NCBI GenBank assembly: GCA_963708515.1
Contig: CAVPSX010000005.1
Location: 2,958-66,957, forward strand
Reading direction: 5' to 3'
From: an uncultured delta proteobacterium
Lineage (GTDB): Bacteria; Desulfobacterota; Syntrophia; Syntrophales; Fen-1087
Length of the DNA stretch: 64,000 nt
In this document: piece by piece, positions 1-64,000 of the stretch
Layout of the letters: each line of letters starts with the position of its first letter
Position numbering within the stretch: the first letter of the stretch is position 1
Position numbers and translations under genes: made by a program
Notes under the pieces: generated by a model
Seen by the model: the letters and a program-made list of their open reading frames with translations, nothing else
Databases searched by the model: none
What the model was told of the DNA's origin: nothing

Positions 1-235
1 GGATGATGGCCAGAATCATCCCTCCGCCTAGGTGTCCGCTCGAACCTGTCCCGGGAATTGTGAAATTGATCATCTGTGCCGCGAAAATGAAGGCGCCCAG
101 AACGCCCATCAGGGGAATGATTCTGTCATCGATCCGTTCCCTCAGTTTCATCGATGCATATCCGCTGACCGCTGCCGTTCCGGCCCACAACGTCGTCCCT
201 ATGGCGGGGGAAAGTAAAGCATCTGCCATGTGCAT
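1..235 (-). CDS. CbiM/NikM-type ECF transporter metal-capture component, N-terminal fragment (gene runs off window)
   Basis: Minus-strand ATG at 235 with AAGGAG 8 nt upstream. It reads MHMADALLSPAIGTTLWAGTAAVSGYASMKLRERIDDRIIPLMGVLGAFIFAAQMINFTIPGTGSSGHLGGGMILAII and is still open at base 1. The N-terminal Met-His and the TIPGTGSSGHLxGG block are CbiM/NikM hallmarks. It is absent from the ORF track because it is truncated. Confidence 0.7.
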   Translation of the reverse strand, partial: MHMADALLSPAIGTTLWAGTAAVSGYASMKLRERIDDRIIPLMGVLGAFIFAAQMINFTIPGTGSSGHLGGGMILAII

Positions 236-270
236 GGCGGTACTCCTTCATGGAATGATAGCTTTGCAGA

Positions 271-415
271 ACCGGCGAAAAATGGTTCGCAAGCGGCGAA
301 TCAAAGATTTTTCGTTGATGGGGACACGACTCCGTCATGTCCCCATGACTAATTCATCGAGCTCAAACATATTTTCTGACGAAAAAGATTTTGAGCCGCG
401 GCGAAGCTATTTTTC
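271..415 (+). repeat. MITE-like repeat, copy 1 (imperfect terminal inverted repeats of about 36 bp flanking a core that carries a GC hairpin at 320-344)
   Basis: The left arm GAAAAATGGTTCGCAAGCGGCGAATCAAAGATTTTTCG is roughly the reverse complement of the right arm CGAAAAAGATTTTGAGCCGCGGCGAAGCTATTTTTC. The same arms recur at 36745-36888 and 52491-52665. The core hairpin is GGGGACACGAC-TCC-GTCATGTCCCC. Confidence 0.7.
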
Positions 416-454
416 ATAGGTCCCTGAAGATAAGAATGACTCATGTGTCGCCTG

Positions 455-1231
455 CTAAAATCTGAACGCCATTCCCGCCATCAGCGACCAATCGGCTTCG
501 GCGGCATTCAAGCCGCATTTCACGCCGAAGTCGACATCGAAACGCTCGGTCACGGAGTAGATGACACCGCCGAGGAGAAAGGCGGGGTCCTTATCGGCTG
601 TCTTGTCACGATTCCGCTCGATGCCGATGTTCCCCACGAGCTTCAGGTTCTTGACGACTTCGTACGTTGCGGCGAAGGATGCATGCCATATGTTTTTCTC
701 TTCATCCGCCTTGTTCTCGTTCCCTATGTAGCCGACATTCACATGGAATGACCAGGGTGCGGCTTCCTTTGAGCCAATGAAAAATGCATGATATCCGGTT
801 CTACCGGTGCCGAGGCCTTTTTCATCATTGCCCGTCGGAATCCTCACGCCGGGTTTCAGCGCCAGACTCAGCCCGTCTTTCTCGAAGAATCGCCACTTGA
901 CCTCAACGGTCATGTCCGAGACGCCGTTTTCATCATAGACAGTGACCCCATCTGCCTTGACCTTGCCCCACTGATAGGGAAGGCTCAGAACAAGATCTGC
1001 ATTCTCAATGAAACCATAGGAGAAAGTCGTTGCAATCTGACCGCCTGTTGCCTCTGCAGATACACCGCTGACAGTTTCCTTGTCGGAGTCGTACTGACCG
1101 CTGACCTCCACTTGAAACTTTCCTTTCCCCTGTGTGCCCGTGTCGTCCGTGATGAGCGGATGGGCGCCCCAGACAACCGCATGAAACAGCAGCAGCATGC
1201 TCACGAACAAACCCTTGATGATATGACGCAT
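455..1231 (-). CDS. Outer-membrane beta-barrel protein, MetA-pathway/phenol-degradation-like transporter family
   Basis: 258 aa from ATG 1231 with AGGAG 9 nt upstream; the ORF-track start at 1258 is an upstream in-frame ATG. It has a signal peptide, then HPLITDDTGTQGKGKFQVE, an alternating beta-strand pattern and a C-terminal ...GMAFRF. Confidence 0.65.
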   Translation of the reverse strand: MRHIIKGLFVSMLLLFHAVVWGAHPLITDDTGTQGKGKFQVEVSGQYDSDKETVSGVSAEATGGQIATTFSYGFIENADLVLSLPYQWGKVKADGVTVYDENGVSDMTVEVKWRFFEKDGLSLALKPGVRIPTGNDEKGLGTGRTGYHAFFIGSKEAAPWSFHVNVGYIGNENKADEEKNIWHASFAATYEVVKNLKLVGNIGIERNRDKTADKDPAFLLGGVIYSVTERFDVDFGVKCGLNAAEADWSLMAGMAFRF

Positions 1232-1261
1232 CTGTTCAGTTTCTCCTTTATGAATCATCCG

Positions 1262-1288
1262 GTATTATGAATTCAATATTCGTAACAC
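1262..1288. promoter_or_regulatory. Predicted NikR operator upstream of the outer-membrane barrel gene
   Basis: GTATTAT-N13-GTAACAC is an inverted repeat. It matches the GTGTTAC-N13-GTAACAC type of NikR box reported for non-enterobacterial lineages. A second copy with identical spacing lies at 1738-1764. Confidence 0.55.
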
Positions 1289-1308
1289 ATGCGAATAAAA
1301 AAATACGT

Positions 1309-1725
1309 CTACCCGATCTCCCGCCCCGTGCTGGACATGCTCAGGGTCACGTGACGGACCCCCTTGATGGAGGTCAAGGCGTCGGCCAGCTTCTGCACCT
1401 CTTCAGCCCTGCCCCTGGCGGCCACGATCTCAAGGCAATTGTGGTGATCGAGGTGGATGTGCTGGGTCGAGATGATCACCCCCTGGAACTCATGCTGGGT
1501 GTCGGTCACTCTGGAGAGGACGTCCCGTCTGTGGTGATCGTAGATCAGCGTGATGGCGCCTGCCACATCGCGGCCCTCCCGCCATTCCCTCTGGACCAGC
1601 TCCCGGCGGATCAGGTCCCGCAGGGCCTCTGAGCGGTTTGTGTACTGCCTTTCCCGGATCTGAGCATCGAAACTCATTAGGAGGGATTTTTCCAGGGAAA
1701 CCCCGAAACGAACCAGTTCGGACAT
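1309..1725 (-). CDS. nikR: Nickel-responsive transcriptional regulator NikR
   Basis: 138 aa. The N-terminal ribbon-helix-helix reads MSELVRFGVSLEKSLLMSFDAQIRERQYTNRSEALRDLIR. The C-terminal ACT-like metal domain has His-rich HHRRD...HIHLDHHNCLE. Confidence 0.85.
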   Translation of the reverse strand: MSELVRFGVSLEKSLLMSFDAQIRERQYTNRSEALRDLIRRELVQREWREGRDVAGAITLIYDHHRRDVLSRVTDTQHEFQGVIISTQHIHLDHHNCLEIVAARGRAEEVQKLADALTSIKGVRHVTLSMSSTGREIG

Positions 1726-1737
1726 CGTCAGTTCACC

Positions 1738-1764
1738 GTATTACGTTTTTCGTTTTCATAACAC
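1738..1764. promoter_or_regulatory. Predicted NikR operator immediately upstream of nikR (autoregulation)
   Basis: GTATTAC-N13-ATAACAC sits 13 nt upstream of the nikR start codon. Its architecture matches the site at 1262-1288. Confidence 0.5.
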
Positions 1765-1789
1765 AAATAAATATTCTGTCAAGATCTAT

Positions 1790-2359
1790 TCAGACCTTCT
1801 CTCTGAAGCGTGCGACGATATTTTGCCTGTGATTGCAATAAATGAACAGGGCCGTGGCGACGGCGCCGCATGTTGCCGCGGCGCGGTAATCGCAGGCGAT
1901 AATGGTTCCGCCTGCAAGAACGGCGATCATGAAAAAAGAGGCGATGAAAGGGATACGGACGATGCCATAGACCACCACCCAGACGAGGGCGGACAGGGCT
2001 GCGGCCAAGGGGGAAATGAGGATCGTAAACCCCAGGTAGCCCGCCACGCCTCTGCCGCCGCGAAACTGATGAAAGCAGGGGAAGCGGTTGCCGAAGACGA
2101 GGGCCAGGCCCGCCCACGTTACCCATTCCGCTTCCATGACCTGAAGCGCCGTCCAGGCTACGAGGAGGGCACGCCCCAGATCAAGAATGAGGACGAAAGC
2201 GGCCCAGAGCCATCCGGCCTGTCGATAGACATTGGTGACGCCGGCATTGCCGCTGAGTTGCTGTCTCGGATCGCCTTTGTCCAGCCAGTGAAACAGTAGG
2301 ATGGAAAAATTGACGGAACCCGCGAGATAGGCCGCGGCCAGCATGAAGGCTGTCCTCAT
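1790..2359 (-). CDS. plsY: Glycerol-3-phosphate acyltransferase PlsY
   Basis: 189 aa polytopic membrane protein. It carries AAYLAGSVNFSILL and SGNAGVTNVYR (the GSGNxGATNxxR-type motif). Its start overlaps the upstream stop (ATGA). Confidence 0.8.
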   Translation of the reverse strand: MRTAFMLAAAYLAGSVNFSILLFHWLDKGDPRQQLSGNAGVTNVYRQAGWLWAAFVLILDLGRALLVAWTALQVMEAEWVTWAGLALVFGNRFPCFHQFRGGRGVAGYLGFTILISPLAAALSALVWVVVYGIVRIPFIASFFMIAVLAGGTIIACDYRAAATCGAVATALFIYCNHRQNIVARFREKV

Positions 2360-3912
2360 TCTTCCGTTCCCTTCTTCACCATCGTAAAAAGATGGTCATC
2401 AACCGTGTCGTGAAAGGCCCGATACAGGACCCCGTCAACGATTAGCCGGCTTTCGAAGCAGCCTATTGCCTGAACCCGTACAGACGTCCAGGAGGCGGCA
2501 AGGGGCCAATTCATCATCTTGGCTATTCCCTCCTTGATGGACCAGACACGCATGGATGCTTCGATGTCGCCCAGTGACGATGCCGCCGTTAAAGCCTGTT
2601 CTTCCTTCCCCATATAGATGCGCTTGGCCTTCAGAACCCTTGCGGATATCTGTTCCACATCCACACCGATGGCCTCGTCATCCGCCACGGCAATCGCATA
2701 GCGCCGATCATGGGAGAGGGAACAGAAAGCGGGGGAGTCGCTGCCGGGGACGGGACAGCAGGGATGCGTTCCGTCGGGCATGATCGTATGGATGGCGGAG
2801 GCCGGCGTCACCCTGTCCCCATGTGCCAGTTTCCGCGCCAGGTGTTTCAGGGCGAGGCGGCCCGCCAGATAGCTTTTCTGTCTGGCCTTCCCCATACGTT
2901 CAAAGCGCTCCTGTTCATGTGGGGAAAGGGCCCGGGCTGCGAAAGGCGCCATGGCATTCAACTCAATGATGGTCGCAGCCCGGATGTGCTCCCGAATATT
3001 GGCGAGAGGGGTCGCCTCTTTGTTCAGTACCCAGCCGGGGGGCTTGAGACGGCCCTTGGAGACATCCTTCATGGTGACGCCGCAAAGCTGTTCGCACAGG
3101 TCTCCTTCGCCATTGAAAATCCAGATATCGAAGCGCAGGAAGTCCTCCGTGACGGACAAGGGAAGAATGGCGCCGTGGTAAAGTTCTCCCGGAACGGTGG
3201 GATGAACGACCCTTCTCTCCTCAAACCCCACCGGGAAGGCCACCCGGTTATGAAACCTCTGCCCCCAGGCGCACGCAGCGTGCAGGGCCCCGTCCAAAGG
3301 GAAGGGGGACCCCAGGGGTTCCGTAGATACCGGGTGTTTCGCTGCAAAGACGCGGCACAGCGCGCCGTTTTCATTAAGAAAGACGGTATCCGTAACGTTT
3401 TGGAAGGCCGGTCCAAACGGTACGAGGTCGCGGTATAAGGCTTGGGCGGGGATTCCGAAGACCATGCCGTCCAGGGCGGCGGCCAGATCCACGGGAAGCG
3501 CCGGGCCTGAATCTTCCGGTTCGGCAAAATCGACGACGGTATGGACCTTTGATCTTTTGATCCCAGCGCCCGGCATCACGCCGGTGGTCATCAATCGTGA
3601 GGTCATGCGGCCGTTTTCATAGACATCCAGTTCATGCCAGGCGTCGATGACATCTGTTTGCCTGTCGATCACCAAAAAATGGTCGAACGAGGCCCGGCGC
3701 ATGCAACGCACCGGCGTTCCCGGTCGATAAGCCTGCAATGAACCGGCCAGATGTTGCAGGATGACTGCTGCCGGCAATACGACTTTTCCGGAAAAATGAT
3801 GATCTCTGAGGTAGGGTCGAACGGGCATGGCCAGGGGGAGACGGATATGCGCCTCTGCCAGTGACCGTGTCGCGGGGGGAGGCAGCGGCGCGGGAAGGAC
3901 AGATTTTTTCAT
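2356..3912 (-). CDS. Fusion protein: PKS-type double-hotdog dehydratase domain plus 4'-phosphopantetheinyl transferase domain
   Basis: The N-terminal part has LRDHHFSGKVVLPAAV (HxxxGxxxxP), LYRDLVPFGPAFQ and PLDGALHA. The C-terminal part has SLSHDRRYAIAV, IGVDVE and WSIKEGIAK, which are PPTase motifs. Total length 518 aa. Confidence 0.7.
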   Translation of the reverse strand: MKKSVLPAPLPPPATRSLAEAHIRLPLAMPVRPYLRDHHFSGKVVLPAAVILQHLAGSLQAYRPGTPVRCMRRASFDHFLVIDRQTDVIDAWHELDVYENGRMTSRLMTTGVMPGAGIKRSKVHTVVDFAEPEDSGPALPVDLAAALDGMVFGIPAQALYRDLVPFGPAFQNVTDTVFLNENGALCRVFAAKHPVSTEPLGSPFPLDGALHAACAWGQRFHNRVAFPVGFEERRVVHPTVPGELYHGAILPLSVTEDFLRFDIWIFNGEGDLCEQLCGVTMKDVSKGRLKPPGWVLNKEATPLANIREHIRAATIIELNAMAPFAARALSPHEQERFERMGKARQKSYLAGRLALKHLARKLAHGDRVTPASAIHTIMPDGTHPCCPVPGSDSPAFCSLSHDRRYAIAVADDEAIGVDVEQISARVLKAKRIYMGKEEQALTAASSLGDIEASMRVWSIKEGIAKMMNWPLAASWTSVRVQAIGCFESRLIVDGVLYRAFHDTVDDHLFTMVKKGTEE

Positions 3913-4673
3913 GGCGTCATCTTCCGTTCCAGGAGCGCCCTGGCCTCTTCCATGAGCATGGCCGTGGACTGGTTATCCCGGTCATAGGCGGGCGTGAGTC
4001 GCCCGGCCAGTTCCACATCGATGGTACAGGCGTCGCGCGTATTGAATAACCAGCCGTCCGGGGGATAGAGTTTCTGAGTGTTCCGGATGGACACGACCAC
4101 GATAGGCGCCCGGCAGAGGCGGGCGATGCGGAAGGCCCCCTTGTCGAATGGCCCGATGCGGCCGTCACGGCTTCTTGTTCCCTCGGGGAAAATAAAGAGG
4201 TTGCCGCCGCTTGCCAGATAATCCGCCATGCTTTTAATCTGGGTCATCATGGCGTCCGAAAATCCGCCGTTCGTGATTGATGGCATGTACCCGGAGACCT
4301 TCAATATCCAACCGAATACAGGATAGCCGAAATAATCTTTTTTGACGATGGTCTTCTGTTTGTCGTAGAGCGACACGAACAGGATGGGATCGAGAAAGGA
4401 GCGGTGGTTGGCGATGATGATGGATGAGCGAAGAGAGGCGACCTCTTCCGCTATGTGCCATCGCACACCGGGAATCAGCATGCGCACCAGGGAAAAAAAA
4501 TACCGATGGAGGCGATGGTTCAACCGCTGGAACGCCCCTTCTTTGCTTTTTGAGAAATAATAGGCGTACAGGTAAAAGGGTGAAAAAAACACGAGGTAGC
4601 CCATGATGTACCAGATCCAGAGGGCGAGCGTGATAATGACATCAATGATGCGTGTTCTTGACAGAGGAAGCAT
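3909..4673 (-). CDS. 1-acyl-sn-glycerol-3-phosphate acyltransferase family (PlsC-like), membrane anchored
   Basis: It has N-terminal TM helices, NHRSFLDP (HX4D) and FPEGTRSRDG motifs. It overlaps the upstream gene by 4 nt. Confidence 0.8.
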   Translation of the reverse strand: MLPLSRTRIIDVIITLALWIWYIMGYLVFFSPFYLYAYYFSKSKEGAFQRLNHRLHRYFFSLVRMLIPGVRWHIAEEVASLRSSIIIANHRSFLDPILFVSLYDKQKTIVKKDYFGYPVFGWILKVSGYMPSITNGGFSDAMMTQIKSMADYLASGGNLFIFPEGTRSRDGRIGPFDKGAFRIARLCRAPIVVVSIRNTQKLYPPDGWLFNTRDACTIDVELAGRLTPAYDRDNQSTAMLMEEARALLERKMTP

Positions 4674-4683
4674 GAGAACGCCG

Positions 4684-5925
4684 TTAATGGTCCTTCCATT
4701 TTTTAATGATGACGCTTGTGTTCACGCCGCCGAAGGCAAAATTCTGGATGGCCGCAATCCCGATCGGATAGTCTCTCACGGCCTGGACATGGCGGATCAT
4801 GGCGCACCGCTCATCCACCTCTTCGAGATTCAGGGTCGGTACGATATAGCCTTCGGCCATGAGATAGGCTGCAATGATGGTTTCAATGGCCCCGCACGAT
4901 CCCATGGTATGCCCCATATAGCTCTTGAGGCCGACAACCGCAGGACGGTTTCCGTAAACGGCATGGATGGCCTGAGCCTCGATGACATCGCCCATCTTGG
5001 TTCCCGTCGCGTGGGCGCTGATGAAATCCACGTCGTCGGCAGGGATCCGGGCATCCTGCAGAGCGAGCCGCATGGTCTCGGCGATGCCGTTGATATTGGG
5101 CAGGATCAGATCTCCTCCGTTGTTGTTGCAGGAAAAGCCGATGACCTCCGCCAGAATGGTCGCGCCGCGTTTTCGGGCCCGTTCGTATTCCTCGAGGAGG
5201 ACCGCACCGGCCCCTTCGCCCACAACGAGACCGTCCCGCTTTTCGTCGAAGGGGCGCGGGGTCAGATGGGGCGTCTCGTTAAAAGCGGTGGAACAGGCGA
5301 GGAGATTGTCGAAGACGGCCACGGTGGTCGTGTCATATTCGTCGGCCCCGCCGCAGATCATGGCATCCTGCATGCCGTATTTGACCATTTCATAGCCGTA
5401 GCCGATGGATTGGCTGCTGGTCGTGCATGCTGTGGAAGAGGAGATGACGCGGCCGGTGATGCCGAACATCTTGGTGATGTTCACGGCGGTGGTGTGGACC
5501 ATGGATTTCAGATAATCCACCGCCCCGATGGATGAAAACCCGTTCCGGGAGCCGCTGAAGAAGGTCTTGTAAATCCCCCGCTGCACCGTGGGGCTCCCGT
5601 GCGTCGAACCGAAGGCGACACCCAGGCGCCCTGAAGTGATAAAGGCCTCATCCAGGCCGGCGGCCTCGAGAACCTCCTTCGCCACCTGACAGGCATAATA
5701 GGCTACCGGTCCCATGGTCTTCCGATGCTGACGCTTGAAATCGTAGGTAATGGGATAATCAACCGTCCCGAAGACTTTGGAGTGAATGTAGCGGGTCAAC
5801 ACATCGTCCTCCTTGAGGACCTTGACCCCGGAGACCCCATGGCTCAAGTTATGGAGGATCTCTTCTCTGGAGCGGCCGATGGGCGTGATGGCCGAACAAG
5901 CAGTAATGACGACTCTTCTTCCCAT
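4684..5925 (-). CDS. Beta-ketoacyl-ACP synthase (KAS I/II-like)
   Basis: 413 aa. The active-site Cys lies in SSSTACTTSS. The two His lie in SAHATGTKMGD and YMGHTMGSCG. The C-terminus is NFAFGGVNTS. Confidence 0.85.
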   Translation of the reverse strand: MGRRVVITACSAITPIGRSREEILHNLSHGVSGVKVLKEDDVLTRYIHSKVFGTVDYPITYDFKRQHRKTMGPVAYYACQVAKEVLEAAGLDEAFITSGRLGVAFGSTHGSPTVQRGIYKTFFSGSRNGFSSIGAVDYLKSMVHTTAVNITKMFGITGRVISSSTACTTSSQSIGYGYEMVKYGMQDAMICGGADEYDTTTVAVFDNLLACSTAFNETPHLTPRPFDEKRDGLVVGEGAGAVLLEEYERARKRGATILAEVIGFSCNNNGGDLILPNINGIAETMRLALQDARIPADDVDFISAHATGTKMGDVIEAQAIHAVYGNRPAVVGLKSYMGHTMGSCGAIETIIAAYLMAEGYIVPTLNLEEVDERCAMIRHVQAVRDYPIGIAAIQNFAFGGVNTSVIIKKWKDH

Positions 5926-5979
5926 AAAAAACTCCTGTTGCCTCCCAGGGGCCTTTTGACAACTGACGCCTGATTTGCC

Positions 5980-6240
5980 CTATGCTGTTTGCCTTGCTAT
6001 CGCCAGGGCCTGGATATAATCGATCACATGATTGAGGGTCCGGATGTCCATGGCACGCTTCTTTTCCTCCTGGCTGAGTTCAGAATCGAGAAGGTTTTCG
6101 ATTTCCAGCAGCAATTCGATGGCGTCGATACTGTCAAACTCATGAACTTTCCGGAGATCGTCATCCATCCCGGGATTTTCGATCTCAAACTCCTTCCGGA
6201 AAAACTCAAGGATTCTTGCTTCAATCTCAGCTCGCGTCAT
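5980..6240 (-). CDS. Acyl carrier protein
   Basis: 86 aa from ATG 6240 with AGGAG 8 nt upstream; the longer ORF-track start would overlap the thioesterase gene. The phosphopantetheine attachment motif is HEFDSIDAIELLLEIE. Confidence 0.75.
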   Translation of the reverse strand: MTRAEIEARILEFFRKEFEIENPGMDDDLRKVHEFDSIDAIELLLEIENLLDSELSQEEKKRAMDIRTLNHVIDYIQALAIARQTA

Positions 6241-6268
6241 CTCAGGTCTCCTGTACAAATCATCGTCT

Positions 6269-6748
6269 TCAGACGGGAAATGCCTTCCAAAGCCGGACCG
6301 TCTTGAGATCGACAGCCGTGGGTTTCCCTGACGCATTCAGGGCGCAGTGCTTTGTAAATCCCCTGCAGACGAGAGCTCCTGATTCAGCATGGGTGATTAC
6401 ATAATCGAAGCGGATCTTCACCCGTTCCAGTTCCGCGGGCCGGGTATGGATCCACATAGGATCATCATAATAGAGAGGCTCATAGAATTGAATTCCCAGG
6501 TCGATAATGGGATAGACAAACCCACTCGCCTCTATCTCCTTGTAAGGAAAGGCCGTGTCCCGCATGAGGGAGGCGCGGCCGTATTCAAAATATCGCAGAT
6601 AATTGGCATGATAGACGACGGCCGACCGATCCGTATCGGCATACAGGATCCTGTTTGCACAGCGGTGCCAGCAAAGGCCGTCCTCCATGTCCCGTATGTA
6701 GCGCACGTCGTTTCCCAGGGCTTCCGGTCGGAAAGGTCGCGGCTTCAT
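6269..6748 (-). CDS. Hotdog-fold acyl-CoA/acyl-ACP thioesterase (YbgC/4HBT family)
   Basis: 159 aa with ILYADTDRSAVVYHANYLRYFEYGR, the typical 4HBT catalytic Asp region. It overlaps the upstream ketosynthase gene by 4 nt. Confidence 0.75.
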   Translation of the reverse strand: MKPRPFRPEALGNDVRYIRDMEDGLCWHRCANRILYADTDRSAVVYHANYLRYFEYGRASLMRDTAFPYKEIEASGFVYPIIDLGIQFYEPLYYDDPMWIHTRPAELERVKIRFDYVITHAESGALVCRGFTKHCALNASGKPTAVDLKTVRLWKAFPV

Positions 6749-8013
6749 GCTACCCCCCTGAACAGGATGCAGCAGTTCGTGCCCCCGAATCCGAAGGCGT
6801 TCGCCAGGGTGATTTCATGATGAACCTTCCGGGCCTCATGGGGGACAAAGTCCAGGCCGTCAAATGCCGGGTCGTGAAGGTAGTTGATGGTGGGCAGCAT
6901 GATCCCCCGGCGCATCCCCTCGATGGCCAGGGCATTCTCGATGGCGGCGGCGGCGCCCAGTGTATGGCCGATCTGCGACTTATTCGACGAGATGGGGATA
7001 TGATGCAGCGTCTCGCCGAAGACGGCCCGAAGGCACTCCACTTCCGTCGCGTCTCCCTTGGGTGTTGAGGTGCCGTGGGCGTTGATGTACTGGACATCGC
7101 GGGGAGTCAGTCCCGCATCGTCAATGGTTTCCCGGATGGCCCGGATGATCGTTGCCGGATTGGGCCGGGTGAAATGATGGGCGTCGGAGGTCCAGCCCAC
7201 ACCCATGACCTCCGCCCGTGCCTGAAGGCCGTATCTTGCGATGGCTTCGTCGGCCGCCAGGACAATCACACCGCCTCCCTCGGAAAAGACAAAGCCCCGC
7301 CGATCCCTGCTGAACGGCCGGGAGGCCTGGGCCGGGTCCGAATAGGCCCGGTCGCGCGCGTTAACCTTGATGGTGGCGTTCATGTTTGCAAAACCGTGAA
7401 TAATTTCCGGCATAATGGGCATATCCACGCCTCCCGCCAAGACAAAGTCGCAGTCGCCGTCCCGGATCATCCGGGCGCCGATGCCGACGGCGTGATTTCC
7501 CGAAGCGCAGGCCCCCTGGGGCGAAAAGATGGGGCCGGTAAACCCCATGAGCATCCCCGCCTTGCCTGAGGGCAGGTTGGCGCAGAGATTGGGCAAGAGA
7601 TACGGACTGATCTTCAGGGGCTCCTCGTCGCGCATGTTCCCCGCAGCGGTCCGGAAGGCATCCGTTCCGTTGATGGCGGAACCGATCAGGCAGGCTGTCC
7701 GCGGGCCGGTATCCTGATCCATTTGAAGCCCCGCGTTCTCCAGGGCTTCCTTCACGACGGCCATGGTGAGAATCACGAAAGAGGCGTTCCAGTTGTAAAC
7801 CTCCTTTTCGTTGGAAAAATCGAAGGCCAGGGGATTCCAGTCTGGAATCTCGCCGACGATGTTGCAGAGGGATTCCACATGGCAGCGGGTTACCTTGCGG
7901 AATCCAGCCTCGCCCCGGATGGCCCGCTCCCAGGTTTGGGGAAAGGTTTTCCCCAGCGGCGTCGCCGCGCCGTACCCAATGACAAAAACCTTTCTATTCT
8001 TCGGAGCCTTCAT
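6745..8013 (-). CDS. Beta-ketoacyl synthase (FabF/PKS KS-like)
   Basis: 422 aa. It has Cys in QGACASGNHA, His in NAHGTSTPKGD and His in SQIGHTLGAAA, so the Cys-His-His triad is intact. Confidence 0.85.
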   Translation of the reverse strand: MKAPKNRKVFVIGYGAATPLGKTFPQTWERAIRGEAGFRKVTRCHVESLCNIVGEIPDWNPLAFDFSNEKEVYNWNASFVILTMAVVKEALENAGLQMDQDTGPRTACLIGSAINGTDAFRTAAGNMRDEEPLKISPYLLPNLCANLPSGKAGMLMGFTGPIFSPQGACASGNHAVGIGARMIRDGDCDFVLAGGVDMPIMPEIIHGFANMNATIKVNARDRAYSDPAQASRPFSRDRRGFVFSEGGGVIVLAADEAIARYGLQARAEVMGVGWTSDAHHFTRPNPATIIRAIRETIDDAGLTPRDVQYINAHGTSTPKGDATEVECLRAVFGETLHHIPISSNKSQIGHTLGAAAAIENALAIEGMRRGIMLPTINYLHDPAFDGLDFVPHEARKVHHEITLANAFGFGGTNCCILFRGVA

Positions 8014-8041
8014 TTTTTATGATCTCTTGCACACGATTGAA

Positions 8042-9292
8042 TCATTCGATCCGGCGCAGCACGATGCAGGCATTGCACCCGCCGAATCCGAAAGCATTTT
8101 TTAAAACAAACTCCTGGGCCTGCGATCTGGCCCCTTCGGCCACGCAATCCAGAACGATATCCGGATCGGGCGTATAATTGATGGTCGGCAGGAGCGTCTC
8201 ATGCATCATGCCCTCCATGGCGAGGATGATCTCGATGGCGCTTGCCGCCCCCATGGCATGACCCAGTTGGGACTTGTTGGCCGACACGGGGGGGATGCAA
8301 CGCCCGAAAACAGCCTCCAGGGCTTCGGCCTCGATCTTGTCTCCGATCCTGGTCGATGTTCCGTGGGCATTGACGGCGTCTATTTCTCGCGGCGTCAGGC
8401 CCGCATGGGCGATGCTCTGCGCCATGCACAGCGTGACGGTTTCCAGGCGCGGTGCGACAAAGTGATGGGCGTCAGAGGTCATGGCCCATCCGGCCATTTC
8501 AAGCCTGGGCGTCAGTCCGTGGACCCTGGCAAAGGCCTTGCTCGCTATGACGACGGCGCCTGCCCCTTCCGATACGACAAATCCCCGTCGGTTTACCGAG
8601 AAAGGGCGGCTTGCCGTCTGCGGCAGTTCCTGCGCCCGCCCGTCCTTAGGGCGGTAGGCGCCGTTCATGGTCGCAAAACCTCCAAGTATGGTTTCCACCA
8701 GGGAGAAATCCACGGCCCCGCAAATGACGACATCGGCCATGCCCAGTTCAATGAACATGGCGCCGACGATCATGGACGTTACCCCGGTGGCGCAGGCCGT
8801 AATGGTGGCGGTAATGGGGCCGGTCGCCCCGGTCATCATGGAGACTTTGCCCCCCACCATGTTGATGCAGGAATTCGGATTGGTGAACGGATGGGGCAGT
8901 TTCCCCTCCGCCACCCAGAGCCGGTCGGCCCGGATGACCGCGTCCTGGCCACCGACGGCTGAACTGAAGGTAATGGCCGTTCTCGGCGCGAGGTCCGGGG
9001 TAATGTCGATCCCGCTTTTATCCAGCGCCCGGTGGACCACCAGCAGGGCATGTTTGAAAATCGGCGACGTCCACAGGGCCATATCACGGGTGGCGAGAAA
9101 GGGATAGGCCCTGGCGTCTATCGGGGGCGTCTCTCCGGCAATCCGTACAGGGAAATGATCCCGCAGGGGGAAGCGGGTCAGGGGACCGATGCCGCTGTCG
9201 CCCCTGACCGCCCGCTTCCATTGTGTTTCCATATCCACACCCAGGGGCGAGACAGCGTCATAGCCCAATATGACCGGTCGTTGTCTGTCCAT
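8042..9292 (-). CDS. Beta-ketoacyl synthase (second of adjacent pair; catalytic Cys retained, so not a CLF)
   Basis: 416 aa with Cys in ATITACATGVTS, then NAHGTSTRIGD and SQLGHAMGAAS. Confidence 0.85.
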   Translation of the reverse strand: MDRQRPVILGYDAVSPLGVDMETQWKRAVRGDSGIGPLTRFPLRDHFPVRIAGETPPIDARAYPFLATRDMALWTSPIFKHALLVVHRALDKSGIDITPDLAPRTAITFSSAVGGQDAVIRADRLWVAEGKLPHPFTNPNSCINMVGGKVSMMTGATGPITATITACATGVTSMIVGAMFIELGMADVVICGAVDFSLVETILGGFATMNGAYRPKDGRAQELPQTASRPFSVNRRGFVVSEGAGAVVIASKAFARVHGLTPRLEMAGWAMTSDAHHFVAPRLETVTLCMAQSIAHAGLTPREIDAVNAHGTSTRIGDKIEAEALEAVFGRCIPPVSANKSQLGHAMGAASAIEIILAMEGMMHETLLPTINYTPDPDIVLDCVAEGARSQAQEFVLKNAFGFGGCNACIVLRRIE

Positions 9293-9297
9293 GAACG

Positions 9298-10299
9298 TTA
9301 CCAGGGGATGAACCGGTAGAGTTTGGCGAACATCTCATAGACCTCGATCCAGTTTTGAAGATCTCTGGCCGAGGCCAGGTGGTCCCTTTTGTTGACCATG
9401 ACCCAGCTCATATGGGCCGCGCCGTCCTTGCAGGTGGAGCAATCCCGCGTGGCGGAGGTGCAGCACCGGTGCCGGGTTTGCAGATCCGAGGCCCACCTGA
9501 CAAAGCGGATGAGCCTTTTGGGTTGCGGATTCCGGTCATCCATCTGCTCCGTTACGGACGGGCACTCGCTCCATCCGAAGGAACGCCCCAGCATCTTCCC
9601 CGTGGTAATGATCTCATGATAGTACTTGCAGGAAATGACCGTCCGGGGATAACGCTCCAGCAGGTCATCCATTTCGGCGCGCACGTCTTTGAGCTTGTCC
9701 TTTGTCCAGAAAAATCCATCGACCTGTTCATCATTCGTCAGGAGCTGGAGATGGACCTTGAGGCCTACATCTTCGATCTTCCTGATGATGCGTTCTGTCC
9801 TTCCCACCTGTTTCGGCGTAATGGTGTAAAGGTAATAGGCGTCTGGGTCTCCCGCATAATTCCGGCTGGAAACGGCAAAGGTGTCTTTTCCCCGGAGCAC
9901 TTTTTCATCTTCTTCGTCGCCCCACAGGGAGATGCCAACCATCATGTCGGGAAAGCGGTCCCGGGGGACCCGTATCTGCCCGTTGGTTGCACAATACGTC
10001 GGCATCGTGCGGTAGAACGCCTCGACACGGTCCAGATAAAGCGTCGGTTCTCCGCCGATAAGGATGGCCAGGTTCACGCCCCTGTCCTTTTCCTTTTGAA
10101 CGAAGGCCTGCCATTTCTCTATATCCGTTTCCTCGGCGGCGGCCTCATGTTCGCCGGAGGAAAAGAAAAAACAGCCCTTGCAACGTAAATTGCAGCGGTT
10201 GGTTATATCATAGATGGAGCTGCGGATATTGAGGGCCGCGATTTTCCGGTAACGCTCATGCCACGCCGCATCCAGTAAGGAACTGACTGTTTTCATCAC
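9298..10299 (-). CDS. Radical SAM protein with C-terminal Cys-rich (SPASM/twitch-like) region
   Basis: It has IYDITNRCNLRCKGCFFF (CX3CX2C) and a C-terminal RCCTSATRDCSTCKD. It is a paralogue of the next gene. Confidence 0.8.
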   Translation of the reverse strand: MMKTVSSLLDAAWHERYRKIAALNIRSSIYDITNRCNLRCKGCFFFSSGEHEAAAEETDIEKWQAFVQKEKDRGVNLAILIGGEPTLYLDRVEAFYRTMPTYCATNGQIRVPRDRFPDMMVGISLWGDEEDEKVLRGKDTFAVSSRNYAGDPDAYYLYTITPKQVGRTERIIRKIEDVGLKVHLQLLTNDEQVDGFFWTKDKLKDVRAEMDDLLERYPRTVISCKYYHEIITTGKMLGRSFGWSECPSVTEQMDDRNPQPKRLIRFVRWASDLQTRHRCCTSATRDCSTCKDGAAHMSWVMVNKRDHLASARDLQNWIEVYEMFAKLYRFIPW

Positions 10300-10368
10300 G
10301 CTTCTCTCTTTTCAATAAAACAGGCTCACTGCCGCAAAGACATCGAAAACCGATCTTCCCGTACCTTT

Positions 10369-11475
10369 TCAGGAGGATAGCCGGGGAGGGCTTACCAACT
10401 TGCGGCAGAGATTGTCACTTTTATTGTACCCTTTGACCCAGACAGTCAGATACGTATCAACATAGTCGAGCCATGATCGGAACGTGTCGGGATCCGTCGC
10501 ATGGCGATGGAGCCGGGCCGTCACGACAGCGCTTCCCGAGGCGTAATGGCGACAATCGTCACAATCCGTATCCGGGACGCAGCAGGCCGCTTCCCTATCC
10601 CAGGAGAGATCGGCCCGGTACTGCCGGAAAGACCGTCCAAGGCCGATATCCTCGGAGCGGTTCATACGGGGATAGGTGCAGCCATAGAGGGCATGGAGCC
10701 CCTGCCGATGGGTGTGGGCCACCGCGCTGTAGTGAGAAAAAATGACGTTCCCGGGATAACGCGCCATCAGGTCCATCATGACCTGGCGGGTCCGGTCCAG
10801 GGACGCCTCATCATGCCGGAGGGGGCCGGCATAACCCAGGGGCGCTGAAAACACGTTGAAGGTGATCCTCCCGTCGTCGCGAACGATGGATTCCACAACC
10901 CCATCCGCTTCGTCGAGATTGTCGCGGGTGAACGTATAAACGAAGACCGCCCGGGGATCAGCGTGGTAATTGCCGATCTGTTTGAGAAGCAGATTTTTTG
11001 CCTTTCTTATCCGCAGACTGGTTTCATCGTTCCCCCAGACGGAAATATGAATCTGATAACCGACAGATTCGGGTATGCGCTTCAAACCGTTCGTGGCGAT
11101 ACACCCTAAGGGTATTTCGCCATAGCAGACTTTCAGGATGTCCGGAACCAGAGACGGCTCGGCGCCGGCCAGCACCGCATAGGTGATGCCCCGTTTTCTC
11201 TCCTCATGCATGAGCCTTTGCCACGCCCCGGGGTCGTCGTTTTCCGGGGCAAACTGCTTGTGCCCCTCATAATAATAACAGCCGTCGCAGCGGATGTTGC
11301 AGCGGGTCGTCATATCGTATGTCGATTCCCGGAGAAAGAAAAACTTCCGCACCTTCTCCCAGCGCTCGCGCACCGCCGGGTCGGCCAATAGCTCGGAGAA
11401 TTTCCATTTTTTCTTTATGTTATCTTCTCGGGATAACGATAATGCGTTGGTATGATCCATGGAGCGCTCAATCAT
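10369..11475 (-). CDS. Radical SAM protein with C-terminal Cys-rich region (paralogue of 9298-10299)
   Basis: It has TYDMTTRCNIRCDGCYYY and a C-terminal ACCVPDTDCDDCRHY. Conserved blocks shared with the neighbour include GxEPxL, ATNG and ISxWG. Confidence 0.8.
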   Translation of the reverse strand: MIERSMDHTNALSLSREDNIKKKWKFSELLADPAVRERWEKVRKFFFLRESTYDMTTRCNIRCDGCYYYEGHKQFAPENDDPGAWQRLMHEERKRGITYAVLAGAEPSLVPDILKVCYGEIPLGCIATNGLKRIPESVGYQIHISVWGNDETSLRIRKAKNLLLKQIGNYHADPRAVFVYTFTRDNLDEADGVVESIVRDDGRITFNVFSAPLGYAGPLRHDEASLDRTRQVMMDLMARYPGNVIFSHYSAVAHTHRQGLHALYGCTYPRMNRSEDIGLGRSFRQYRADLSWDREAACCVPDTDCDDCRHYASGSAVVTARLHRHATDPDTFRSWLDYVDTYLTVWVKGYNKSDNLCRKLVSPPRLSS

Positions 11476-11484
11476 TCGGTCATT

Positions 11485-12168
11485 TCAGACCTGGGCCAGT
11501 TTCATCCGGATATAGTCGGCAATCTTGCGAATACTGCCGAGTTTTGGATAATCGTCTTCATCGATGGTGATGCCATATTCATCCTGCAGAACGAGAACCA
11601 CCGTCGCCAGATCCATGCTGTCAACGCCTAACTCATCGACCAGATCAAGATCGGGATTGAACGTCTCCTTCGTAATCTCCTCGAGCTTCAGCTCGAAGAT
11701 GATGATTTCGGTAATGCGAAGGAGCAGGGCTTCTTGATCAATGTTTTCCATACGTTCATCATTCTCCTTGCCTGTGAAATAAGTCTTCAGTTCCATTACG
11801 CCGGTGCATACCGTATGTCCTTTTACGGAAACCTCGAACCGATAGTCATGGCCATGATCAGCGATGGCGGAAGACACGGATATGCTTAACGTCTCACCCG
11901 GCCTGACGGGTCTTCTGAAACGAACCTTACGGATCCCTTTTATTGCAATCCGTCCGCCTTTTTCGGAGCCCTGTCGCCTGAAGGCTTCGGCCACCATGGA
12001 CAATATGGCAATACCCGGAAGGATCGGTTCCCCTGGAAAGTGGCCGGAGAACCACAACGAGGCGACATCCATGCGCGCCTCCGCCAAGGGGACAGGCTTA
12101 AACCTGTCCCCTGTTCCCGAAGACGCTCCCGGATAGGACAGGATATGCCATGGTTCCTGCATTGTCAC
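11485..12168 (-). CDS. FabZ/FabA-like hotdog dehydratase fused to an acyl carrier protein domain
   Basis: The N-terminal part has FSGHFPGEPILPGIAILSMVAEAF, a FabZ HFPxxPxxPG motif. The C-terminal part has DELGVDSMDLATVVLVLQDEYGI, an ACP Ser motif. Confidence 0.75.
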   Translation of the reverse strand: MTMQEPWHILSYPGASSGTGDRFKPVPLAEARMDVASLWFSGHFPGEPILPGIAILSMVAEAFRRQGSEKGGRIAIKGIRKVRFRRPVRPGETLSISVSSAIADHGHDYRFEVSVKGHTVCTGVMELKTYFTGKENDERMENIDQEALLLRITEIIIFELKLEEITKETFNPDLDLVDELGVDSMDLATVVLVLQDEYGITIDEDDYPKLGSIRKIADYIRMKLAQV

Positions 12169-12290
12169 CGCAGCTCATTTTTCGACTATTTTACGACTTC
12201 GCAACATTTGCCCATGACGAAATTTGCTTACCTATCATTTATCAAACCGCAGATCAACATTTTTTATGTACAGGCAAGTATTCATTATCC

Positions 12291-13112
12291 TTAGCAATCA
12301 ATGGAAACCCGGGTCATAATGGGTTTCCCGATGAGTTCGGCCAGGGGTCTGACCTGCAACCCTTTATGTTTCAGACCGGAAAGGATGTTGTCGACTTCGT
12401 GCAGCCAGCGGTCGGCATCTGTATCCGGCCGCGGCCGGACATCATGCAGAAGAATAATATCATCGGGTCTCACCTTCTTCAGGATCTTTCCTGCCAACCC
12501 ATGGATACGTCTATTGCCGAAATCATTGGCCCGGCATGAAAATGTCAGGCAGAAAAGCCCTTTAACTTTCAACATATCCGCCAGTTTCGGGCTGGTAATC
12601 CCCACGGGAGGACGAAAAGCGACGGGTGATATGCCAAAGCGATGCAATACGGCTTGTGTGGCGTCGATCTCCCGGGCCAGCGTTTGAGAGGGGCGAAGCA
12701 TCAGAAAGGGATCATGTCGGTAAGAATGATTTCCGATATCATGGCCCTGTGCGAGAATCTCCCCAATGAGGTCTCCATTTTTTTCAGCGTTGACGCCGGT
12801 GACAAAAAAAGCCGCCTGCACGGCATGCCGCTTCAACAAATGAAGCAGCGGACCGGTTGTAACCGGGTCCGGACCGTCATCGAAGGTGACGGCGACCGCC
12901 GGCCCGCCCGCATTTCCCCGGCTGACGATGGGGAGAAAGAAACCCCAGCGGGGAAAGAATGGCGCTGCCAGGCAAAGGAACAGAAAAACGGAAAACGGCG
13001 CCGCTGCCCATTCGATTTTAACGAAAGCCATGATCGGGGCGAGCATAAAGGCGGCCAGGCCGGTGATCATGGCCGGGGAAGCACGTCCTGTATCAGCGCC
13101 ATGACGGTTCAT
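12291..13112 (-). CDS. Polysaccharide deacetylase (NodB homology domain) with N-terminal TM segments
   Basis: It has VAVTFDDGPDP and IGNHSYRHDP NodB motifs. The preferred start is ATG 13112, which overlaps the stop of the upstream gene (ATGA). The ORF-track start is 13130. Confidence 0.75.
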   Translation of the reverse strand: MNRHGADTGRASPAMITGLAAFMLAPIMAFVKIEWAAAPFSVFLFLCLAAPFFPRWGFFLPIVSRGNAGGPAVAVTFDDGPDPVTTGPLLHLLKRHAVQAAFFVTGVNAEKNGDLIGEILAQGHDIGNHSYRHDPFLMLRPSQTLAREIDATQAVLHRFGISPVAFRPPVGITSPKLADMLKVKGLFCLTFSCRANDFGNRRIHGLAGKILKKVRPDDIILLHDVRPRPDTDADRWLHEVDNILSGLKHKGLQVRPLAELIGKPIMTRVSIDC

Positions 13113-14458
13113 CGGATCAGAAGCTCCCACAGGGGCCCGGTATGTCCCCGGGCATAGAGCCTGGACATCATCCGGTACATCCGGGGCGGGCCGGAACCAA
13201 CCACCCAGTTTTCGCGATCTGCGGCGTGGTCTTTTATGCGTTTCAGGACGGTCTCGCGATGGAGGGCCACAGACCAGTAAAATGTCGGTTCCATGAGATC
13301 GTTCCCGTCTTTGATCTGCCTTTCCTGCAAGGCCAGAATATAGAGAGGCGTGTGGGGATAAATCCTTATCCCGGCAAAAACGAAAAAAACCGTTTTGTCC
13401 AATCTCTCGGTCCGAAACAGGGTCTCCTCCAGTGTTTCCTGGTTTTCACCCGGACCGCCGATCATGAGATAATGGGCGACATGAAGGCCGGCGTCACCGG
13501 CCAGCCGGTGTGATGTAAAGACATCTTCTGCAAGGAACGGTTTGCCATAAGCCCTGAGCGTGGGGTCGGCAAGGGATTCCGTGCCGAACTCCACATGCGT
13601 CAACCCGGCGTCGGCGAGGATGCGATAGTAGTCCGGCGGTGGGGCCGTGGGTGTAAAAAAGCCGCCCCAGGGGATGGAAAGCCCCGCTTTCTTGAAAGCC
13701 AGAGCTACGTCCAGGCTATGTTCATAATGGCTGTTGAACGTTGAGTCGGTGATGTACAGATACTTTGCGCCGGCCTCCTGAAGCATTCTGGCCGTCCGCC
13801 CCACTTCCGCCGGTTCGGCAAAACGCAGGCGCCTCCCCTCAATATGGGGGTAGGTGCAGTAAATGCAATGGAAGGGGCATCCCCTTTTCGTTTGCAGGTT
13901 GAGCATGCCGCCCCTCTTCAGATAATAAGACCGGTAGGAATGATCGGGAATGCCGCCGCGCCCGAAGGATGCAGGCAGAGGCTCCGGGTAGACAGCCGGA
14001 CCTTTCCGGGCGATAACGCCGGGGAGTTCCGAAACGGATTCCTGCCGTTCCAGGGCCTGAAGAAGCAGGGGGAGCCTTTCCCCCTCGCCGATAATGCCGA
14101 AATCGGCCTCCAGCCTGGCCATGAACTCTCCGGGCAGGATCGTGAAGCCGCTTCCTCCCAACACGATCACGCCCTGTGAGTGCCGGCGGATAGTATCGAT
14201 CAAGGCGCTGATTTCACCGATAAAGGATTCCGTGCGGGTATCGTCGGTATTGTCGATGTTCCGGATGGAGATGCCGATCACATCGGGGCGCAAATCGGCA
14301 AGAACGGCAGCGATGCCCGCGCTTTCTTTCATCTCGTTCATATCGATGCAGCTCACCTGATGGGGCGGTGAGATGGCGTTCACGACATAATCCAGACCGA
14401 GAGGGTAGGTCGGATAGGGCTGCTGCACGGTATTGGTGGAGACGAGAAGGATCTTCAT
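13109..14458 (-). CDS. B12-binding-domain radical SAM protein (class B type)
   Basis: 449 aa. The N-terminal MKILLVSTNT...YPLGLDYV matches a cobalamin-binding Rossmann-like region. The radical-SAM cluster motif is TKRGCPFHCIYCTYP. Confidence 0.8.
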   Translation of the reverse strand: MKILLVSTNTVQQPYPTYPLGLDYVVNAISPPHQVSCIDMNEMKESAGIAAVLADLRPDVIGISIRNIDNTDDTRTESFIGEISALIDTIRRHSQGVIVLGGSGFTILPGEFMARLEADFGIIGEGERLPLLLQALERQESVSELPGVIARKGPAVYPEPLPASFGRGGIPDHSYRSYYLKRGGMLNLQTKRGCPFHCIYCTYPHIEGRRLRFAEPAEVGRTARMLQEAGAKYLYITDSTFNSHYEHSLDVALAFKKAGLSIPWGGFFTPTAPPPDYYRILADAGLTHVEFGTESLADPTLRAYGKPFLAEDVFTSHRLAGDAGLHVAHYLMIGGPGENQETLEETLFRTERLDKTVFFVFAGIRIYPHTPLYILALQERQIKDGNDLMEPTFYWSVALHRETVLKRIKDHAADRENWVVGSGPPRMYRMMSRLYARGHTGPLWELLIR

Positions 14459-15936
14459 TGGAATTCCCCGGCAACGTCACGGGCAAATTGCTCGTGACCG
14501 ATGATCTGCATGACCGCCTGAAACGATCCCAGGACCGTCCCCATGATGCCGGGGCACAGCCTGTTCTGTCCTGCCAGGTACAGACCGTTGATGGATGTCC
14601 GATTCAAAGACGCCGCCTTCATCAGTTGTCCTGCTGAGCGAAGAATGCCGTAAGGAGACCCGTCGGGGCTCGCCACCCAATCCCGGATCGTCAGGGGTGT
14701 AAAGCTGTCCAGTATCTTCCCGTCCGTAAGCGGACCGAAGATCTTGGATGCCTCAGAGATGAAATGACGGGCCTTTTTCTCCTTTTTCGCTCCATAGTCG
14801 CTGCCGCGCCGTCCGGAGCGCGTACCGGACCATGGCCGCCACCCTTCAACGCTGCTCGTGGTGATAATGGACAGGAGGTTGACCCCCGCCTGCCCGCTGG
14901 GTCGCAATTGATGAAAAACCCCCCGGGTCAGGGAGCCATCTGCTTCCGGATAGAGACGATAGATATTATAGGGCAAGGCAGTGTGCATATCGGCGTTCAC
15001 GGCCAGATGGATGCCGAAAAGACCTTTGGTGTCGATGAGCTGTGCAACCCGCTGAACGTAGGATGGCCGAAGCGCCCCGGCCGGCACCAAGGCGGCCGCG
15101 ACCCTGGGATGGATGGCCGCGATGATGGTCCACGCCTCCAGAATGCGGCCGGACTTCAACACAACGCCCTGCACCTGTCCGGATTCCACCCGGATACTCT
15201 CCACGCCGTCTCCCGCGATGACATCGCCTTCCAGGGATTTGAAGCTCGCTAAAAAGGCGTCCGCCATCCGGGTGCTGCTGCAGGCCAGTCGCCAGGATGA
15301 CATCAGGTAAGAGGCCAGGGTCATGTAATAATAAATGGCGGGGCATTCCTGGAGGGGCACCCCGATCAAAGTTGCCGGGACAGCCAGGACATTGCGGAGT
15401 CTTTGGGAACAACCGAATCGCAGGAGGCGCTGCCCCATGGACTCGAAGTTTAAGTAAGACAAGGCCGCCGTCGTCGGAGACAGGACCATGTCCAAGGAGG
15501 ACAGCGTTCGGGATATCTCCCGGAGATCGGCCATGATCCCCTTGATTTGGACTTGTTCTTCAGGAAAGGCTTGATGGAGGCTTATCTCAAAGGCATCCAT
15601 GCCGGACGGAAGATCGAAGACAAAGTCGTCGTATACATAGCGATCGATAATGCCTTCCATTCCCATGCGCTCAAGGGGGATCAGCGGGGTGACGCCAAGG
15701 TAATCCCATAAACGGCGCAGGGGCTGACCCTCATCGAGGGCTCCCATATAATGGACGCCGGTGGGACATTCGATGCCGGACCGCGCATAGCTGCGCATCA
15801 ACCCTCCGGGCAGGGGGTTTTTTTCCACCACCGTGACCCGGCAATGAAGTTTTGACAGAATAATGCCGGCGGCGAGACCTCCGATGCCGGAACCGATGAT
15901 CAGGACACGTCCGGGGGCGAGGTTTTGTTTCGTCAT
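14455..15936 (-). CDS. FAD-dependent oxidoreductase, phytoene desaturase (CrtI)-like
   Basis: 493 aa. The N-terminal dinucleotide fold is RVLIIGSGIGGLAAGIILSKLHCRVTVVEKNPLPGG. The C-terminal part has NGLYLAGQ. Confidence 0.75.
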   Translation of the reverse strand: MTKQNLAPGRVLIIGSGIGGLAAGIILSKLHCRVTVVEKNPLPGGLMRSYARSGIECPTGVHYMGALDEGQPLRRLWDYLGVTPLIPLERMGMEGIIDRYVYDDFVFDLPSGMDAFEISLHQAFPEEQVQIKGIMADLREISRTLSSLDMVLSPTTAALSYLNFESMGQRLLRFGCSQRLRNVLAVPATLIGVPLQECPAIYYYMTLASYLMSSWRLACSSTRMADAFLASFKSLEGDVIAGDGVESIRVESGQVQGVVLKSGRILEAWTIIAAIHPRVAAALVPAGALRPSYVQRVAQLIDTKGLFGIHLAVNADMHTALPYNIYRLYPEADGSLTRGVFHQLRPSGQAGVNLLSIITTSSVEGWRPWSGTRSGRRGSDYGAKKEKKARHFISEASKIFGPLTDGKILDSFTPLTIRDWVASPDGSPYGILRSAGQLMKAASLNRTSINGLYLAGQNRLCPGIMGTVLGSFQAVMQIIGHEQFARDVAGEFQ

Positions 15937-15959
15937 GGTATGGGGGCGCTGATTATCGC

Positions 15960-16235
15960 TCAGGCGGCTTTGTTCGTTGACTTGTGGTCATAGACATACG
16001 CCGCCAGGGCGCAGACGGAGGCAAAGACTTTGACGCCCAGTTCCTTGCTGTCAATCTCGACACCGTAATCTTTTTCGAGCATCATGACCAGCTCCAGGAC
16101 ATCAATGGAATCCAGCCCCAGATCGCCTCCGATAAGCTGTGCTTCGGCATCGATATCATCTGGCGCCACGTCAATGAGGTTTAAGGTTTCGATAATTTTC
16201 TTTTTCAGTTCAAATATGAGTGAATCCATGCCCAT
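15960..16235 (-). CDS. Acyl carrier protein (first gene of the operon)
   Basis: 91 aa with GDLGLDSIDVLELVMMLEKDYG. Confidence 0.8.
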   Translation of the reverse strand: MGMDSLIFELKKKIIETLNLIDVAPDDIDAEAQLIGGDLGLDSIDVLELVMMLEKDYGVEIDSKELGVKVFASVCALAAYVYDHKSTNKAA

Positions 16236-16257
16236 CCTTTTACCCGTATAATTTTTA

Positions 16258-16287
16258 TATATATGACAATCATTGAAAGAAAGTCAA
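16258..16287 (-). promoter_or_regulatory. Possible sigma70-type promoter of the lipid operon
   Basis: On the minus strand it reads TTGACT-17 nt-ATATAT(A), about 25-50 nt upstream of the ACP start at 16235. Confidence 0.3.
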
Positions 16288-16452
16288 CATCAATGATCTC
16301 CTTCGCTTGCTCGATATCAGACCGCTAAAAGCAGGACTGCCGGGAGAAATAATCATTATAATATCTTCCGGGGATTTGCACGCTTTCAGACGTTGAAGCG
16401 GCGTGCTTATCGCTCAGTATCCATGCGGGTATATGCCTCCGTGAAAAATCTT

Positions 16453-16803
16453 TCAGGAAAGTAATTTTCTCAGGAAAATTTGCATGGCGTATCTCACCAA
16501 AACCCCAAGGTAGTGGGGTGCGCGTGCCAGCCACGCCCCGACAATAAAGACAACATAGGAGAGAGCATAGGTCGTCGGGCAGCCGATGACGGCGATCATC
16601 GGTTCCTGGAGCCAGGCCGCCAGAACGCTCAGAACGGCCACCGCCGGCCAGCCGATAACATAACTCAACCCCATTAAAATCAATCCGGTGATCAACCGTG
16701 TCGTCAGAGGCTCTTTGAATTCACTAAGCTCCGTCGGATTCTCAAGTATCTCCATGACATATTTCCGTCCGGCAAGGTATTCGGCAATTTTTCTTCGAAT
16801 CAT
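16453..16803 (-). CDS. Small integral membrane protein, unknown function
   Basis: 116 aa with about 3 predicted TM helices (LITGLILMGLSYVIGWPAVAVLSVLAAWL...). I recognise no family motif. Confidence 0.45.
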   Translation of the reverse strand: MIRRKIAEYLAGRKYVMEILENPTELSEFKEPLTTRLITGLILMGLSYVIGWPAVAVLSVLAAWLQEPMIAVIGCPTTYALSYVVFIVGAWLARAPHYLGVLVRYAMQIFLRKLLS

Positions 16804-17118
16804 AAAACCTTATCCTTTAAAACGGGCCGGTTGTTCCAAATCCGGACGCCATGCACCTGCACGAGCGATGACATATACACGAGAGAACCTGGTATCGCCG
16901 GGCAAATGAATTCCAGGGAAGAAGTCGATGGGTTAAATACACGAGGCCTCCCTTTTCTGCAACGGCTTTTCTGCAACCAATAACGGAAAGGCATGTCGTT
17001 CGATCTTGTTTTTTCATGCCGGCGATTTTCCTGTCGATTATTTCATGCATTCTATTTCCAGCCGGTTCTTGACAGGGCACGATGCGCATATTATAGGGGA
17101 ACGGCAAAGAAAAGGCGC

Positions 17119-17853
17119 ATGATCGAGGATGCTGTGAAGAAAGAGATGAATGGCTGGGATTTTTTTGATCGCATCTACTGCATCTCCCTGGAAGAACGTG
17201 AAGACCGGCGGCAGGCGGCTGCGGCGTCGTTCTCCAAAGTAGGGCTGACCGGAAGAGTTGAATTCGTTATGGTCAAGCGTCATCCCTCCAACGTAGAACA
17301 AGGGATGTATGAATCTCACATGACCTGCCTGCGTAAAGGCTTAGACGCCGGCGCAGAGAGGATCATCGTTTTTGAAGACGACGTCGTTTTTGACCGCTTT
17401 GACGCCAGGCGCTTCAGGCAATGCGTGCAATTTCTGGTGGAACATCCGGACTGGAAAGTGCTGCTTTTAGGGGCCTTAATACGCTCAAGCCGGAGAACGA
17501 CTAATCCGTTCATACAAAAAGTCAGCTACCAGAGCCTCGCGCATGCATATGCCGTAAACAGGCCTTACGCGGAAACCATCGCTTCTCAACCCTGGCAGGG
17601 GGTTATCATCGACACCCTGTTTCGGCCCCTGACGGATCACCTCTATGCCGTTTATCCCATGTTTGCGTTTCAAAAAGATTTTGCCTCGGACAATGACAGC
17701 AAATACCGGGGCCTTGAGCGTTTCCGGCGATTGTGCGGCGGGCTCGAGCGTATTCAAAAGGCAAACGAATTCTACCAGCGCCATAAATGGGGTGTGATCG
17801 CCGCCCACGTCATGATTCTTTTGTCTCTTCTGCTCGTTCTCCTCTCCCGATGA
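17119..17853 (+). CDS. Glycosyltransferase family 25-like protein with C-terminal TM helix
   Basis: It has FFDRIYCISLEEREDRR...VFEDDVVFD, the GT25 pattern for LPS-type transferases. The start is chosen at ATG 17119, downstream of a TTGACA-17-TATAGG promoter-like element at 17069-17097. The N-terminal 42 codons of the ORF track look non-coding. Confidence 0.5.
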   Translation: MIEDAVKKEMNGWDFFDRIYCISLEEREDRRQAAAASFSKVGLTGRVEFVMVKRHPSNVEQGMYESHMTCLRKGLDAGAERIIVFEDDVVFDRFDARRFRQCVQFLVEHPDWKVLLLGALIRSSRRTTNPFIQKVSYQSLAHAYAVNRPYAETIASQPWQGVIIDTLFRPLTDHLYAVYPMFAFQKDFASDNDSKYRGLERFRRLCGGLERIQKANEFYQRHKWGVIAAHVMILLSLLLVLLSR

Positions 17854-18065
17854 GCCTGCCGCACCGATTGAATGGGCGAGAGGGGGCTCTTTCGGCATTC
17901 ACCCGGCAGGGCATCGTGCGTGCAAAAGTGAGTTGAATCGAATTGAAGTACATCCGGGACGAAATAGACAGTCTCAGGCAGGAGGGCGTAATCAACCCTG
18001 TAGAAAGCGGCTTGCAGGCAGGTGCAAGATAGGATAATAGGAAGACAAAAACACGGAGCTGACCT

Positions 18066-18605
18066 ATGAGATCATACGTCGTTTTTTCATCCATGGGGCC
18101 GGATCGTCCCGGTCTGGCCAGGGAAATTGCGGAATTTTTCGCGGCGCGCGGCATCAATATCGAACGCTCGCGCGGCTGTGTGCTGGGAAACGAATTCGGG
18201 ATGGTTATCCTGACATCGGGGAACACGGATGACATCGAGCAACTGATCAATGAGCTGGGCATCCTGCGCGAGAAAACCGGTCTTGACATCTACATCCGGA
18301 AAACCAGGGCGCCGCTGCACCGGGAAGCCCTGCCGTCGATTCTCTACAAGCTCATCGCCGTATGCATCGACCGTCCGGGAATTGTCCATCAAATCTGCAA
18401 GGTCCTGCATGACCGGAAGATCAACATAGAAGATATCTCAACCAATGTCGACCATGATCCCACAACGGGCGCCAATGTCTTTCAGATGAACTGCTATTTT
18501 TCCCTGCCGCCGTCCGTCAAGATTATCGACCTCAAGCATGCGCTGACACGCGTCAGTGAAGACTACAACGTCGATATCCGGTTCGATGCGGTGATCAGCA
18601 AATAG
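18066..18605 (+). CDS. Tandem ACT-domain protein, glycine cleavage system regulator GcvR-like
   Basis: 179 aa with two repeats of the type GPDRPGLAREIAEFFAARGINIE and CIDRPGIVHQICKVLHDRKINIE. Confidence 0.65.
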   Translation: MRSYVVFSSMGPDRPGLAREIAEFFAARGINIERSRGCVLGNEFGMVILTSGNTDDIEQLINELGILREKTGLDIYIRKTRAPLHREALPSILYKLIAVCIDRPGIVHQICKVLHDRKINIEDISTNVDHDPTTGANVFQMNCYFSLPPSVKIIDLKHALTRVSEDYNVDIRFDAVISK

Positions 18606-18607
18606 CC

Positions 18608-20281
18608 ATGGGAAAAGCAAAGGAACAACTTAAAGACAAAGGCATGCGGCCGATCCGGGAAATTGCGGCGTCGGTCGGCCTGTCCGAAGGCGATCTGGAA
18701 TATTACGGGCGTTACAAGGCCAAGGTCAGACTTGAGGTGATTCATCGCCTCGAACGCAGGGCGAACAGCTCCCTGATTCTTGTCTCCGCGATGACCCCGA
18801 CCCCTGCCGGTGAGGGAAAGTCCACCGTGTCCATCGGTCTTGCGCAGGCCCTTGCCAAACTCGGAAAGTCGTCGATGGTCGCGCTGCGCGAGCCGTCCCT
18901 GGGGCCTGTTTTCGGCATCAAGGGCGGCGCCACGGGCGGCGGTCTTTCCCGTGCGCTGCCCGCTGACGACATCAACCTCCATTTTACGAATGACTTCCCG
19001 GCTGTTGAAAGCGCCCACAATCTGCTCGCGGCCCTGATTGACAACAGCATCTTTCACGGCAATCCCCTGAACGTCGATCCGCGCAAGGTCGCCTGGCGTC
19101 GCGTGCTGGACATCAACGACCGGTCCCTGCGGGATATCGTGATCGGCCTCGGAGGCTCCACAAACGGTGTGCCCCGCGAGACGGGCTTCGACATCGTTCC
19201 TTCCAGCGAGATCATGGCGATCCTCTGCCTCTCACGCTCTTACGCGGAACTGAAGGACAAGATCCGAAAGACCCTGGTCGGCTTTACCTATGACGACAGG
19301 CCCGTCATGACCGGTGATCTGAAGGTCGAGGGCGCCGTTACGGCCCTGTTGAAACATGCCCTGCTTCCGAACCTTGTACAGACCACGGAAGGCGTGCCGG
19401 CCGTCATCCACGGCGGGCCCTTTGCCAATATCGCCCAGGGAACCAACAGCATCATCGGCACCGACCTGGCGCTGCGTCTGGCCGATTTTGTCGTGACCGA
19501 GGCGGGGTTCGGCTTTGAGCTGGGCGCGGAAAAGTATTTTGACATCGTGGCGCCTTATGGAAACCTGAACCCCCGCATCGTCGTTCTCGTGGCGACGGTT
19601 CGCGCGCTGAAGTATCACGCCGGCGTGGCCCGCGAGGATCTCAACACGCCCAATGCGCGCCTGGCGGTTCTCGGCATGGCCAACCTCAGGAAACATTACG
19701 AAAACATTGATAAATTCAACGTTCCCTGCGTCATCGCGCTCAACCGTTTCCCCTCCGATACGGACGAAGAGATCCGGGCCGTCATCGAGGCGGCGGAAGA
19801 TAAGGGTATGAATATCGCGCCTGTGGACATTTTCCGTCTCGGCGGCGAAGGCGGGCTGGAACTCGCGGAAAAGACGGTAAATCTTATCGCGCAAGCATCC
19901 GGCGTATTCCGGACGCTCTACCGGTGGGATCAGCCCGTGGAAGACAAGATTTTCACTGTTGCGAACGAAATCTACGGCGCGGTTTCCATCGACTACCAGC
20001 CGCTAGCCAGGCGAAATCTGGAGCTGATCAAGAAGTTCGGGTTCGACAAGCTCCCGATCTGCATTGCTAAAACCCAGCAGTCCCTCTCGGACAACCCGGC
20101 CCTGTTGGGCCTGCCGAGAGATTTCATCGTTACCGTCCGTGAAATCAAGATCGCATCGGGGGCCGGCTTCCTGATTCCCATTACGGGCGATATCCTGCGC
20201 ATGCCGGGCCTGTCAAAAACACCGGCAGCCGGTCAGATTGATATCGACGACGATGGAAAAATCACAGGCATGGGAGAGTAG
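18608..20281 (+). CDS. fhs: Formate--tetrahydrofolate ligase
   Basis: 557 aa with PTPAGEGKST and full-length FTHFS-family similarity. It starts 3 nt after the upstream stop. Confidence 0.95.
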   Translation: MGKAKEQLKDKGMRPIREIAASVGLSEGDLEYYGRYKAKVRLEVIHRLERRANSSLILVSAMTPTPAGEGKSTVSIGLAQALAKLGKSSMVALREPSLGPVFGIKGGATGGGLSRALPADDINLHFTNDFPAVESAHNLLAALIDNSIFHGNPLNVDPRKVAWRRVLDINDRSLRDIVIGLGGSTNGVPRETGFDIVPSSEIMAILCLSRSYAELKDKIRKTLVGFTYDDRPVMTGDLKVEGAVTALLKHALLPNLVQTTEGVPAVIHGGPFANIAQGTNSIIGTDLALRLADFVVTEAGFGFELGAEKYFDIVAPYGNLNPRIVVLVATVRALKYHAGVAREDLNTPNARLAVLGMANLRKHYENIDKFNVPCVIALNRFPSDTDEEIRAVIEAAEDKGMNIAPVDIFRLGGEGGLELAEKTVNLIAQASGVFRTLYRWDQPVEDKIFTVANEIYGAVSIDYQPLARRNLELIKKFGFDKLPICIAKTQQSLSDNPALLGLPRDFIVTVREIKIASGAGFLIPITGDILRMPGLSKTPAAGQIDIDDDGKITGMGE

Positions 20282-20301
20282 GGAGATGCTTCCCCAGCCC
20301 C

Positions 20302-21096
20302 TTATCCCCGTGATCCCAGGCGAAGCCCGCCATGGATGAAATAGACATCCCCCGCCAGTGCTTCGTTACGGTAGAGCTCGCCCACGAGAGACGCCACCTC
20401 GGCAGGCTCGATGAGCCGTCCGATCGGAACATCCGAAAGAATCTTGTCCAGGGCCTTCTGGTCCATGCCCTTAACCATGGCGGTTCCGACATAGCCCGGC
20501 GCGACCGCCACGCAGCGGATCCTGTTCCCGATGCCGCGGCGCAAGAACTCTGCCGTGATGACCTTGGGCATGACGGACATGGCCGCCTTCGAGGAGGAGT
20601 AGTTGATCTGGCCGGCGGTGCCCAGCGAACCCGTGGAGGATACCAGGCAGATCAGGCCCTGACAGCCGTGATTGATCATGCGTTCCGCACATTCCCGGAC
20701 GGTCAGAAACACACCCGTCAGGTTGATGTCGATGACCGCCTTGAACTGCTCCAGCGTCATCTTGCGGTTGACCTTTCCCGTCGCCTTGTCGGTCGACACC
20801 AGCATCGCGTCCTTGATGATTCCGGCGAAGGGCGCTACCAGATTGATTTTGCCGAACTTGTCGATGGCCGCGTCGGCCAGTTTGCCGCAGTCCTCCTCGC
20901 TGGTCACATTACAGACCACGGACAAAACGTCTCCGCCCATGGCTTTCAACTGCGCTTCGGCATTTTCCAGGAACTGGGGCGCCACATCCGCGATGACCGC
21001 CTTGCCGCCGTTTTGCACCCAGTACCGGGCGATCTCCAGACCGATCCCCCCGCCTCCCCCGGTAATCACCGCAACAGAATCCCTGATTTCCAGCAT
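20302..21096 (-). CDS. Short-chain dehydrogenase/reductase (3-hydroxyacyl-CoA dehydrogenase/FabG-like)
   Basis: It has VAVITGGGGGIGLEIA (TGxxxGxG) and YSSSKAA (YxxxK). Confidence 0.8.
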   Translation of the reverse strand: MLEIRDSVAVITGGGGGIGLEIARYWVQNGGKAVIADVAPQFLENAEAQLKAMGGDVLSVVCNVTSEEDCGKLADAAIDKFGKINLVAPFAGIIKDAMLVSTDKATGKVNRKMTLEQFKAVIDINLTGVFLTVRECAERMINHGCQGLICLVSSTGSLGTAGQINYSSSKAAMSVMPKVITAEFLRRGIGNRIRCVAVAPGYVGTAMVKGMDQKALDKILSDVPIGRLIEPAEVASLVGELYRNEALAGDVYFIHGGLRLGSRG

Positions 21097-21117
21097 GTCG
21101 ATTTCCTCCTTGATGCA

Positions 21118-21465
21118 TTATTCTTTGTTCGATTGAGGTTCGAACGAACAGATGTATTGCACCATGCCTTCGTCCACGGCTATGTCAAAAGACGACCGGC
21201 CCGGAACGATGAAGAAGGCGCCGGCCGGATACATTTCCCATTGCCCTTCATCGGCCTGACGCACGCGGCAGCTTCCGGCTGTAATCTCCATTTTTTCCGG
21301 ATCATCGGTTTTGAAGTTGTAACTTCCGGGTTGAATCACGCCGATGGTCTTTTTACGGCCATCCTTGAACAGCACCGTATGACTGACCACGCACCCTTCG
21401 AAATAGACATTGGCTTTGCAGATCACGCTGACATCTTCAAATTGTTCCGGGATGTTTCCTGTCAT
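21118..21465 (-). CDS. ppnP: Pyrimidine/purine nucleoside phosphorylase PpnP (DUF1255 cupin)
   Basis: 115 aa with ANVYFEGCVVSHTV...GVIQPGSYNFKTDDPEKMEITAG. Confidence 0.7.
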   Translation of the reverse strand: MTGNIPEQFEDVSVICKANVYFEGCVVSHTVLFKDGRKKTIGVIQPGSYNFKTDDPEKMEITAGSCRVRQADEGQWEMYPAGAFFIVPGRSSFDIAVDEGMVQYICSFEPQSNKE

Positions 21466-21556
21466 GGGTCGCCTCCTTTATGTGTCGTTTGGCAGCGATA
21501 ATGTGGACTTGGTGGCTCCTGTTAATCCCCCTTCGGAAGCCTTTCCGGTCGGTTCG

Positions 21557-22315
21557 CTATATTTTCCCGACCGATGCAAGATAAATGGTAAATTCATCCT
21601 TGCCGTCAATTCTCAGTAATTGATCCATGGCCTCCTGATCATAGGCGGCGATGGCACAGGTTCCGGCCTGGATGGCTTCGCAGGCAAGGTAAAGATTCTG
21701 GCAAACATGTCCGGCGTCAATGGCGATGACTTTGTGCGCGGCCAGGCTATAGCGCCACTCCATACGGTATGGAATGGCCGTCCAGATAAACGTCACGGCT
21801 GATTGAGCGGGATAGGGCTGCCCGAAGACAGCCTTTACAAGTTTCTGCGCAAGGTGATCTTCGCTGAATTCAAAGAGGAGCTGGTGTTCAAGCGGCAGAT
21901 AACGGTAAACGCCCGGATCCACGCACTTAACATTGAAAACGCACAGGTACGTTTCCAGGGCATGCCTGCATCCTGCGGATGGAACAGTCCTCAATGCATG
22001 GCCTTCATCCAGCTTTCCTTTCACCCCCTGTGTCGCCCAAAGCAGAAACGACAGCTCTTCCAGCGTCAGATGATCCTGACGGTAGGTTCTGCGGCTCTGC
22101 CTGTTTTGAATGGCTGAGATCAAATCCAACGCGGCGATATTCTCAAAACGATGGGGCGTGATCAGATCGATGCGCCGGGCTTGCTTGTCGAATGGTTTTT
22201 CAATGGGCGGGGGCGCAATGCCCCGGTTCTGGTCCGCTTGAGAGAAGTCAACCCGCTTCCGGATGGAATCCTTGAGAAAGTAACGAAACGGTTCTGTCAA
22301 TTCTTCCCTGTCCAT
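21557..22315 (-). CDS. SagB/ThcOx-type nitroreductase-family dehydrogenase
   Basis: 252 aa with SRRTYRQDHLTLEELSFLLWATQGV and VPSAGCRHALETY. Confidence 0.7.
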   Translation of the reverse strand: MDREELTEPFRYFLKDSIRKRVDFSQADQNRGIAPPPIEKPFDKQARRIDLITPHRFENIAALDLISAIQNRQSRRTYRQDHLTLEELSFLLWATQGVKGKLDEGHALRTVPSAGCRHALETYLCVFNVKCVDPGVYRYLPLEHQLLFEFSEDHLAQKLVKAVFGQPYPAQSAVTFIWTAIPYRMEWRYSLAAHKVIAIDAGHVCQNLYLACEAIQAGTCAIAAYDQEAMDQLLRIDGKDEFTIYLASVGKI

Positions 22316-22473
22316 TCAGTTTCCTGTTGTTGTCTTTGATGATTATTTTTGAAGATGCACTATAGGGAGGCCGCGCTTGAATGTCAATGACGTTTCGGTA
22401 AACCATCATTCCTCATAACGCTTTGACATTTTGGATTGAAGCGATTTTACATCCTCGATTCATGCCGACAGTA

Positions 22474-22935
22474 TTATTCGGCCCGGGATTTGTCGATAAT
22501 TTCACCAATGAGCGTTGCCGTCTTCCCTGTGAGCATCAGGCAATACTCGAATTTATCGCTTCCCCGGTAACGCTTGGCCTGGTTGGTATCCGTCCAGTCG
22601 ATGCCGACTATATCGCGGCATAAAATTATTCCATCTGTGACTTCGTTTTTGAACCTTTTCATGAACGTCCGGCAATACTTCCACATCCTGATGTCCGTCT
22701 GACGTCCCGGTTCAGAACGACCATGGAGCAAGCCGATCACTGCCAAACCACCGATCACGGCGCCGCAGACCTCGCCATGGGCCCCCAGACCGCCGCCGAA
22801 TGAGTCCATTGCCTTGATCAAATCATCACTCTTCATCCCAAGCTTTTCCTGCCCGACCGCAAGAATGGCCTGGCTTCAGTGCAAACCTTCACGGAATATC
22901 CGCTGCGCCTTTTCCTGCATCTCTATGGGGGTCAT
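22474..22935 (-). CDS. C_GCAxxG_C_C family redox protein with in-frame UGA (candidate selenocysteine) replacing the first conserved Cys
   Basis: ATG 22935 overlaps the MBL stop (TGATG). It reads MTPIEMQEKAQRIFREGLH-UGA(22878-22876)-SQAILAVGQEKLG... and continues into the ORF-track fragment 22474-22836, which carries GEVCGAVIGG. The UGA sits where the family has G-x-x-C-[AS]-Q-[AS]-[IV]-L. Confidence 0.55.
22846..22865 (-). promoter_or_regulatory. Candidate bacterial SECIS hairpin
   Basis: The RNA is UUCUUGC-GGUCGG-GCAGGAA, a 7-bp stem including one G-U pair. It starts 10 nt after the UGA, and the GGUC in the loop begins 17 nt after it. Confidence 0.45.
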
Positions 22936-23843
22936 CACAAATCTCCTTTCTTGTTTAATGCGAGCCGGATTCCCCTGAAGCTGTTGTTCAGGAAAAAAGT
23001 TTCCCTTTTTTTGACATCGGCGGGCAATTGATGAAAACAGGACAGTCCGGGGTCTTGAGCCAGCAACGCTTCAAACACTTTTTCTTCAAACATAGGGCTT
23101 TCCAATCTGCTGAATTGGCCTATGACGGTTGCCCAGAGATCCGTTTGGGCGGATGCCAGATCGAGTAATTTCGGGATTTCAAACGACAGCCCGAAATGAC
23201 CGTAACAGAGCACGGCGGCGTCGATATTTTTGAGAATGCCGAGAGACCTCCTGTAATGATCCAGATCGAATCCGGGCGGCGCCGCGATGCGCAGATAAAG
23301 ATCCTTTTCCATCGGGTAAAAGATCCCGGCTGCCTCGCCTGCAAAAAGCACGTCGCCGATCCGGTAGCAGAGATGATGGGGCGCATGTCCGGGTGTTTCA
23401 TAAACTTTAACGGCCATCCCGCCGGCCGGGAAATCAAGCCTGCCGTCGAGATTCTTTTCGGAAACAGGGGCAGGCTCGCCATAAATAACTGCCGTTTCGT
23501 AGAGGACCTCCAGAGAGACGTCCCACAACTTTTCCGGTTTCAGCAGGTGCGGAACACCCCGGGGGTGGCAGATCGCCTTGGTGTCGGGATAGCGGTCCAG
23601 CAGCAACCCCAATCCACCGGCATGGTCCAGATGAATATGCGTGAGCAGGATATGGTCAATACGCCGGATCTTCATTTCCTCCAACGCCTGCAAGAGTGCA
23701 GGCAGGGTTGAACGGGGTCCGGGATCGACGAGAATGACGGTATGATCGTCCCTGTAAAGCCAGGCGCACAGAAAGTGATGGAAGCCTTCTTTCGGCAGAT
23801 CCAGTGGGATGAGATAGAGGTTGTCGAATAAAGGCTTGGTCAC
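22935..23843 (-). CDS. MBL-fold metallo-hydrolase
   Basis: 302 aa with LLTHIHLDHAGG (HxHxDH). Confidence 0.8.
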   Translation of the reverse strand: MTKPLFDNLYLIPLDLPKEGFHHFLCAWLYRDDHTVILVDPGPRSTLPALLQALEEMKIRRIDHILLTHIHLDHAGGLGLLLDRYPDTKAICHPRGVPHLLKPEKLWDVSLEVLYETAVIYGEPAPVSEKNLDGRLDFPAGGMAVKVYETPGHAPHHLCYRIGDVLFAGEAAGIFYPMEKDLYLRIAAPPGFDLDHYRRSLGILKNIDAAVLCYGHFGLSFEIPKLLDLASAQTDLWATVIGQFSRLESPMFEEKVFEALLAQDPGLSCFHQLPADVKKRETFFLNNSFRGIRLALNKKGDL

Positions 23844-23896
23844 TATTAAGGCCCTTTGAAAAGCTGAAAAAAAGGTGAAAGTCCAACCGTCAGGCG

Positions 23897-25975
23897 TCAG
23901 TCGTCGGTCAGCAGGCCGATCATCTCCTCAATGTCGGTTGTCTGTTTTTTGCAGCTTCTGCCGGTACAGACATAGATGAGAGCTTCACCTTTCTCACCCT
24001 TGAATGATGCTGTAAACGGGGCAATCTTTCTTATGGCTGCGGCTTGTTTGCCGTCCGGAACAAGCATGACTATCTTATTGGGCAGAAAGCGCGCCGAGAG
24101 GGTCCGGTTGATCGTCTGGACGGCCGGGCTGTCCTGTTCACCCGCGATGACGATTTCATGAGAGGGGCCCATCAGATAGTCGAGCGCGGTCAGATGGAAG
24201 GCAACGGCGGAAGGGCTTTGCTGGATGATCCCGGCAAACGCTCCACAGATTTGCTCCGCTTTCTGCTCAAGCTGCATGTCGCCGGTTATGCGCGCCAGGC
24301 GCAGCAGGTTCATTGCGCTGACTGAGTTTCCGGACGGAATGGCGCCGTCATGAATGCTTTTTTTCCTGAAAAGGAGCTCTTCATGGTCGTTTGCGGTCAA
24401 GAAAAATCCGCCCTCCCGGTCGTCCCAGAAGCGTTTCAGCAGATGATCATTAAGTTCGATCGCCGCTTCGAGGTATCGCACGTCAAAGCCCGTTTGGTAA
24501 AGCTCGATGAGGCCCCAGACCATAAAGGCATAGTCATCCAGAAACGCGGGAATGGCGGCGGCATGGTTGCGCCGGCAGTGCAGAAGGCTGCCGCGGTCAT
24601 CGCGCATGGCCGACAGGATGAAGTCAGCCGCATCGCGGGCGGCGAGTTCATACTGGCTATTGCTAAGGACGCGGGCGCCGAATGCGAGGCTCGCGATCAT
24701 CATGCCGTTCCAGTCTGTAAGGATTTTATCGTCGCGGAACGGATGAATTCTTTTTTCACGCACTCCGTACAATTTGTTCCGGCATGTTTCCAGCAGGGTG
24801 GCCAGTCTCTGGGGGGCCATGGTCAATTGTATCGCCCATTCATCGAGCGGCATCTTCAGATGGAGGATATTGGCCCCGGTCTTCTGCCTTTTGGCTTCAT
24901 CGAAATAGTTTCCGCCGCTGTCGACAGAATAGATCCTGTTCCAGATCGCGGCTTCCGGACGCGTCAGGGCCTTCTCAATGTCTTCTTTAGTCCATACATA
25001 GAATCGGCCCTCCTCACCTTCGGAATCCGCGTCCTGAGCCGAATAGAAACCTCCCTGCGGCGATTTGAGGTCTCGCAGGACATAAGCGAAGATCTCGCTC
25101 GCGGTCTTTGCGTACTCATGCCCTCCCGTTGCTTGATAGGTTTCCAGACAGGCCACGGCGATCATGGCCTGATCGTAGAGCATTTTCTCGAAGTGCGGCA
25201 ACAGCCAGGCCGCATCCGTCGCGTATCGGTGGAAGCCGAAACCGACATGATCGAAAATCCCGCCGCGACGCATGGCCTGCAGCGTATTTTCCACCATGCG
25301 AAGCGCCTGCTCATCGTTAAAACGTTTCCAGCACCGCAGCAGATAGATGAGCTTTTGCGGAGTCGGAAATTTGGGGGCGCCGCCGAAGCCACCGGATTCA
25401 GGATCGTATGCACCCGTCAGCTCATCGAGCGCGCTGCTCAACAGCGATATCTCTGAAAGCGGTCCCGCTGCGGGAGGGCGGTAATTTCTCAACAGTTCCG
25501 TGACTTGACCGGCTGACTTCAGCAAATCCGGTCTCCTGTTTTTCCAGAGATCGGCTATCCGGTCGGCCAGCTCCCGCATCCCGATGAGTCCGTGCCTGCT
25601 TTCAGGCGGGAAGTAGGTTCCGGCAAAGAAAGGCTGTTTATCCGGCGTCATGATGATCGTCAGAGGCCAGCCGCCGTTTCCGGTCATGGCCTGGCAGACC
25701 GTCATATAAACGGCGTCGATATCCGGCCGTTCTTCACGATCCACCTTCACATTGACGAATGTGTTGTTCATCAATGCGGCAATGGCAGGATTCTCGAAGC
25801 ACTCATGGGCCATAACGTGGCACCAGTGGCATGTGGAATAGCCGATGGACAGAAAGACAGGCTTGTTTCCCGCCCTGGCCGCGGCAAATGCTTCATCCCC
25901 CCAAGCGTACCAATCCACCGCGTTGGTCGCGTGCTGGAGAAGATAGGGGCTTGTTTCCGTGCTGAGTCTATTCAT
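23897..25975 (-). CDS. Thioredoxin-domain protein, DUF255/YyaL family (N-acylglucosamine-epimerase-like C-terminal barrel)
   Basis: 692 aa with [22 protein letters not shown]...[18 protein letters not shown]. Confidence 0.85.
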
Positions 25976-25982
25976 AACCGGA

Positions 25983-26471
25983 TCAGAGCTTGGTCAGCAC
26001 GCTCAGCGCCCAGGCTTTCGCGTCCTCGAGGTCCGCCTGATCGGGATGGGCTTCGGCGCTCTGGGCTTCTTCAGCCCAGGCCCTGTTTTCCTGCTGCTGC
26101 ATCAGCATTTCGATGATCCGGGGGTTCACCTTGCCGCGGCAGCCGAAATGCCCGAGAACGTTGGCCTTGGCTGCCAGTCCGAGGGCATTTTCAAAAGCCT
26201 GCCGGGGCAGTTGACCGCCCCGGAGCGAGCCGTGCGTCGAGAAAAAAGCGACCCTCTGGCCCTTCCCGAGCGCCTTGATAAACGGCTGCGCCTTTTCCGG
26301 AACACTGTGCGCATAAACGGGGAAGCCGCAGAAAACGACATCGTAGCCTGCCGCTCCCTCCAGATCCTGGATCGGCTTGATCTCTTTGTCCACAGGCAGC
26401 GCTTCGTATATCGCCTGTGCGACTTTTTTCGTATTGCCGGTTTTCGAAAAGTAAGTAACCAGTGCTTTCAT
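25983..26471 (-). CDS. Flavodoxin
   Basis: 162 aa with [25 protein letters not shown]. Confidence 0.8.
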
Positions 26472-26533
26472 TCTTTCCTCCTTGGTTAATAATATGTTTT
26501 TATATGGGGGCGCTTCCCATATTAATGCAAGTC

Positions 26534-27964
26534 TTAAAGTGCGAAAAACCCGTGCTCCTGACGGGCGACACCCGTCTGAACGGCTGCCTCATGGACGGCT
26601 TTGGCCACTTTTTCCCGAACCTGCCGGTCAAAGATGCTCGGGATGATGTAATCTTCGCGCAGCTCATCGGGATTGACGCAGGAAGCGATGGCGTGCGCCG
26701 CGGCCAGCAGCATGTCATGGTTGATTTCCCGGGCGCGGCAGTCCAGCACGCCCCGGAAAAGCCCGGGAAAGCAGAGCACGTTGTTGATCTGGTTATGATA
26801 ATCGGACCGGCCCGTGGCCACCACCCGGGCGTATTTCTGCGCCTCTTCGGGCATGATCTCCGGGATGGGATTGGCCATCGCAAAGACGACGGCGTCCTTT
26901 GCCATTTTACGGATGTCCCTGGCCATGCAGCGCGTCGGGCTGGGAGACACCCAGAAAGACGTCCGCGTCTTTTATGACTTTCGTGAGCAGGCCTTTGATT
27001 TTGTGCGGATTGGTCAGCGCCGCGATTTCTTCCTTTACGGGATTCATATTCTCCTTGCGCCCCTGATAAAGCGCTCCGCTGCGGTCGCAGCCGATGATGT
27101 TCCGGACGCCCGATGATAGAAGCAGGCGGATGGATGCGACGCCTGCCGCCCCCAGGCCGTTGACGACCAGGACGATCTCCTCGATCGGCTTGTTCACGAT
27201 TTTCAAAGCATTGATAAGCCCGGCAAGGATAACCACGGCCGTTCCGTGCTGATCATCGTGGAAAACAGGGATGTCCAGCTCCTGTTTCAGACGGGCCTCG
27301 ATTTCAAAACAGCGCGGCGCGGAAATGTCCTCCAGATTGATGCCGCCGAATCCCGGGGATATCCATTTGACGGTTTTGATGATTTCTTCGGGGTCTTTGG
27401 TGTTCAGGCAGATGGGGAAGGCATCGACGCCGCCGAATGCCTTGAAAAGCATGGCCTTTCCCTCCATGACGGGCATCGCGGCCATGGGGCCGATATCGCC
27501 GAGGCCCAGAACCGCGGTGCCGTCGGTCACGATGGCGATGGTGTTCTTTTTGATCGTCAGCTCATAAACGCGCTCCGGGTTTTCGTGGATGGCGGTGGAA
27601 ACCCGGGCTACGCCGGGGGTGTAGGCCATGGACAGATCGGCGCGGGTCTTCAGCGGGAGTTTGCTGCGGATTTCGATTTTTCCGCCCTGATGGGCCATGA
27701 ACGTGCGGTCGGCCACATTGATAATGCGGATACGCCGTTGATTTTTCCGATATTCGCGGTGATGCGTTGTTCCATGTCTTGGTTGCCTGCCGTGACGGTC
27801 AGGTCCCGGATAATGCAGCCGTCTCTGAAGCCAACGATGTCAATAGCGCCGATGTCGCCGCCCGCCTTGCCGATGGCGGAGGTGACCCGGCCCAGCATGC
27901 CGGGTTTGTTGGTGATTTCCAGACGGATCAGAATGCCGTAGCGGAGCCTGGATGTCTTCATCAT
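26534..27964 (-). pseudogene. NAD(P)-dependent malic enzyme with N-terminal ACT domain, interrupted by two frameshifts
   Basis: Three overlapping ORF fragments (27650-27964, 26907-27716, 26534-26950) join into one malic-enzyme sequence (...INGVS|IINVADRTFMAHQGGKIEI...YTPGVA...DDQHGTA...GAAG...ANPIPEI...). The shifts lie near 27722 and 26930. Confidence 0.8.
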
Positions 27965-28151
27965 AAGCGGGGCCTCCTTGTGATCTTGTCATTCCCTTTC
28001 AAAAAGGGGATGAAGTGGGATGTTCGTTGCGAAGATATGTGATTTTCAGGTAATTATCAATCGCTTTTCGCGGCGCTTTTCGTGGCCGGGCTCATGAAAT
28101 GATTGCGGATAGAGGCGAGCCCTGATATAAGAGAGGAAAAAAGAGGTGTGT

Positions 28152-28352
28152 ATGGATACCATCTGGGTTCTGGTTATTGCTGTTGCTGTATGGATTTTTC
28201 TGCAGGCCTGGCTGCTGCCGAAGTTCGGTATCTCCACCTGAATGAGGCCGGGCTGCCGGTCGGCAGATAAGGATTTCACCGTGATGAAACAGGAACAAAC
28301 CGGAGAAGGGCAGGGCGCATCGGGCGACAGCGGCAACACGCCGAAGACCTGA
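28152..28352 (+). CDS. Candidate small membrane-anchored selenoprotein (29 aa TM peptide, in-frame UGA, 36-aa tail)
   Basis: AAGAGG lies 7 nt upstream of the ATG. It reads MDTIWVLVIAVAVWIFLQAWLLPKFGIST-UGA(28239-28241)-MRPGCRSADKDFTVMKQEQTGEGQGASGDSGNTPKT-stop. The UGA is followed after 11 nt by a hairpin with a GGUC loop. The ORF is too short for the ORF track. Confidence 0.4.
28253..28266 (+). promoter_or_regulatory. Candidate minimal SECIS hairpin
   Basis: CUGCC-GGUC-GGCAG is a perfect 5-bp stem with a GGUC tetraloop. It begins exactly 11 nt after the UGA at 28239-28241. Confidence 0.4.
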
Positions 28353-28425
28353 TGCGATGCGGCAGATCATGCTTTGCCGGTCTGCGCTGCCTGATTGAAC
28401 AGATCTTTTTTTTAGGAGGCATAAA

Positions 28426-29217
28426 ATGGATTGGGGAATGAATAACCGGATGTCACAGCTCATCCAGCCGGACGGACATTGCTTTTTTCTGCCGATTGAT
28501 CACGGCTATTTTCAGGGGCCGACGTCCCGTCTGGAAAAACCGGCGGAGACGATCAAGCCGCTTTTGCCCTACTGCGACGCCCTCTTTGTCACGCGTGGCG
28601 TCCTGCGCGCAGCCGTGGACCCGGCCGGGAGCAAACCGATCATTCTCAGGGTGTCCGGCGGGTCAAGCGTTATCGGCAAAGACCTCGCCAACGAGAGCCT
28701 GACCACGTCCATCGAGGAGATCATCCGCCTCAACGCGACGGCGGTCGGCATGTCCGTATTCGTGGGGAGCGATTACGAGAAGGAATCCCTGACCAACCTG
28801 TCCGAGCTGGTCAATCGGTGCGAGGACTTCGGCATTCCCGTCATGGCGGTGACGGCCGTCGGCAAGGAACTGGAAAAACGCGATGCGCGCTACCTGGCCC
28901 TGTGCTGCCGGATCGCGGCGGAACTGGGCGCCCGTGTGGTCAAAACCTACTGGTGTAAGGATTTCGACAAGGTCGTTTACGGTTGTCCGGTTCCCGTCGT
29001 CATGGCCGGGGGGCCCCGGTGCGATACGGAGCTGGAAGTCATTGAATTTGTTCATGACGGCATGCAAAGCGGCGCTATCGGCCTCAATCTGGGCCGGAAT
29101 GTCTGGCAGAGCCCTCATCCTGTGGCGATCATGCGGGCCCTGCGCGCCGTCATCCACGAGAATTATTCGGTCAAGGAAGCCTGGGACCTGTTCAGCAGCG
29201 TCAAACAGGAAAAATAA
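28426..29217 (+). CDS. Class I aldolase of the DeoC/FbaB/LsrF family (ADH-synthase/LsrF-like)
   Basis: 263 aa with a strong RBS (AGGAGG). It has FLPIDHGYFQGP and a Schiff-base Lys region ARVVKTYW. Confidence 0.65.
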   Translation: MDWGMNNRMSQLIQPDGHCFFLPIDHGYFQGPTSRLEKPAETIKPLLPYCDALFVTRGVLRAAVDPAGSKPIILRVSGGSSVIGKDLANESLTTSIEEIIRLNATAVGMSVFVGSDYEKESLTNLSELVNRCEDFGIPVMAVTAVGKELEKRDARYLALCCRIAAELGARVVKTYWCKDFDKVVYGCPVPVVMAGGPRCDTELEVIEFVHDGMQSGAIGLNLGRNVWQSPHPVAIMRALRAVIHENYSVKEAWDLFSSVKQEK

Positions 29218-29353
29218 AAAATATGGGGAAACCCGCCTGATTTCTTGATAGAAAACATGATGCTGGATGCAAACATTCCTGCACAACAAGCGCTGCGTCT
29301 GCCAAAGCTTGTCGAGTCCGATCCGCGGGCGCCGCAGCTCCTTTGCAGTCTGA

Positions 29354-29806
29354 TGGCTCACACCCGGCCATTGTGGCGGGATAGCGAGACTCAGTATCCC
29401 GGCGGTCACGCTGACCGTCGAACTGGCCGGGGCGCTGCGCAAAGCACACGCATCCGGTCAGATCATACGCGGCCTGGAGAGTGCGGAACGCAAGCTCGCT
29501 TCAGAGGAACGAGGTCTGCAGATGGCGGATCGGCAAGCAGGCGCGCCGCGCGGCGTCCGTGTCTCCCGGCTGCTCCTCCTGACCCATGACGGCGCCGAAC
29601 GCTTTTACCGGAACGTCGAAACCATGCTCCATCGGTTCGGTCCGCGCGTTCTGGCGGTGCGGCTTGAAACAGATGCCGGCGGGTTAGGCGAACTGTTGTT
29701 CGGTCCCGGCCGCATTGCCCGCCTGGTGATGCTGGAGCACAAGCAGGCCGTCGGTGATGTGCTTCTGGCAATGACCGGAAGCATCTGTCAAGGGCGACAC
29801 ACTTAA
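29354..29806 (+). CDS. Hypothetical protein (possibly L7Ae/Gadd45-like fold); no canonical start, possibly frameshifted from 29245 frame
   Basis: The frame is open from 29354. It reads ...ELAGALRKAHASGQIIRGLESAERKL...RVSRLLLLTHDGAERF...LVMLEHKQAV. The first ATG is only at 29522. An upstream ORF at 29245-29589 in another frame may supply the N-terminus. Confidence 0.3.
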   Translation, partial: WLTPGHCGGIARLSIPAVTLTVELAGALRKAHASGQIIRGLESAERKLASEERGLQMADRQAGAPRGVRVSRLLLLTHDGAERFYRNVETMLHRFGPRVLAVRLETDAGGLGELLFGPGRIARLVMLEHKQAVGDVLLAMTGSICQGRHT

Positions 29807-29824
29807 TGGGGCGGCAAATAAGCC

Positions 29825-31408
29825 ATGCATGTGTATGAATTCCAGGGGATGACCAGAAGAGATATGCTGCAACTGGCCGCGGCGTCCGCCATATTATTTT
29901 CACTTCCTGCCATGACAGGCTGCACATCATTTCCCAAAGATAAACCCTCCGCCACGGGCGACGGTAAAGCCCTGACGCTGATTCACGGCAATGTCATCAA
30001 TGTGCTTCAGGGCGACGTGCATAGCGACCAGACGATTACGATCCGCTACGGGATGATCGAATCCATCTCGGACCGACTGCCTGAGCCCCGGGAAGAATCC
30101 CTCGTCGTGGATATGAAAAATCAATATCTCATTCCGGGTTTGATTGATGCACATTGCCATTCTACCCTCTCAAGCGAGGCAGAATTCAATCCATTCGGCG
30201 TTTCCACGATGCTGCGGCAGATCAGGAGAAATTACGTCCAGCAACTTGCCCATGGCGTGACGACCATCCGTGACATGGGCGCGCTGCCAAAACTGCTGCA
30301 TAAGCATTTGGAAATGATTGAAAAAGGGGAATTGACGGGTCCGAGAGTGGTCTATTGCAATGCCTTCACGAACGTCCACGGGGGGCATCCGGATATCGAT
30401 CCTGCCGACATCAGCATGTTTTCCGGAATCGCCACGGCCTTTGCGGGGAATCCCAGTTTCTGGTTTAAAGACATCCCGGAGCTGGAAGGAAAGATGAAAG
30501 AGAGCCTCGAAAACGGCGCGTCTTTCATCAAGCTCACCATGGATAACCGGTCGCTGCTGTGTGGAAAAGGCGAGATTCCTGTTTACAGTGAGGAGCAACT
30601 GGAGTTTATTTTTACATTTGCCCGGAAAAACAACCTCCCTGTTGCCGGCCACATCCATACGAAATACGGGTTTGACCGGGCGCTTCAGTACGGCATCAAC
30701 TCCATGGAACATTCCCTTGCCGACGCCCTGTTGACAGACCGGGAAATTGCGGAGATGGCCGGCAAGAACATCGCCATCGTGCCCACCATGGTCATTGCGC
30801 AGATGCATGCCGCGGAAGAGGCCTTTGACAGGGTTCCTGAATTATACCGGAATGGCTTCGTTTATAACGAATTGTCCATCAGGCGGCAGATGCTCAATTC
30901 CTCACCGGACGATTATGTTGAACCGGCAATCCATGAGAAGAATGTAGAGGCCCTTCAATATTATCAAAAATATGGATGCGCTAACCTCTATAAAAACGGC
31001 AAATTTCTGGCCAGGCCCGATCTCTATTTCAATATCCTTTTGCATGGCCCGCAGAATCTGCTCAGGATGAAAGAGGCCGGGATTGTCATCGGCTGTGGCA
31101 CCGACGCCGGCATTCCCCTTGTTTATCATGGGATGCTGTGGCGGGAGATGGAAATGCTTACAAGAATCGGCTTTTCGAATCAGGAAGCGCTGCGGTGCGC
31201 GACAATCAACAATGCGAAAATCCTCCGGATGGAAGACAAAATCGGTACGATAGACAAAGGCAAACTCGCGGATATGGTCGTCTTGAAAGAGAATCCTCTA
31301 ACCGTAATCGAGACCTGCCGCGCTCCGCAAATGGTCATCAAGGGCGGGCGGATTTATGCTGATTTTTTTGCTGACACTTGGATGTCAGACTATTATTCTT
31401 ATCCATAA
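29825..31408 (+). CDS. Amidohydrolase-family metallo-hydrolase, exported (Tat-like signal plus lipobox)
   Basis: It has MTRRDMLQLAAASAILFSLPAMTGC and YLIPGLIDAHCH. Total length 527 aa. Confidence 0.75.
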   Translation: MHVYEFQGMTRRDMLQLAAASAILFSLPAMTGCTSFPKDKPSATGDGKALTLIHGNVINVLQGDVHSDQTITIRYGMIESISDRLPEPREESLVVDMKNQYLIPGLIDAHCHSTLSSEAEFNPFGVSTMLRQIRRNYVQQLAHGVTTIRDMGALPKLLHKHLEMIEKGELTGPRVVYCNAFTNVHGGHPDIDPADISMFSGIATAFAGNPSFWFKDIPELEGKMKESLENGASFIKLTMDNRSLLCGKGEIPVYSEEQLEFIFTFARKNNLPVAGHIHTKYGFDRALQYGINSMEHSLADALLTDREIAEMAGKNIAIVPTMVIAQMHAAEEAFDRVPELYRNGFVYNELSIRRQMLNSSPDDYVEPAIHEKNVEALQYYQKYGCANLYKNGKFLARPDLYFNILLHGPQNLLRMKEAGIVIGCGTDAGIPLVYHGMLWREMEMLTRIGFSNQEALRCATINNAKILRMEDKIGTIDKGKLADMVVLKENPLTVIETCRAPQMVIKGGRIYADFFADTWMSDYYSYP

Positions 31409-31500
31409 TAATATAAATTACAGAAATCTCACTAAAACTGTAGTATATATTGATGAGAGGAGTCAGGTCGGTGTGACTTTTCTGACTCAGTCTGGAGGGC

Positions 31501-33954
31501 TTGAAAAATAATATGACTGTTAAAATGATGCCGGATCCTCAGACAAGCGACCATAAGGTTGCCTGGATTGCAAGTTTCAAAGATACCTATGACGCGTGGG
31601 TAGATAACCTCAGAGCAACTATCGCCTCGATGGAAAAACAGGCGATCCCTCCTCTTGATACATCGGTTTCGAAACTCTTCGATACATCCATTCCCGGCGC
31701 CGTTCTGATGCGAGAGGTCATAGATTACTACATAGACAGCTGGCAGAGAAGTTTCCTCTATCTGAACACAATGAGAAAACGTGGCAGCATTTACCTGAGG
31801 CATCTGCAGGACGGCCAGCCAACCGTATTATTTTTCGAGTATGAAAAAGTTCTGAGCGGCCTCACCCTGAATCGTCCCGTGAATTACGACCTTGTGAGAA
31901 TCATCCCTGACAAGGAATATGTCATAGATCCCGATAAAAGACCGATTGTAGTCGTAGATCCCCGGGCGGGTCACGGACCGGGCATCGGTGGCTCCAAGAG
32001 AGAATCCGAAATCGGGATGGCGATGAAAAATGGACATCCCGCCTACTTCATTCTCTTTTACCCCTACCCCGTACCGGGACAGACCATTGCCGATGTAAAG
32101 AACGCCGAGCTCAGTTTCATCGAGGAAGTTGCCCGGCGGCACCCTAACTCAAGAAAGCCTTCTGTTATCGGGAATTGCCAAGCAGGCTGGGCCGTAGCGA
32201 TGATGAGCGCCCACATGCCGGGCGGGACGGGTCCGCTTGTCTTTAACGGCGCGCCCCTTTCATACTGGTCGGGTGTCGAAGGTAAAGACACCATGCGCTA
32301 TCTGGGAGGACTTGCGGGAGGCGCGTGGGTCGCATCATTTTTCTCCGATCTGGGCGCCGGCTGCTTTGATGGCGCTAATCTTGTCCTAAACTTCGAAATG
32401 CTGAATCCCGCCAATACCTTCTGGACCAAGCAATATAACGTGTACTCAAAGATCGACACAGAAGAAAGGCGTTACCTTGATTTTGAACGATGGTGGAACG
32501 GCTACTGCCTGATGACCACGGAAGAAATACAGTATATTGTTGAAAATCTATTCATCGGCAACAAACTGGAACAGGGGTCCCTTGAAATCGAGGGAAAAGT
32601 CTTAAATTTAAAAGACCTGGTGGATCCTGTGGTTGTATTTGCCTCGAGCGGGGACAACATTACTCCGCCACGCCAGGCTCTCAACTGGATTATAAAAGTC
32701 TGGGGTTCCATCGAAGAAATAAAAAGGCGAAGGCAGGCAATTATTTACATTCTCCATAAAGATATAGGCCATCTCGGAATATTTGTGTCAAGCAAGATCG
32801 CGACGAAAGAACACAACGAAATAATCTCAAGCTTCGATATGATCGAATACCTGCCTTCGGGACTCTATGAAATGATAATCGAGGATGGCGATGAAGAACA
32901 CGTCGGCTTCGATGTCCATTTTGAGGAACGGACATTCGATGACATCATGGCGCTGGATGCCGGTCCTGATGAAGGGAAACCTTCTCAACAGGACGAAAGG
33001 GCATTTGAAATTGTCCGCCAGCTCTCAGAAAAGAACAATATGTTCTATAAAACCTATATTAGTCCGTGGATGCGTCTCTTCATGACAGATCAATCTGCTG
33101 AAGCTATTCGACAGATTCATCCTCTTAGGATCAGCCGGTACGCATGCTCTGATCTCAGTCCTTTCTTCTTCCCGATCAAGCTCTTTGCTCCCACGGTTGC
33201 ACGAAACCGCCGAAAATGCCCTGAGGATAATCCATATATGATCATGGAAAAATGTTTTTCCGAAAACGTGGTCACCATGCTTGACTATGCGAGGGATATG
33301 CGTGATCTCAAATATGAATATATATTCAAGTCTGTATATGAATCGGATCTTCTCAATATGCTGTTCCCGAAAGAAGAATCTGTAATAACGACTGAGGAGG
33401 GACAACGAAAGAAGGAGGACGAAGAAATCATTGCTCTGCGTGACCGCCTTGACGACGCCTACTGGATAAATGCCATGGAAGAGGGCGGGTTTGTAGAGGG
33501 ATTGATACGGATGCTCCTGGCAATTGTGTCTGCAAACCATACCTTTGACCGAAAATCCTTCCTTCTGATGCAGCAGCTTGTACGCGTCCATCCCAGACTG
33601 AAGGGGGTAACGATTCCCGAATTCAGAGTGATCACGAAAAGGCAATCGAGAATTTTGCAGACAGATACGGAAAAGGCAATAAGATCTCTTCCCATCCTGC
33701 TGCAAACGCCAAAAGATCGTAAAGATGCGGTAGAGATTGCCCAGACTATTTTCGGGCACTGTGAACTGACAGAAGAAGCAAAGGCGATGCTGAGAAAACT
33801 AAGGGCAATTGAAAGGCTTGCACAAAGTGAAGCGATACATACCAAAGACGGCGATACTCATAAGATTAATACGGTAACACAAACAGAACTTTTGGCTTCC
33901 TCCGATCTGAAAAAAACAGCAGGAGCAAAACAAAAAACTCGAAAAAGGAAGTGA
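31501..33954 (+). CDS. DUF3141-family protein (PHA-synthase-like alpha/beta hydrolase N-terminal part)
   Basis: 817 aa with VVVDPRAGHGPGIGG, VIGNCQAGWA, NFEMLNPANTFW, FERWWNG and FASSGDNITPPRQAL. The true start may be ATG 31513. Confidence 0.7.
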   Translation: MKNNMTVKMMPDPQTSDHKVAWIASFKDTYDAWVDNLRATIASMEKQAIPPLDTSVSKLFDTSIPGAVLMREVIDYYIDSWQRSFLYLNTMRKRGSIYLRHLQDGQPTVLFFEYEKVLSGLTLNRPVNYDLVRIIPDKEYVIDPDKRPIVVVDPRAGHGPGIGGSKRESEIGMAMKNGHPAYFILFYPYPVPGQTIADVKNAELSFIEEVARRHPNSRKPSVIGNCQAGWAVAMMSAHMPGGTGPLVFNGAPLSYWSGVEGKDTMRYLGGLAGGAWVASFFSDLGAGCFDGANLVLNFEMLNPANTFWTKQYNVYSKIDTEERRYLDFERWWNGYCLMTTEEIQYIVENLFIGNKLEQGSLEIEGKVLNLKDLVDPVVVFASSGDNITPPRQALNWIIKVWGSIEEIKRRRQAIIYILHKDIGHLGIFVSSKIATKEHNEIISSFDMIEYLPSGLYEMIIEDGDEEHVGFDVHFEERTFDDIMALDAGPDEGKPSQQDERAFEIVRQLSEKNNMFYKTYISPWMRLFMTDQSAEAIRQIHPLRISRYACSDLSPFFFPIKLFAPTVARNRRKCPEDNPYMIMEKCFSENVVTMLDYARDMRDLKYEYIFKSVYESDLLNMLFPKEESVITTEEGQRKKEDEEIIALRDRLDDAYWINAMEEGGFVEGLIRMLLAIVSANHTFDRKSFLLMQQLVRVHPRLKGVTIPEFRVITKRQSRILQTDTEKAIRSLPILLQTPKDRKDAVEIAQTIFGHCELTEEAKAMLRKLRAIERLAQSEAIHTKDGDTHKINTVTQTELLASSDLKKTAGAKQKTRKRK

Positions 33955-34199
33955 CCTGCCCGCCGTATTCCAGACGGCCCCGCAGTGCTGGTAATTTCCG
34001 GGGGAAAACTAAATCCGAGTATCCCGGTGTCTCTCCTGTCTTAATTAGAAGTGTAACGTCCTCCTACTCGGTGATTGACGGATTTCGATAACAATGCGAG
34101 AGTATAAGCGGTAATATTTAGAAGTACTTTGGCGTCGCTCGCGCTCCGCCTATCAAGGGCGTTCGAGCCGACCCCGCCGCTGGCGGCTGCGCATCGCTT

Positions 34200-34252
34200 G
34201 GTTTTTGGCACGTCAACATGCAATAAATTGCAGTTGCCGCGCCCAAAAACGG
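34200..34252. repeat. Long imperfect palindrome in a 520-bp intergenic region
   Basis: GGTTTTTGGCACGTCAACATGCAAT-AA-ATTGCAGTTGCCGCGCCCAAAAACGG forms about 25-bp arms with a few mismatches and one bulge. Confidence 0.6.
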
Positions 34253-34474
34253 CGGCTCAACAGCCGGCGTGAGATCAACCATTACAAACGCAAATCCTTA
34301 AACATTTCATTCATCATAATTGCTGCTTTGCAGAGACAGCGACTCCGGCGGTCGGAGGATCTTGAAAAACCAGTAATTGGATTATTTGTTACGTATATTT
34401 TCCTGTTATTAATATTGTGGTATGGAAAATGACCCGGATCGTCGTTCCGGGGAGATTAATTCCAGGAATTCATC

Positions 34475-35521
34475 ATGACACAGGAATTGAAAGCGATGCG
34501 CGCCGCCGTTTATTACAACAACAGCGATGTCAGGGTGGAAGAGCGGCCGGTGCCGCCTATCGGCGCCGGCGAGATGCTCGTGAAGGTCTTGGCCAGCGGG
34601 ATCTGCGGCAGCGACGTCATGGAGTGGTACCGGATCAAAAAGGCGCCGCTTGTGCTGGGCCACGAGATCGCAGGTGTTATCGCCGCCGTCGGCGAAGGTG
34701 TCGTGCGGTACAAGCACGGCGACCGTGTTTTTGTTTCCCACCATATCCCCTGCAACACCTGCCATTACTGCCTCAGGGGCTATCATACCGCCTGTGAGAC
34801 GCTGCACACGACCAATTACGATCCGGGCGGTTTCGCCGAATATATTCGGGTCCCGCGCCTCAATGTCGATCGCGGCGTCTTTGTGCTGCCAGACGAGGTC
34901 TCTTACGATGCAGGGGTGTTCGTCGAACCCCTGGCCTGTGTCGTGCGCGGACAGCGCGTTGCCAACGTGCAACCCGGGCAGACGGTCCTCATCCTCGGTA
35001 GCGGCATTTCCGGAATGCTGCACCTTCTTCTGGCGCGCAGCCTCGGAGCCGGGCGCATCGCGGCGACGGACATCAGTCCGTTCCGTCTCGATATGGCCCG
35101 GCAGTTCGGCGCGGACTGGGCTTTTAATGCCCGCGAAGACATCCCGATGCATTTGCGCGAAATCAATAACGGGCGGTTGGCCGATCTCGTAATTGTCTGC
35201 ACGGGCGCGCTGTCCGCCTTCATGCAGGCCCTGCAATCGGTGGATCGTGGCGGCGCTATCCTGTGTTTCGCGACAACGGAGCCTGGTGTGGACCTGCCCG
35301 TGCCCCTCAATGAATTCTGGCGCAACGAGATCAAGCTGCTGCCTTCCTACGGGAACAGTCCGCTCGACGCGACAGTGGCCATCGAACTGATCCGTTCGGG
35401 ACGCGTTCCCGTAGAGCGAATGATCACCCACCGGCTGCCGCTGGAGCAGGCGGGTCTGGGATTCCGCCTCGTGGCCGAAGGGGGCGATTCCATGAAGGTC
35501 ATCATCGAACCACACAAATAA
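34475..35521 (+). CDS. Zinc-dependent medium-chain alcohol/polyol dehydrogenase
   Basis: 348 aa with GICGSDVMEWY...LVLGHEIAGVI, structural-zinc cysteines CNTCHYC, and GSGISGML. Confidence 0.85.
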   Translation: MTQELKAMRAAVYYNNSDVRVEERPVPPIGAGEMLVKVLASGICGSDVMEWYRIKKAPLVLGHEIAGVIAAVGEGVVRYKHGDRVFVSHHIPCNTCHYCLRGYHTACETLHTTNYDPGGFAEYIRVPRLNVDRGVFVLPDEVSYDAGVFVEPLACVVRGQRVANVQPGQTVLILGSGISGMLHLLLARSLGAGRIAATDISPFRLDMARQFGADWAFNAREDIPMHLREINNGRLADLVIVCTGALSAFMQALQSVDRGGAILCFATTEPGVDLPVPLNEFWRNEIKLLPSYGNSPLDATVAIELIRSGRVPVERMITHRLPLEQAGLGFRLVAEGGDSMKVIIEPHK

Positions 35522-36699
35522 TGCAAAACATTCTGCAGAAATATGTCACGAAAATAGCCCGGGCCGGTCTGACGGAACCGGGAGGCGCCCTGATCGGCTT
35601 GCGCGGAGCGGAAATCTCCTGGAGCCGGAAGGACGAGGCCTGCACGGGGCTGGAAGCCGTCATGGCCGCTATTGATAAACAGGCCATTCTATTTGCCGAG
35701 CCGGCGGAGCCGTACCGGACGATCATTGAATATCTCGCGGAGACTTCCGGCGGTGTCATCGAGCCCCGTGATTTTGAAACCCGGATATTCCTGCATGACC
35801 TGCCTGTTTTGCGGGAATTCGAACCTCATGCTGTCGCGGCGGTACTGAGGCGACGGCGCAGCGTTGTCATCGCCGGCCGCGGCGTTGTCACCTTCGGCAA
35901 GGCCAGCCCGGAGTCGGCCTTCGTCATCTACAGCTCCGTCTGTTTTGCCTGCTTTGTTAAATTCTTCTCCGATACACTCTATCATGTACGCTGCAACGTG
36001 ATGGATCGACGACGCCGGACGGTCCTTGAAAAAGTCATGACATATCTCGATCCCCCGCCGGACATAGCCGGAACTCTCATGAAGGGGCCATTTCCCGTCG
36101 AAGACCAGATTCTTCCGGCGATGGAGCAGGCGGGCCTGCTGCTGGTTGATTGCCGTCTCGTGGATTCCAATTTCGGCAACATCTCTTATTTTGCCGATCC
36201 CGTGCTGTATATCAGCCCGAAAGGCGGCGCCCTCGATGAACTGCATAACCGCATCGTTTCCATTTCCCTCGCCGATCCTTCCGCCCCGACGCAGGCTGCC
36301 TCGACGGAATTTCCCGCCCACCGGGACATCGTTCTGACAACGGGGCAACGCGCCGTGCTGCACGGACATCCGAAGTTTGCCGTAATACTGTCCCTCGACT
36401 GCGAAAAGGACGAATGTGAAGGCCGTGATGCCTGTCATATTCGCTGTCCGCACCAAAGATTCATCGGCGATATCCCCGTTGTGGCCGGCGAGGCGGGCGC
36501 CGGACCTTTCGGATTGAGCCATACAGTCCCCCCGGCGATGCGGGATCATCGTGGCGTAATCGTTTACGGGCACGGCCTGTTCACAGCCGGAAAGCACGAT
36601 TTCAACGAGGCCTTTGAGCGGCTGGCGGCGATCGAAAACGCCTGCCGGCAGGAATATTTCAGGCGGATCGGGTATATGGGAGACGGAACGACATCATGA
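35521..36699 (+). CDS. Class II aldolase/adducin-family protein (degenerate N-terminal plus intact C-terminal domain)
   Basis: 392 aa with SNFGNISY, VLHGHPKF and IVYGHGLFTAG. Confidence 0.6.
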   Translation: MQNILQKYVTKIARAGLTEPGGALIGLRGAEISWSRKDEACTGLEAVMAAIDKQAILFAEPAEPYRTIIEYLAETSGGVIEPRDFETRIFLHDLPVLREFEPHAVAAVLRRRRSVVIAGRGVVTFGKASPESAFVIYSSVCFACFVKFFSDTLYHVRCNVMDRRRRTVLEKVMTYLDPPPDIAGTLMKGPFPVEDQILPAMEQAGLLLVDCRLVDSNFGNISYFADPVLYISPKGGALDELHNRIVSISLADPSAPTQAASTEFPAHRDIVLTTGQRAVLHGHPKFAVILSLDCEKDECEGRDACHIRCPHQRFIGDIPVVAGEAGAGPFGLSHTVPPAMRDHRGVIVYGHGLFTAGKHDFNEAFERLAAIENACRQEYFRRIGYMGDGTTS

Positions 36700-36744
36700 A
36701 AATGACCCGGTTTTGTTTCAATCACCTGATGAAAGCCTCGCATA

Positions 36745-36888
36745 ACCGGTGAAAAATGGTTCGCAAGCGGCGAATGAAAGATTTTTCGCATTTCCAGAAA
36801 GTAGACTATTTAATTGATATCATAAATAATTTAAACATTATCATCTTTGTCGCGAAAAAGATTTTGAGCCGTGGCGAAGCCATTTTTC
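36745..36888 (+). repeat. MITE-like repeat, copy 2 (same arms, different AT-rich core)
   Basis: The arms GAAAAATGGTTCGCAAGCGGCGAATGAAAGATTTTTCG and CGAAAAAGATTTTGAGCCGTGGCGAAGCCATTTTTC are conserved. The core lacks the GC hairpin. Confidence 0.7.
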
Positions 36889-36925
36889 AAAGGTCTCATA
36901 ATATCATGAAAGGAATAACGAATTT

Positions 36926-37343
36926 ATGCCAACGAAGAAAAAGAAATCCGATTTTTCAGGATTGACGCTGCTCGGGCGGGACGGTCCGGACGCAAAACCG
37001 TCCAGGAAAATAGAAACCTTTGCGAACCGGCATCCTGCAGCGGGATTATGTCGTGACGCTTGAGACGGAGGAATTCACCTGCGTCTGCCCGATGACGGGC
37101 CAGCCCGATTTTGCCTGGCTGAAAATTCAGTATATCCCCGATAAGCGCATCGTCGAGTCCAAGTCGCTGAAACTCTACCTGTGGTCCTACCGTGATGTAG
37201 GGTCCTTTCACGAGCACGTCACAAACCGGATTCTCGATGATCTGACGGCGGCGCTGGCGCCGCGGTGGTGCAAGATTACCGCGGAATTCGCCGTGCGAGG
37301 CGGCATTGCCATAACGGTTGAGGCGGAGTACCGGAAACCCTGA
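36926..37343 (+). pseudogene. queF: NADPH-dependent 7-cyano-7-deazaguanine reductase QueF, one frameshift near 37040
   Basis: The N-terminus MPTKKKKSDFSGLTLLGRDGPDAKPSRKIETFANRHPA (frame of 36926) joins RDYVVTLETEEFTCVCPMTGQPDFAWLKIQYIP...SLKLYLWSYR (ORF 37020-37343). Confidence 0.8.
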
Positions 37344-37362
37344 ATCGGGCAGGTATTTCAAA

Positions 37363-37386
37363 GGAGACATGACACAGTCGTGTCCC
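37363..37386. repeat. REP-like GC hairpin (inverted orientation of the 320-344 hairpin), just downstream of queF
   Basis: GGAGACATGAC-ACA-GTCGTGTCCC. Confidence 0.55.
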
Positions 37387-37433
37387 ACTCCCGGAGGATC
37401 AGATAGGGGTTGCCGTACGCGTGAAAAGATTGT

Positions 37434-38112
37434 ATGAGAGCGGGCGAAGAAGGAAAGGAGCCTGATTCGTTGAAAAATCGGCTCGTCACATCAGACATAA
37501 CTCTGGCGTTGCTTTACTATTTTATCCGGGCCTATTCTTGGACATTTCAACTGCACATTGAAAATGAGAAGGAGTGGATGGACTATCATGCCGGGGGTGG
37601 AACGGTGCTGCTGTGTGCCTGGCACCAGCAGTTTTTTGCCGCGATCCGCCATTTCAAGACCTATCAGGCGCTTGGTCCCAGCCTCATGATCAGCAAGAGC
37701 AAAGACGGTGAAATCATCGCGGGGATTGCCGAACGCAGCGGCTGGAAGGTGGTGCGGGGCTCATCCTCGACGGATGGACGGCAAGCCCTCGAGCGCCATG
37801 ATCGATAATTTAAAGCGGTTCCGCCTGGCCGCCCATATCCTGGACGGGCCGAGGGGGCCCGCCGGTCGGGTCAAAGCCGGGGTGATCCAACTGGCGCACA
37901 CGGCGGACGCCATGATCGTTCCCGTATATGCCGCTGCCGACAAAGCCTGGTTTTTTAATAGCTGGGACCGGTTCATGCTGCCCAAACCGTTTGCAAAAGT
38001 GACGCTTCGTTTTGGAGAAATGATCGATTTCAATACCCAAAATCGAAAAAACGATTTTGAGGCTCAGAGGCTTGAACTGGAGAATCAGATGCTTCCGGGA
38101 TTGATCGGCTGA
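37434..38112 (+). pseudogene. DUF374-type lysophospholipid acyltransferase-family protein, one frameshift near 37785
   Basis: ORFs 37434-37808 and 37708-38112 join as ...MISKSKDGEIIAGIAERSGWKVVRGSSSTDGRQAL|SAMIDNLKRFRLAAHILDGPRGP.... Confidence 0.65.
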
Positions 38113-38126
38113 AGGAGATCTTCCCA

Positions 38127-39845
38127 ATGTATGAGACAAAACCCTGGGCGAAGTTTTACGGACGAGTGCCGGAATCCATCGAATATCCGCGCGTGACGAT
38201 GTACGAGGCGCTCATGAAAACCGTTGCAAGTCGCCCCGATGCCGTGGCCTGGGATTTTTTCGGAACCACCTGCACCTACCGGCAATTCGGCGAACAGATC
38301 CGGCAATGCGCTGATGCCCTGGCCGCTTTGGGCCTGAAGGCCGGGGACCGCATCACGATTTCCATGCCCACCTGCCCGCAGGGAATCATTTGTTTTTACG
38401 CATCCAACAAGCTCGGCGCCGTCTCGAGCATGATCCATCCGCTGTCGCCGGCCAAAGAGATCGAGTTTTATCTCAACAAAAGCAAAAGCCGCTTTGCCCT
38501 CACGCTTGACGCCTTTTACGGCAAGTTCAAAGAGGTTCAGTCGTGCACCGATCTGCAAACCCTGATTCTGGCAAGAATCCCCGACTACCTGGGCCTGGGC
38601 ATGAGAATCGGCTTCTATCTGACAAAGGGCCGTAAAATTCCGCCCGTGCCGCAGGATCCCCTTGTGCGCTGGTGGCATGACATCATGCAGGGCACCTATC
38701 CGGAAGCCCAGCAGGCGGGCATGGATACCGACGAGATGGCCGTCATTCTCTACAGCGGTGGCACCACGGGCTCGCCCAAGGGGATCATGCTGTCCAACAT
38801 GAATTTCATCAGCGAGGGCATGCAGGTCGCTGCCTGGGGCGATCTGGGGGCCGATGGATCCATCCTTGCCATTTTGCCCATCTTTCATGGATTCGGCCTG
38901 GGCGTGTGCGTCAATGCGGTCTTCATGGGCGGCGGCAAGAGCATCCTGGTGCCGCAGTTCACGCCGGAGATCGTAGCCAAACTCATTAAAACCAAAAAAC
39001 CGACCTTTGTTGTGGGCGTACCGACTCTCTTTGAAGCTCTGAACCGCAATCCGCTGTTCCAGAAGGCCGATCTGAGCTGTCTGAGGGGGGCATTCAGCGG
39101 TGCTGATCAGCTTCCGCGCCCGGTCAAGGAGAAGTTCGAGCAGATCGTCCGCCGCCAGGGCGGCTCCGTGCAACTGCGTGAGGGATACGGCCTGACGGAG
39201 GCCGTCACGGCGATCATGGCCATGCCCATGACGGAGTACCGCGAGGGGAGCGTGGGCATTGTTTTTCCCGACATGCTGGCCAAGATCGTCAGGCAGGGGA
39301 CCACGGAAGAGGTACCGGCCGGCGAAATCGGCGAGATCTGCCTGCACGGACCGGCAGTCATGCTGGGCTATCTGGAGATGCCCGAAGAGACCGCAGAGAC
39401 CCTGAAGACCCATCCGGACGGCAGGCTGTGGCTGCACACGGGCGACCTGGCGACGATGGATGAGGACGGTTTCGTTTATTTCAAGCTCCGGCTCAAGCGC
39501 ATGATCAAATCGTCGGGCATGAACGTCTATCCCGCCCAGGTCGAGGATGTTTTCTATAAGCACGAGGCGGTGCTGGAATGCTGCGTGATCGGCGTTCCCG
39601 ATGAAATCCAGGTGGAGCGCGTCAAGGCCTTCGTGGTTCTCAAAGATCCGGCCAAAGAAGGGCCGGAGATGGAGCAGGCGCTGATCCGGCACAGCCGGGA
39701 GCATCTCATCAAGTGGTCCTGCCCGCGCGAGATTGAATTCAGGCGATCCCTGCCGAAGACGCTGGTCGGCAAGGTAGCCTACAACGCCCTCGAAGTGGAG
39801 GAAAAGGCTCGCCTGAAGGCGGCCGGCAAATATTCGGGAGAATGA
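38127..39845 (+). CDS. AMP-dependent acyl-CoA synthetase/ligase
   Basis: 572 aa with ILYSGGTTGSPKGIML, GYGLTE, TGDLA and a C-terminal Lys region. Confidence 0.85.
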   Translation: MYETKPWAKFYGRVPESIEYPRVTMYEALMKTVASRPDAVAWDFFGTTCTYRQFGEQIRQCADALAALGLKAGDRITISMPTCPQGIICFYASNKLGAVSSMIHPLSPAKEIEFYLNKSKSRFALTLDAFYGKFKEVQSCTDLQTLILARIPDYLGLGMRIGFYLTKGRKIPPVPQDPLVRWWHDIMQGTYPEAQQAGMDTDEMAVILYSGGTTGSPKGIMLSNMNFISEGMQVAAWGDLGADGSILAILPIFHGFGLGVCVNAVFMGGGKSILVPQFTPEIVAKLIKTKKPTFVVGVPTLFEALNRNPLFQKADLSCLRGAFSGADQLPRPVKEKFEQIVRRQGGSVQLREGYGLTEAVTAIMAMPMTEYREGSVGIVFPDMLAKIVRQGTTEEVPAGEIGEICLHGPAVMLGYLEMPEETAETLKTHPDGRLWLHTGDLATMDEDGFVYFKLRLKRMIKSSGMNVYPAQVEDVFYKHEAVLECCVIGVPDEIQVERVKAFVVLKDPAKEGPEMEQALIRHSREHLIKWSCPREIEFRRSLPKTLVGKVAYNALEVEEKARLKAAGKYSGE

Positions 39846-40984
39846 TGAGCATGAAAAACATGAACAAAATCAGGGAAGCGGCGCGCGACCCGCACGGGTA
39901 TGCGGAATCTTACAAAACACGAACCCACAAGAAGATTGTCGGCTATTTCTGTTCCTATGCGCCCGAAGAGATCATCTGGGCCGCCGGCGCCCTGCCGCTA
40001 AGGATCTTCAGCCGCAAGTCCGGCATTCATCTGGCCGACAGGCACCTGCAATCCTACTGCTGTTCGCTCGTGCGCGGTGCTTTGGAGGATGCCCTTTCGG
40101 GGGCGTTGAAATTTCTGGACGGCGTCGTCTTCCCCCACACCTGCGATTCCATCCAGCGTCTCTCCGATATCTGGCGGCTCAATGTCCCCTACGGCTTTCA
40201 CACCGACGTCGTTCTGCCCGTCAAGCTCAATACGGACAGCGCAAGAGAGTACATGGTGAAAGTGCTCAAGGCGTTCAGGGTTGAGCTGGAGCAGAAACTG
40301 GACGTCAAAATCACCGACGACGCGTTAAGGGCGTCGATGGATCTCTACGGCAAACTGCGCGGCCTGTTGGGGCGGATCTATGAAATCCGGTCGCAAAATC
40401 CCGATGCCATAAGCGGCTCCGATGTGTACAGCATCATGAAGGCCGCCATGATCATGGATCGGCAGGAGCTGCTGACGTTGCTCGACGAAGGGGTCAAGGA
40501 GCTGGTGGAGCAGAAGAAAAGCGCCGGAGCGGCTGTCTGCCGCAAGCGTGTGGTCCTCTCCGGCGGAATCTGTGATTTTCCCGATGTTTATCCGATGATC
40601 GAGGAGGCGGGCGGCGCCGTCGTCTGGGACGATCTCTGCATGGGGACACGGACCTTCGCCGGCGATTATGCTGCAAAGGAAGATCCCATCGAGGCCATTG
40701 CCGGGCGCTACCTGGAACGGATCGTCTGTCCGGCCAAGCACAGCGGCCTGACGAGCCGCGCCGATCATCTTGTCAAAATGGTCAGGGAAAGGGACGCGCA
40801 GGGCGTGATCATCCTGCTTTTGAAGTTCTGCGATCCCCATGCCTTCGACTATCCCTATCTGAAGAACGCCCTGGACAAGGAGGGGGTCCCGAACATGCTG
40901 CTCGAAGTCGAAGATCAACTGCCGCCGGACGGGCAGTTGAGAACGCGCTTCGAGGCTTTTTTAGAGATGCTGCAAAGGAGATGA
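39842..40984 (+). CDS. 2-hydroxyacyl-CoA dehydratase / benzoyl-CoA-reductase-type subunit (HgdB-like)
   Basis: 380 aa with KIVGYFCSYAPEEIIWAAGALPLRIF and conserved Cys residues. The start overlaps the ligase stop. Confidence 0.7.
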   Translation: MMSMKNMNKIREAARDPHGYAESYKTRTHKKIVGYFCSYAPEEIIWAAGALPLRIFSRKSGIHLADRHLQSYCCSLVRGALEDALSGALKFLDGVVFPHTCDSIQRLSDIWRLNVPYGFHTDVVLPVKLNTDSAREYMVKVLKAFRVELEQKLDVKITDDALRASMDLYGKLRGLLGRIYEIRSQNPDAISGSDVYSIMKAAMIMDRQELLTLLDEGVKELVEQKKSAGAAVCRKRVVLSGGICDFPDVYPMIEEAGGAVVWDDLCMGTRTFAGDYAAKEDPIEAIAGRYLERIVCPAKHSGLTSRADHLVKMVRERDAQGVIILLLKFCDPHAFDYPYLKNALDKEGVPNMLLEVEDQLPPDGQLRTRFEAFLEMLQRR

Positions 40985-42235
40985 AAATGGCGGAAGAAAT
41001 GAAAATAGCGGATCCCGAAAAAGAGAAGCGAAAGATCAAGTCCGTCAAGCAGATGAAGGATATCATGACGACCTATTACATCGACGCCAAAACGGCCGGA
41101 CAGACGGGCAAGAAGGTCGCCTGGATCACAAGCGGCGGGCCGGTGGAGCCCCTGATCGTGATGGATGTCATTCCCGTTTATCCCGAAAATCACGGGGCCA
41201 TGATCGGCGCCAGCCGCATGGGCGTCGGGCTGTACGAGAAGGCCGAATCCATGGGCTATGCAAGCGATCTGTGCTCCTACGCCTGCGCGGACATCGCCTG
41301 CGCCACGGTCAACGGCGGGCCGATCGGCGGTCTTCCGAAACCCGACATGCTCGTGTGCTGCAACAACATCTGCGGGACCGTCCTGAAATGGTATGAAATC
41401 CAGGCCCGCTATTTCAACGCGCCGTTGTTCATTCTGGACACGCCCTTCTGCCATACCGAATACAATGCGGACATTCAGAAGTACGTGCGCCGGCAGATCG
41501 GGGAATATATCCACTTTCTGGAGCAACACTGCGGCAAGCCGTTCGATTATGACCGCATGCAGGAGGTCGGGAAGCTCTCCGTCACCGGCCAGAGGCTCTG
41601 GCAGGACGGTGCTGGACACGACCATGCACAGGCCCGCCCCCATGAGCGCCTTCGACGCCTTTTTCCACCTGGCCCTGATCGTGACGCTGCGCGGGACACA
41701 GCAGGCCGTGGACTACTATCAATTGCTGCTGGCGGAGATGAAACAGCGCATCGCCGACGGCATCGGGGCCGTTCCCAATGAAAAATACCGCCTGCTCTGG
41801 GACAACCTGCCCGTCTGGTACCGGACAAAGTGGCTCTCCGAAAAATTCGCCGCCCACGACGCCTGTCTGGTGGCCGACACCTACACATCGGCCTGGTGCG
41901 GTTCGCTCAAGTATGTCGATGAAAATAATTTTCTCGAAACCATGGCCGAGTGCTACACGCGGATCTATCTGAATATCGGCGTGGATGAGATGGCGCGAAC
42001 CGTCATGGAGATGGTGGACAAGTACGATGTGGACGGCATCGTCATGCACTCCAACCGGAGCTGCAAGCCCTATTCGCTGGGACAGTACGATATTCAGCGC
42101 ATCGTCGAGCAGCAGAAGGGCATCCCGTCGCTCATGATCGAAGCCGATATGACGGACGAACGCAAGTTTTCTGAAAGCCAGATCGAGACGCGCATTGACG
42201 CTTTCATCGAGGTTTTGCAGGAAAAGAAGAAGTAG
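40981..42235 (+). pseudogene. 2-hydroxyacyl-CoA dehydratase subunit (HgdA-like), one frameshift near 41607
   Basis: ORFs 40981-41781 and 41393-42235 join as ...KLSVTGQRLWQD|VLDTTMHRPAPMSAFDAFFHLA...IVMHSNRSCKPYSLGQ. Confidence 0.7.
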
Positions 42236-42269
42236 GAGTAGAAGATGTCAGTTTGTTACGCATAGTAAA

Positions 42270-42299
42270 GCCTGCACGGCCTGTTGAAGCAGTGCAGGC
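42270..42299. terminator. Hairpin between convergent genes (possible bidirectional terminator)
   Basis: GCCTGCAC-14 nt-GTGCAGGC. There is no strong T-tract, hence the low confidence. Confidence 0.3.
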
Positions 42300-42316
42300 C
42301 ATATTATCATGTCATT

Positions 42317-43602
42317 TCATCTCGGCGGCGCTTTCTTTTTCTTTGCCTCTTCCTTCCAGTCAAGGATAGCGTCGCTATTCTTCTTGACGCTCCATCCAAG
42401 CTTGTAGAGCTCCTCGAGGCTCCTGTCTGTAACAGTGCCGTCGACCCAGAGCTCCTTCTTCTTTATGCCGACGAGTGTCGCGGCCCTGTCGCTGATCGCC
42501 TTTGCGATGGCATGCGCGTCCTCTGTCCAGAGAAGGTGGTCCACGGGCGAGATGAAGACCAGGGTGTTCTCCGTCGTCCCGCAGGGAATGTGCCGAGCGA
42601 GATAAAGCTTTTTATCGGAGCCACGCTTCGGTTGTAAACGGCGTACATGATGGCCATGCGCGTACGGAACGCCGCCAGGTCTTCTGATTCCGTGCGAAGG
42701 GCGAATTTCAGGAGTTCGTTCCTGTTCTTCGTGTGCTTCATGTCCTCCCGGGCGGCAAAAAAAAGGGTCTGGTCGCGGGGCGTAAAAACATTTTTCTCAA
42801 TAGAGAGATCTGTGAGTGTCGGGTCCATTTCCATGTTATCGAGTTTTTCCCTGTTCAGGCGCCGGAGTTCCGTGGGCGGGGTTTTCGCGATCATGTCGTT
42901 GAGAAGCTGTAGGCTGCCTGTGACCGACAGCGCAAAACCCACGCCGCCGGGGATCATCGCCTTGAGGGCTGTCGCGCTCAGGCTCCCGGCTAAGCCCGCT
43001 TCCGTGATCTTGTCGATCTCCTGCTACAGTAGCGGATTGGGAGAGTAAACGTCAACGCCGAACTCGTAGGCATATTCCCTTTTCCGGTTCGAATATCCTG
43101 TGAGGCCTGCCAGCCTTGAATCTTAGCCGGCCCCGGGTTTTGACCGGACAGCCTCTCCTGCCATCCGGAACGTCTTCCCTATGCCGGTGGCTGTGCCTGC
43201 AATAGCTTTTTTAGGGTCGCTCGCCATGGCCTTCACGCCTGCTAAGGTCTCTGATCCGGCCTTCTTCAGACTGCCTTGGAACGCGTCTGACTGCTGCAGC
43301 TTCCTCATCGCGTCATTGGCCTTCATCTCCTCGATGCGCTTCTTAAGCGATGCTGTGGAAATGACCATGAACCTGCCGAATTTGGATACAATCGCATAGG
43401 TGTTCATGTAGCCGTCGTTTTGTACGGTCTCGTCAATGCTGTGAAACTGGCCTTTGAGAAGGCTTTTATCCAGTATCTTAGAAGCATTGAGCGGACGCGG
43501 AGTTTCATAAGCTTCTTCCGCTGCAATCGTGACTTTTGCAGAAGGCGGCAGGACCAACAAGGCTGCCAGTACAAAAGATATCGCGCTGAAATACGTCTTC
43601 AC
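42317..43602 (-). pseudogene. Secreted protein of unknown function, disrupted by in-frame TAA, in-frame TAG and a frameshift
   Basis: The signal peptide is MKTYFSAISFVLAALLVLPPSA. The same frame continues through TAA (43123-43125) and TAG (about 43029) into ORF 42463-42957, then shifts near 42550 into ORF 42317-42544. Confidence 0.6.
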
Positions 43603-43731
43603 AAGGACGACCCCCTTTCTCTGCCGGTCACAAGTTAAAAAGTTTCATGGCCGAATGCCCCGCGCCAGCCAGCACATCCAATTAAACAAGAAAATTGAAT
43701 GGTGATTTATTTGAAAATATTACCAGACATG

Positions 43732-44742
43732 TTAATAATGATCATCGGCCCGGGTCTTTCCTTTGAACAGCCGGTAAACAAATATCGTATAGCAGATGAC
43801 AATCGGCATGCCGATCATGGCGATGACGGCCATAACCTGCAGCGTGTAAAGCCCGGTTGAGCTGTTATAAATCGTCAGACTCAAGTTCGGGTCATTGGAG
43901 GCAGTGATCAGGTTGGGAAATTGAGCTGCGCCTGCTGCCAGGAACAGGCCAATAAATGAAAAGGACGACTCCCAAAACGGGGCGGCGTCATTTTTTTTAC
44001 GCAGTGAAAAGAATAATCCTATAAGTCCCGCAAACGTAAACACAACGGCCACGTACATTAAAGCATTCCCCGACAGACGCGGAAATATACCAAGCAGCAC
44101 AACAAAATAAATTCCCGCCGTGATGAAATTAATCCACATTAAAACCCGCACGGCCTTGAATGAACGCTCTTGCAATTTCCCTTCCGTTTTCATGACGGCC
44201 CAGGACGCGCCCTGCAGCAGCACGGCGGCCAGTCCGGTAATACCGAACAACAACGGCACGGGACGCAGCAGCGTGAAAAAGCTTCCAGCATACTCCATTT
44301 TACCATCAAGCGGCACGCCGTAGATCACATTGCCCAAAGCCACACCAAATAATAGAGCCGCCAAAGCGCTTCCGCCGACCAGAGCTTTTTCCCAGATTCC
44401 GGCGCGCGCCGGGTCGTTAGCGCGAAACTCCATCGATACCGCGCGGAAAATAAGCGCGAGCAAAACCAGCATCATCGCCAGATAAAAGCCGGAAAACGCG
44501 GTGGCATATGCATGAGGAAACGCCGCAAACAATGCGCCTCCTCCGGTAATCAACCAGACTTCGTTACCGTCCCAGACCGGGCCGATGGACGCGATGAGCG
44601 TATCCTTCTCTTCCTTTGTCACAGCCAGACAAGGCAGCAAAGTTGCAACACCCAGGTCGAATCCATCCAAAAGTGCGTAACCAAGCAATAGGATGAAAAT
44701 AAGCAAAAACCATAGGATTTGAAAATTCTGGATATTTTCCAT
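43732..44742 (-). CDS. cydB: Cytochrome bd ubiquinol oxidase subunit II
   Basis: 336 aa polytopic protein with ILLGYALLDGFDLGV and WDGNEVWL. Confidence 0.9.
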   Translation of the reverse strand: MENIQNFQILWFLLIFILLLGYALLDGFDLGVATLLPCLAVTKEEKDTLIASIGPVWDGNEVWLITGGGALFAAFPHAYATAFSGFYLAMMLVLLALIFRAVSMEFRANDPARAGIWEKALVGGSALAALLFGVALGNVIYGVPLDGKMEYAGSFFTLLRPVPLLFGITGLAAVLLQGASWAVMKTEGKLQERSFKAVRVLMWINFITAGIYFVVLLGIFPRLSGNALMYVAVVFTFAGLIGLFFSLRKKNDAAPFWESSFSFIGLFLAAGAAQFPNLITASNDPNLSLTIYNSSTGLYTLQVMAVIAMIGMPIVICYTIFVYRLFKGKTRADDHY

Positions 44743-44774
44743 CTCCGCTATCCCTTATAACGATTGGTCTTCCT

Positions 44775-46085
44775 TCACGATGCCGCGGGTCCTTGTCTGA
44801 CAAGTTTGACAAAGAGCTGAACAAACATGACAAACAGCAGCAGGTAAACCAGAGAAAACATGGCTAAGCTAAAGGCAATTTCACCTGCTGACACCACCAC
44901 CGACGCGGCGCTGGCGGTTTTCATCAATCCTTGAATAATCCAGGGCTGCCTGCCAACCTCTGCGGTAATCCAGCCTGTTTCATGAGCCAGATGCGGTAGC
45001 GGAATCAGGAAGGGCAGCAAAAACAGGTACCATTTAGCTGTGTAAAGTTTTCCCGTCCACAAAAGCCACGCGCCCAGAAGCCCCAGCGCAATGAAGATCA
45101 TGCCCAGACCCACCATGATATGATAGGACTGAAACACCAGATTTACCGGCGGCCAATTTTCCTTCGGAGCATCATTCAACCCCTTGATTTCAGAATTAAA
45201 ATCGAAATTATACAGAAAGCTTAAAAGTTTGGGCACATAAATGCCGTAGGTTTTTTCATTGTCCTCATCTACGTATCCGATGACATACAATGGAACGCCT
45301 CGGCTTGTTTTAAAATGCCCTTCCATCGCCGCCGCCTTCACCGGCTGCGTGTTGATGACCTGGATTGCATGAGCATGGGCGGCTCCCAACTGCACAAGCG
45401 GCGTGATTGCAAAAAGTATAATGCCGATTTTCAGCATCGTCCGGGCGGTCTGGCCATGAAGACCTTTGCGGACATAGTGACCGGCAATGCCCGAAACCAA
45501 GATCGCGCAGGTGATCCAGGAGGCCAAAACGGTATGAATAAACCGGACGATCGTGGACGGATTAAAAACAGCAGCTTGAAAACTGGTCAGAAAAACTTTC
45601 CCGGCGGCATTGATTTCGTATCCGGCAGGGGTCTGCATCCACGAGTTGGCCACAATAATCCAGAAGGCGGAAAGGTGCCCGCCGACAAATACCAGAAACG
45701 CGGCAAGCCAGTACACTTTTGGCGACACTTTTTTTCTGCCAAAAACCAGAACGCCGATAAAAACGGACTCAAGAAAAAAAGCAATGACGCCTTCGGCAGC
45801 CAGGATCGGTCCGAAAATATCCCCCACCGTGCGCGAATATTGAGACCAGTTGGTTCCGAAGGAAAACTCCATCACAATGCCGGTTGCCGCACCGAGAACA
45901 AAAATCAGTCCCAGCAGTCGGGCGAAAAAATCCGTGATTTTAAGATAGATATCATCTTTTTTGACCAGATGCAGCGTCTCCGAAATCAGAATGACCCCTG
46001 CAGTGCCCAAGGTCATCATCGGGAAGAGAAAATGGAAGCCGATAGTAATAGCAAACTGAATTCGGGCAAGGAACAACGCGTCCAT
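44775..46085 (-). CDS. cydA: Cytochrome bd ubiquinol oxidase subunit I
   Basis: 436 aa with LARIQFAITIGFHFLFP, WMQTPAGY and EVGRQPW. Confidence 0.9.
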   Translation of the reverse strand: MDALFLARIQFAITIGFHFLFPMMTLGTAGVILISETLHLVKKDDIYLKITDFFARLLGLIFVLGAATGIVMEFSFGTNWSQYSRTVGDIFGPILAAEGVIAFFLESVFIGVLVFGRKKVSPKVYWLAAFLVFVGGHLSAFWIIVANSWMQTPAGYEINAAGKVFLTSFQAAVFNPSTIVRFIHTVLASWITCAILVSGIAGHYVRKGLHGQTARTMLKIGIILFAITPLVQLGAAHAHAIQVINTQPVKAAAMEGHFKTSRGVPLYVIGYVDEDNEKTYGIYVPKLLSFLYNFDFNSEIKGLNDAPKENWPPVNLVFQSYHIMVGLGMIFIALGLLGAWLLWTGKLYTAKWYLFLLPFLIPLPHLAHETGWITAEVGRQPWIIQGLMKTASAASVVVSAGEIAFSLAMFSLVYLLLFVMFVQLFVKLVRQGPAAS

Positions 46086-46153
46086 AGTTACCCCTAAGTT
46101 CTGTGTGGCGTCACAATATAGAATTGTCCATTGAATTGATAGGACATTGCTTT

Positions 46154-46645
46154 TTACGGGGGGAGTATATGAAGAAGGATTTTGTGTGTCAATTGAATTT
46201 TAACCGCAAGATCCCGAAGATCTGAAATCAAAGACGGAGTCGCCCGTTGAATCAGGGTATCCCCATTGGCAAGAAGAAACTGGACAATAACAACAGCATC
46301 CTTCTTGTCCGTCTTGGTCTTCCTGAGCGGCATCTTCACGTAATTGGAAGTCAGCAGAGGGTTGATGAGAAGGACCTTGTAACCCTCAGAAACCAGTTAA
46401 GAAAAGAGATTGACATGATAGGATGCAGTAGATTCCATTCCGATTAAAACAGATGAGATGGAAACCGCCGCAAGATGTCCCTTCAGTTTTTCAAAACCCT
46501 TCCGATCCATGGTCGCTGAAAACTGAAAGAGCTTGGTCTCATCCCCTGTTGTCCCACAGGCATCAAACTTATCCTTGGAAACATCGATTCCGACAAAACC
46601 ATTAAAGCTGCCTTTTAATCCTGACATCGCATCACCTCCCATCAA
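46154..46645 (-). mobile_element. IS110-family transposase remnant (N-terminal DEDD domain only, with in-frame TAA)
   Basis: FVGIDVSKDKFD...LIGMESTASYHVNLFS-TAA-LVSEGYKVLLINPLLTSNYVKMPLRKTKTDKKDAVVI. The C-terminal transposase domain is absent. Confidence 0.7.
46164..46192 (-). promoter_or_regulatory. Consensus-like sigma70 promoter for cydAB
   Basis: On the minus strand it reads TTGACA-17 nt (CACAAAATCCTTCTTCA)-TATACT, about 70 nt upstream of the cydA ATG. Confidence 0.6.
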
Positions 46646-46867
46646 AAGACGGGAATAGCAGGCGCCGTCGCCTCCGGATCAATCCTCCAGCGTGACAAGG
46701 ATTCAATGATCCAACCAACCTATTATGGTTCACAGAGGCTTGAAACATACTGAAATGAGGGCTCTATCACCCAGGAAGAAAGGAGTCCTCCTGCCTTCCC
46801 ATGAACAATACCTAAAAACAGTTATACATCATTGTATACTAATTCATGGTAGAGGGAAGGAAGGTGA

Positions 46868-47359
46868 CTACTTCATGGTATACCCGCGACCGTCAAGGCA
46901 GGCGCCTTGTGCCCGTTGATAGTCTGCACGCATTTGATTGAGTCGGGTTTCCGTCATATCACCAGTTGAGAGTTGAGTCGGGTCGTAGCCTGTCTGACTC
47001 ACAGCCCAACTATGGCATTCGTAACGATCCTTTGCCTGTAGCTCTTCGCTCTGGCCGTGCCGGGGATAGACAAAGATTCTTTCAGTCGATGATGGCGTTA
47101 CAGACGGCGCTGGTTGAATATACACCGGAAGCTGTTCTCGGATGATCACCGGTGGAGGTGTGTAATAGGGCGCATAATAATAAGGCGCCAGAACTGCTGC
47201 CCCTCCTAATACCGCCCAGGGTACCCACCAACCACTATATCCTCCATGGCCTCTATATCCTCCATAACCTCCATGGCCGCCTCCTGCTTCACCGGACAAT
47301 GGGCTTATGAGAAAGATGGCCATTGTGAGCATAAGAATCGCACAGGCAACTTTTTTCAT
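46868..47359 (-). CDS. Secreted Gly/Tyr/Pro-rich protein, unknown function
   Basis: 163 aa. After the signal peptide come GGGHGGYGGYRGHGGYSGWW and PYYYAPYYTPPP low-complexity stretches, then a Cys-containing C-terminal domain. Confidence 0.5.
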   Translation of the reverse strand: MKKVACAILMLTMAIFLISPLSGEAGGGHGGYGGYRGHGGYSGWWVPWAVLGGAAVLAPYYYAPYYTPPPVIIREQLPVYIQPAPSVTPSSTERIFVYPRHGQSEELQAKDRYECHSWAVSQTGYDPTQLSTGDMTETRLNQMRADYQRAQGACLDGRGYTMK

Positions 47360-47460
47360 ATTTCACCTCCTTATAGCTTCGGCAAATGTGTTTATAATCT
47401 TTATACTCCCCTTTTCAAGTTGTTTCCATGAATAATAGGAAACATGCTGCCAAAATCCTC

Positions 47461-47489
47461 TTGACACACAAAATCCCCCCTCATATACT
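47461..47489 (+). promoter_or_regulatory. Consensus-like sigma70 promoter for the TMEM175-like gene
   Basis: TTGACA-17 nt (CACAAAATCCCCCCTCA)-TATACT. It is bracketed by a perfect 10-bp inverted repeat, AATCCTCTTG (47452-47461) and CAAGAGGATT (47500-47509). Confidence 0.6.
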
Positions 47490-47623
47490 TTCTCTGCGCA
47501 AGAGGATTGTCTTATCGATCTGGCAAAGCCCTGGGTGTTCTTCAGCCCGGTGCGGTATTAGTTGATCCCCTCACCCATGGGTTCTACTGAGGCCTCAGGT
47601 GCAAGGAGGGAGGTTTATAACCT

Positions 47624-48280
47624 GTGGCATCCCACACCATCATGGATAATCCCATTCGCAAGTCAATCGAGGAACGGGGGATAAAACTGGACAAGAACAG
47701 GCTGGAAGCACTCACGGACGGGATATTTGCCTTTTCCATGACCCTCCTTGTGACAAGTCTCATACTCCCGCGCTCGGCAACCATCACCCAAACTTCAACA
47801 GAAGCCCTCTTAAGCCTTGTTCCGGACTTCTTTCATTATATCATCGCTTTTTTTGTGCTCTCGGCATTCTGGATGTCCCACCATGTTCAGTTCACCCACA
47901 TCCGTTCCCTTGACAGGCCCTTCCTTTTTTTAAATATCATCGGACTTTTTTTTGTCACGGTCGTCCCGTTCTCCACGAGTTTCATCGGCGATTATTCTGA
48001 CGATCTTGTGGCAACGGCCGTTTTCGAGATCAACCTCCTTGTTCTGGGCCTTGTCTTCCTCCTCCAGTGGGTGTATGCAACCCGCGGGTACCTGCTCGTC
48101 TCACCCGACTATCCTGAAATACGGATCCGGTTCGGAATCTGGCGGAACCTGGTCATACCCTCCCTCTCTCTTTTCGGGATCATCCTTGCGGTTGCCGGAT
48201 TTAAAAGCAGCACCATGGTATACCTCCTTTCACCGCTGGCATCATGGACAGTGGGGCGGGTGATACTAAAAAAGGGGTGA
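47624..48280 (+). CDS. DUF1211/TMEM175-family membrane protein (putative K+ channel)
   Basis: It has RLEALTDGIFAFSMTLLV and six TM segments. A GTG start at 47624 has GGAGG about 10 nt upstream; the alternative start is ATG 47642. Confidence 0.7.
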   Translation: MASHTIMDNPIRKSIEERGIKLDKNRLEALTDGIFAFSMTLLVTSLILPRSATITQTSTEALLSLVPDFFHYIIAFFVLSAFWMSHHVQFTHIRSLDRPFLFLNIIGLFFVTVVPFSTSFIGDYSDDLVATAVFEINLLVLGLVFLLQWVYATRGYLLVSPDYPEIRIRFGIWRNLVIPSLSLFGIILAVAGFKSSTMVYLLSPLASWTVGRVILKKG

Positions 48281-48383
48281 TTGCAGGGTAAATCGTCAGG
48301 GGCGGCAATCCGACCCGCCATCATGGCTGTTCCCATGAGTGACCACCTGAAGGGAAATGCCGGCCGCAGTTTGAGTTATTTTT

Positions 48384-48941
48384 ATGGTTTTTTATGGAGT
48401 TATCGTGCCGATTTATGAATTTGCAGGAAAGAGGCCAAGCATATCACCCGGGGCGTTTGTCCACCCGCAAGCCGTTGTCATCGGTGACGCGACGATAGGC
48501 GATGAATGCCTCATTGCCCCCTGCGCCGTTATCAGGGCTGATTTCGGGCCCATCATCATCGGCGAGGGGTCAAGCATACAGGATAACGCGACGATCCATG
48601 TGACCCCGGGCGATAAGGTGGTTATCGGCAGGCATGTCATCGTTGCGCATCATGCCGTTCTCCATGACGTCACCCTGCATGAGCGCTGTGTGATCGGCAT
48701 GGGGGCCGTCCTCCTGCAGAAAGTGGTCTGCGAGGAGGGCGTCATTGTTGCGGCGGGCGCGGTCGTGCCCCAGGGAATGCATATCCCGGCGAGAAAACTC
48801 GTTGCTGGGAATCCGGCCAGGGTCGTCAAGGATGTGTCGCCGGAGATGGAGGCCTATGTGGCTATGGGCATTGATGCGTATAAGGAGCTCAACCGTCGCT
48901 ACCGGCAGACAATGAAAGAAATTGCGCGAGAAGAAACTTGA
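48384..48941 (+). CDS. Gamma-carbonic-anhydrase-like hexapeptide-repeat protein (PaaY/YrdA/CaiE family)
   Basis: Left-handed beta-helix repeats (VHPQAVVIGDATIGDECLIAPCAVIRAD...IGEGSSIQDNATIH). The start may be GTG 48405. Confidence 0.8.
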   Translation: MVFYGVIVPIYEFAGKRPSISPGAFVHPQAVVIGDATIGDECLIAPCAVIRADFGPIIIGEGSSIQDNATIHVTPGDKVVIGRHVIVAHHAVLHDVTLHERCVIGMGAVLLQKVVCEEGVIVAAGAVVPQGMHIPARKLVAGNPARVVKDVSPEMEAYVAMGIDAYKELNRRYRQTMKEIAREET

Positions 48942-49004
48942 TGCAAGCTCCGGGCATCGCGCGGCTCATACAGATGACGACAATGACTACAGAGAAATGA
49001 CGGC

Positions 49005-49274
49005 ATGGACGATGTCACGACATTGAATCAGCTTGAAGAATTGGCCCTCAGGCTGGGATTGACGATCCGCTATGAGTCGTTGAAGATAGACGGATCCCTT
49101 TATGTCGGAGGATTTTGCCGTGTTAGGGGACAGGATTTTGTGATTGTCAGTAAAAGAGCAACAACACAGGAGCGGATTCATGTTCTGACGAATGCGCTGA
49201 AGCGGTGCGAGCTCAGTGAGATTTATATTTTGCCATCACTCAGAAAATTGCTGGAACAGGAGACTGCCCCATAA
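49005..49274 (+). CDS. Hypothetical small protein
   Basis: 89-aa ORF with coding-like composition. I recognise no motif. Confidence 0.4.
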   Translation: MDDVTTLNQLEELALRLGLTIRYESLKIDGSLYVGGFCRVRGQDFVIVSKRATTQERIHVLTNALKRCELSEIYILPSLRKLLEQETAP

Positions 49275-49392
49275 TATTGGATAAAAAATATCAAGCACGA
49301 TTGCAGAAGGCAAAGCCCTTGCCGGTTTTGAAGAACCTACAGCGCTTCATGATCGGTATGCTTCGCAACACCCGCCCATGCGGGAAAAGGCG

Positions 49393-49770
49393 TCACTGAT
49401 AATGGATCTCGAAGGGTTTGTTGGTGATGAACAGGACGGTCACATCGCACTCGGCGGTGGCGCCATGCTCCATCACCATCCCCTCCGGAAACCAGACGAA
49501 ACTACCGGGGCCGTAATGTCCCGCGTGCGTCACGAGCGTTCCCTCCAGCACATACATGCCGTGCGCGCACGGATGGGTATGCCGCACGTTGATCACACCG
49601 GCGGGATAGCGGACGAGACGGACCATCATGCCGCTGTCGGGATCGCTCACCAGATGCTTCCGATAAAGCATCCGTCCCAGTTTCTCGTTATAACCCTCCT
49701 CCCAGGGGATTGCCCGGGTATCGATTGCGATCATTTTCTCACCCATTTCCGGCTCCTTCCCGGCAGTCAA
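49393..49770 (-). CDS. Cupin-domain protein
   Basis: 125 aa with VRYPAGVINVRHTHPCAHGMYVLEGTL. Confidence 0.7.
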   Translation of the reverse strand: MTAGKEPEMGEKMIAIDTRAIPWEEGYNEKLGRMLYRKHLVSDPDSGMMVRLVRYPAGVINVRHTHPCAHGMYVLEGTLVTHAGHYGPGSFVWFPEGMVMEHGATAECDVTVLFITNKPFEIHYQ

Positions 49771-49813
49771 AGCGCGCCCGGATTAATCTAATTATTGCTT
49801 TTTATGACACGGG

Positions 49814-49842
49814 AATATACGAAGAATGTCCTTGTGTGTCAA
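49814..49842 (-). promoter_or_regulatory. Sigma70-type promoter for the cupin gene
   Basis: On the minus strand it reads TTGACA-17 nt (CACAAGGACATTCTTCG)-TATATT. It shares the TTGACACACAA start with the promoters at 46164-46192 and 47461-47489. Confidence 0.55.
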
Positions 49843-49950
49843 TAAAATCCTGGATGTAAACTCAACACCTTTTCGTACTATAGCCGAATCCATCGGCGAC
49901 TTCTCATGAGTTCGCCAATATTGATGAACCCGTAAAAAGTCAAGTAACTA

Positions 49951-49980
49951 TTGACAAAGTTGTTTTTTCTTCTGTATGGT
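49951..49980 (+). promoter_or_regulatory. Possible sigma70 promoter for the DUF853 gene
   Basis: TTGACA-18 nt-TATGGT, 30 nt upstream of ATG 50010. Confidence 0.4.
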
Positions 49981-50009
49981 TCTCCAGTCAAAACCGCCCA
50001 GGAGGGGAA

Positions 50010-51480
50010 TATGAACAAAGAAGCCGTACCCATGGTCATTGCCAAAGCGAAGGCTGAAATTGCCATCCTCCCCAAAATGGCCAATCGACACGGCCTCATC
50101 GCCGGCGCCACAGGCACCGGCAAGACAGTGACGCTGAGAACCATGGCCGAGCAGTTCAGCTCGATTGGCGTTCCGGTTTTCATGGCCGACGTCAAGGGGG
50201 ACCTCTCCGGTCTTCCTTTTCCGGGGGGAGAAAATGCCCGGGTCAGTGAGCGAATTCGCGAGCTGGGCCTTGAGGACTTTCAATTTCAGGGGTTCCCGGT
50301 CATGTTCTGGGACGTCTTCGGCGAGCAGGGGCACCCCGTTCGCGCCACGATTTCCGAACTGGGTCCGTTGCTTTTGAGCCGCATCCTGTCGCTTAACGAT
50401 ATTCAAACCGGCGTCCTGACGCTTGTCTTCAAGGTTGCCGATGATAATGGCCTTCTGCTGTTGGATTTGAAAGATTTGCGGTCGATGATCCAGTTCGTAG
50501 GCGAGCAGGCGCCGCAACTCCAGAAACAATACGGCAATATCTCCGCCGCCAGCATCGGGGCCATTCAGCGTGGCCTGCTGAATCTTGAACAGCAGGGGGC
50601 AAGTTCATTTTTCGGCGAGCCGGCCCTCAATCTCAACGATCTCATTCAGACCGACGTCAATGGAAAAGGCTTCATAAACATTCTCGCAGCCGATCGGTTG
50701 ATGCAATCGCCGAAACTCTACGCGACGTTTCTGCTCTGGATGCTGGCCGAACTCTTTGAGCAACTTCCCGAAACGGGCGACCCGGAAAAACCCAAGCTCG
50801 TTTTCTTTTTCGACGAAGCCCACCTGCTCTTTGACGATGCACCCAGGGCACTTGCGGACAAGATCGAGCAGGTCGTCCGCCTGATTCGTTCCAAGGGTGT
50901 GGGTGTGTATTTCATCACCCAGAATCCGCTTGATCTGCCGGAAACCGTTCTGGGTCAGTTGGGCAATCGCGTACAGCATGCACTGAGGGCATTCACGCCC
51001 AGGGACCAGAAGACCGTCAAGGCCGCCGCAGAAACGTTCCGCGCCCAAAAGGGCCTGGATGTAGCTGCCGTCATCATGGAACTGGAGGTGGGAGAGGCCT
51101 TGATTTCGGTACTGGACAAAAAGGGGGCGCCGACGGTGGTGGAACGGGCGTATATCTGCCCGCCGCATAGTCGCCTGACGCCCCTGACATCCGATGAAAG
51201 AGGCCGCATCATCAAAGCGTCCGTCCTCTTCGGACACTATGAAAAGACCGTTGACCGGGAATCGGCCTATGAAATCCTGAAAGAAAAGACGGCAAAGCAG
51301 GAACAAGAAACCGCGGCCGTTGCCGCTGAAAAACAGCGTCCGGCCGCCGGGCGCGGGCAGGCCGGAGATTTCCTTGCGGCTGCCGCAAAAAGCGCGGCCC
51401 ATGCGATCGGCAGCCAGGTCGGACGGCAGATTATCCGGGGCGTACTGGGCTCTCTCTTCGGTGGGGGGAAAAAGAGGTGA
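50010..51480 (+). CDS. DUF853/YjgR-family HerA-like P-loop ATPase
   Basis: It has [16 protein letters not shown] (Walker A), [10 protein letters not shown] (Walker B) and a C-terminal Gly-rich tail. The start is taken at ATG 50010 (MNKEAVPM...). Confidence 0.8.
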
Positions 51481-51560
51481 AAAGCTGAATCAGCCATTTA
51501 CTTTTTTCCGTGTTTCCACTATAGTCGACCCTAAACAAAAAATTCATTTAGGAGGATGAC

Positions 51561-51857
51561 ATGAAGAAAATGATTTTAGTTATCGGTGTGTTGCTGCTTG
51601 CTGTGTCTTTTGCATTTGCCGCCGGGCCGAAAAGCTACCAGGTCACAGGCCCTGTGCTCGAAGTGAAGGATGATGTCATTGTCGTGCAAAAAGGCCAGGA
51701 CAAATGGGAAATCGCAAAGGACAAGACCACGAAAGTCACAGGCGATCTCAAGGTCGGCCAGAAGGTGACCATCCAGTACCAGATGAAGGCCACAGAGATT
51801 GACGCCAAGGGTGCTCCGGCGAAACCGGCTGCCAAGGAGGCGCCGAAGAAAAAATAG
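51561..51857 (+). CDS. Small secreted protein with Lys/Ala/Pro-rich tail
   Basis: 98 aa. AGGAGG lies upstream, and the signal peptide is MKKMILVIGVLLLAVSFAFA. Confidence 0.6.
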   Translation: MKKMILVIGVLLLAVSFAFAAGPKSYQVTGPVLEVKDDVIVVQKGQDKWEIAKDKTTKVTGDLKVGQKVTIQYQMKATEIDAKGAPAKPAAKEAPKKK

Positions 51858-51993
51858 TCAGGCCTCGAAATTTTGATCAACATGGATTGAAGTACTCTCG
51901 CAGTCGCGGCGCCTACCGGTATCCCGTGCACAATCTGGCCGTGCTTGCGGAACCGCAAATTCCCGAAAAATACCATCAAATCGCGCCCCGGAA

Positions 51994-52479
51994 ATGATTA
52001 TCAGTGTTTCGGAATATATGCCGGGTCTCCTTGGCCGGATAACGGAGCTGCACGCCGGGTATTACCATCAGCACTGGGGCTTTGACCTTTTTTTCGAGAC
52101 CAAGGTGGCCGTTGAGCTGGCCGATTTCCTGCAGCACTTCGATGTGATGCGGGATGGGTTGTGGGCGGCCGTGGCGGATGACCTTATTATTGGTGCAATT
52201 GCCGTCAGCGGGCGCGATGCCGCGACGATCGGGGCGAGGTTGCGCTGGCTGATCGTTGCGCCGCAATATCAAAGCCGGGGATACGGAAAGCGGTTGATGC
52301 GCGCGGCGATGGACTTTTGCAGACAAACGCGTTTCAAGCGGATTTATCTGACGACATTCGCAGGGCTTGATGCAGCACGGCATTTATACGAGCAGGAGGG
52401 GTTCCGCGTCAAGATCGAGCAGGAGGATGCCCATTGGGGAAAGACCGTACGGGAACAGACCTTCGAGTTGATGCTGTGA
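51994..52479 (+). CDS. GNAT-family N-acetyltransferase
   Basis: It has RWLIVAPQYQSRGYGKRLMRAAMDF, an acetyl-CoA-binding motif of the Q/RxxGxG/A type. Confidence 0.8.
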   Translation: MIISVSEYMPGLLGRITELHAGYYHQHWGFDLFFETKVAVELADFLQHFDVMRDGLWAAVADDLIIGAIAVSGRDAATIGARLRWLIVAPQYQSRGYGKRLMRAAMDFCRQTRFKRIYLTTFAGLDAARHLYEQEGFRVKIEQEDAHWGKTVREQTFELML

Positions 52480-52490
52480 GAGTTTTGCAT

Positions 52491-52665
52491 AACCGGCGGA
52501 AAATGGTTCGCAAGCGGCGAATGAAAGATTTTTCGTTGATGGGGACACGACTTTGTCAAGCCCCCTCCCCATGACTAATTTATTGATTTCAAGCATATTC
52601 GTGCCTTATAATATTTTATGCGAAAAAGATTTTGAGCCGCGGCGAAGCCATTTTTCAAAGGTCTC
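52491..52665 (+). repeat. MITE-like repeat, copy 3
   Basis: Same arms as copies 1 and 2. The core holds a degenerate GGGGACACGAC...GCCCC hairpin. Confidence 0.7.
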
Positions 52666-52702
52666 GCTGTGGTGATGGGATCACGCCGCGGAATCGGTCT
52701 TC

Positions 52703-53647
52703 TTATGAAAAGTTATTGAGGGCCCACCTTACCCGCGTTTCAGCAGTAGTAAAAACGTCCGATGGCGCTCGATCAACCTGGTCAAGGCGTTTTCGCAGGC
52801 CCTTACCATTGGCCAACTGAATGGCCAGTCCCGGACGGGCGTTTAGTTCCAGAAGCAGAGGCCCTCGGTCTTTATCAATCACCAGATCCACGCCAAGATA
52901 CCCTAAGCCGGTAATCTCGAAAGTTTCAGCCGCCATCCACAGCATCTTTTCCCAGTAAGGGACCTGAATTCCGCTGACAGGGTTCACTGTGTCCGGATGG
53001 TGGGTGATGACCTGGGAGAGATGGACAGCAGACGTCGTAATACCATCGGCCATTTCGATGCCCGCACCGATTGCCCCTCGATGAAGGTTGGCCTTGCCGT
53101 CGGATGCTTTGGTAGGAAGTCGTACCATGGACATCACCGGAACGCCACGATAGACAACAATCCTCACGTCCGGAACACCGAGAAAGGTTACGGCGGCAAA
53201 GATAGGATCCGGATGAACCAGCGCTTCCACAATAGCAAAGTCCTCAAGCCCTGATAAGGAAAAAATCCCCGAGAGGATTTCAGAGACATGATAGGAGAAA
53301 TCCTCAAAGGAGATAACCTCTCCGCTTTGCGTAGCATATCCTCCCTCCGTGCGATTCCTGATAAGAAGAATCCCACTTCCTCCAGAACCACGTGCCGGTT
53401 TGACCACAAATTCATTATGCCCCCCGAGAGCCTCCTGAATCCCGGTAATATCCCCATGCGTTTCTACCAGGTAGTATAGAGGGGGCGTGGGAATATGATG
53501 GGTCTCTGCCAATTTCTTGGTCAGCATCTTATTATCGACGCGAGGGAAAAATGAACGGGGGTTGCACCGCATGATGTAGTCGGCATTCCGGCTGTTTATG
53601 CCCAGGATTCCAGCTTTCTTCAATCCACGGAACGCTTGCCAAATCAC
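52703..53647 (-). CDS. Alpha-L-glutamate-ligase-related ATP-grasp protein (RimK-like)
   Basis: 314 aa from GTG 53647, which overlaps the upstream TGA (GTGA). It reads IWQAFRGLKKAGILGINSRNADYI...VVKPARGSGGSGI...LELNARPGL. Confidence 0.75.
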   Translation of the reverse strand: MIWQAFRGLKKAGILGINSRNADYIMRCNPRSFFPRVDNKMLTKKLAETHHIPTPPLYYLVETHGDITGIQEALGGHNEFVVKPARGSGGSGILLIRNRTEGGYATQSGEVISFEDFSYHVSEILSGIFSLSGLEDFAIVEALVHPDPIFAAVTFLGVPDVRIVVYRGVPVMSMVRLPTKASDGKANLHRGAIGAGIEMADGITTSAVHLSQVITHHPDTVNPVSGIQVPYWEKMLWMAAETFEITGLGYLGVDLVIDKDRGPLLLELNARPGLAIQLANGKGLRKRLDQVDRAPSDVFTTAETRVRWALNNFS

Positions 53648-55174
53648 GGTAAGCCTCTCAGCGCGCGAAAACGGAAGATTTCCGATAGACGATATCCGGT
53701 ATAACGTCCCAGAAGAATCTGCGCTGCGGCTACGGCTGCCAGCAATTCGGGAAATACAAAAAAGGTGATCTGAATGGGCTCCCAGCTTATAATTCCATAG
53801 GCAAGGATAGACACTGAAAGCGCTTCCGGCAGCAGTCCGGAAACCTTCCGCCACTCCTGCTTCCTCGACGAGGACGAAGAATCGTTCGATGACCATGGTT
53901 AATATGACAAAGGGAAGTAACCCGACAGCCATTAATTGCCGCAGTCCAATTTTGTTCCCCACCAGGGCAAGGATCGTGAAACAGGCAATCACGAAGGTCA
54001 GGATCACAGACATGCGGGGGACCAGCAGGAGACGGAATTTGTCGAGAAACAGGCGTACGGCGTATCCAATAAATAATATTCCAGCAAAGATTCCCAAACC
54101 GTAAATCAATCCCGTGCCACGAAAGGCCAAAGCCATCAGTACGGGCATGAAAATTCCGAAGGTGGGAAAACCAACCATATTTCTCAGGAATCCGACGATG
54201 AGGGCTCCTACAGGGATCAACAGAAGAATACGAAAAGTCTGCTGGAATTCAGGGGGCAGGCGAAAGAGCGACCAATTGTCGAGAAAGCCGGTAGAATGTT
54301 GGGTTCGCTCAAAATGCAAACGCCAATGACTGACAATCTCTCTATTGGTGATCCATCGTATTTCCAGAAGCTCACCACCGGACACATGTGCAACAGGCAA
54401 ACCATCCGTTGCCAATGGGAGAAGCGTGGCCGTATTTTTTTCAATCTCCCCTGTCTCTGGCCAGAGGCTCTCCCATATTTTGCCGGTCCATACTTCGATC
54501 CAGATGAGAGGCCGGGCCTCAATCCCTTCAATAAGCCGTAATCCCTGTACAGGGCGGGACGGAAGGCCTGAAGCTTCTAACAATGTTTGAATTGCGGCCA
54601 CCCGGCCATATTTTTCCTGAACAATGCGCCACGCTTGAACATCTTGATCTTTTGGAGAAGGTTGTATCCACTTCCCCTTGACAGCCGCGATAACTGCCTT
54701 GACTCGGGCCGCTGGAGCAAGTTGCATCCAGTTCCCTGCTAAACGCTCGGCCAAGGTCTGTTCTTCCCTTTCTATCCCCGGTGAGACCTTTTCACCGGTT
54801 GGAGGGTCAGTTCTGAAGGAGCGCCCCGGGCGAACAAGGATAATCGCCCGGTAATTAATCTCTTCTTCTCCCGGTCCTATTGATCCTGACCAAGCGCCAA
54901 TCCGATTTGGCCCTTTCTGGACCAGGTTGAAATTCAGGGTTCCCGATGTGACTTTTTCTTCGAGGAGCATTCGCCCGGCCTGCTCAATCGGGAGCGCAAG
55001 CGTTAGAGAGGTTTCTCCTTTTCCGCCCTTAATGTGGGCATCTACCAGGAGCTGCCATGTTTTGCCCGGGGCGGTCGGGAAGATTGGATATCCCATCCAA
55101 ACAATACGATAGGCAAGGAGACAGGCTGTCAGGAGAAGCAGGGCTAACGCCAGCAGGACAGCAGGACGTTTCAC
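53644..55174 (-). pseudogene. 7TM-transglutaminase-like membrane protein (inactive TGase domain plus 7 TM), one frameshift near 53820
   Basis: Downstream of ...EGFRTAAGSA, the shifted frame reads LSVSILAYGIISWEPIQITFFVFPELLAAVAAAQILLGRYTGYRLSEIFRFRALRGLP-TGA. This is the typical C-terminus of the family. The 823-aa ORF in the track is an artefactual fusion. Confidence 0.7.
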
Positions 55175-55788
55175 TTATTTTGAACCTCAGGACAAATCGG
55201 TGGGGCACACTTCTCTTTCATACAGTCAACGATAAAATTTTTCTTGAGGGCATTACGACCCACCAGGAGTGGATACTTGACTTTGGATCGATCATTGAGA
55301 TTGACACGAGTACGGATATGCTTGCTTCCGATGCAGAACTCCATCATCACCACGGGTCTCTGTTCACGCGCTTCGGCAGACCGGACGGTTTTCCGAGCAA
55401 CGATCGGTAAGCTTAATTGCAGACCCCCGTACTTTTCCGGCAACTTAAAATCGACAATATCTCCCTTAATGACCATATCCCTGGCATCAAGAGACGTTTG
55501 AGCTGCTCCTGTGTCAATGCGGGCCGGCAACTTCACCCGCCATGGCAGAATGATGACGTCTTCTACAATGCCAACGGCAATTCTCTCTTCAGCTTCAACC
55601 ATTCCTGCCAAACTAAAGGCGACTATGAAGAAAGCTATACAGAATAAACCACCCTTTATTTTATTCCTGTTCCAATAAATGTTGAGTATCTTCCCAAAAT
55701 CCAAGGTATATTCCCTACGTTTTTTATTTGGTGAGAGTCCATTATCATATAAGAGAAAAATAATAAAGTTCGCATTGTACGTCAACAA
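55171..55788 (-). CDS. Retropepsin-like ATP-dependent zinc protease family protein (DUF785/RimB-like), exported
   Basis: It has PARIDTGAAQTSLDA...YPLLVGRNALKKNFIVD. The start codon is uncertain; the true start is probably 100-150 nt downstream of 55788. Confidence 0.65.
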   Translation of the reverse strand: MLTYNANFIIFLLYDNGLSPNKKRREYTLDFGKILNIYWNRNKIKGGLFCIAFFIVAFSLAGMVEAEERIAVGIVEDVIILPWRVKLPARIDTGAAQTSLDARDMVIKGDIVDFKLPEKYGGLQLSLPIVARKTVRSAEAREQRPVVMMEFCIGSKHIRTRVNLNDRSKVKYPLLVGRNALKKNFIVDCMKEKCAPPICPEVQNK

Positions 55789-55936
55789 GAAATGGCTGTG
55801 ACATTACCCCGGGGTATGTAACAAGCTAAAATTGGTTTTCTGCAATTTATAATTATTGCGGTTTGAAAGGCTGCATAAGAGGTGAAAAAGTAACATTTCA
55901 GTAAGTGGGTTGGCAAGGCTTCAGGGATGAAAACTC

Positions 55937-55976
55937 AAAAGCCCCCTGTCCGACACGATCGGATCAGGGGGCTTTT
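55937..55976. terminator. Bidirectional rho-independent terminator
   Basis: AAAA-GCCCCCTG-16 nt-CAGGGGGC-TTTT. Confidence 0.6.
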
Positions 55977-56005
55977 GGCAGATCATGAAAAGATCCTATG
56001 CTAAA

Positions 56006-56031
56006 GGGGGACACGACTTCGTCATCTCCCC
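56006..56031. repeat. REP-like GC hairpin (related to 320-344), directly downstream of the atpZ-like gene
   Basis: GGGGGACACGAC-TTC-GTCATCTCCCCC followed by T6. Confidence 0.55.
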
Positions 56032-56041
56032 CCTTTTTTGT

Positions 56042-56287
56042 TTATACCTTTTTCCTTTTGAGCCAGGCCTCCTGATACAACCTTCCGATGGAGGTAGCCA
56101 GCGCCAGGAAGAACAACCCGAACATGAAGTTGGGCGCCGTCCCGAGCCACTCGTCCAGCAGATGCCCGAGGTACAGGAACAGAAGCGACGCAAAGACGAT
56201 GGCGAATCCCCAGGCGGAGAGCATCAGGATGTGCCCGTACTGCTGCATCTCTCGAAGCGTGTTTCTCTGGGTCGTCTGCGTGTTCAT
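56042..56287 (-). CDS. AtpZ/AtpI-family small membrane protein (orphan, no atp genes nearby)
   Basis: 81 aa with LYLGHLLDEWLGTAPNFMFGLFFLALATSIG. Confidence 0.5.
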   Translation of the reverse strand: MNTQTTQRNTLREMQQYGHILMLSAWGFAIVFASLLFLYLGHLLDEWLGTAPNFMFGLFFLALATSIGRLYQEAWLKRKKV

Positions 56288-56335
56288 GTTCCGTCCCTCC
56301 GTTCCTGAAAATGGGCCTGTCTGATATCCGTAAGC

Positions 56336-56611
56336 TTAACCCACCATGTTCTTGATCGCATCGATCACGGGATTCGTGAACAGGGCGATCAACACCGTGT
56401 AGAGCGCGAAGGCGCCGACGGTCTCGCTGGTGTATATCCGCTCATATTTGTTCTTGAGCGAAATGATGATCAGCCCGCCGACGATCAGGCAACCGAGCTG
56501 GAAATAGGGGAAGTTGCCGGCGCCTGCCAGGGCGTATTCCGCGAAGCTGAAAGTTGCCGTCAGAAGAACCACCGCCGCCGCTACCATCATTGTTCCGATT
56601 GTCTTTTTCAT
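56336..56611 (-). CDS. Small membrane protein, unknown function
   Basis: 91 aa with a signal/TM segment plus two further TM segments. Confidence 0.45.
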   Translation of the reverse strand: MKKTIGTMMVAAAVVLLTATFSFAEYALAGAGNFPYFQLGCLIVGGLIIISLKNKYERIYTSETVGAFALYTVLIALFTNPVIDAIKNMVG

Positions 56612-56979
56612 GATCTGTACCCTCCTTGGGATTTTGTTTGTTTTGTTTGACTTCTACTAATGCGGGAAGCGTGCCAGAACAGAAGACCACGACAAGAAAT
56701 ACCGTAAGTGCTTGAGTTGTCATTGAATATAACATCGGCTGGGGAGATTGAATATGGCACTTCACGGCTTTTACGGTTTGATATTTTAAAGAATCTTTCA
56801 ATGCGCTTGAAAGAAATGGTTCAGATGAAAGGGTTCCGGCGTTCTCACGTTTCGTTATGTCCGCATCATGGAGGTGGGGGCGACTGAAAAAAGAAAACCC
56901 CAGTCCACTTTCCGGAAAGAGGTTTAATGTATCTCTCATAATCAAGAATTTATCGACTCCGCCGCTTTTTTCGCTTCCA

Positions 56980-57606
56980 TCAGGGGCGCAACAAACGGCC
57001 GGCTCCGGCCATGGTTTCGGCGATGTCGTACATATTGGAAATATGACCCACTGCAACCGAATCGCCAAGTTCGAAATAGTTTACGCAGGTCCCACAGATC
57101 AGGATGTCCACGCCGGTCTGCGCCAATTGCTGCAAATCGTCGAGGACCGCTGAATCCTTCGCGGCAAGCTTGACTCCGGCGTTGTAACAGATGATGATAT
57201 CGGGCAAAGGGTTCAATTGCAGCAGGGTATGGATGAAGCCCCGTATGAGAATGTCCCCGAGGACGTCATCCCCCCGTCCCATGTGGTTATCCGACAGGAC
57301 GACCACAAAAGGCCTACGATCCTTCACGGGCGCAGCGGCGCACGACAGCTCACCGGCCAGCGCCTCGTCATCCGCCGGGGCCTGAGGTGTTGCCCCGGTC
57401 CTTGTGAGGGTAATTTTCCTGATCTCGCCGCCTTTGTCCGTTACGGAGAAGCAACAGGCTGTCTTTGCCGCCATTCGCCGGATGTTTTCTACGGCAAAGG
57501 GATTATCCACGAGGACGATCACTTCTTCATTTGCTTCTATTGCCTTTTTCGCTAAAATAACCGGTTGCGGGCAGGCAAGCCCTCTGGCGTCAATAGTTGT
57601 CGGCAT
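56980..57606 (-). CDS. yedF: Selenium-metabolism protein YedF type (TusA/SirA-like domain fused to DsrE-like domain)
   Basis: 209 aa from ATG 57606 with AGGAG 5 nt upstream. It has IDARGLACPQPVILAKKAI, then VVVLSDNHMGRGDD...ILICGTCVNYF. The longer ORF-track start at 57795 overlaps the upstream gene. Confidence 0.7.
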   Translation of the reverse strand: MPTTIDARGLACPQPVILAKKAIEANEEVIVLVDNPFAVENIRRMAAKTACCFSVTDKGGEIRKITLTRTGATPQAPADDEALAGELSCAAAPVKDRRPFVVVLSDNHMGRGDDVLGDILIRGFIHTLLQLNPLPDIIICYNAGVKLAAKDSAVLDDLQQLAQTGVDILICGTCVNYFELGDSVAVGHISNMYDIAETMAGAGRLLRP

Positions 57607-57613
57607 AGAACTC

Positions 57614-57958
57614 CTATTTTCTGTCACTCTCTTTTTCCAGCAGCAGCGGACCGATGACGGTTGTCCGGATCTCCATGACATAGTCGTCGGCCGACGATGT
57701 ACAAGCATCGGCATCTGTCCGAAGATAAATGCCCAGGTTGCATGGGTTGAAGCGAATGACCACAATGTCCGTCGGGCCATAATGCTGTGCCGCATAATGA
57801 TCGACGACGTCCTGACGATTGGTCGTAAGGGCGCGGATGATTCCGTCCTTGTCGGGTTTCAGGCCTTCTCTTCTGATTTGTTCCCACATTTCCGGCGTCG
57901 TGACGTGATAGAAGTAAGTGTCGAAAAGATCATCGATATGATCGTCAAGGGCAGGCAT
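57614..57958 (-). CDS. Hypothetical protein
   Basis: 114-aa ORF ending 5 nt before the yedF RBS. I recognise no motif. Confidence 0.45.
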   Translation of the reverse strand: MPALDDHIDDLFDTYFYHVTTPEMWEQIRREGLKPDKDGIIRALTTNRQDVVDHYAAQHYGPTDIVVIRFNPCNLGIYLRTDADACTSSADDYVMEIRTTVIGPLLLEKESDRK

Positions 57959-58051
57959 CTCCTTTATGCTCCTTCATCCGTGATAATGAACAGAATGTTT
58001 TTTCTTAATCACAGCGGCTCTTCGTGTCAATACAATAATGGCCGTAATTTG

Positions 58052-58075
58052 ATATGGAATTATGATATTCCATAT
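58052..58075. promoter_or_regulatory. Perfect 9-bp inverted repeat in the divergent yedF/yedE control region (candidate operator)
   Basis: ATATGGAAT-TATGAT-ATTCCATAT lies within an AT-rich 215-bp intergenic region. Confidence 0.4.
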
Positions 58076-58173
58076 ATTAATAACTACTATGCAATTATGA
58101 ATAATATGAATTGGATTTCCCGGTCCTTTTTGTGATAGTAGCACGAAAAATATTTCAAGGGAGGTCTTCATTT

Positions 58174-59248
58174 ATGAGAAATGTTTTTTCTTCGCGCACA
58201 GGCATTATCATTGTCGGCGCCCTGATCGGCATCGGGGCGGCTGTGCTGCAGTACCTGGGAAATCCCGCCAATATGGGCATCTGCGTGGCCTGTATGGAGC
58301 GCGATATCGCCGGCGCCCTCGGTCTTCACCGGGCGGATGTGGTGCAGTATATACGGCCGGAAATCATCGGTTTTGTCCTGGGCGCCTTCATCGCCGCCCT
58401 CATCGCCCGCGAACACAAGCCCCGTGGCGGTTCGGCGCCGCTTATCCGCTTCTTTCTGGGCGTCTTTGCCATGATCGGCGCCCTGGTATTTCTGGGATGC
58501 CCCTGGCGGGCCCTCCTGCGGCTGGCCGGCGGTGACGGGAACGCGATTCTCGGACTCCTGGGACTCGCGACAGGCATTTTTATCGGCATCCAGTTTCTGA
58601 AGCACGGTTTCAGCCTTGGCCGTTCCTATCCGCAAAAGCCTCTAAGCGGCTGGGTTTTGCCGGCTCTTATGGCAGGGCTCTTTGTGCTTCTGGTCTTTCA
58701 GGTCTCCTTCAGCCCGGGCGGTCCCATCTTTTTCAGCCAGAAGGGTCCGGGTTCCCAGCACGCTCCCATATGGATCAGCCTGGCGGCTGGGTCTGATCAT
58801 CGGCGCCCTGGCCCAGCGCAGTCGCTTCTGCACGATGGGCGCTTTCCGGGACGTCATGCTGATCCGGGATTTTCATCTTGTCAGCGGTGTGGCTGCCCTG
58901 CTGATTTTCGCCTTTGGAATCAACCTCATTCTCGGCCAGTTTAAAGCGGGATTTGCGGGTCAGCCCATCGCCCATACGGATCACCTCTGGAATTTTCTCG
59001 GCATGGCCCTGTCGGGTCTGGCTTTTGTCCTCGCCGGGGGATGCCCGGGGAGGCAGCTTTTCCTCTCCGGAGAAGGCGACATGGATGCGGGGATCTTTGT
59101 TCTCGGCATGATCATCGGCGCCGCGGTGGCCCATAATTTCGCCCTGGCCAGTTCACCGAAAGGCATCACCGCTTTTGCACCGGCGGCCGTTATCCTGGGA
59201 TTCGTCTTCTGTATGGTTGTCGGCTTGACACAGCGGGACCGCGGATAA
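58174..59248 (+). pseudogene. yedE: YedE-family selenium/sulfur-compound membrane transporter, one frameshift near 58780
   Basis: AAGGGAGG RBS. The first half has GNPANMGICVACMERD. The second half, in another frame, has GLIIGALAQRSRFCTMGAFRD. ORFs 58111-58944 and 58682-59248 join at ...PIWISLAAG|LGLIIG. Confidence 0.75.
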
Positions 59249-59283
59249 GCCTATCTTATCAAATTTGAAATCTTGGAAGGAGA

Positions 59284-59507
59284 ATGATAATGACGACAAA
59301 ACGTATCGACGCCAGGGGGCTTTCATGCCCCCAGCCTGTTGTTCTCGTGGATCGGGCCGTTCAGGAGGGGAACACCGATCTGGAAATCCTTGTGGATAAT
59401 GAAGTCTCCCGGGAAAATGTCCTGCGCATGGCCGCCCGGCGGGGCTTGAAGACCGATTCCGCCAGGAAGGTTCGGATACGATTATCCGGGCGACCAGGGC
59501 ACAATAG
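59284..59507 (+). pseudogene. TusA/SirA-like sulfur/selenium carrier protein, probable frameshift near 59460
   Basis: It has RIDARGLSCPQPVVLV (CPxP). As written, the frame runs 150 nt into the next gene. A shifted frame ends ...EGSDTIIRATRAQ-TAG at 59507, giving the family-typical length of about 74 aa. Confidence 0.6.
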
Positions 59508-59524
59508 AGAAAGAGGATTCATTT

Positions 59525-60682
59525 ATGGAAGTGGTCTATCTGGACAATGCCGCGACGTCCTTTCCCAAACCGGAGGCGGCGCTGGAGGCCATGATGCGCT
59601 ACCAGCGCGAGATCGGCGGATCGCCCGGCCGTTCAGGCCACAGGCTTTCCATCGAGGCTGGCCGCATTGTTCATGAAACCAGGGAAGTCCTGGCGCGTCT
59701 TTTCAATATTGACGATCCCCTCCAGATCGTCTTCACCAAAAATGCCACGGAGGCCCTTAATATCGCACTGGTCGGTCTGCTTAAGCCCGGGGACCATGTC
59801 ATCACAACGGGCATGGAACATAACGCCGTGATGCGGCCCCTGCGTTTTCTCGCATCCCGTGGGGTTGACCTGTCGATCGTTCCCTGTTCTGACCGCGGCG
59901 AACTGGACCCTGATGATATTCGTGCAGCCTTCCGGACGAATACGCGTGCCGTCGTGATGACCCACGCCTCGAATGTGACGGGAACGATCATGCCGGTTCA
60001 GGAAATCGGCCTTCTGACTCGCGAGCGCGTAGACACTGTCCTGTGCGTTGATGCGGCCCAGACAGCGGGGGCGCTGCCCATCGACGTGGCGGCGATGGCC
60101 GTCGATCTGCTGGCCTTTACGGGGCACAAATCCCTTTACGGTCCCCAGGGCACAGGCGGCCTCTACATCCGGAAAGGTCTCGATAAGAAAATAGCGCCTC
60201 TCATGCGGGGTGGAACGGGGAGCCGTTCGGAATTCGAGGAACAGCCCGACTTCATGCCCGACAAGTATGAATGCGGCACGCCCAATACAGTCGGCCTGGC
60301 CGGATTGAGTGCAGGTGCGGCGTACATTCTTGAGAAGGGCGTCGAAGCGGTTCGGGATAAGGAAGATGCCCTGACCCGACTCTTTCTGGACCGACTGCAT
60401 GCGCTTGGTGAAGACGTCACCATTTACGGCCCCCGGTCGGCACAGGACCGGATTTCCGTGATTTCGTTCAAACTCCGGGATATAACTGCGTCCGATGCAG
60501 CCTTATATCTGGATGAGCATTGGGGCATCATGTGCCGCCCCGGTCTTCACTGCGCCCCGGCCGCCCATCGGACCATCGGGACTTTCCCCCACGGAACGGT
60601 GCGCTTCAGTTTCGGTTTTTTTAATACGGAAGCGCATGCCGATCTGGCCGCCGAAGCTCTGCGGCAGCTCGTGAAAAGATGA
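59525..60682 (+). CDS. Class V aminotransferase-fold cysteine desulfurase / selenocysteine-lyase-like enzyme
   Basis: 385 aa with FTGHKSLYGPQGTGGLY (PLP Lys) and CRPGLHCAP (active-site Cys loop). Confidence 0.8.
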   Translation: MEVVYLDNAATSFPKPEAALEAMMRYQREIGGSPGRSGHRLSIEAGRIVHETREVLARLFNIDDPLQIVFTKNATEALNIALVGLLKPGDHVITTGMEHNAVMRPLRFLASRGVDLSIVPCSDRGELDPDDIRAAFRTNTRAVVMTHASNVTGTIMPVQEIGLLTRERVDTVLCVDAAQTAGALPIDVAAMAVDLLAFTGHKSLYGPQGTGGLYIRKGLDKKIAPLMRGGTGSRSEFEEQPDFMPDKYECGTPNTVGLAGLSAGAAYILEKGVEAVRDKEDALTRLFLDRLHALGEDVTIYGPRSAQDRISVISFKLRDITASDAALYLDEHWGIMCRPGLHCAPAAHRTIGTFPHGTVRFSFGFFNTEAHADLAAEALRQLVKR

Positions 60683-60708
60683 CTTTCTGAAAGGACCAGG
60701 CAGCGCCT

Positions 60709-60936
60709 ATGACCCCGGAAGACCCATTTGGCGTCGTCCTCTTTGAATCCGTCAGCCATGCCCTGCGAGCGGAGAAAATCATCAAAGCCGAAAATATCCC
60801 CTGCAAACTGATCCCCGTGCCGCGCCAGCTCAGTTCCGATTGTGGCGTCTGCCTGCGTTTCAGCGTGGTCCACCGGGAACGCGTAGAAAACGCCCTGGCG
60901 GGGAAACTGGACTTTTTTGACGTCGTTCTTTTATAA
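60709..60936 (+). CDS. DUF3343 (putative Se/S carrier-like) small protein
   Basis: 75 aa with VVLFESVSHALRAEKIIKAENIPCKLIPVPRQLSSDCGVCLRF. Confidence 0.7.
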   Translation: MTPEDPFGVVLFESVSHALRAEKIIKAENIPCKLIPVPRQLSSDCGVCLRFSVVHRERVENALAGKLDFFDVVLL

Positions 60937-61163
60937 TAGATTGAATTGACAAGAATTTATTTATTGACGGGCGGCGTATCAGGAGAGGGAAGTTTGTATG
61001 TCAAAGGATATTTTGCGGTGAAATTGGAGATAACGAAACTATTTATTGGCAACCGTTAAACTTCCGTTTTTAAAAAAAACATTTAATGGTATAAAAAGCA
61101 AAGGAAGGGCTATTTTATCCAATTGGTGCATGATGGGGTCAACGCATTGACAGGAGACGGAAG

Positions 61164-63912
61164 ATGGAGCAGAAAAGACTCGATGAAGCGCGAAAGCAAA
61201 AGATCCCCTGGAAAAAGTGGGGGCCTTACCTGAGTGAGCGCCAGTGGGGCACTGTTCGGGAAGACTACAGCGAAAACGGTGATGCCTGGAACTTCTTTAC
61301 CCATGACCATGCCCGGTCCCGGGCGTATCGTTGGGGTGAAGACGGGTTGGGAGGAATTTCCGACGACAAGCAACGGCTCTGCTTTGCCCTTGCGTTGTGG
61401 AACAGCAAGGACCCGATCCTCAAGGAGCGCCTCTTCGGTCTGACCAACAGCGAGGGAAACCACGGCGAGGACGTAAAGGAGTACTACTTCTACCTCGACA
61501 GCACGCCGACGCACTCGTATATGCATTACCTCTACAAGTATCCCCAGTCGGCCTTTCCTTACGGCGACCTCATCGAGACGAACCGGCGACGCACCCGCGA
61601 TGAGATGGAGTACGAACTTCTCGACACGGGTGTCTTTGCGGAGGACCGTTACTTCGACGTCTATGTGGAATACGCCAAGGGAGGACCGGAGGACATCTTG
61701 GTGCAGATCACCGCCGCCAACCGGGGGCCGGAGGCAGCCGAACTGCATATACTGCCGACGCTCTGGTTCCGGAACGACTGGGCGTCGTGGGTGGCCAGGC
61801 CCGCCGAGAAGCCGATGCTCAAGCAAATCAAGGGGCCGGCGGGTACAACGGTGATTGAGGCAACGCATCCGGTATTGGGTATATACTACCTTTACTGCGA
61901 AGGCGACGCACCGCTGCTCTTTACCGAAAACGAAACCAACCATGCACAACTCGGCCTCGACTACCCGGACGCAGGCCCGTACCTTAAGGACGGCATCCAT
62001 AACTACGTGGTGCATGGCAAACAGAGTGCGGTGAATCCAGAAAAGACGGGAACGAAGGTGTCGGCGCACTACCGGCTGAAGATCGGTCCCGGCCAGTCAG
62101 CGACGGTAAGGCTGCGCCTCACGGACCAGGCCCCTGCCGGGCAGGGCAGGAAAACCACCGGCAATGCCCACCTCTTCGGGCAGGGCTTTCAAGAGACTCT
62201 GGCTGCCCGGCTGCGGGAGGCGGACGGGTTCTATCGGTCCGTGACTCCTCCCTCGGCCTCCGCGGATGCAGCCAATGTAATGCGCCAGGCCATCGCCGGC
62301 ATGCTCTGGAGCAAGCAGTATTATTACCTCGATGCCGATCAGTGGCTGGAGGAACACCGCGCTCACCCGCTGCATCAGGGGAGCCGCGAGTTCCGGAACC
62401 GGGAGTGGTTCCACATGGTCAACGAGGACATCATCTCCATGCCCGACAAGTGGGAGTACCCCTGGTACGCGGCCTGGGACCTTGCCTTCCACACACTGCC
62501 GATCTCGATCGTGGATCCGGACTTTGCCAAGGAGCAAATGGAACTGATGCTCCGCGGGGCGTACATTCATCCCAGCGGCCAGATTCCCGCCTACGAGTGG
62601 AACTTCAGCGACGTGAATCCGCCGGTGCACGCCTGGGCGACCCTGTTTTTGCACCGCACCGAGCAGGCGCTGCGAGGCGAGACGGACCTCGACTTCCTCA
62701 AGGTGGCGTTCAACAAGCTTATTTTGAACTTCACCTGGTGGGTCAACCGCAAGGACCGGTTCGGCAAAAACGTCTTCGAGGGCGGGTTCCTCGGCCTCGA
62801 CAACATCGGCGTCTTCGATCGATCGGCTCCGCTTGCCGACCGGGGGCTACCTGGAGCAGGCCGACGGCACGGCGTGGATGGCCCTCTTCACCCAGAACAT
62901 GGCCGAGATCGCTCTGGAACTTGCCAGCTACGACCGCACTTACGAGGACATGGCCTTCAAGTTCGTGGAGCATTTTCTCTATATCGCTGCCGCCATGAAT
63001 CGGCCCGGGCAGGATGGCATGTGGGACGAGGAGGACGGCTTCTACTACGACCTCCTGCGGCTCCCCGACGGCAGCGCCACGCGGCTCAAGGTGCGCTCCA
63101 TGGTGGGGCTCCTGCCGTTGTGTGCCACGACGGTGATAGAAAAGTGGCAGCGAGATCGTGATCCACGGGTAACGGCAGCGCTTCAGACACGCTTGCGCCA
63201 GATGCCGGAGCTCCTGGATTCAGTCCACCCCACGGGCCCGGGTCACTTAGGCGTGGCCGAACGGGGGGTCATTGCCCTGGTCAACCCGGAGCGGCTCCGC
63301 CGGATCCTCTCGAAGATGCTCGATGAGAACGAGTTCCTGAGTCCCTTTGGCATCCGCTCACTTTCCAAGTTTCACGAGCGGCACCCTTACGTCTTCCACA
63401 CGGGCGGTCAGGAATACCGTGTGGACTATCTGCCCGCAGAGTCGAACACCGGCATGTTCGGCGGCAACTCCAACTGGCGGGGCCCGATCTGGATGCCCGT
63501 GAACGCCATTATCATCAGGGCACTTTTGCAATATTACCTCTACTACGGTGACAACTTCAAGATTGAGTGCCCGACCGGTTCAGGCAGGATGATGAACCTC
63601 TTTGAGGTGGCCAAGGAGATTGCGGACCGGCTTACCCGGATCTTCCTGCGTGATGAGCGCGGCCAGCGGCCGGTGTACGGCGGCGCGGAGAAGTTCCATC
63701 ATGATCCCAACTGGCGGGACCACATCCTGTTTTACGAGTACTTCCATGGGGACAACGGTGCAGGCCTCGGTGCGAGCCACCAGACGGGCTGGACAGGAGT
63801 GGTCGCCAAGCTGATCCAGCTCTTCGGAATCCTTGATCCGAAAAAGTCGCTTGAGGTCGGCAAGGGTGCGGCATTCATTCGCGGAAAGTCGGAAAGTGGG
63901 GTGGAGGAATGA
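61164..63912 (+). pseudogene. GH63-like (MGH1-type) glycoside hydrolase/glucosidase, one frameshift near 62834
   Basis: It has WKKWGPYLSERQWGTVREDYS...YRWGEDGL...LTNSEGNHGEDVKEYYFY. ORFs 61164-63161 and 62833-63912 join as ...GVFDRSAPL|PTGGYLEQADGTAWMA.... Confidence 0.75.
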
Positions 63913-64000
63913 AGCCATGGCCGCAACATCCCGTTATCTATGAAATCAATACATGGGTTTGGCTGCAGGAATTGAGCCAGGAATACAAAAGCCCGGTAAC
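63909..64000 (+). CDS. Alpha-amylase-family (GH13-like) protein, N-terminal fragment running off the window
   Basis: The ATG overlaps the upstream TGA (ATGA). It reads MKPWPQHPVIYEINTWVWLQELSQEYKSPV and is open to the window end. Confidence 0.4.
   Translation, partial: MKPWPQHPVIYEINTWVWLQELSQEYKSPV

Follow-up and report, generated by a model that had tools for sequence, protein, structure and literature searches.

We assign an operon in a 64,000-nt stretch of DNA (the window) from an uncultured, Syntrophales-like member of the Desulfobacterota to the orphan "ladderane-type" family of type-II-FAS/PKS-like lipid clusters marked by TIGR04072, as its Syntrophales form, because the operon's cobalamin-binding radical-SAM protein passes that model (rSAM_ladder_B12; 381.8 bits, cut-off 360) and its core is colinear in related genomes. 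The NCBIfam title of TIGR04072 is "lipid biosynthesis B12-binding/radical SAM protein". Clusters of this kind are not new: NCBI has a curated model for the family, there are prior reports of it, and antiSMASH-predicted "ladderane" BGCs were already reported in Desulfobacterota MAGs (PMC9902471). The product that we favour is a specialised glycerolipid with a modified chain, made by a strict anaerobe and most likely not a ladderane.

Organization and conservation of the operon

Pfam and NCBIfam profile searches were run on all products, and curated cut-offs were used to distinguish family-level from specific calls. Together with the ORF list, these searches confirmed the 15 genes of the original prediction, all in one direction on the minus strand from 16235 to 1790 and with the predicted domains (Table 1). 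The genes are translationally coupled, also as predicted, with exact ATGA overlaps at five junctions, and the remaining intergenic gaps within the 15 genes are all 122 nt or less. The predicted span missed, however, a 16th gene upstream, which encodes a 116-aa membrane protein that matched no family in the Pfam search. Its homologs (25-89% identity) are encoded in 42 related loci and, in most of these as well as here, lie immediately upstream of ACP1 and in the same orientation. Therefore, it is probably the first gene of an operon of 16 genes, from 16803 to 1790 on the minus strand. Moreover, two start sites were revised: ACP3 most likely begins at 6240 instead of 6336 (its homolog in the sister variant L083 has 88 aa), and the NodB-type deacetylase most likely begins at the ATG at 13112, giving an ATGA overlap with the B12-radical-SAM gene, instead of at the GTG at 13130.

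Table 1. Genes of the operon in order of transcription
Product	Coordinates	Strand	Matches and features
Small membrane protein, 116 aa	16453..16803	-	Hydrophobic stretch ~37-90 (hydropathy); outside the span originally predicted
ACP1, PRK09184 subfamily	15960..16235	-	PF00550; DSID phosphopantetheine site
FAD-dependent amine-oxidase/phytoene-desaturase-superfamily oxidoreductase (PDH)	14455..15936	-	PF13450, PF01593
Class-B (cobalamin-binding) radical SAM (B12-rSAM), family marker	13109..14458	-	PF02310, PF04055
Membrane-anchored CE4 (NodB-type) deacetylase	12291..13112	-	PF01522 (87.7 bits); N-terminal hydrophobic stretch
FabZ/ApeI-like hotdog dehydratase fused to ACP2	11485..12168	-	PF07977, PF22818, PF00550
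Radical-SAM paralog A	10369..11475	-	PF04055 (24.5 bits, below cut-off)
Radical-SAM paralog B, twitch/SPASM-class	9298..10299	-	Conserved Cys, AF2 fold
KS1, FabF-like ketosynthase	8042..9292	-	PF00109, PF02801; Cys-His-His intact
KS2, FabF-like ketosynthase	6745..8013	-	Cys-His-His intact
4HBT/YbgC-FadM thioesterase	6269..6748	-	PF13279, PF03061
ACP3, 86 aa	5980..6240	-	PF00550 (20.6 bits, marginally under the 20.8 cut-off); DSID site
KS3, PRK09116-like ketosynthase	4684..5925	-	Cys-His-His intact
PlsC/LPLAT-family acyltransferase	3909..4673	-	PF01553 (79.6 bits); one N-terminal TM segment
PKS-type double-hotdog dehydratase fused to Sfp-type 4'-phosphopantetheinyl transferase (DH-PPTase)	2356..3912	-	PF14765, PF01648, PF17837
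PlsY-subfamily acyltransferase, cluster-specific	1790..2359	-	PF02660 (121.7 bits)

The B12-rSAM protein has relatives in 524 species genomes. Of 50 loci that are long enough, 40 are colinear in the core order (dehydratase/ACP, the two radical-SAM paralogs, two ketosynthases and the thioesterase); they come from Syntrophales, Smithella, Desulfobacterales and Spirochaetota, and the genes are thus conserved as a unit. The PlsY subfamily is conserved along with the cluster, and ACP1 was found in 45 of the 50 loci. The deacetylase (36/50) and the PDH (17/50; missing from the Smithella/Desulfobacterales versions) are dispensable in many cluster variants. ACP3, KS3 and PlsC form an accessory module, with ACP3 first. 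It is in-line in the loci of Syntrophales, lies upstream in certain Desulfobacteraceae loci and is missing elsewhere, i.e. from most variants. One related locus is a minimal cluster between housekeeping genes, and L083 adds a GT2, an MMPL-methyltransferase fusion, an LpxL-like acyltransferase and a fused KS-CLF.

Because the order recurs in dozens of independent genomes, the genes are not grouped by chance. The notion that ordinary or duplicated housekeeping fatty-acid genes happen to lie beside unrelated radical-SAM genes draws on KS1 and KS2 being most like FabF; it is at odds with the coupling of the genes, with the absence of FabD, FabG, FabH, FabI and PlsX from the cluster, with the scores of every ketosynthase, ACP, PlsY and PlsC, which fall under the respective housekeeping equivalog cut-offs, and with the recurrence of one order in 40 of 50 loci across phyla. 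We give it almost no credence, and the synteny data effectively refute it.

Radical-SAM enzymes, flavoprotein and deacetylase

The solved structure nearest to the B12-rSAM protein is that of TsrM (6wte; 98.5 bits). Paralogs A and B are 27% identical over 326 aa. Conserved features of the radical-SAM enzymes are CxxxCxxC, the GGE motif and a further Cys cluster. Paralog A, which contains CNIRCDGC and a C-terminal CCx6CxxC cysteine cluster, is 65-91% identical across full-length loci. Paralog B, which together with KS3 is among the operon's two most conserved proteins, is 78-96% identical among its best 120 matches; across its distant homologs, Cys36/40/279/290 do not vary and the conservation of Cys43/287 is at least 90%. 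In a fold search with its AF2 model (pLDDT 91.8), the best matches were SkfB, anSME and SuiB (TM about 0.5). Judging from the conserved Cys clusters, the GGE motif and the modelled twitch/SPASM-class fold, the radical-SAM enzymes look functional. Distant homologs adjoin an ACP, occur behind a type-I PKS module as fusions with a PKS thioesterase, or have a fatty-acyl-AMP-ligase-like gene and a SnoaL-ACP gene alongside; these contexts support that this radical-SAM family may act on carrier-bound acyl chains. This near-invariant twitch-type pair with carrier-protein/PKS-associated distant homologs appears to be undescribed in the literature that we found.

The flavoprotein had been predicted to be CrtI-like. 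While it belongs to the same superfamily, a closer kinship was not borne out: it scored 79.5 bits against the best curated carotenoid model (cut-off 549.7), was far under the cut-off of every carotenoid model, and matched CrtI in the PDB (4dgk) with 22.6 bits. By these scores and its distribution, the PDH is only distantly related to CrtI and accessory within the family. This bears on an oxygen-independent route to polyunsaturated fatty acids or hydrocarbons, put forward by Rattray et al. for D. psychrophila and Kuenenia, in which the flavoenzyme and the radical-SAM enzymes would insert double bonds in the growing chain. [quoted passage not shown] However, a flavoprotein that is missing from most cluster variants cannot be the core chemistry; moreover, the Kuenenia PDH homologs had no CrtI-like activity, and heterologous expression of Kuenenia genes gave no new fatty acids (PMC4790861). 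We regard the route as improbable for this operon, also because the Pfa and Ole pathways account for C31:9 hydrocarbons.

In the deacetylase, the NodB motifs TFDDG, NHSYRH, RPPVG and LLHD were read.

Carrier proteins, ketosynthases, dehydratases and thioesterase

ACP1 passes NF006617 (75.8 bits, cut-off 70) and the thioesterase passes TIGR00051 (83.1, cut-off 68.7). The dehydratase-ACP2 fusion contains HFPGEPILPG in the dehydratase and a DSMD site in ACP2; the two parts are separate genes in several relatives, including L083, L085 and L086, as seen from gene lists and from single versus split HSPs. The DH-PPTase contains HxxxGxxxxP in the dehydratase and GVD and WSIKEGIAK in the PPTase, which matched Sfp in the PDB with 21.6 bits; the two parts are fused in a Spirochaetota locus and split in a Smithella-type locus. 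As predicted, none of the products contains a ketoreductase, enoyl reductase or malonyl-transferase domain by Pfam, nor do those of three related loci with gene lists.

The Cys-His-His triad claimed for all three ketosynthases was read in the translations as Cys, His (HGTST or HATGT) and His (GH.xG). KS1 scored 316.9 against TIGR03150, below the cut-off of 493.75, and the solved structures nearest to it are canonical FabF. KS1 and KS2, encoded by adjacent genes, are 41% identical, and both resemble canonical FabF more closely than PDB entry 9s5h, a two-chain structure that might be the anammox heterodimer. Because both are catalytically competent by motif and always adjacent, they probably form a pair. 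KS3 is 25-26% identical to KS1/KS2 and scored 410.1 against NF006587 (cut-off 470).

Several of these proteins recall the aryl-polyene clusters of Gram-negative bacteria, and the operon could instead encode an aryl-polyene-like, type-II PKS-like line for a conjugated polyene or pigment-type chain that would be anchored to a lipid and exported to the outer membrane and would not be a bulk membrane lipid. A role of such a product as, e.g., a redox or stress protectant is conceivable. Common to both are discrete PRK09184-type ACPs (ACP1 passes NF006617/PRK09184), a PRK09116-like ketosynthase (KS3 is nearest to NF006587/PRK09116), an ApeI-like hotdog dehydratase (PF22818) with a second dehydratase, a 4HBT thioesterase and a lysophospholipid-type acyltransferase, with paired ACPs, ketosynthases and dehydratases and no enoyl reductase; moreover, GT2, MMPL and LpxL-like genes and a fused KS-CLF occur in the sister variant L083. 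We take PRK09184 and PRK09116 to be tied to aryl-polyene clusters. By contrast, the window lacks an adenylating starter enzyme, a ketoreductase, a methyltransferase, a LolA/MMPL exporter and a CLF, and the operon adds three radical-SAM enzymes, a CE4 hydrolase, a PPTase and PlsY; to our knowledge, known aryl-polyene clusters include neither three radical-SAM enzymes nor a PlsY-type enzyme. We consider an aryl-polyene-like product unlikely, if conceivable.

Acyltransferases

As in canonical PlsX/PlsY/PlsC initiation, the operon encodes PF02660 and PF01553 proteins, in which SGNxGxTN and HX4D (NHRSFLD) are kept; the PlsC-family protein also has FPEGTR. Unlike in the canonical system, both acyltransferases fall below curated thresholds, with 71.7 for the PlsC-family protein against TIGR00530 (cut-off 102.95) and 88.9 for the PlsY-like protein against TIGR00023 (cut-off 137.2), and on these scores "PlsC" and "PlsY" are family-level calls only. 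A further difference lies in motif 3 of the PlsY-like protein, GN(S/R)xPCFH: in an alignment to 5xj5, the motif-3 His of canonical PlsY (His92 in A. aeolicus PlsY) is Asn here, as it is in 20 of 20 cluster-linked homolog matches with a readable motif. This cluster-specific subfamily with a His to Asn change appears to be undescribed in the literature that we found.

PlsX makes the acyl-phosphate donor for PlsY. Since neither PlsX nor another acyl-phosphate route is encoded in the operon and both acyltransferases are under their curated thresholds, glycerol-3-phosphate may not be the acceptor. Thus, of the original prediction of both glycerol-3-phosphate acylation steps, the genes were confirmed, while the steps themselves stay putative given the sub-threshold scores and the lack of PlsX.

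Proposed pathway and product

The domains and motifs are tool output, from which we infer every chemical step of the pathway. The Sfp-type PPTase domain would convert the three private ACPs to their holo forms, and the KS1/KS2 pair would add malonyl units to a chain on ACP1/ACP2; for malonyl loading, ketoreduction and any enoyl reduction, the pathway would borrow the housekeeping FabD, FabG and FabI. The FabZ/ApeI-like and PKS-type dehydratases would yield enoyl or polyenoyl intermediates. The carrier-bound chain would then be tailored without oxygen: the twitch-type pair A/B may abstract hydrogen for C-C bond formation, rearrangement or oxidation, the cobalamin radical-SAM enzyme may carry out C-methylation or another B12-dependent radical step, and the FAD enzyme, in this sub-lineage, may desaturate, saturate or isomerise. 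The 4HBT thioesterase would release or proof-read the finished acyl group, which the PlsY-subfamily enzyme would place on a glycerol-phosphate-type backbone, as would, in this lineage, the PlsC-family acyltransferase with its own ACP3/KS3. Finally, the membrane-anchored CE4 hydrolase could act on the head-group or a lipid-linked intermediate. The domain content supports the original proposal of an acyl-chain pathway on private ACPs with its own PPTase, radical-SAM/flavin tailoring and glycerolipid-type acyltransferases. Against this reading, the variants with a GT2, an MMPL-methyltransferase fusion and an LpxL-like acyltransferase point to a lipid that is exported or sits in the outer membrane, not to a bulk phospholipid. 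The dispensability of PDH and deacetylase and the lack of new fatty acids on expression of the Kuenenia genes (PMC4790861) also speak against it.

Comparison with known lipid-modifying systems

GDGT-MAS/Tes, Mss and the HemN-like cyclopropanase Jaw5 also perform oxygen-independent radical chemistry on unactivated lipid carbons, and GDGT-MAS has the twitch/SPASM-class fold of paralog B. However, there is no specific relationship, SkfB, anSME and SuiB being better fold matches, and the Tes/Mss precedent invoked in the original prediction proved weak: the Tes model gave 29.4 bits (cut-off 450), in the CxxxCxxC region only, and GDGT-MAS (7tom) ranked 24 in the fold search (TMq 0.43). In addition, Tes/Mss use complete membrane lipids as substrates, while genomic context here points to ACP-bound ones.

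Candidate ladderane loci in Kuenenia stuttgartiensis are Cluster I (kuste3603-3608), kuste3335-3352 and kuste2802-2805, and syntenic clusters occur in Desulfotalea/Geobacter/Pelobacter (Rattray 2009; Javidpour 2016; Dietl 2023; Granatino 2026 preprint). The predicted kinship with the gene sets of Rattray et al. 2009 is upheld by the TIGR04072 pass and by gene content, which matches kuste3603-3608, kuste3339-3343, kuste3351 and kuste2802 by the gene functions listed in PMC4790861. Both systems have a private ACP, a FabZ-type dehydratase, two adjacent FabF homologs, a PDH-like flavoprotein and a B12-radical-SAM protein of TIGR04072, the other genes being likened by listed functions: an adjacent non-B12 radical-SAM pair follows FabZ, ACP and FabG in kuste3339-3343, kuste3351 is polysaccharide-deacetylase-like and kuste2802 is an ACP synthase. 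The product is proven in no organism; in agreement with the original prediction, we found no literature linking a non-anammox cluster to a product.

The model name rSAM_ladder_B12 and this overlap with Cluster I, kuste3339-3343, kuste3351 and kuste2802 could be taken to indicate genuine ladderane (concatenated cyclobutane) lipid synthesis outside anammox bacteria. Yet the host is Syntrophales-like, such lipids are reported only from anammox bacteria, with D. psychrophila testing negative, and the anammox hallmark is a FabF partner with a dead triad, while KS1 and KS2 both keep Cys-His-His and are closer to canonical FabF than to 9s5h. We consider ladderane synthesis highly improbable. Because the paired ketosynthases keep their triads and the host is not an anammox bacterium, the operon is, strictly speaking, no ladderane cluster. 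It also differs from the Kuenenia system, with its three loci, its amxFabFmut-type chain-length factor and its FabG, SAM methyltransferases, CoA ligase, glycosyltransferase and MMPL protein, in that a non-anammox Desulfobacterota host carries all genes in one operon, together with a fused DH-PPTase, a fused FabZ-ACP, and PlsY-subfamily and PlsC-family genes.

Architecture and boundaries of the operon

The fifteen co-directional minus-strand ORFs in 1790-16235 on which the original prediction was built were all recovered, and every domain assigned to them was confirmed by Pfam and NCBIfam. The reported ATGA coupling was found as exact overlaps at five junctions, the remaining gaps within the fifteen genes all being ≤122 nt. 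In the translated sequences, the Cys-His-His triad is intact in all three ketosynthases, as are the ACP serine sites, the FabZ HFPGxP motif, the HxxxGxxxxP motif of the PKS-type dehydratase (PS-DH), and the PPTase, HX4D and CE4 motifs. Also as predicted, Pfam and NCBIfam detected no ketoreductase (KR), enoyl reductase (ER) or malonyl-transferase domain in the operon products.

Genes of the operon, in the direction of transcription
Gene	Product	Position	Strand	Basis
	Conserved membrane protein, 116 aa	16453-16803	-	Precedes ACP1; homologs in 42 related loci
ACP1	Acyl carrier protein	15960-16235	-	Pfam/NCBIfam
PDH	FAD amine-oxidase / CrtI-superfamily protein	14455-15936	-	Pfam/NCBIfam
B12-rSAM	B12-binding radical-SAM enzyme	13109-14458	-	Pfam/NCBIfam
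NodB	Membrane-anchored CE4/NodB deacetylase	12291-13130 as first called; start most likely 13112	-	Pfam/NCBIfam
FabZ-ACP	FabZ/ApeI-like dehydratase + ACP fusion	11485-12168	-	Pfam/NCBIfam
rSAM-A	Radical-SAM paralog A	10369-11475	-	Pfam/NCBIfam
rSAM-B	Radical-SAM paralog B; 27% identity to rSAM-A	9298-10299	-	Pfam/NCBIfam
KS1	FabF-like ketosynthase	8042-9292	-	Pfam/NCBIfam
KS2	FabF-like ketosynthase; 41% identity to KS1	6745-8013	-	Pfam/NCBIfam
TE	4HBT thioesterase	6269-6748	-	Pfam/NCBIfam
ACP3	Acyl carrier protein	5980-6336 as first called; start most likely 6240	-	Pfam/NCBIfam
KS3	Third ketosynthase	4684-5925	-	Pfam/NCBIfam
PlsC	PF01553 acyltransferase	3909-4673	-	Pfam/NCBIfam
DH-PPT	PKS-dehydratase / Sfp-type PPTase fusion	2356-3912	-	Pfam/NCBIfam
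PlsY	PF02660 PlsY	1790-2359	-	Pfam/NCBIfam

In most of the 42 loci with homologs, the small membrane protein gene immediately precedes ACP1 and shares its strand; because of this conserved position, the operon probably comprises 16 genes. A promoter and terminator scan gave counts of 11 and 21 versus 8.4±3.2 and 15.2±4.2 in shuffled sequence, i.e. no excess, and is therefore uninformative on the operon boundaries. Moreover, no Rfam family reached its gathering score and no tRNA was detected in all 64 kb of the window (1-64000); thus, there is no cobalamin or SAM riboswitch ahead of this B12- and SAM-dependent operon. The flanking genes for NikR, a MetA-like channel, GT25, an ACT-domain protein and formate-THF ligase (FTHFS) were considered as operon members and rejected as unrelated.

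Elsewhere in the window, two HGD-D family genes (2-hydroxyacyl-CoA dehydratase / benzoyl-CoA-reductase-like D components) come after an AMP-binding CoA ligase gene (38127-41781, +), an arrangement that would suit a syntroph metabolising aromatic or alicyclic acids anaerobically. Both cytochrome bd oxidase subunits (I and II; 43732-46085, -), in an otherwise anaerobe-type context, presumably serve oxygen detoxification. One 823-aa protein joins inactive transglutaminase, 7TM and ATP-grasp domains, and its gene shows translational coupling to that of a putative Zn-protease (PF05618; 52703-55788, -). The malic-enzyme ORF at 26907-27716 (-) seems truncated (269 aa; N-terminal domain and part of the NAD-binding domain), and an MGH1/GH63-like glycoside hydrolase is split across two overlapping ORFs (61164-63912, +); these broken ORFs may reflect frameshifts, pseudogenes or assembly errors. 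Finally, an 817-aa DUF3141 protein (750 bits to PF11339) is encoded at 31501-33954 (+), in a low-GC stretch (0.47-0.50 versus ~0.55 elsewhere in the window).

The operon belongs to a widespread gene family

The B12-binding radical-SAM enzyme scores 381.8 bits against the curated equivalog model TIGR04072 (rSAM_ladder_B12; product name "lipid biosynthesis B12-binding/radical SAM protein"), above its cut-off of 360, and its gene is set amid genes for a private ACP, a FabZ-type dehydratase and FabF-type ketosynthases. Its nearest relatives (86-94% identity) belong to metagenomes or to MAGs that carry the labels Syntrophales, delta proteobacterium or Pseudomonadota, while relatives at 55-70% identity are found in Syntrophus, Smithella, Desulfobacterales and Spirochaetota MAGs. 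A pattern scan in which each GTDB species was represented by one genome placed relatives in at least 524 species genomes.

In a conservation survey, the 15 operon proteins were compared by tblastn with the 80 best loci, 50 of which continue for 9.5 kb or more on the downstream side of the B12 gene. A colinear core of dehydratase/ACP, rSAM-A, rSAM-B, KS1, KS2 and thioesterase is present in 40 of these 50 long loci; the genes are thus conserved as a unit in other genomes. Set beside this core, the alternative that the operon merely gathers chance neighbours or housekeeping genes is hardly credible. The flavoprotein gene PDH (17/50) and the deacetylase gene NodB (36/50) behave as accessory genes.

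We also compared three full-locus gene lists with precomputed Pfam domains. In a Spirochaetota MAG, a minimal cluster lies between PolA and KARI in the order PDH, B12, NodB, ACP, ApeI-like DH, ACP, rSAM, rSAM, KS, KS, 4HBT, PPTase and PlsY; the tblastn match of its PPTase gene to the window's dehydratase/PPTase fusion covers residues 25-513. A Smithella-type locus is without PDH and has PS-DH and PPTase as separate genes. The third list, an expanded sister variant (L083), has in addition GT2, an MMPL-methyltransferase fusion, an LpxL-like acyltransferase, a fused KS-CLF and a second B12-rSAM; the 1033-aa MMPL-methyltransferase fusion and the 727-aa KS-CLF are encoded between ACP1 and PDH (L083:1277-4378 and 6343-8526). 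For the GT2, MMPL-methyltransferase, LpxL and KS-CLF genes, tblastn gave no match within the 64-kb window. The window and its closest relatives (L001-L004) are without KS-CLF and without export or glycosyl genes, and carry the ACP3-KS3-PlsC module, an accessory one, in-line.

The radical-SAM family recurs with carrier proteins

Together with KS3, paralog B of the two adjacent non-B12 radical-SAM proteins is the most conserved operon protein, with 78-96% identity among the top 120 database matches and 72-96% across full-length loci. HMMER, run exhaustively against 1.84 billion cluster representatives, returned no more than 585 relatives at E≤1e-3, with 36 of them reaching E≤1e-30, and in the same scan the full-length orthologs formed essentially one 50%-identity cluster. 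In distant homologs, Cys36, Cys40, Cys279 and Cys290 are invariant and Cys43 and Cys287 at least 90% conserved; the GGE motif is kept in close orthologs. An AF2 model built with the distant homologs reached a pLDDT of 91.8, while a model from a shallower 16-sequence alignment (pLDDT 58) was discarded. The best folds for the former were the twitch/SPASM-class proteins SkfB, anSME, ChlB, SuiB and CteB (TM ~0.5), and SkfB, anSME, SuiB and PqqE matched with a probability of 1.0 at TM ~0.5. Thus, with a CxxxCxxC core, a C-terminal auxiliary-cluster Cys motif and a predicted partial TIM-barrel fold, paralog B is assigned to the twitch/SPASM class; it passed none of the curated radical-SAM subfamily models in NCBIfam.

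Homolog contexts were read with P0250 and P0252 excluded, as their contigs were too short. One distant paralog B homolog adjoins an ACP gene. A second (32% identity; L088:3930-11365, Logan SRR31012006) is part of a 724-aa protein in which a thioesterase and a TubC-type docking domain are also present. The gene just upstream encodes a 1754-aa type-I PKS module that includes DH and methyltransferase domains; we know of no architecture with such a terminal TE/radical-SAM fusion. A third (38% identity; L091:5060-9423, JGI 3300034125), from a locus whose 90% protein cluster has Blastocatellia/Pyrinomonadaceae (Acidobacteriota) MAG proteins among its members, shares a small cluster of a different kind with genes for a PaaA/PaaC-like protein, an AMP-binding ligase and a SnoaL-ACP fusion; a KAS-III-like gene is encoded close by on the other strand. 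Carrier proteins thus accompany the radical-SAM family beyond the ladderane-type cluster as well. Because this context, the best available evidence, recurs, we propose that the family may act on ACP-tethered acyl or polyketide chains.

The acyltransferases form part of the cluster

The PlsC and PlsY labels of the original prediction stand at the level of the Pfam families but not at that of the curated models: PlsC belongs to PF01553 and has the NHRSFLD and FPEGTR motifs but scores 71.7 bits against TIGR00530 (curated cut-off 102.95), and PlsY belongs to PF02660 but scores 88.9 bits against TIGR00023 (equivalog cut-off 137.2). Aligned to Aquifex PlsY (5xj5), the window's PlsY keeps SGNxGxTN, and the His of motif 3, "GH..P.F", is replaced by Asn. 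This Asn, at the position of A. aeolicus His92, is also present in 20/20 cluster-linked homolog matches with a readable motif, the motif common to these being GN(S/R)xPCFH..GG(K/R)G. On the strength of this shared motif, the window's PlsY is classed by sequence as a member of a dedicated PlsY subfamily accompanying the cluster. PlsX is not encoded in the operon.

A probable dedicated route to a specialised glycerolipid

Altogether, the original observation was borne out and its interpretation partly supported. We consider it probable that the operon encodes a dedicated ACP-based line making an anaerobically tailored chain for a specialised glycerolipid, each chemical step being deduced from gene content. 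KS1, KS2 and the two dehydratases would build the chain. FabD, FabG and FabI would be borrowed from the cell; none of the cluster versions examined has its own KR, ER or MAT. The twitch radical-SAM pair, the B12 radical-SAM enzyme and, in the window's lineage, the flavoenzyme would tailor the chain anaerobically before its transfer by the PlsY-subfamily and PlsC-family acyltransferases. An anaerobic PUFA route is an alternative that we regard as distinctly improbable.

A more specific version of the glycerolipid reading is possible, if doubtful: the core, i.e. two ACPs, two active ketosynthases, two dehydratases, the near-invariant twitch radical-SAM heteropair, B12-rSAM and the His-to-Asn PlsY, might be an oxygen-independent route by which syntrophic and sulfate-reducing anaerobes, along with some spirochaetes, make a new structural class of fatty-acyl glycerolipids (carbocyclic, cross-linked or C-C-coupled), and an evolutionary sister of the ladderane pathway. 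As a sub-possibility, the B12 enzyme could make mid-chain methyl-branched fatty acids; 10Me16:0 occurs in sulfate reducers and anammox bacteria.

Comparison with polyene, carotenoid and tetraether systems

In its parts, the cluster resembles aryl-polyene loci: ACP1 passes PRK09184, KS3 is PRK09116-like, the dehydratase is ApeI-like and cluster variants, though not the window, have LpxL, GT2 and MMPL genes. By contrast, the window has no aryl-polyene KS/CLF pair, dedicated KR, adenylating starter enzyme or LolA/MMPL export genes, some of which are present in the sister variant L083. An exported aryl-polyene-like polyene lipid is therefore unlikely to be the product.

The "CrtI-like" flavoprotein is a member of that superfamily but a remote CrtI relative only, reaching no curated cut-off for carotenoid desaturases (CrtI/CrtD/CrtN; best 79.5 versus 549.7; crtI_fam 64.5 versus 238.1). 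The lipid-coupling enzymes Tes (GDGT-MAS) and Mss, which had been offered as a precedent, are a weak one: the NF045702 score is 29.4 bits against a cut-off of 450, and GDGT-MAS (7tom) ranked only 24 in the paralog B fold search (TMq 0.43).

Comparison with anammox ladderane loci

For Kuenenia stuttgartiensis, candidate gene functions were taken from PMC4790861, PMC2649909 and the Granatino preprint. The functions of its candidate ladderane Cluster I (ACP, FabZ, FabF, dead FabF, PDH, rSAM) and of kuste3339-3343 (FabZ, ACP, FabG, rSAM, rSAM) map onto the window's single operon, which also has counterparts of kuste3351 (deacetylase-like) and kuste2802-2803 (ACP synthase, B12-rSAM); among cluster-member names, looked through for an anammox carrier of the rSAM-A/B pair, only Bacteroidales, Desulfobacterales, Deltaproteobacteria and Acidobacteriota MAGs occur, and rSAM-A and rSAM-B are therefore likened to kuste3342/3343 by reported gene order only. 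In a comparison aimed at amxACP and amxFabZ, the best PDB matches of the window's ACP and FabZ are generic ACPs and canonical FabZ, under molecule names that give no organism.

Even so, true ladderane synthesis is very improbable. The hallmark of anammox Cluster I is a catalytically dead FabF partner that gives a KS/CLF-like heterodimer, amxFabFhet (Dietl/Granatino), whereas the Cys, His(HGTST) and His(GHxxG) residues are intact in KS1 as well as in KS2; these two score 249 and 269 bits against canonical FabF versus 148 and 189 against the two-chain entry 9s5h, itself a candidate for the anammox heterodimer. Moreover, the expected host of Cluster I is an anammox planctomycete or ladderane producer, whereas the window's closest genomes are Syntrophales or 'delta proteobacterium' MAGs (86-92% identity). 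Kuenenia shares synteny with Desulfotalea, Geobacter and Pelobacter, and no ladderanes were found in D. psychrophila (Rattray 2009). Heterologous expression of Kuenenia genes yielded no new fatty acids (PMC4790861).

Since attention was drawn to the family in 2009 and MAG surveys have reported it too, with "ladderane" BGCs predicted by antiSMASH in Desulfobacterota and other phyla (2023 metagenome study, PMC9902471), the operon belongs to a known orphan family and is as such unsurprising to a specialist; in the literature searched, no compound has been assigned to a non-anammox cluster. Within the same literature, several details appear to be undescribed: the conservation of the twitch radical-SAM pair and its settings among carrier proteins, the PlsY subfamily with Asn in place of His, the small membrane protein encoded upstream, the DH-PPTase fusion and the FabZ-ACP fusion.

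Ladderane biosynthesis has been unsolved since 2002, with no genetic system for anammox bacteria, and its radical-SAM chemistry is still unknown according to a 2026 review and a 2026 preprint. Here, a ladderane-homologous enzyme set is gathered in one compact and self-contained unit, which brings PPTase and acyltransferases of its own and is widespread in non-anammox anaerobes; both the lipid made and the chemistry of the TIGR04072 enzyme and the twitch pair on ACP-bound chains are therefore testable. The product is likely an unrecognised membrane lipid, and a potential biomarker, of abundant syntrophs and sulfate reducers. The operon thus points to tractable non-anammox systems for the long-standing ladderane problem and, if the cluster is indeed a sister of the ladderane pathway, solving it in such a host would reveal the radical chemistry behind anammox ladderanes.

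What the first reader, a model, noticed from the sequence alone, without database searches (positions are those of the whole stretch)
9298..15936. Two tandem paralogous radical-SAM genes, a B12-type radical-SAM gene and a CrtI-like oxidoreductase embedded between KS and ACP genes
The two paralogues share several blocks:
- IYDITNRCNLRCKGCFFF versus TYDMTTRCNIRCDGCYYY
- GGEPTL versus GAEPSL
- CATNGQIRVP versus IATNGLKRIP
- ISLWGDEEDE versus ISVWGNDETS
- a C-terminal CC-x5-C-x2-C patch, which suggests an auxiliary Fe-S cluster

I do not recognise them as any named radical-SAM subfamily. Class B (cobalamin) radical-SAM enzymes normally methylate or rearrange unactivated carbons. A CrtI-type flavoprotein would introduce or isomerise double bonds. 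This combination in a fatty-acyl context is the chemically unusual core of the operon.
Basis: partly seen in the sequence, partly recalled or inferred. Interest (0 to 1): 0.7.

Follow-up and report, generated by a model that had tools for sequence, protein, structure and literature searches.

The report
Radical-SAM pair in anaerobe lipid operon
The window holds a real 15-gene fatty-acid-like operon from an uncultured Syntrophales bacterium; it belongs to the already noticed but still uncharacterised "ladderane-like" lipid clusters of anaerobes, and its most conserved core is an unnamed pair of radical-SAM enzymes next to two ketosynthases.

Summary
Positions 9298-15936 (minus strand) encode two tandem paralogous radical-SAM (rSAM) proteins (27% identity, E 2e-35), a B12-type rSAM protein and a CrtI-superfamily flavoprotein. 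All sit in one 15-gene operon (1790-16235).

- **Cluster kind:** known but unsolved. It resembles the extended FASII clusters of Kuenenia/Desulfotalea (Rattray 2009).
- **B12 enzyme:** passes the curated family TIGR04072. It matches Kuste3342 (34%, E 6.5e-85), not the anammox-specific Kuste3608.
- **rSAM pair:** belongs to no curated family and is not Kuste3343-type.
- **Cys tail:** conserved in 57 of 62 diverse relatives. This suggests one auxiliary Fe-S cluster on a reduced SPASM/twitch-like domain.
- **Synteny (41 full-flank loci):** rSAM_A-rSAM_B 41/41, KS-KS-thioesterase 39-40/41, B12 27/41, CrtI-like 12/41.
- **Distant relatives:** often sit beside carrier proteins or PKS modules; one is fused to a thioesterase.

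Most likely the pair performs O2-independent C-H chemistry on an ACP-bound acyl chain destined for glycerolipids. The exact reaction is unknown. It is neither a peptide maturase nor a ladderane pathway.

The parts
15960..16235 (-). ACP1, stand-alone acyl carrier protein and first gene of the operon
   Evidence: PF00550 39.5 bits; NF006617 75.8 bits, above its cut-off of 70. DSI phosphopantetheine motif at residue 42. Found in 25 of 41 full loci.
14455..15936 (-). CrtI-superfamily FAD oxidoreductase (accessory)
   Evidence: PF01593 and PF13450. crtI_fam scores only 64.5 bits against a cut-off of 238. Identity is 27% to Kuste3336, 21% to Kuste3607 and 23% to Pantoea CrtI. Present in only 12 of 41 loci.
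13109..14458 (-). B12-binding radical-SAM protein, TIGR04072 family (Kuste3342 type)
   Evidence: TIGR04072 scores 381.8 bits, above the cut-off of 360, over the full length. Has PF02310 plus PF04055 and CPFHCIYC at residue 194. 34% identical to Kuste3342 over 405 aa, E 6.5e-85, against 24-25% to Kuste2803/3608. Orthologue present in 27 of 41 loci.
12291..13130 (-). Membrane-anchored NodB/polysaccharide-deacetylase-like protein
   Evidence: PF01522 87.7 bits. N-terminal hydrophobic stretch, TFDDGP and NHSYRH motifs. Weak match to the Kuste3351 N-terminus (28%). Present in 32 of 41 loci.
11485..12168 (-). FabZ/FabA-like hot-dog dehydratase fused to an ACP domain
   Evidence: PF07977 plus PF00550. 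FabZ models score 45-49 bits, below their cut-offs. DSM motif at residue 183. Present in 25 of 41 loci.
10369..11475 (-). rSAM_A, radical-SAM paralogue A
   Evidence: CxxxCxxC and GAEPSL motifs, CC-x5-C-x2-C tail. Directly upstream of rSAM_B in 41 of 41 loci; median identity 70%.
9298..10299 (-). rSAM_B, radical-SAM paralogue B and the most conserved protein of the operon
   Evidence: CxxxCxxC and GGEPTL motifs, CC-x6-C-x2-C tail. 76-95% identical across Syntrophales, Desulfobulbales, Desulfobacterales and Spirochaetota MAGs. AF2 model has pTM 0.80 with an rSAM barrel. Best PDB fold matches are anSMEcpe, TigE, SuiB and AbmM.
8042..9292 (-). KS1, FabF-like ketosynthase with intact Cys-His-His
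   Evidence: PF00109/PF02801. fabF model scores 316.9 bits, below the cut-off of 493. Triad conserved. Present in 40 of 41 loci.
6745..8013 (-). KS2, FabF-like ketosynthase, 42% identical to KS1, intact triad
   Evidence: Present in 39 of 41 loci.
6269..6748 (-). YbgC/4HBT hot-dog thioesterase
   Evidence: TIGR00051 scores 83.1 bits, above the cut-off of 68.7. Present in 39 of 41 loci.
5980..6336 (-). ACP3 (the ORF as listed overlaps the thioesterase; the true start is probably internal)
   Evidence: PF00550. DSI motif at residue 68.
4684..5925 (-). KS3, PRK09116-type ketosynthase with intact triad
   Evidence: NF006587 scores 410 bits, below the cut-off of 470. Triad conserved. The ACP3-KS3-PlsC block moves as a unit and is present in 18 of 41 loci.
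3909..4673 (-). PlsC/LPLAT-type acyltransferase
   Evidence: AGP_acyltrn domain 71.7 bits. HX4D motif at residue 90.
2356..3912 (-). PKS-type dehydratase (PS-DH) fused to an Sfp-type phosphopantetheinyl transferase
   Evidence: PF14765 plus PF01648. Present in 36 of 41 loci.
1790..2359 (-). Divergent PlsY-family acyltransferase, last gene of the operon
   Evidence: TIGR00023 scores 88.9 bits, below the cut-off of 137. Present in 24 of 41 loci.

Best explanation
Positions 1790-16235 (minus strand) form one tightly packed 15-gene operon of an uncultured Syntrophales bacterium.

**What it encodes**
- A self-contained type II FAS/PKS-like machine: three carrier domains, three catalytically intact ketosynthases, two dehydratase domains, a hot-dog thioesterase and its own PPTase.
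- Tailoring enzymes: the rSAM_A/rSAM_B pair, a TIGR04072 B12-radical-SAM protein, a membrane NodB-type deacetylase and an accessory CrtI-like flavoprotein.
- PlsC- and PlsY-like acyltransferases.

It is a member of the uncharacterised 'extended FASII / ladderane-like' clusters of anaerobic bacteria.

**Proposed mechanism**
- rSAM_A and rSAM_B belong to an unnamed radical-SAM family related to SPASM/twitch enzymes. Each appears to carry the SAM cluster plus one Cys-ligated auxiliary Fe-S cluster.
- I infer that the pair works together, or one after the other, on an acyl chain held on one of the operon's ACPs.
- The 5'-deoxyadenosyl radical abstracts a hydrogen from an unactivated carbon, and the auxiliary cluster takes up the electron. 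The net result is an O2-independent two-electron oxidation: a desaturation or an intramolecular C-C bond.
- The adjacent KS1/KS2 pair elongates the modified chain.
- The B12 enzyme most plausibly adds a methyl group.
- The thioesterase or the PlsY/PlsC-like enzymes deliver the product to membrane glycerolipids.

**Shown here**
- gene content and domain identities
- paralogy of the two rSAM proteins
- conservation of the Cys motifs
- family membership of the B12 enzyme
- synteny across 41 loci
- association of distant relatives with carrier proteins and PKS modules

**Inferred**
- number and role of the auxiliary clusters
- ACP-bound substrate
- type of reaction
- methylation by the B12 enzyme
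- lipid destination
For: **Operon structure and domains**
- Searches give the genes and domains. The genes overlap or lie 4-122 nt apart.

**Paralogy and conserved motifs**
- One search shows the paralogy.
- CxxxCxxC plus C279/C287/C290 are invariant in 47 A and B sequences. They stay invariant or nearly so down to 23% identity.
- 57 of 62 diverse members keep C-x(2-9)-C-x2-C, and 56 of those have a further upstream Cys.

**Relation to SPASM/twitch enzymes**
- hhalign aligns the tail onto the SPASM Cys region of Kuste3343, probability 97%.
- The best PDB sequence match is the twitch enzyme SkfB, 67 bits.
- The best fold matches are anSMEcpe, TigE, SuiB and AbmM.

**Synteny in 41 full-flank loci**
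- A-B 41/41; KS1 40/41; KS2 39/41; TE 39/41; PS-DH/PPTase 36/41; B12 27/41; CrtI 12/41.
- rSAM_B is the most conserved of the genes found in all loci, with median identity 78%.

**Deep conservation of the unit**
- L084 holds KS-KS-A type (47%)-B type (38%)-ACP-KS.

**Carrier or PKS context of distant relatives**
- L086: TubC_N-thioesterase-rSAM fusion after a PKS module.
- L087: beside FAAL-ACP-KS and a Pfa-like PKS.
- L081: beside AMP-binding and SnoaL-PP-binding genes.
- L083 and L090: followed by an ACP.

**B12 enzyme**
- TIGR04072 above its cut-off; 34% identity to Kuste3342, E 6.5e-85.
- The nearest characterised relatives by score are the methyltransferases BzaD (143 bits) and TsrM (108 bits; PDB 6wte at E 3.6e-27).
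Against: - No product, substrate or activity is known for any member of the rSAM_A/B family or of TIGR04072.
- The AF2 model is unreliable exactly where the Cys tail lies (residues 246-285, pLDDT below 50). The auxiliary cluster and its ligation are therefore inferred from sequence only.
- The operon has no ketoreductase or enoyl reductase, so the chain chemistry cannot be reconstructed.
- Four of the eleven distant relatives examined have no carrier protein or KS nearby (L088, L089, L091, L092).
- TIGR04072 also resembles non-methylating class B enzymes: HpnJ 60.6 bits and AprD4 56.4 bits.
- Heterologous expression of the related Kuenenia genes in E. coli gave no new lipid (PMC4790861).
Confidence: 0.55

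Rival explanations
1. The operon is a dissociated, O2-independent route to polyunsaturated or polyene acyl chains (Rattray's 'novel anaerobic PUFA pathway'). Double bonds would come from the FabA/PS-DH-type dehydratases and the CrtI-like enzyme. The radical-SAM proteins would act as anaerobic desaturases or isomerases.
For: - Parts that also occur in Pfa PUFA synthases: a KS pair, two dehydratase types including PS-DH, several ACPs and an Sfp-type PPTase, plus a 4HBT thioesterase.
- One distant family member sits beside a Pfa-like PKS with a PfaD-like reductase (L087).
- D. psychrophila, which has a related cluster, makes C31:8 and C31:9 hydrocarbons (PMC2649909).
Against: - The CrtI-like gene is absent from 29 of 41 loci.
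- Known PUFA synthases need no radical-SAM enzyme.
- In Shewanella-type bacteria such hydrocarbons come from Pfa plus Ole enzymes (PMC6463001).
- No PUFA was seen on expressing the Kuenenia genes (PMC4790861).
- No PUFA or polyene is reported, to my knowledge, from Syntrophus or Smithella.
Confidence: 0.15
2. The radical-SAM enzymes build branched or membrane-spanning lipids. The B12 enzyme would methylate mid-chain carbons. The A/B pair would join two alkyl chains tail to tail, as Tes/GDGT-MAS or the bacterial Mss do.
For: - The nearest characterised relatives of the B12 enzyme are C-methyltransferases.
- Tes is among the top NCBIfam hits of rSAM_B.
- A distant family branch occurs in Blastocatellia/Pyrinomonadaceae MAGs. 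That group makes iso-diabolic acid, and no Mss homologue was found in it (PMC13159169).
- PlsY/PlsC genes point to membrane lipids.
Against: - The Tes model scores only 29.4 bits against a cut-off of 450, and GDGT-MAS only 23.6 bits. Both matches are limited to the generic N-terminal core.
- The acidobacterial relative sits in a PaaA-like/adenylase/carrier context, not with lipid genes.
- Tail-to-tail coupling acts on finished lipids and does not explain the obligate link to a KS pair, ACPs and a thioesterase.
Confidence: 0.1
3. The operon makes a specialised, non-membrane polyketide-like product, for example an aryl-polyene-like pigment or a lipid-anchored metabolite. The acyltransferases would only attach it to an anchor.
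For: - The architecture recalls type II aryl-polyene systems: several KS, two ACPs, two DH, a thioesterase and an LPLAT.
- There is a weak ApeI-like hit for the DH-ACP, 20.6 bits.
- KS3 is of the PRK09116 type.
- Distant family members sit in PKS assembly lines.
Against: - There is no adenylating starter enzyme, ketoreductase, glycosyltransferase or export genes in the operon.
- The ApeI hit is below the Pfam cut-off of 28.5.
- The very high conservation (rSAM_B 76-95%) across orders fits a housekeeping-like membrane function better than a variable secondary metabolite.
Confidence: 0.12
4. The operon makes ladderane lipids, as in anammox bacteria.
For: It has the same kinds of parts as anammox Cluster I: ACP, FabZ-like DH, two FabF-like KS, a PDH-like flavoprotein and a B12 radical-SAM enzyme (bioRxiv 10.64898/2026.05.19.726425).
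Against: - The host is a Syntrophales bacterium.
- The B12 enzyme is Kuste3342 type, only 24% identical to Kuste3608.
- Both KS keep the catalytic triad, whereas Cluster I needs a dead FabFmut partner (preprint above).
- No ladderanes were found in D. psychrophila (PMC2649909).
- The four radical-SAM proteins of the Kuenenia clusters include no A/B-type member.
Confidence: 0.02
5. The two paralogues are RiPP (peptide) maturases that happen to lie in a lipid operon.
For: - The best PDB sequence hit is the sactisynthase SkfB.
- Many top NCBIfam hits are peptide maturases.
- One distant relative lies near a PqqD-like gene and another radical-SAM gene (L089).
Against: - All such hits are at most 31.5 bits against cut-offs of 300-720 and cover only the N-terminal core.
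- There is no RRE/PqqD domain.
- The intergenic gaps are 5-122 nt, leaving no room for a precursor ORF.
- Synteny with KS-KS-TE is invariant.
Confidence: 0.01

Closest known systems
Extended FASII cluster kuste3335-3352 of Kuenenia stuttgartiensis and its syntenic loci in Desulfotalea psychrophila, Geobacter and Pelobacter (Rattray et al. 2009, PMC2649909)
   Same: - A type II FAS-like operon with extra ACPs and FabF paralogues.
- A Kuste3342-type B12 radical-SAM enzyme: 34% identity, E 6.5e-85, TIGR04072.
- A polysaccharide-deacetylase-like gene (Kuste3351-like).
- A phytoene-dehydrogenase-like flavoprotein, 27% identical to Kuste3336.
- Function unknown in every case.
   Different: - The window has the rSAM_A/B pair, which is none of the four Kuenenia radical-SAM proteins. 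Kuste3343 is a classical SPASM enzyme scoring 29 bits against the A/B profile, where A and B score above 410.
- The window lacks a Kuste3343-type gene, which occurs only in Desulfobulbales loci L057, L070, L074 and L076.
- It also lacks the CoA-ligase, MMPL-like, glycosyltransferase and SAM-methylase genes of that cluster.
Anammox 'Cluster I' (kuste3603-3608: amxACP, amxFabZ, amxFabF2/amxFabFmut, PDH, B12 radical-SAM enzyme)
   Same: The same list of part types lies in one operon: ACP, hot-dog dehydratase, two adjacent FabF-like KS, a PDH-like flavoprotein and a class B radical-SAM enzyme.
   Different: - None of the parts is a close orthologue. The B12 enzyme is 24% identical to Kuste3608.
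- Both KS are catalytically intact rather than forming a KS/CLF-like pair (bioRxiv 10.64898/2026.05.19.726425).
- The dehydratase is fused to an ACP.
- The host is not an anammox bacterium.
SPASM/twitch radical-SAM enzymes (anSME, SuiB, SkfB, BtrN, PqqE)
   Same: - A partial TIM-barrel core with CxxxCxxC and a GGE motif, followed by a C-terminal Cys-rich extension.
- Best sequence match is SkfB. Best fold matches are anSMEcpe, SuiB and AbmM.
- hhalign places the A/B tail on the SPASM Cys region.
   Different: - Only 4-5 conserved Cys rather than the 7-8 of SPASM.
- Pfam SPASM is not hit.
- No RRE domain and no peptide or sugar substrate context.
- Always found as a paralogue pair beside ketosynthases.
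Lipid-modifying radical-SAM enzymes (Tes/GDGT-MAS, Mss, GrsA/GrsB, Jaw5)
   Same: Radical-SAM chemistry on unreactive alkyl chains. The GrsA/GrsB precedent, from my own knowledge, is of two paralogues acting at two positions. Jaw5 acts during iterative chain growth (PMC13459092).
   Different: - Those enzymes act mostly on isoprenoid lipids, or are HemN-like (Jaw5).
- Sequence similarity to Tes is confined to the generic core: 29 bits against a cut-off of 450.
- The 2026 review lists only ladderanes and Jaw5 as proposed radical-SAM-modified fatty-acyl lipids (PMC13459092).

Membership tests
TIGR04072 lipid biosynthesis B12-binding/radical SAM protein (for 13109-14458) | Whole-protein HMM score at or above the curated cut-off, aligned end to end | tested here: met
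   381.8 bits against a cut-off of 360; residues 2-449 align to model positions 1-443.
TIGR04072 lipid biosynthesis B12-binding/radical SAM protein (for 13109-14458) | N-terminal B12-binding domain plus a radical-SAM domain with CxxxCxxC | tested here: met
   PF02310 44.8 bits and PF04055 81.3 bits. CPFHCIYC at residue 194.
TIGR04072 lipid biosynthesis B12-binding/radical SAM protein (for 13109-14458) | Located in a fatty-acid/lipid biosynthesis gene neighbourhood; homologous to the Kuenenia cluster member | tested here: met
   Lies in the operon with ACPs and KS genes. 34% identical over 405 aa to Kuste3342, E 6.5e-85.
SPASM-domain radical-SAM enzymes (for rSAM_A/B) | Seven-Cys motif CX9-15GX4C ... 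CX2CX5CX3C ... C binding two auxiliary clusters; Pfam SPASM hit | tested here: not met
   Only C-x(~30-40)-C(C)-x5-6-C-x2-C is conserved. Pfam reports no SPASM domain. Kuste3343, by contrast, has CKTCEYNKECYGC.
Twitch-type radical-SAM enzymes (for rSAM_A/B) | Truncated SPASM fold (beta-hairpin then helix) holding one auxiliary Fe-S cluster | tested here: inconclusive
   - Four conserved Cys.
- A hairpin-like pair of strands at 235-241 and a helix at 293-302 in the AF2 model, but residues 246-285 have pLDDT below 50.
- hhalign aligns the tail to a SPASM region.
- SkfB is the best PDB hit, but only over the core.
Twitch-type radical-SAM enzymes (for rSAM_A/B) | Auxiliary Fe-S cluster actually bound | not testable with these tools
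   Needs iron/sulfide analysis and EPR or Mossbauer spectroscopy of the reconstituted protein.
RiPP maturases / sactisynthases (for rSAM_A/B) | Family HMM above cut-off, an RRE/PqqD-like recognition domain, and an adjacent precursor peptide gene | tested here: not met
   Best maturase models score at most 31.5 bits against cut-offs of 300-720. No RRE or PqqD hit. No room for a precursor ORF in the operon.
Tetraether/membrane-spanning lipid synthases (Tes, GDGT-MAS) | NF045702 score at or above 450, or full-length homology to GDGT-MAS | tested here: not met
   29.4 bits (rSAM_B) and 16.5 bits (rSAM_A), N-terminal region only. PDB 7tol scores 23.6 bits against the family profile.
Bacterial Mss (Sahonero-Canavesi 2022) | E at most 1e-50 and at least 30% identity to T. 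maritima or T. ethanolicus Mss | not tested
The criterion is taken from PMC13159169.
Anammox ladderane Cluster I | KS/CLF-like heterodimer with one catalytically dead FabF (amxFabFmut) | tested here: not met
   KS1, KS2 and KS3 all keep the Cys, His, His columns.
Anammox ladderane Cluster I | Kuste3608/2803-type B12 radical-SAM enzyme | tested here: not met
   24-25% identity, E about 1e-9 to 1e-10, compared with 34% and E 6.5e-85 to Kuste3342.
Kuste3335-3352 / D. psychrophila-type extended FASII cluster | Kuste3342-type B12 radical-SAM enzyme, deacetylase-like gene, PDH-like gene and extra FabF/ACP genes in one locus | tested here: met
Kuste3335-3352 / D. psychrophila-type extended FASII cluster | Kuste3343-type SPASM radical-SAM enzyme, acyl-CoA-ligase-like gene, MMPL-like membrane protein, glycosyltransferase | tested here: not met
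   - tblastn with Kuste3343 finds nothing in the window and hits only loci L057, L070, L074 and L076.
- No such domains in the operon genes.
- A GT25-like gene lies outside the operon on the other strand.
CrtI phytoene desaturase family (TIGR02734) (for 14455-15936) | Family HMM score at or above 238 | tested here: not met
   64.5 bits. Only superfamily-level PF01593 and PF13450 hits. 23% identity to Pantoea CrtI.

The most novel reading that the evidence does not exclude
The rSAM_A/B pair is the catalytic heart of a widespread, oxygen-independent way of functionalising growing fatty-acyl-ACP chains, by desaturation or ring/C-C bond formation. On this reading the 'ladderane-like' clusters of Syntrophales, Desulfobulbales, Desulfobacterales and some Spirochaetota make a class of modified membrane lipids not yet detected. 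The same enzyme family would have been recruited into PKS assembly lines, as in the thioesterase-rSAM fusion in L086. Its acidobacterial branch might relate to the still-missing iso-diabolic-acid pathway.
Probability: 0.15. Interest if true: 0.85.

Novelty: new member of a known kind. Interest (0 to 1): 0.5.

Why it matters
Clusters annotated as 'ladderane' are regularly reported from anoxic metagenomes in phyla that make no ladderanes, and nobody knows what they produce (PMC9902471). The anammox genes themselves have resisted expression (PMC4790861, PMC10139942).

This analysis separates three things that are usually lumped together:
- the anammox-specific Cluster I
- the Kuste3342-type B12 enzyme (TIGR04072), which is shared with Deltaproteobacteria
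- a radical-SAM pair that is not one of the four Kuenenia radical-SAM proteins, yet is the most conserved element of the non-anammox clusters

The operon also occurs in cultured strains: Desulfogranum japonicum DSM 18378, Desulfopila sp. IMCC35006 and Hydrosulfovibrio ferrireducens CB1MN. The question 'what lipid does it make?' is therefore directly testable. If the pair acts on acyl-ACP, it would be a rare case of radical-SAM modification of fatty-acyl rather than isoprenoid lipids (PMC13459092).

Tried and rejected
1. **Assumed orthology to Kuste3342/3343.** I first assumed the tandem pair equalled Kuste3342/Kuste3343 (= DP1853/DP1855) from Rattray 2009. The sequences in the supplement of PMC4790861 show otherwise. 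Kuste3342 is the B12 enzyme and Kuste3343 is a classical SPASM enzyme, so I dropped this idea.
2. **Homologue search with the Kuste3343 N-terminus.** My last homologue search used the 128-aa N-terminus of Kuste3343. It returned only four partial proteins and no organism context, so it was of little use.
3. **Genome scan.** The scan with A1 returned only the 80 closest loci, at 76-95% identity. Kuenenia, Desulfotalea, Geobacter and other distant carriers could therefore not be inspected.
4. **Taxon names for representatives.** Two cluster look-ups gave few names: Bacteroidales, Desulfobacterales, Blastocatellia, Pyrinomonadaceae and Deltaproteobacteria in the first, and none in the second.
5. 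**Regulatory elements.** Rfam found no riboswitch or other RNA in the window. Promoter and terminator scans were at chance level, so the operon boundaries rest on gene spacing and synteny only.
6. **Structure of the Cys tail.** The AF2 model could not resolve it. Fold search gave only generic radical-SAM and TIM-barrel matches, TM 0.37-0.48.
7. **Literature.** A search for a link between 10-methyl-branched fatty acids and B12 radical-SAM enzymes found nothing.
8. **Paralogue in the acidobacterial locus.** The 375-aa gene upstream of the acidobacterial relative is not an A-type paralogue.

Full report
**1. What is in the sequence**

The region named in the finding lies inside one long minus-strand gene array. 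In the direction of transcription the genes are:

| Gene | Coordinates | Identity |
|---|---|---|
| ACP1 | 15960-16235 | acyl carrier protein |
| CrtI-like | 14455-15936 | flavoprotein |
| B12-rSAM | 13109-14458 | B12-binding radical-SAM protein |
| PDAc | 12291-13130 | NodB/polysaccharide-deacetylase-like protein with N-terminal membrane helices |
| DH-ACP | 11485-12168 | FabZ-like dehydratase fused to an ACP |
| rSAM_A | 10369-11475 | radical-SAM paralogue A |
| rSAM_B | 9298-10299 | radical-SAM paralogue B |
| KS1 | 8042-9292 | FabF-like ketosynthase |
| KS2 | 6745-8013 | FabF-like ketosynthase |
| TE | 6269-6748 | YbgC-type thioesterase |
| ACP3 | 5980-6336 | acyl carrier protein |
| KS3 | 4684-5925 | third ketosynthase |
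| PlsC-like | 3909-4673 | acyltransferase |
| PS-DH/PPTase | 2356-3912 | PKS-type dehydratase fused to an Sfp-type PPTase |
| PlsY-like | 1790-2359 | acyltransferase |

Neighbouring genes overlap by a few bases or are 5-122 nt apart. All three carrier domains have the DS(I/M) serine motif, and the PlsC-like protein has HX4D.

**2. The two paralogues**

rSAM_A and rSAM_B share 27% identity over 326 residues, E 2e-35. Both keep CxxxCxxC and the GGE-type SAM motif.

I aligned 23 rSAM_B-type and 24 rSAM_A-type sequences. The three N-terminal Cys and C279, C287 and C290 (rSAM_B numbering) are invariant. The same positions remain invariant or nearly so in 23 representatives as distant as 23% identity.

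I also examined 62 sequences: 60 full-length representatives from a library clustered at 50% identity, plus the two window proteins.
- 57 have C-x(2-9)-C-x2-C in the C-terminal part.
- 56 of those have another Cys 5-60 residues upstream.
- The CC doublet is present in 39.

One detail differs from the finding: rSAM_B has CC-x6-C-x2-C, not x5.

**3. What family are they?**

No curated model claims them.
- Pfam sees only the first 70 positions of PF04055.
- NCBIfam hits (ScmE, TrsS, Tes, viperin, MoaA, NirJ, PqqE, peptide maturases) are all at most 31.5 bits against cut-offs of 180-720, and cover only the N-terminal core.
- A profile of the family scores 67 bits against the twitch enzyme SkfB and 20-32 bits against other solved radical-SAM enzymes.
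- The AF2 model (pTM 0.80) shows the radical-SAM barrel. It is unreliable at the two cluster-binding segments, residues 35-54 and 246-285.
- Its best PDB matches are anSMEcpe, TigE, SuiB and AbmM, with TM only 0.37-0.48.
- hhalign against the SPASM enzyme Kuste3343 gives 97% probability at 17% identity. It lays the A/B Cys tail on the SPASM Cys region.

My reading is that this is a separate family derived from SPASM/twitch enzymes. It keeps four to five Cys, enough for one auxiliary cluster. The cluster itself is inferred, not shown.

**4. Size and spread of the family**

An exhaustive search of 1.84 billion representatives found 585 clusters at E no greater than 1e-3 and 210 at E no greater than 1e-10. 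Apart from fragments, all rSAM_B orthologues collapse into a single 50% cluster.

In GTDB species genomes, 569 matching stretches encode a relative. The A and B genes of one locus may both be counted in that number.

The 80 best loci are 76-95% identical to rSAM_B. They come from:
- Syntrophales, Smithella and Syntrophus
- Desulfobulbales, including Desulfogranum japonicum DSM 18378, Desulfopila sp. IMCC35006 and Electrothrix
- Desulfobacterales
- Hydrosulfovibrio ferrireducens
- several Spirochaetota/Leptospirales MAGs

The window is 90.7% identical at the DNA level over 9.7 kb to a Syntrophales MAG (L001).

**5. Co-occurrence**

I used the 41 loci that have at least 8 kb upstream and 9 kb downstream of rSAM_B. 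In all 41, rSAM_A directly precedes rSAM_B.

| Gene | Loci with an orthologue (of 41) |
|---|---|
| rSAM_A | 41 |
| KS1 | 40 |
| KS2 | 39 |
| Thioesterase | 39 |
| PS-DH/PPTase | 36 |
| Deacetylase | 32 |
| TIGR04072-type B12 enzyme | 27 |
| ACP1 | 25 |
| PlsY-like | 24 |
| ACP3-KS3-PlsC block | 18 |
| CrtI-like | 12 |

Median identity to the window protein is 78% for rSAM_B, 73% for KS2, 71% for TE, 70% for rSAM_A, 69% for KS1, 53% for the B12 enzyme and 39% for the PPTase fusion.

The conserved core is therefore rSAM_A-rSAM_B-KS-KS-TE. The B12 enzyme is a frequent companion and the CrtI-like gene an occasional one.

**6. Distant relatives**

A metagenomic locus (L084) keeps the whole unit at much lower identity: KS-KS-A type (47%)-B type (38%)-ACP-KS. 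The duplication is therefore old and the pair is kept together.

Other branches of the family sit in these contexts:
- fused to a TubC_N docking domain and a thioesterase, directly after a type I PKS module (L086)
- beside a FAAL-ACP-KS gene and a Pfa-like PKS (L087)
- beside an adenylating enzyme and a SnoaL-carrier protein (L081, a cluster whose named members are Blastocatellia/Pyrinomonadaceae)
- directly upstream of a stand-alone carrier protein (L083 and L090)
- a few kilobases from PKS genes (L085)

Four relatives have no such neighbours (L088, L089, L091, L092). The recurring partner is a phosphopantetheinyl carrier. This is the main basis for proposing an ACP-bound substrate.

**7. Relation to the anammox literature**

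Rattray et al. (PMC2649909) described FASII clusters with radical-SAM and phytoene-dehydrogenase-like genes in Kuenenia stuttgartiensis. They found striking synteny in Desulfotalea psychrophila, Geobacter and Pelobacter. They detected no ladderanes in D. psychrophila and proposed an anaerobic PUFA route.

Javidpour et al. (PMC4790861) expressed 34 Kuenenia genes in E. coli without obtaining any new lipid. They also showed that Kuste3336 and Kuste3607 cannot replace CrtI.

Their supplementary tables give usable protein sequences. Comparison with the window shows:
- The window's B12 enzyme matches Kuste3342: 34% over 405 aa, E 6.5e-85.
- It matches the Cluster I enzymes Kuste3608 and Kuste2803 only weakly: 24-25%, E about 1e-9.
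- Kuste3343 is a classical SPASM enzyme (CKTCEYNKECYGC). It scores 29 bits on the A/B profile, where A and B score above 410.
- The CrtI-like protein is 27%, 21% and 23% identical to Kuste3336, Kuste3607 and Pantoea CrtI respectively.

Hence none of the four radical-SAM proteins of the Kuenenia clusters is of the A/B type.

A Kuste3343-like gene (42-46% identity) does occur about 3 kb upstream of the A/B pair in four Desulfobulbales loci, including D. japonicum. The clusters are thus mosaics drawn from one pool of parts.

All three window ketosynthases keep Cys-His-His. This differs from the KS/CLF-like amxFabF2/amxFabFmut pair of Cluster I (bioRxiv 10.64898/2026.05.19.726425).

Recent reviews still list the ladderane enzymes as unknown. 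They name ladderanes and Jaw5 as the only fatty-acyl lipids proposed to be modified by radical-SAM enzymes (PMC13459092). Metagenomic surveys report 'ladderane' BGCs of unknown function in Desulfobacterota and other phyla (PMC9902471).

**8. How it most likely works**

*Shown:* the operon can prime its own carriers (PPTase), condense (three intact KS), dehydrate (two DH types), release (TE) and acylate glycerol phosphate-type acceptors (PlsY- and PlsC-like proteins).

*Inferred:*
- The rSAM pair acts on a chain held by one of these carriers.
- A conserved four-Cys site suggests a fully ligated auxiliary cluster. In anSME- and BtrN-type enzymes such a cluster accepts the electron from the substrate radical (established knowledge for those families).
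- That points to an O2-independent two-electron oxidation of an unactivated carbon: desaturation or C-C bond formation.
- The strict pairing suggests a heterodimer or two successive positions.
- The dedicated KS pair next door would accept the altered chain.
- By score, the nearest characterised relatives of the B12 enzyme are the methyltransferases BzaD and TsrM, so methyl transfer is the first guess. However, HpnJ- and AprD4-like non-methylating chemistry is not excluded.
- The B12 enzyme usually travels with the NodB-type deacetylase. This recalls the HpnK/HpnJ pair of hopanoid head-group chemistry (my own knowledge, untested here).

I put about 0.75 on the general picture: a lipid or polyketide-like operon whose rSAM pair acts on a carrier-bound acyl chain. 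I put about 0.2 on any particular reaction.

**9. Rivals**

- **Anaerobic PUFA or polyene route.** It has some architectural support, but radical-SAM enzymes are not needed for it and the CrtI-like gene is mostly absent.
- **Methyl-branch or membrane-spanning lipid synthesis.** This is suggested by the B12 enzyme and by the acidobacterial branch. However, Tes-like similarity is only generic (29 bits against a cut-off of 450), and the KS/ACP linkage is left unexplained.
- **Lipid-anchored secondary metabolite.** It cannot be excluded.
- **Ladderane synthesis and peptide maturation.** Both are effectively excluded by host, family tests and context.

**10. Verdict**

The feature is real, well conserved and functionally unsolved, but it is one more member of a cluster type known since 2009.

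The useful new points are these:
- The tandem rSAM pair is a family of its own, distinct from all four Kuenenia radical-SAM proteins.
- Together with KS-KS-TE, it is the invariant and most conserved core of the non-anammox clusters.
- Relatives of the pair are embedded in PKS systems.
- Cultured carriers exist for direct testing.

Noticed in passing
window 3908-3916 (PlsC / PS-DH-PPTase junction), compared with L002:16689-18239: A close relative, L002 (85-91% nucleotide identity), carries an extra 516-aa B12-binding radical-SAM gene between the PlsC-like and PS-DH/PPTase genes. It is BchE/HpnR-like, with a best score of 143.8 bits that is below cut-off. L004, L010 and L012 appear to have it too. 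The window lacks it cleanly; its two genes overlap by 4 nt.
   Followed up: partly
L038, L040, L044, L049, L065, L066 (genome scan): MAGs labelled Spirochaetota or Leptospirales carry the complete operon, with rSAM_B about 78% identical to the Syntrophales copy. A cluster member is also named from a Bacteroidales MAG. This is either horizontal transfer between phyla or binning error.
   Followed up: no
L086:9001-11175: A 724-aa protein fuses a TubC_N docking domain, a thioesterase and an rSAM_B-like domain (32% identity). It lies directly after a 1754-aa PKS module, so the family has been built into an assembly line.
   Followed up: partly
L081:5060-9423 and L082: The branch whose named members are Blastocatellia/Pyrinomonadaceae (38% identical to rSAM_B) sits between a PaaA/PaaC-like di-iron protein and an adenylating enzyme plus SnoaL-carrier protein, with a FabH-like gene nearby. 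Acidobacteria make iso-diabolic acid by an unknown route (PMC13159169), but no link was tested.
   Followed up: no
L057:2792-5478 (Desulfogranum japonicum), also L070, L074, L076: Desulfobulbales versions of the cluster hold four radical-SAM genes: a 495-aa B12-like one, a Kuste3343-like SPASM one (42-46% identity), and the A/B pair. They lack the TIGR04072 orthologue. These are probably the DP1853/DP1855-type genes of Rattray 2009.
   Followed up: partly
window 16453-16803 (-): A 116-aa ORF upstream of ACP1 encodes a small hydrophobic protein with no family hit. Weak homologues (29-41% identity) lie at the same end of the operon in 13 of 41 loci, and on the other strand in some Desulfobulbales loci.
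   Followed up: partly
window 16993-17853 (+): A gene with a weak glycosyltransferase family 25 hit (33 bits) is transcribed divergently from the operon. It may be relevant to the deacetylase/B12 pair if these act on a sugar head group.
   Followed up: no
window 5980-6336 and 10296-10299: There are likely start-codon issues in the mechanical ORF list. ACP3 as listed overlaps the thioesterase by 68 nt and has a 30-residue N-terminal extension outside the carrier domain. rSAM_B probably starts at the ATG one codon after the listed GTG.
   Followed up: partly
window 455-1258 (-), 18608-20281 (+), 23897-25975 (-): The flanking genes are unrelated to the operon as far as seen: a MetA-pathway/outer-membrane-channel-like protein just downstream of PlsY, formate-tetrahydrofolate ligase (777.9 bits), and a DUF255 thioredoxin-domain protein.
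   Followed up: no

Follow-up and report, generated by a model that had tools for sequence, protein, structure and literature searches.

On the minus strand of the 64,000-nt stretch of DNA analysed here (the window), a 153-codon reading frame follows directly on the gene for an MBL-fold hydrolase and contains an in-frame TGA at codon 20 (Table 1). Of this frame the mechanical ORF list has just the final 120 aa, from an ATG at 22836, while the frame itself opens at the ATG at 22935 and translates as MTPIEMQEKAQRIFREGLH-TGA-SQAILAVGQEKLGMK... The MBL-fold ORF ends in ...GAT TTG TGA, and the A of this stop (22935) is at the same time the first base of the ATG. An earlier reading, made from the sequence alone (the sequence-only reading), had proposed that the ATG is coupled to the MBL stop through the overlap TGATG and that it opens the frame of the 120-aa ORF further upstream; both points can be read directly in the minus strand. 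The overlap is identical in two further assemblies of the locus (L083 and L084), and the layout of a GGAG motif followed by the ATG is common to the window and its close relative L002.

Table 1 Features of the selenoprotein locus and of other regions of the window discussed in the text.
Feature	Position	Strand	Remarks
Full reading frame of the putative selenoprotein	22474..22935	-	153 codons + TAA (translation); predicted Sec = residue 20
GGAG, Shine-Dalgarno-like motif	22943..22946	-	7 nt 5' of ATG 22935; sequence reading
TGATG overlap	22933..22937	-	MBL-fold stop 22937..22935 and ATG 22935..22933
UGA, codon 20, probably read as Sec	22876..22878	-	aligned with the family's first invariant Cys
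Extended hairpin	22838..22873	-	lower stem CCAGGC 22873..22868 / GCUUGG 22843..22838
Upper SECIS stem-loop	22846..22865	-	UUCUUGC-GGUCGG-GCAGGAA; 7 bp, 6-nt loop beginning GGU
Hairpin parts	22865..22859, 22858..22853, 22852..22846	-	UUCUUGC, GGUCGG, GCAGGAA
Cys57 codon	22765..22767	-	second invariant Cys, in xCGAxxG motif; alignments A1, A4
Cys106 codon	22618..22620	-	third invariant Cys; alignments A1, A4
Cys132 codon	22540..22542	-	fourth invariant Cys; alignments A1, A4
TAA stop	22476..22474	-	ends the frame opened at ATG 22935
MBL-fold hydrolase gene, 302 aa	22935..23843	-	PF00753, E = 4e-28; translationally coupled, context only
SagB-type nitroreductase-family protein	21557..22315	-	
Thioredox_DsbH (DUF255) protein, 692 aa, and flavodoxin	23897..26471	-	
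Inactive transglutaminase, 7TM, ATP-grasp (823-aa ORF), then putative ATP-dependent zinc protease	52703..55788	-	zinc protease PF05618
YedF	56980..57795	-	TIGR03527, E = 4e-59
YedE-family putative selenium transporter	58111..59248	+	TIGR04112; 58111..58944 = profile positions 2-192, 58682..59248 = 188-336
TusA/YedF-N-like small protein	59284..59676	+	ORF runs on into next gene
Cysteine desulfurase	59525..60682	+	TIGR01977; near selenocysteine lyase SclA (E = 4e-121, below cut-off)
GH63/MGH1-like glycoside hydrolase	61164..63912	+	61164..63161 = profile positions 1-111, 62833..63912 = 252-354

The immediate surroundings of the gene are redox-flavoured, with a SagB-type nitroreductase-family protein downstream and a Thioredox_DsbH (DUF255) protein together with a flavodoxin beyond the MBL-fold gene. 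As synteny extends only to the closest relatives L002 and L003, the only ones that keep the MBL-fold neighbour, no firm functional link between this flank and the selenoprotein can be drawn, and among the 80 orthologous loci described below no universal gene neighbour was found and no pathway is indicated. The sequence-only reading had also placed a selenium-metabolism locus in the window, and YedF, YedE, a TusA-like protein and an SclA-like desulfurase could indeed be identified there, the true start of YedF probably lying near ORF residue 64. Neither selD nor selA nor selB adjoins this cluster, none of the three occurs elsewhere within the 64-kb window, and ARAGORN found no tRNA in it, tRNA-Sec included. 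A further cluster, which runs from an inactive transglutaminase to a putative ATP-dependent zinc protease, is unrelated to the selenoprotein, and a blind search for further TGA-split ORFs in the window was too noisy to be of use.

With Cys put in place of the TGA, the window protein matched the profile HMM PF09719 (C_GCAxxG_C_C) with E = 3e-26 and 92.2 bits, against a cut-off of 27, and TIGR01909 with 57.4 bits against a cut-off of 47.4. Because the PF09719 match begins at residue 19, the TGA falls on the first Cys of the family; this is where the sequence-only reading had located it, and 19 orthologues carry TGC in the same place. The four signature positions, U20, C57 (in EVCGAVIGG), C106 and C132, are invariant columns in alignments A1, A3 and A4, and full-length orthologues measure 148-167 aa in 70+ loci. 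Three neighbouring families do not include the window protein: it reaches 71.6 bits with the DVU_1555 family model NF045669 (under the cut-off of 103), 18.4 bits with the split-Soret cytochrome c model NF047622 (under the cut-off of 400) and 52 bits with the HUGP/GUXX-star model NF045501 (cut-off 325), the last over profile positions 9-136 of 236.

A protein search over a space of 5.8 billion gave 194 close homologues. Among the best 120 of these, which were inspected, 108 start downstream of the site and are thus called truncated, nine span the full length and have Cys there (P0003, P0008, P0010 and others have Cys in the residue-20 column) and three, the JGI products P0011, P0047 and P0116, have Trp at the Sec position because the gene caller translated TGA as Trp. 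In addition, scanning GTDB with one genome for each species yielded 80 loci, all of them from Syntrophales, Syntrophaceae or Smithellaceae MAGs, of which 74 were alignable at the site and together with the window, L001 and L002 make up 77 sites. Of these, 58 carry TGA and 19 TGC, and no other codon occurs. Both the description of the site as a classic Cys/Sec exchange position and the homologue alignment that the sequence-only reading had suggested as a check are borne out by this column, which is a Cys column with Sec (TGA) and Cys (TGC) orthologues side by side. Moreover, the 19-21 codons 5' of the site (M-T/N-P-x-E-M-x-E-K-A...) are in frame and conserved as protein, and their four-fold codons vary freely, with four different codons in use for the Ala at -10, as is expected of translated sequence. 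On a neighbour-joining tree, Fitch parsimony reconstructs TGA as ancestral and requires six or more switches between Sec and Cys.

Downstream of the TGA the mRNA can form UUCUUGC-GGUCGG-GCAGGAA, which the sequence-only reading had singled out as a SECIS-like hairpin and which proved to be the minimum-free-energy fold, extended by a lower stem. It starts 11 nt past the TGA, and the 66-nt segment folds with -22.7 kcal/mol (z = -2.3 against shuffles); the lower stem is less conserved, its pairs holding in only some orthologues. According to the bSECIS rules (PMC13188914), the loop has 3-9 nt with a G within its first two positions, the upper stem 4-16 bp, the stretch from UGA to loop 16-37 nt and the fold a free energy of -7.5 kcal/mol or lower; the window hairpin passes with a loop of 6 nt, a stem of 7 bp, a spacing of 17 nt and -8.0 kcal/mol. 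Like the consensus bacterial SECIS (Zhang & Gladyshev 2005, via PMC13188914), it lies within the coding region and agrees with the published constraints. Searches of Rfam with the whole window at the gathering threshold and with positions 22780-22960 at E <= 10 found no SECIS and no credible RNA family. The GGUC loop of the hairpin resembles the loop of the E. coli fdhF SECIS, whereas, unlike in fdhF and the consensus, its upper stem shows no obvious bulged U.

Considering that, of all the window's TGA triplets, some 3.9% pass the same rules, the hairpin taken alone is mildly unusual and weak evidence; what makes it significant are the comparative data, which tie it to the TGA. In a strict implementation of the rules, 53 out of 58 TGA loci pass compared with one out of 19 TGC loci, and this association is strong evidence. 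The seven stem pairs are standard pairs in 96% of the cells of an alignment of 53 sequences, compared with 53-62% when the partners are slid by one to three columns. Compensatory covariation in the same alignment was not above that of shuffles, with one pair showing double changes; such changes are rare because the hairpin sequence is nearly invariant, and as covariation counts were for this reason uninformative, synonymous-site entropy was used. In TGA loci, the entropy at the V-L-A-V-G codons (+4 to +8) is 0.13-0.44 bits, compared with 1.1-1.55 bits in TGC loci (1.4-1.55 for Ala +6, Val +7 and Gly +8) and 1.5-1.9 bits at flanking four-fold codons. This synonymous-site constraint, which is confined to the TGA loci, is the decisive signal that the hairpin is under selection at the RNA level.

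Individual loci catch the turnover between Sec and Cys as snapshots. Two TGC loci (L072/L076) differ from their TGA sisters (L071/L073) by the stem-breaking change GCG>UCG, a third TGC locus (L034; OY764159.1, 3054..) keeps the whole stem but has C for the loop U, and L078/L079, which lie within an otherwise Cys-type Smithella clade, have TGA together with a hairpin of their own, GCGGC-GGUCG-GCCGC. The hairpin is retained with altered sequence not only in this pair but also in L028/L033 and L063.

An error of sequencing or assembly could have produced the TGA, or the gene could be a pseudogene through a recent nonsense mutation, and this has to be considered since the assembly does carry indel lesions, as the sequence-only reading had cautioned. 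The YedE-family gene is split over two overlapping frames near 58.78 kb, an apparent frameshift (near 58,780) that may be an assembly indel or reflect a pseudogene, and the GH63/MGH1-like gene lies in two frames, a second apparent frameshift near 62.8-63.1 kb. Furthermore, the closest GTDB relative, L003 (CAVWGC010000006.1, 3001..3459; 88% identical), has TGA and SECIS in an ORF that breaks after 74 codons, probably through a frameshift. The TGA itself, however, is present in three independent short-read assemblies from different read sets, two of which (L083, ERR11561443, and L084, SRR25991876) agree completely over the region while the other (L001, SRR12667203) has it among synonymous differences, and it recurs in 58 of the 77 orthologous sites between flanks that are in frame and conserved. 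On these grounds a lesion is ruled out, and we give the pseudogene reading practically no weight. A genuine UGA codon might instead be read as a standard amino acid (Trp, Cys or Gly), by reassignment or near-cognate readthrough, as the Trp in the three JGI translations would imply. Yet 19 of the 28 long ORFs in the window stop at TGA, more than at any other codon, and the MBL-fold gene directly upstream also ends in TGA, so that it is not reassigned here; in the orthologues the alternative residue is always Cys, encoded by TGC, and the SECIS-type hairpin stands at canonical distance from TGA and does not accompany TGC. As Syntrophales are in addition known Sec decoders, the cultured Syntrophus aciditrophicus having 19 selenoproteins, SelD included (PMC1794560), insertion of a standard amino acid is extremely unlikely.

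The gene callers themselves suggest a different solution, in which the UGA is a true stop that leaves a leader of 19 residues, and translation restarts at the ATG at 22836 or nearby to give a 120-aa product without the first Cys. Such an ATG is present, and products of this kind are what was called for the 108 truncated entries among the best 120 homologues, including MHB8772373.1. Against this, the downstream start is not conserved, the callers choosing GTG, TTG or ATG at different codons, and the residues between the UGA and these starts (SQAVLAVGQEKLG) are among the most conserved of the family. The first Cys, which would be missing, is present without exception in the Cys-form orthologues and the split-Soret homologues, the 19 codons 5' of the UGA evolve as coding sequence, and loss of the TGA coincides with decay of the hairpin. 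A truncated product is thus very unlikely as well, and we are confident that the gene is a genuine, conserved and intact selenoprotein gene of a Syntrophales bacterium. Translation would start at the ATG that overlaps the MBL-fold stop, and the ribosome would reach the UGA at codon 20, where the hairpin would serve as a bacterial SECIS and, by analogy with E. coli fdhF, recruit SelB-GTP-Sec-tRNA(Sec), leading to insertion of Sec instead of termination. Decoding in this genome would presumably be SelB-dependent, and the predicted product is an all-helical PF09719/TIGR01909 protein of 153 residues with Sec for the first of the four invariant cysteines.

A hint to the function of the protein comes from its sole PDB relative by sequence profile, the N-terminal domain of 1H21 (E = 6e-5 and 2e-4), which is the split-Soret cytochrome c (Ssc) of Desulfovibrio desulfuricans ATCC 27774. 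Homologues of this domain are PF09719 members, which NCBI names C-GCAxxG-C-C family proteins, and in a joint MAFFT alignment with Ssc all four Cys columns (20, 57, 106 and 132), the Sec column included, are invariant. Ssc differs from the window protein in that four residues are inserted behind its first Cys and in that this position holds Cys, not Sec; the window protein, unlike Ssc, has no signal peptide, no cytochrome domain and no CXXCH haem motif anywhere in its 153 aa. In Ssc the iron centre is reportedly a [2Fe-2S] cluster with four Cys ligands. For the Cys orthologue P0003 (67% identical to the window protein), AF2 gave a confident model (pLDDT 87.5) that is all-helical, with residues 20 and 106 each the first residue of a helix and residue 57 directly preceding one. 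Foldseek with this model found no neighbour in the PDB with E < 1, 1H21 included, so the structural link to 1H21 comes from sequence profiles only and is a remote one (E about 1e-4).

Abreu et al. 2003 reported 'a novel iron centre' in split-Soret cytochrome c. Since the four positions are invariant in this domain, which carries a non-haem iron centre, the likeliest role of Sec20 would be to ligate an iron(-sulfur) centre or to take part in its redox chemistry, and the protein would be a small one that serves in electron transfer or redox reactions. A different role, that of a metal-free catalytic redox site where Sec and one of the cysteines form a selenenylsulfide, is a serious possibility, if not the one we would favour. 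It agrees with the label 'putative redox-active protein' that Pfam and JGI give the family, with the fact that most bacterial selenoproteins are thiol-type oxidoreductases (PMC1976440), and with the placement of C20, C57 and C106 at or one residue before a helix N-terminus in the P0003 model. On the other hand, four dispersed invariant cysteines with no CxxC or UxxC look more like metal ligands, and the only solved homologue is a domain reported to have a non-haem iron centre. Judging from these sequence relationships, an iron(-sulfur)-centre role of Sec appears somewhat likelier than the metal-free one. The most far-reaching version, an uncatalogued free-standing Sec form whose Sec20 selenolate would ligate a [2Fe-2S]-type centre and which would be ancestral in the order, with at least six switches to Cys, is doubtful when taken as a whole.

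The sequence-only reading had regarded the gene as a candidate for a new selenoprotein form, a view that is not supported. PF09719 is already listed among prokaryotic selenoprotein families in a 2022 review (PMC9312934), and a 2026 review (PMC13188914) distinguishes two forms of PF09719 selenoproteins, with exemplars MGD8741185.1 for form 1 and WP_012158890.1 for form 2, which go back to Zhang & Gladyshev 2007 and 2008 (GOS study); the former, on the Olavius delta-1 symbiont (PMC1976440), named a 'putative redox protein'. The NCBIfam name of TIGR01909 is likewise 'C-GCAxxG-C-C family (seleno)protein'. Like both forms, the window protein combines a single Sec in place of a conserved Cys with Cys homologues and a SECIS hairpin directly downstream, and form 1 also comes from a deltaproteobacterial lineage; the Syntrophales orthologue group differs from the two forms in that public databases list most of its members as shortened proteins and not as selenoproteins. 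The Sec position or motif of forms 1 and 2 is not stated in PMC9312934, PMC13188914, PMC1976440 or the GOS paper, and four files of the GOS supplement contain no C-GCAxxG-C-C family member; the window protein shares a family with these forms and may share their Sec position.

A stand-in for this comparison is offered by the curated HUGP/GUXX-star fusion selenoprotein family (NF045501), the N-terminal domain of which is homologous to the window protein (52 bits over residues 5-129), with its H-U-G-P motif mapping to H19-U20-S21-Q22. Changing HCSQ to HCGP at the first Cys raised the NF045501 score from 52.0 to 59.3 bits, whereas making it at the second or third Cys lowered the score to 48.6 and 46.6 bits, respectively, which indicates that a curated selenoprotein family already has Sec in the residue-20 column. 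Unlike members of that family, the window protein lacks a C-terminal GUXX-star domain and has only a single Sec. Sec in a C-GCAxxG-C-C protein is therefore not new in kind, and the window gene is a member of a recognised selenoprotein family.

In conclusion, the gene belongs to a group that databases usually shorten. GenBank and most gene callers place the protein start 5-50 codons downstream and so drop the first putative ligand residue, as in the recent GenBank entry MHB8772373.1 (P0088), a 131-aa truncated 'C-GCAxxG-C-C family protein'. Because the gene is nearly always called truncated (108 of the best 120 homologues), the selenoproteomes of Syntrophales MAGs are undercounted. The biological import of the finding is modest, and the current picture of selenoprotein biology stays as it is. 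Within the family, the clade supplies many closely spaced natural exchanges of Sec and Cys, with the SECIS gained or decaying in step. If the four Cys/Sec positions bind iron, Sec would be a metal ligand here and not the residue of a thiol oxidoreductase, an idea that can be tested.
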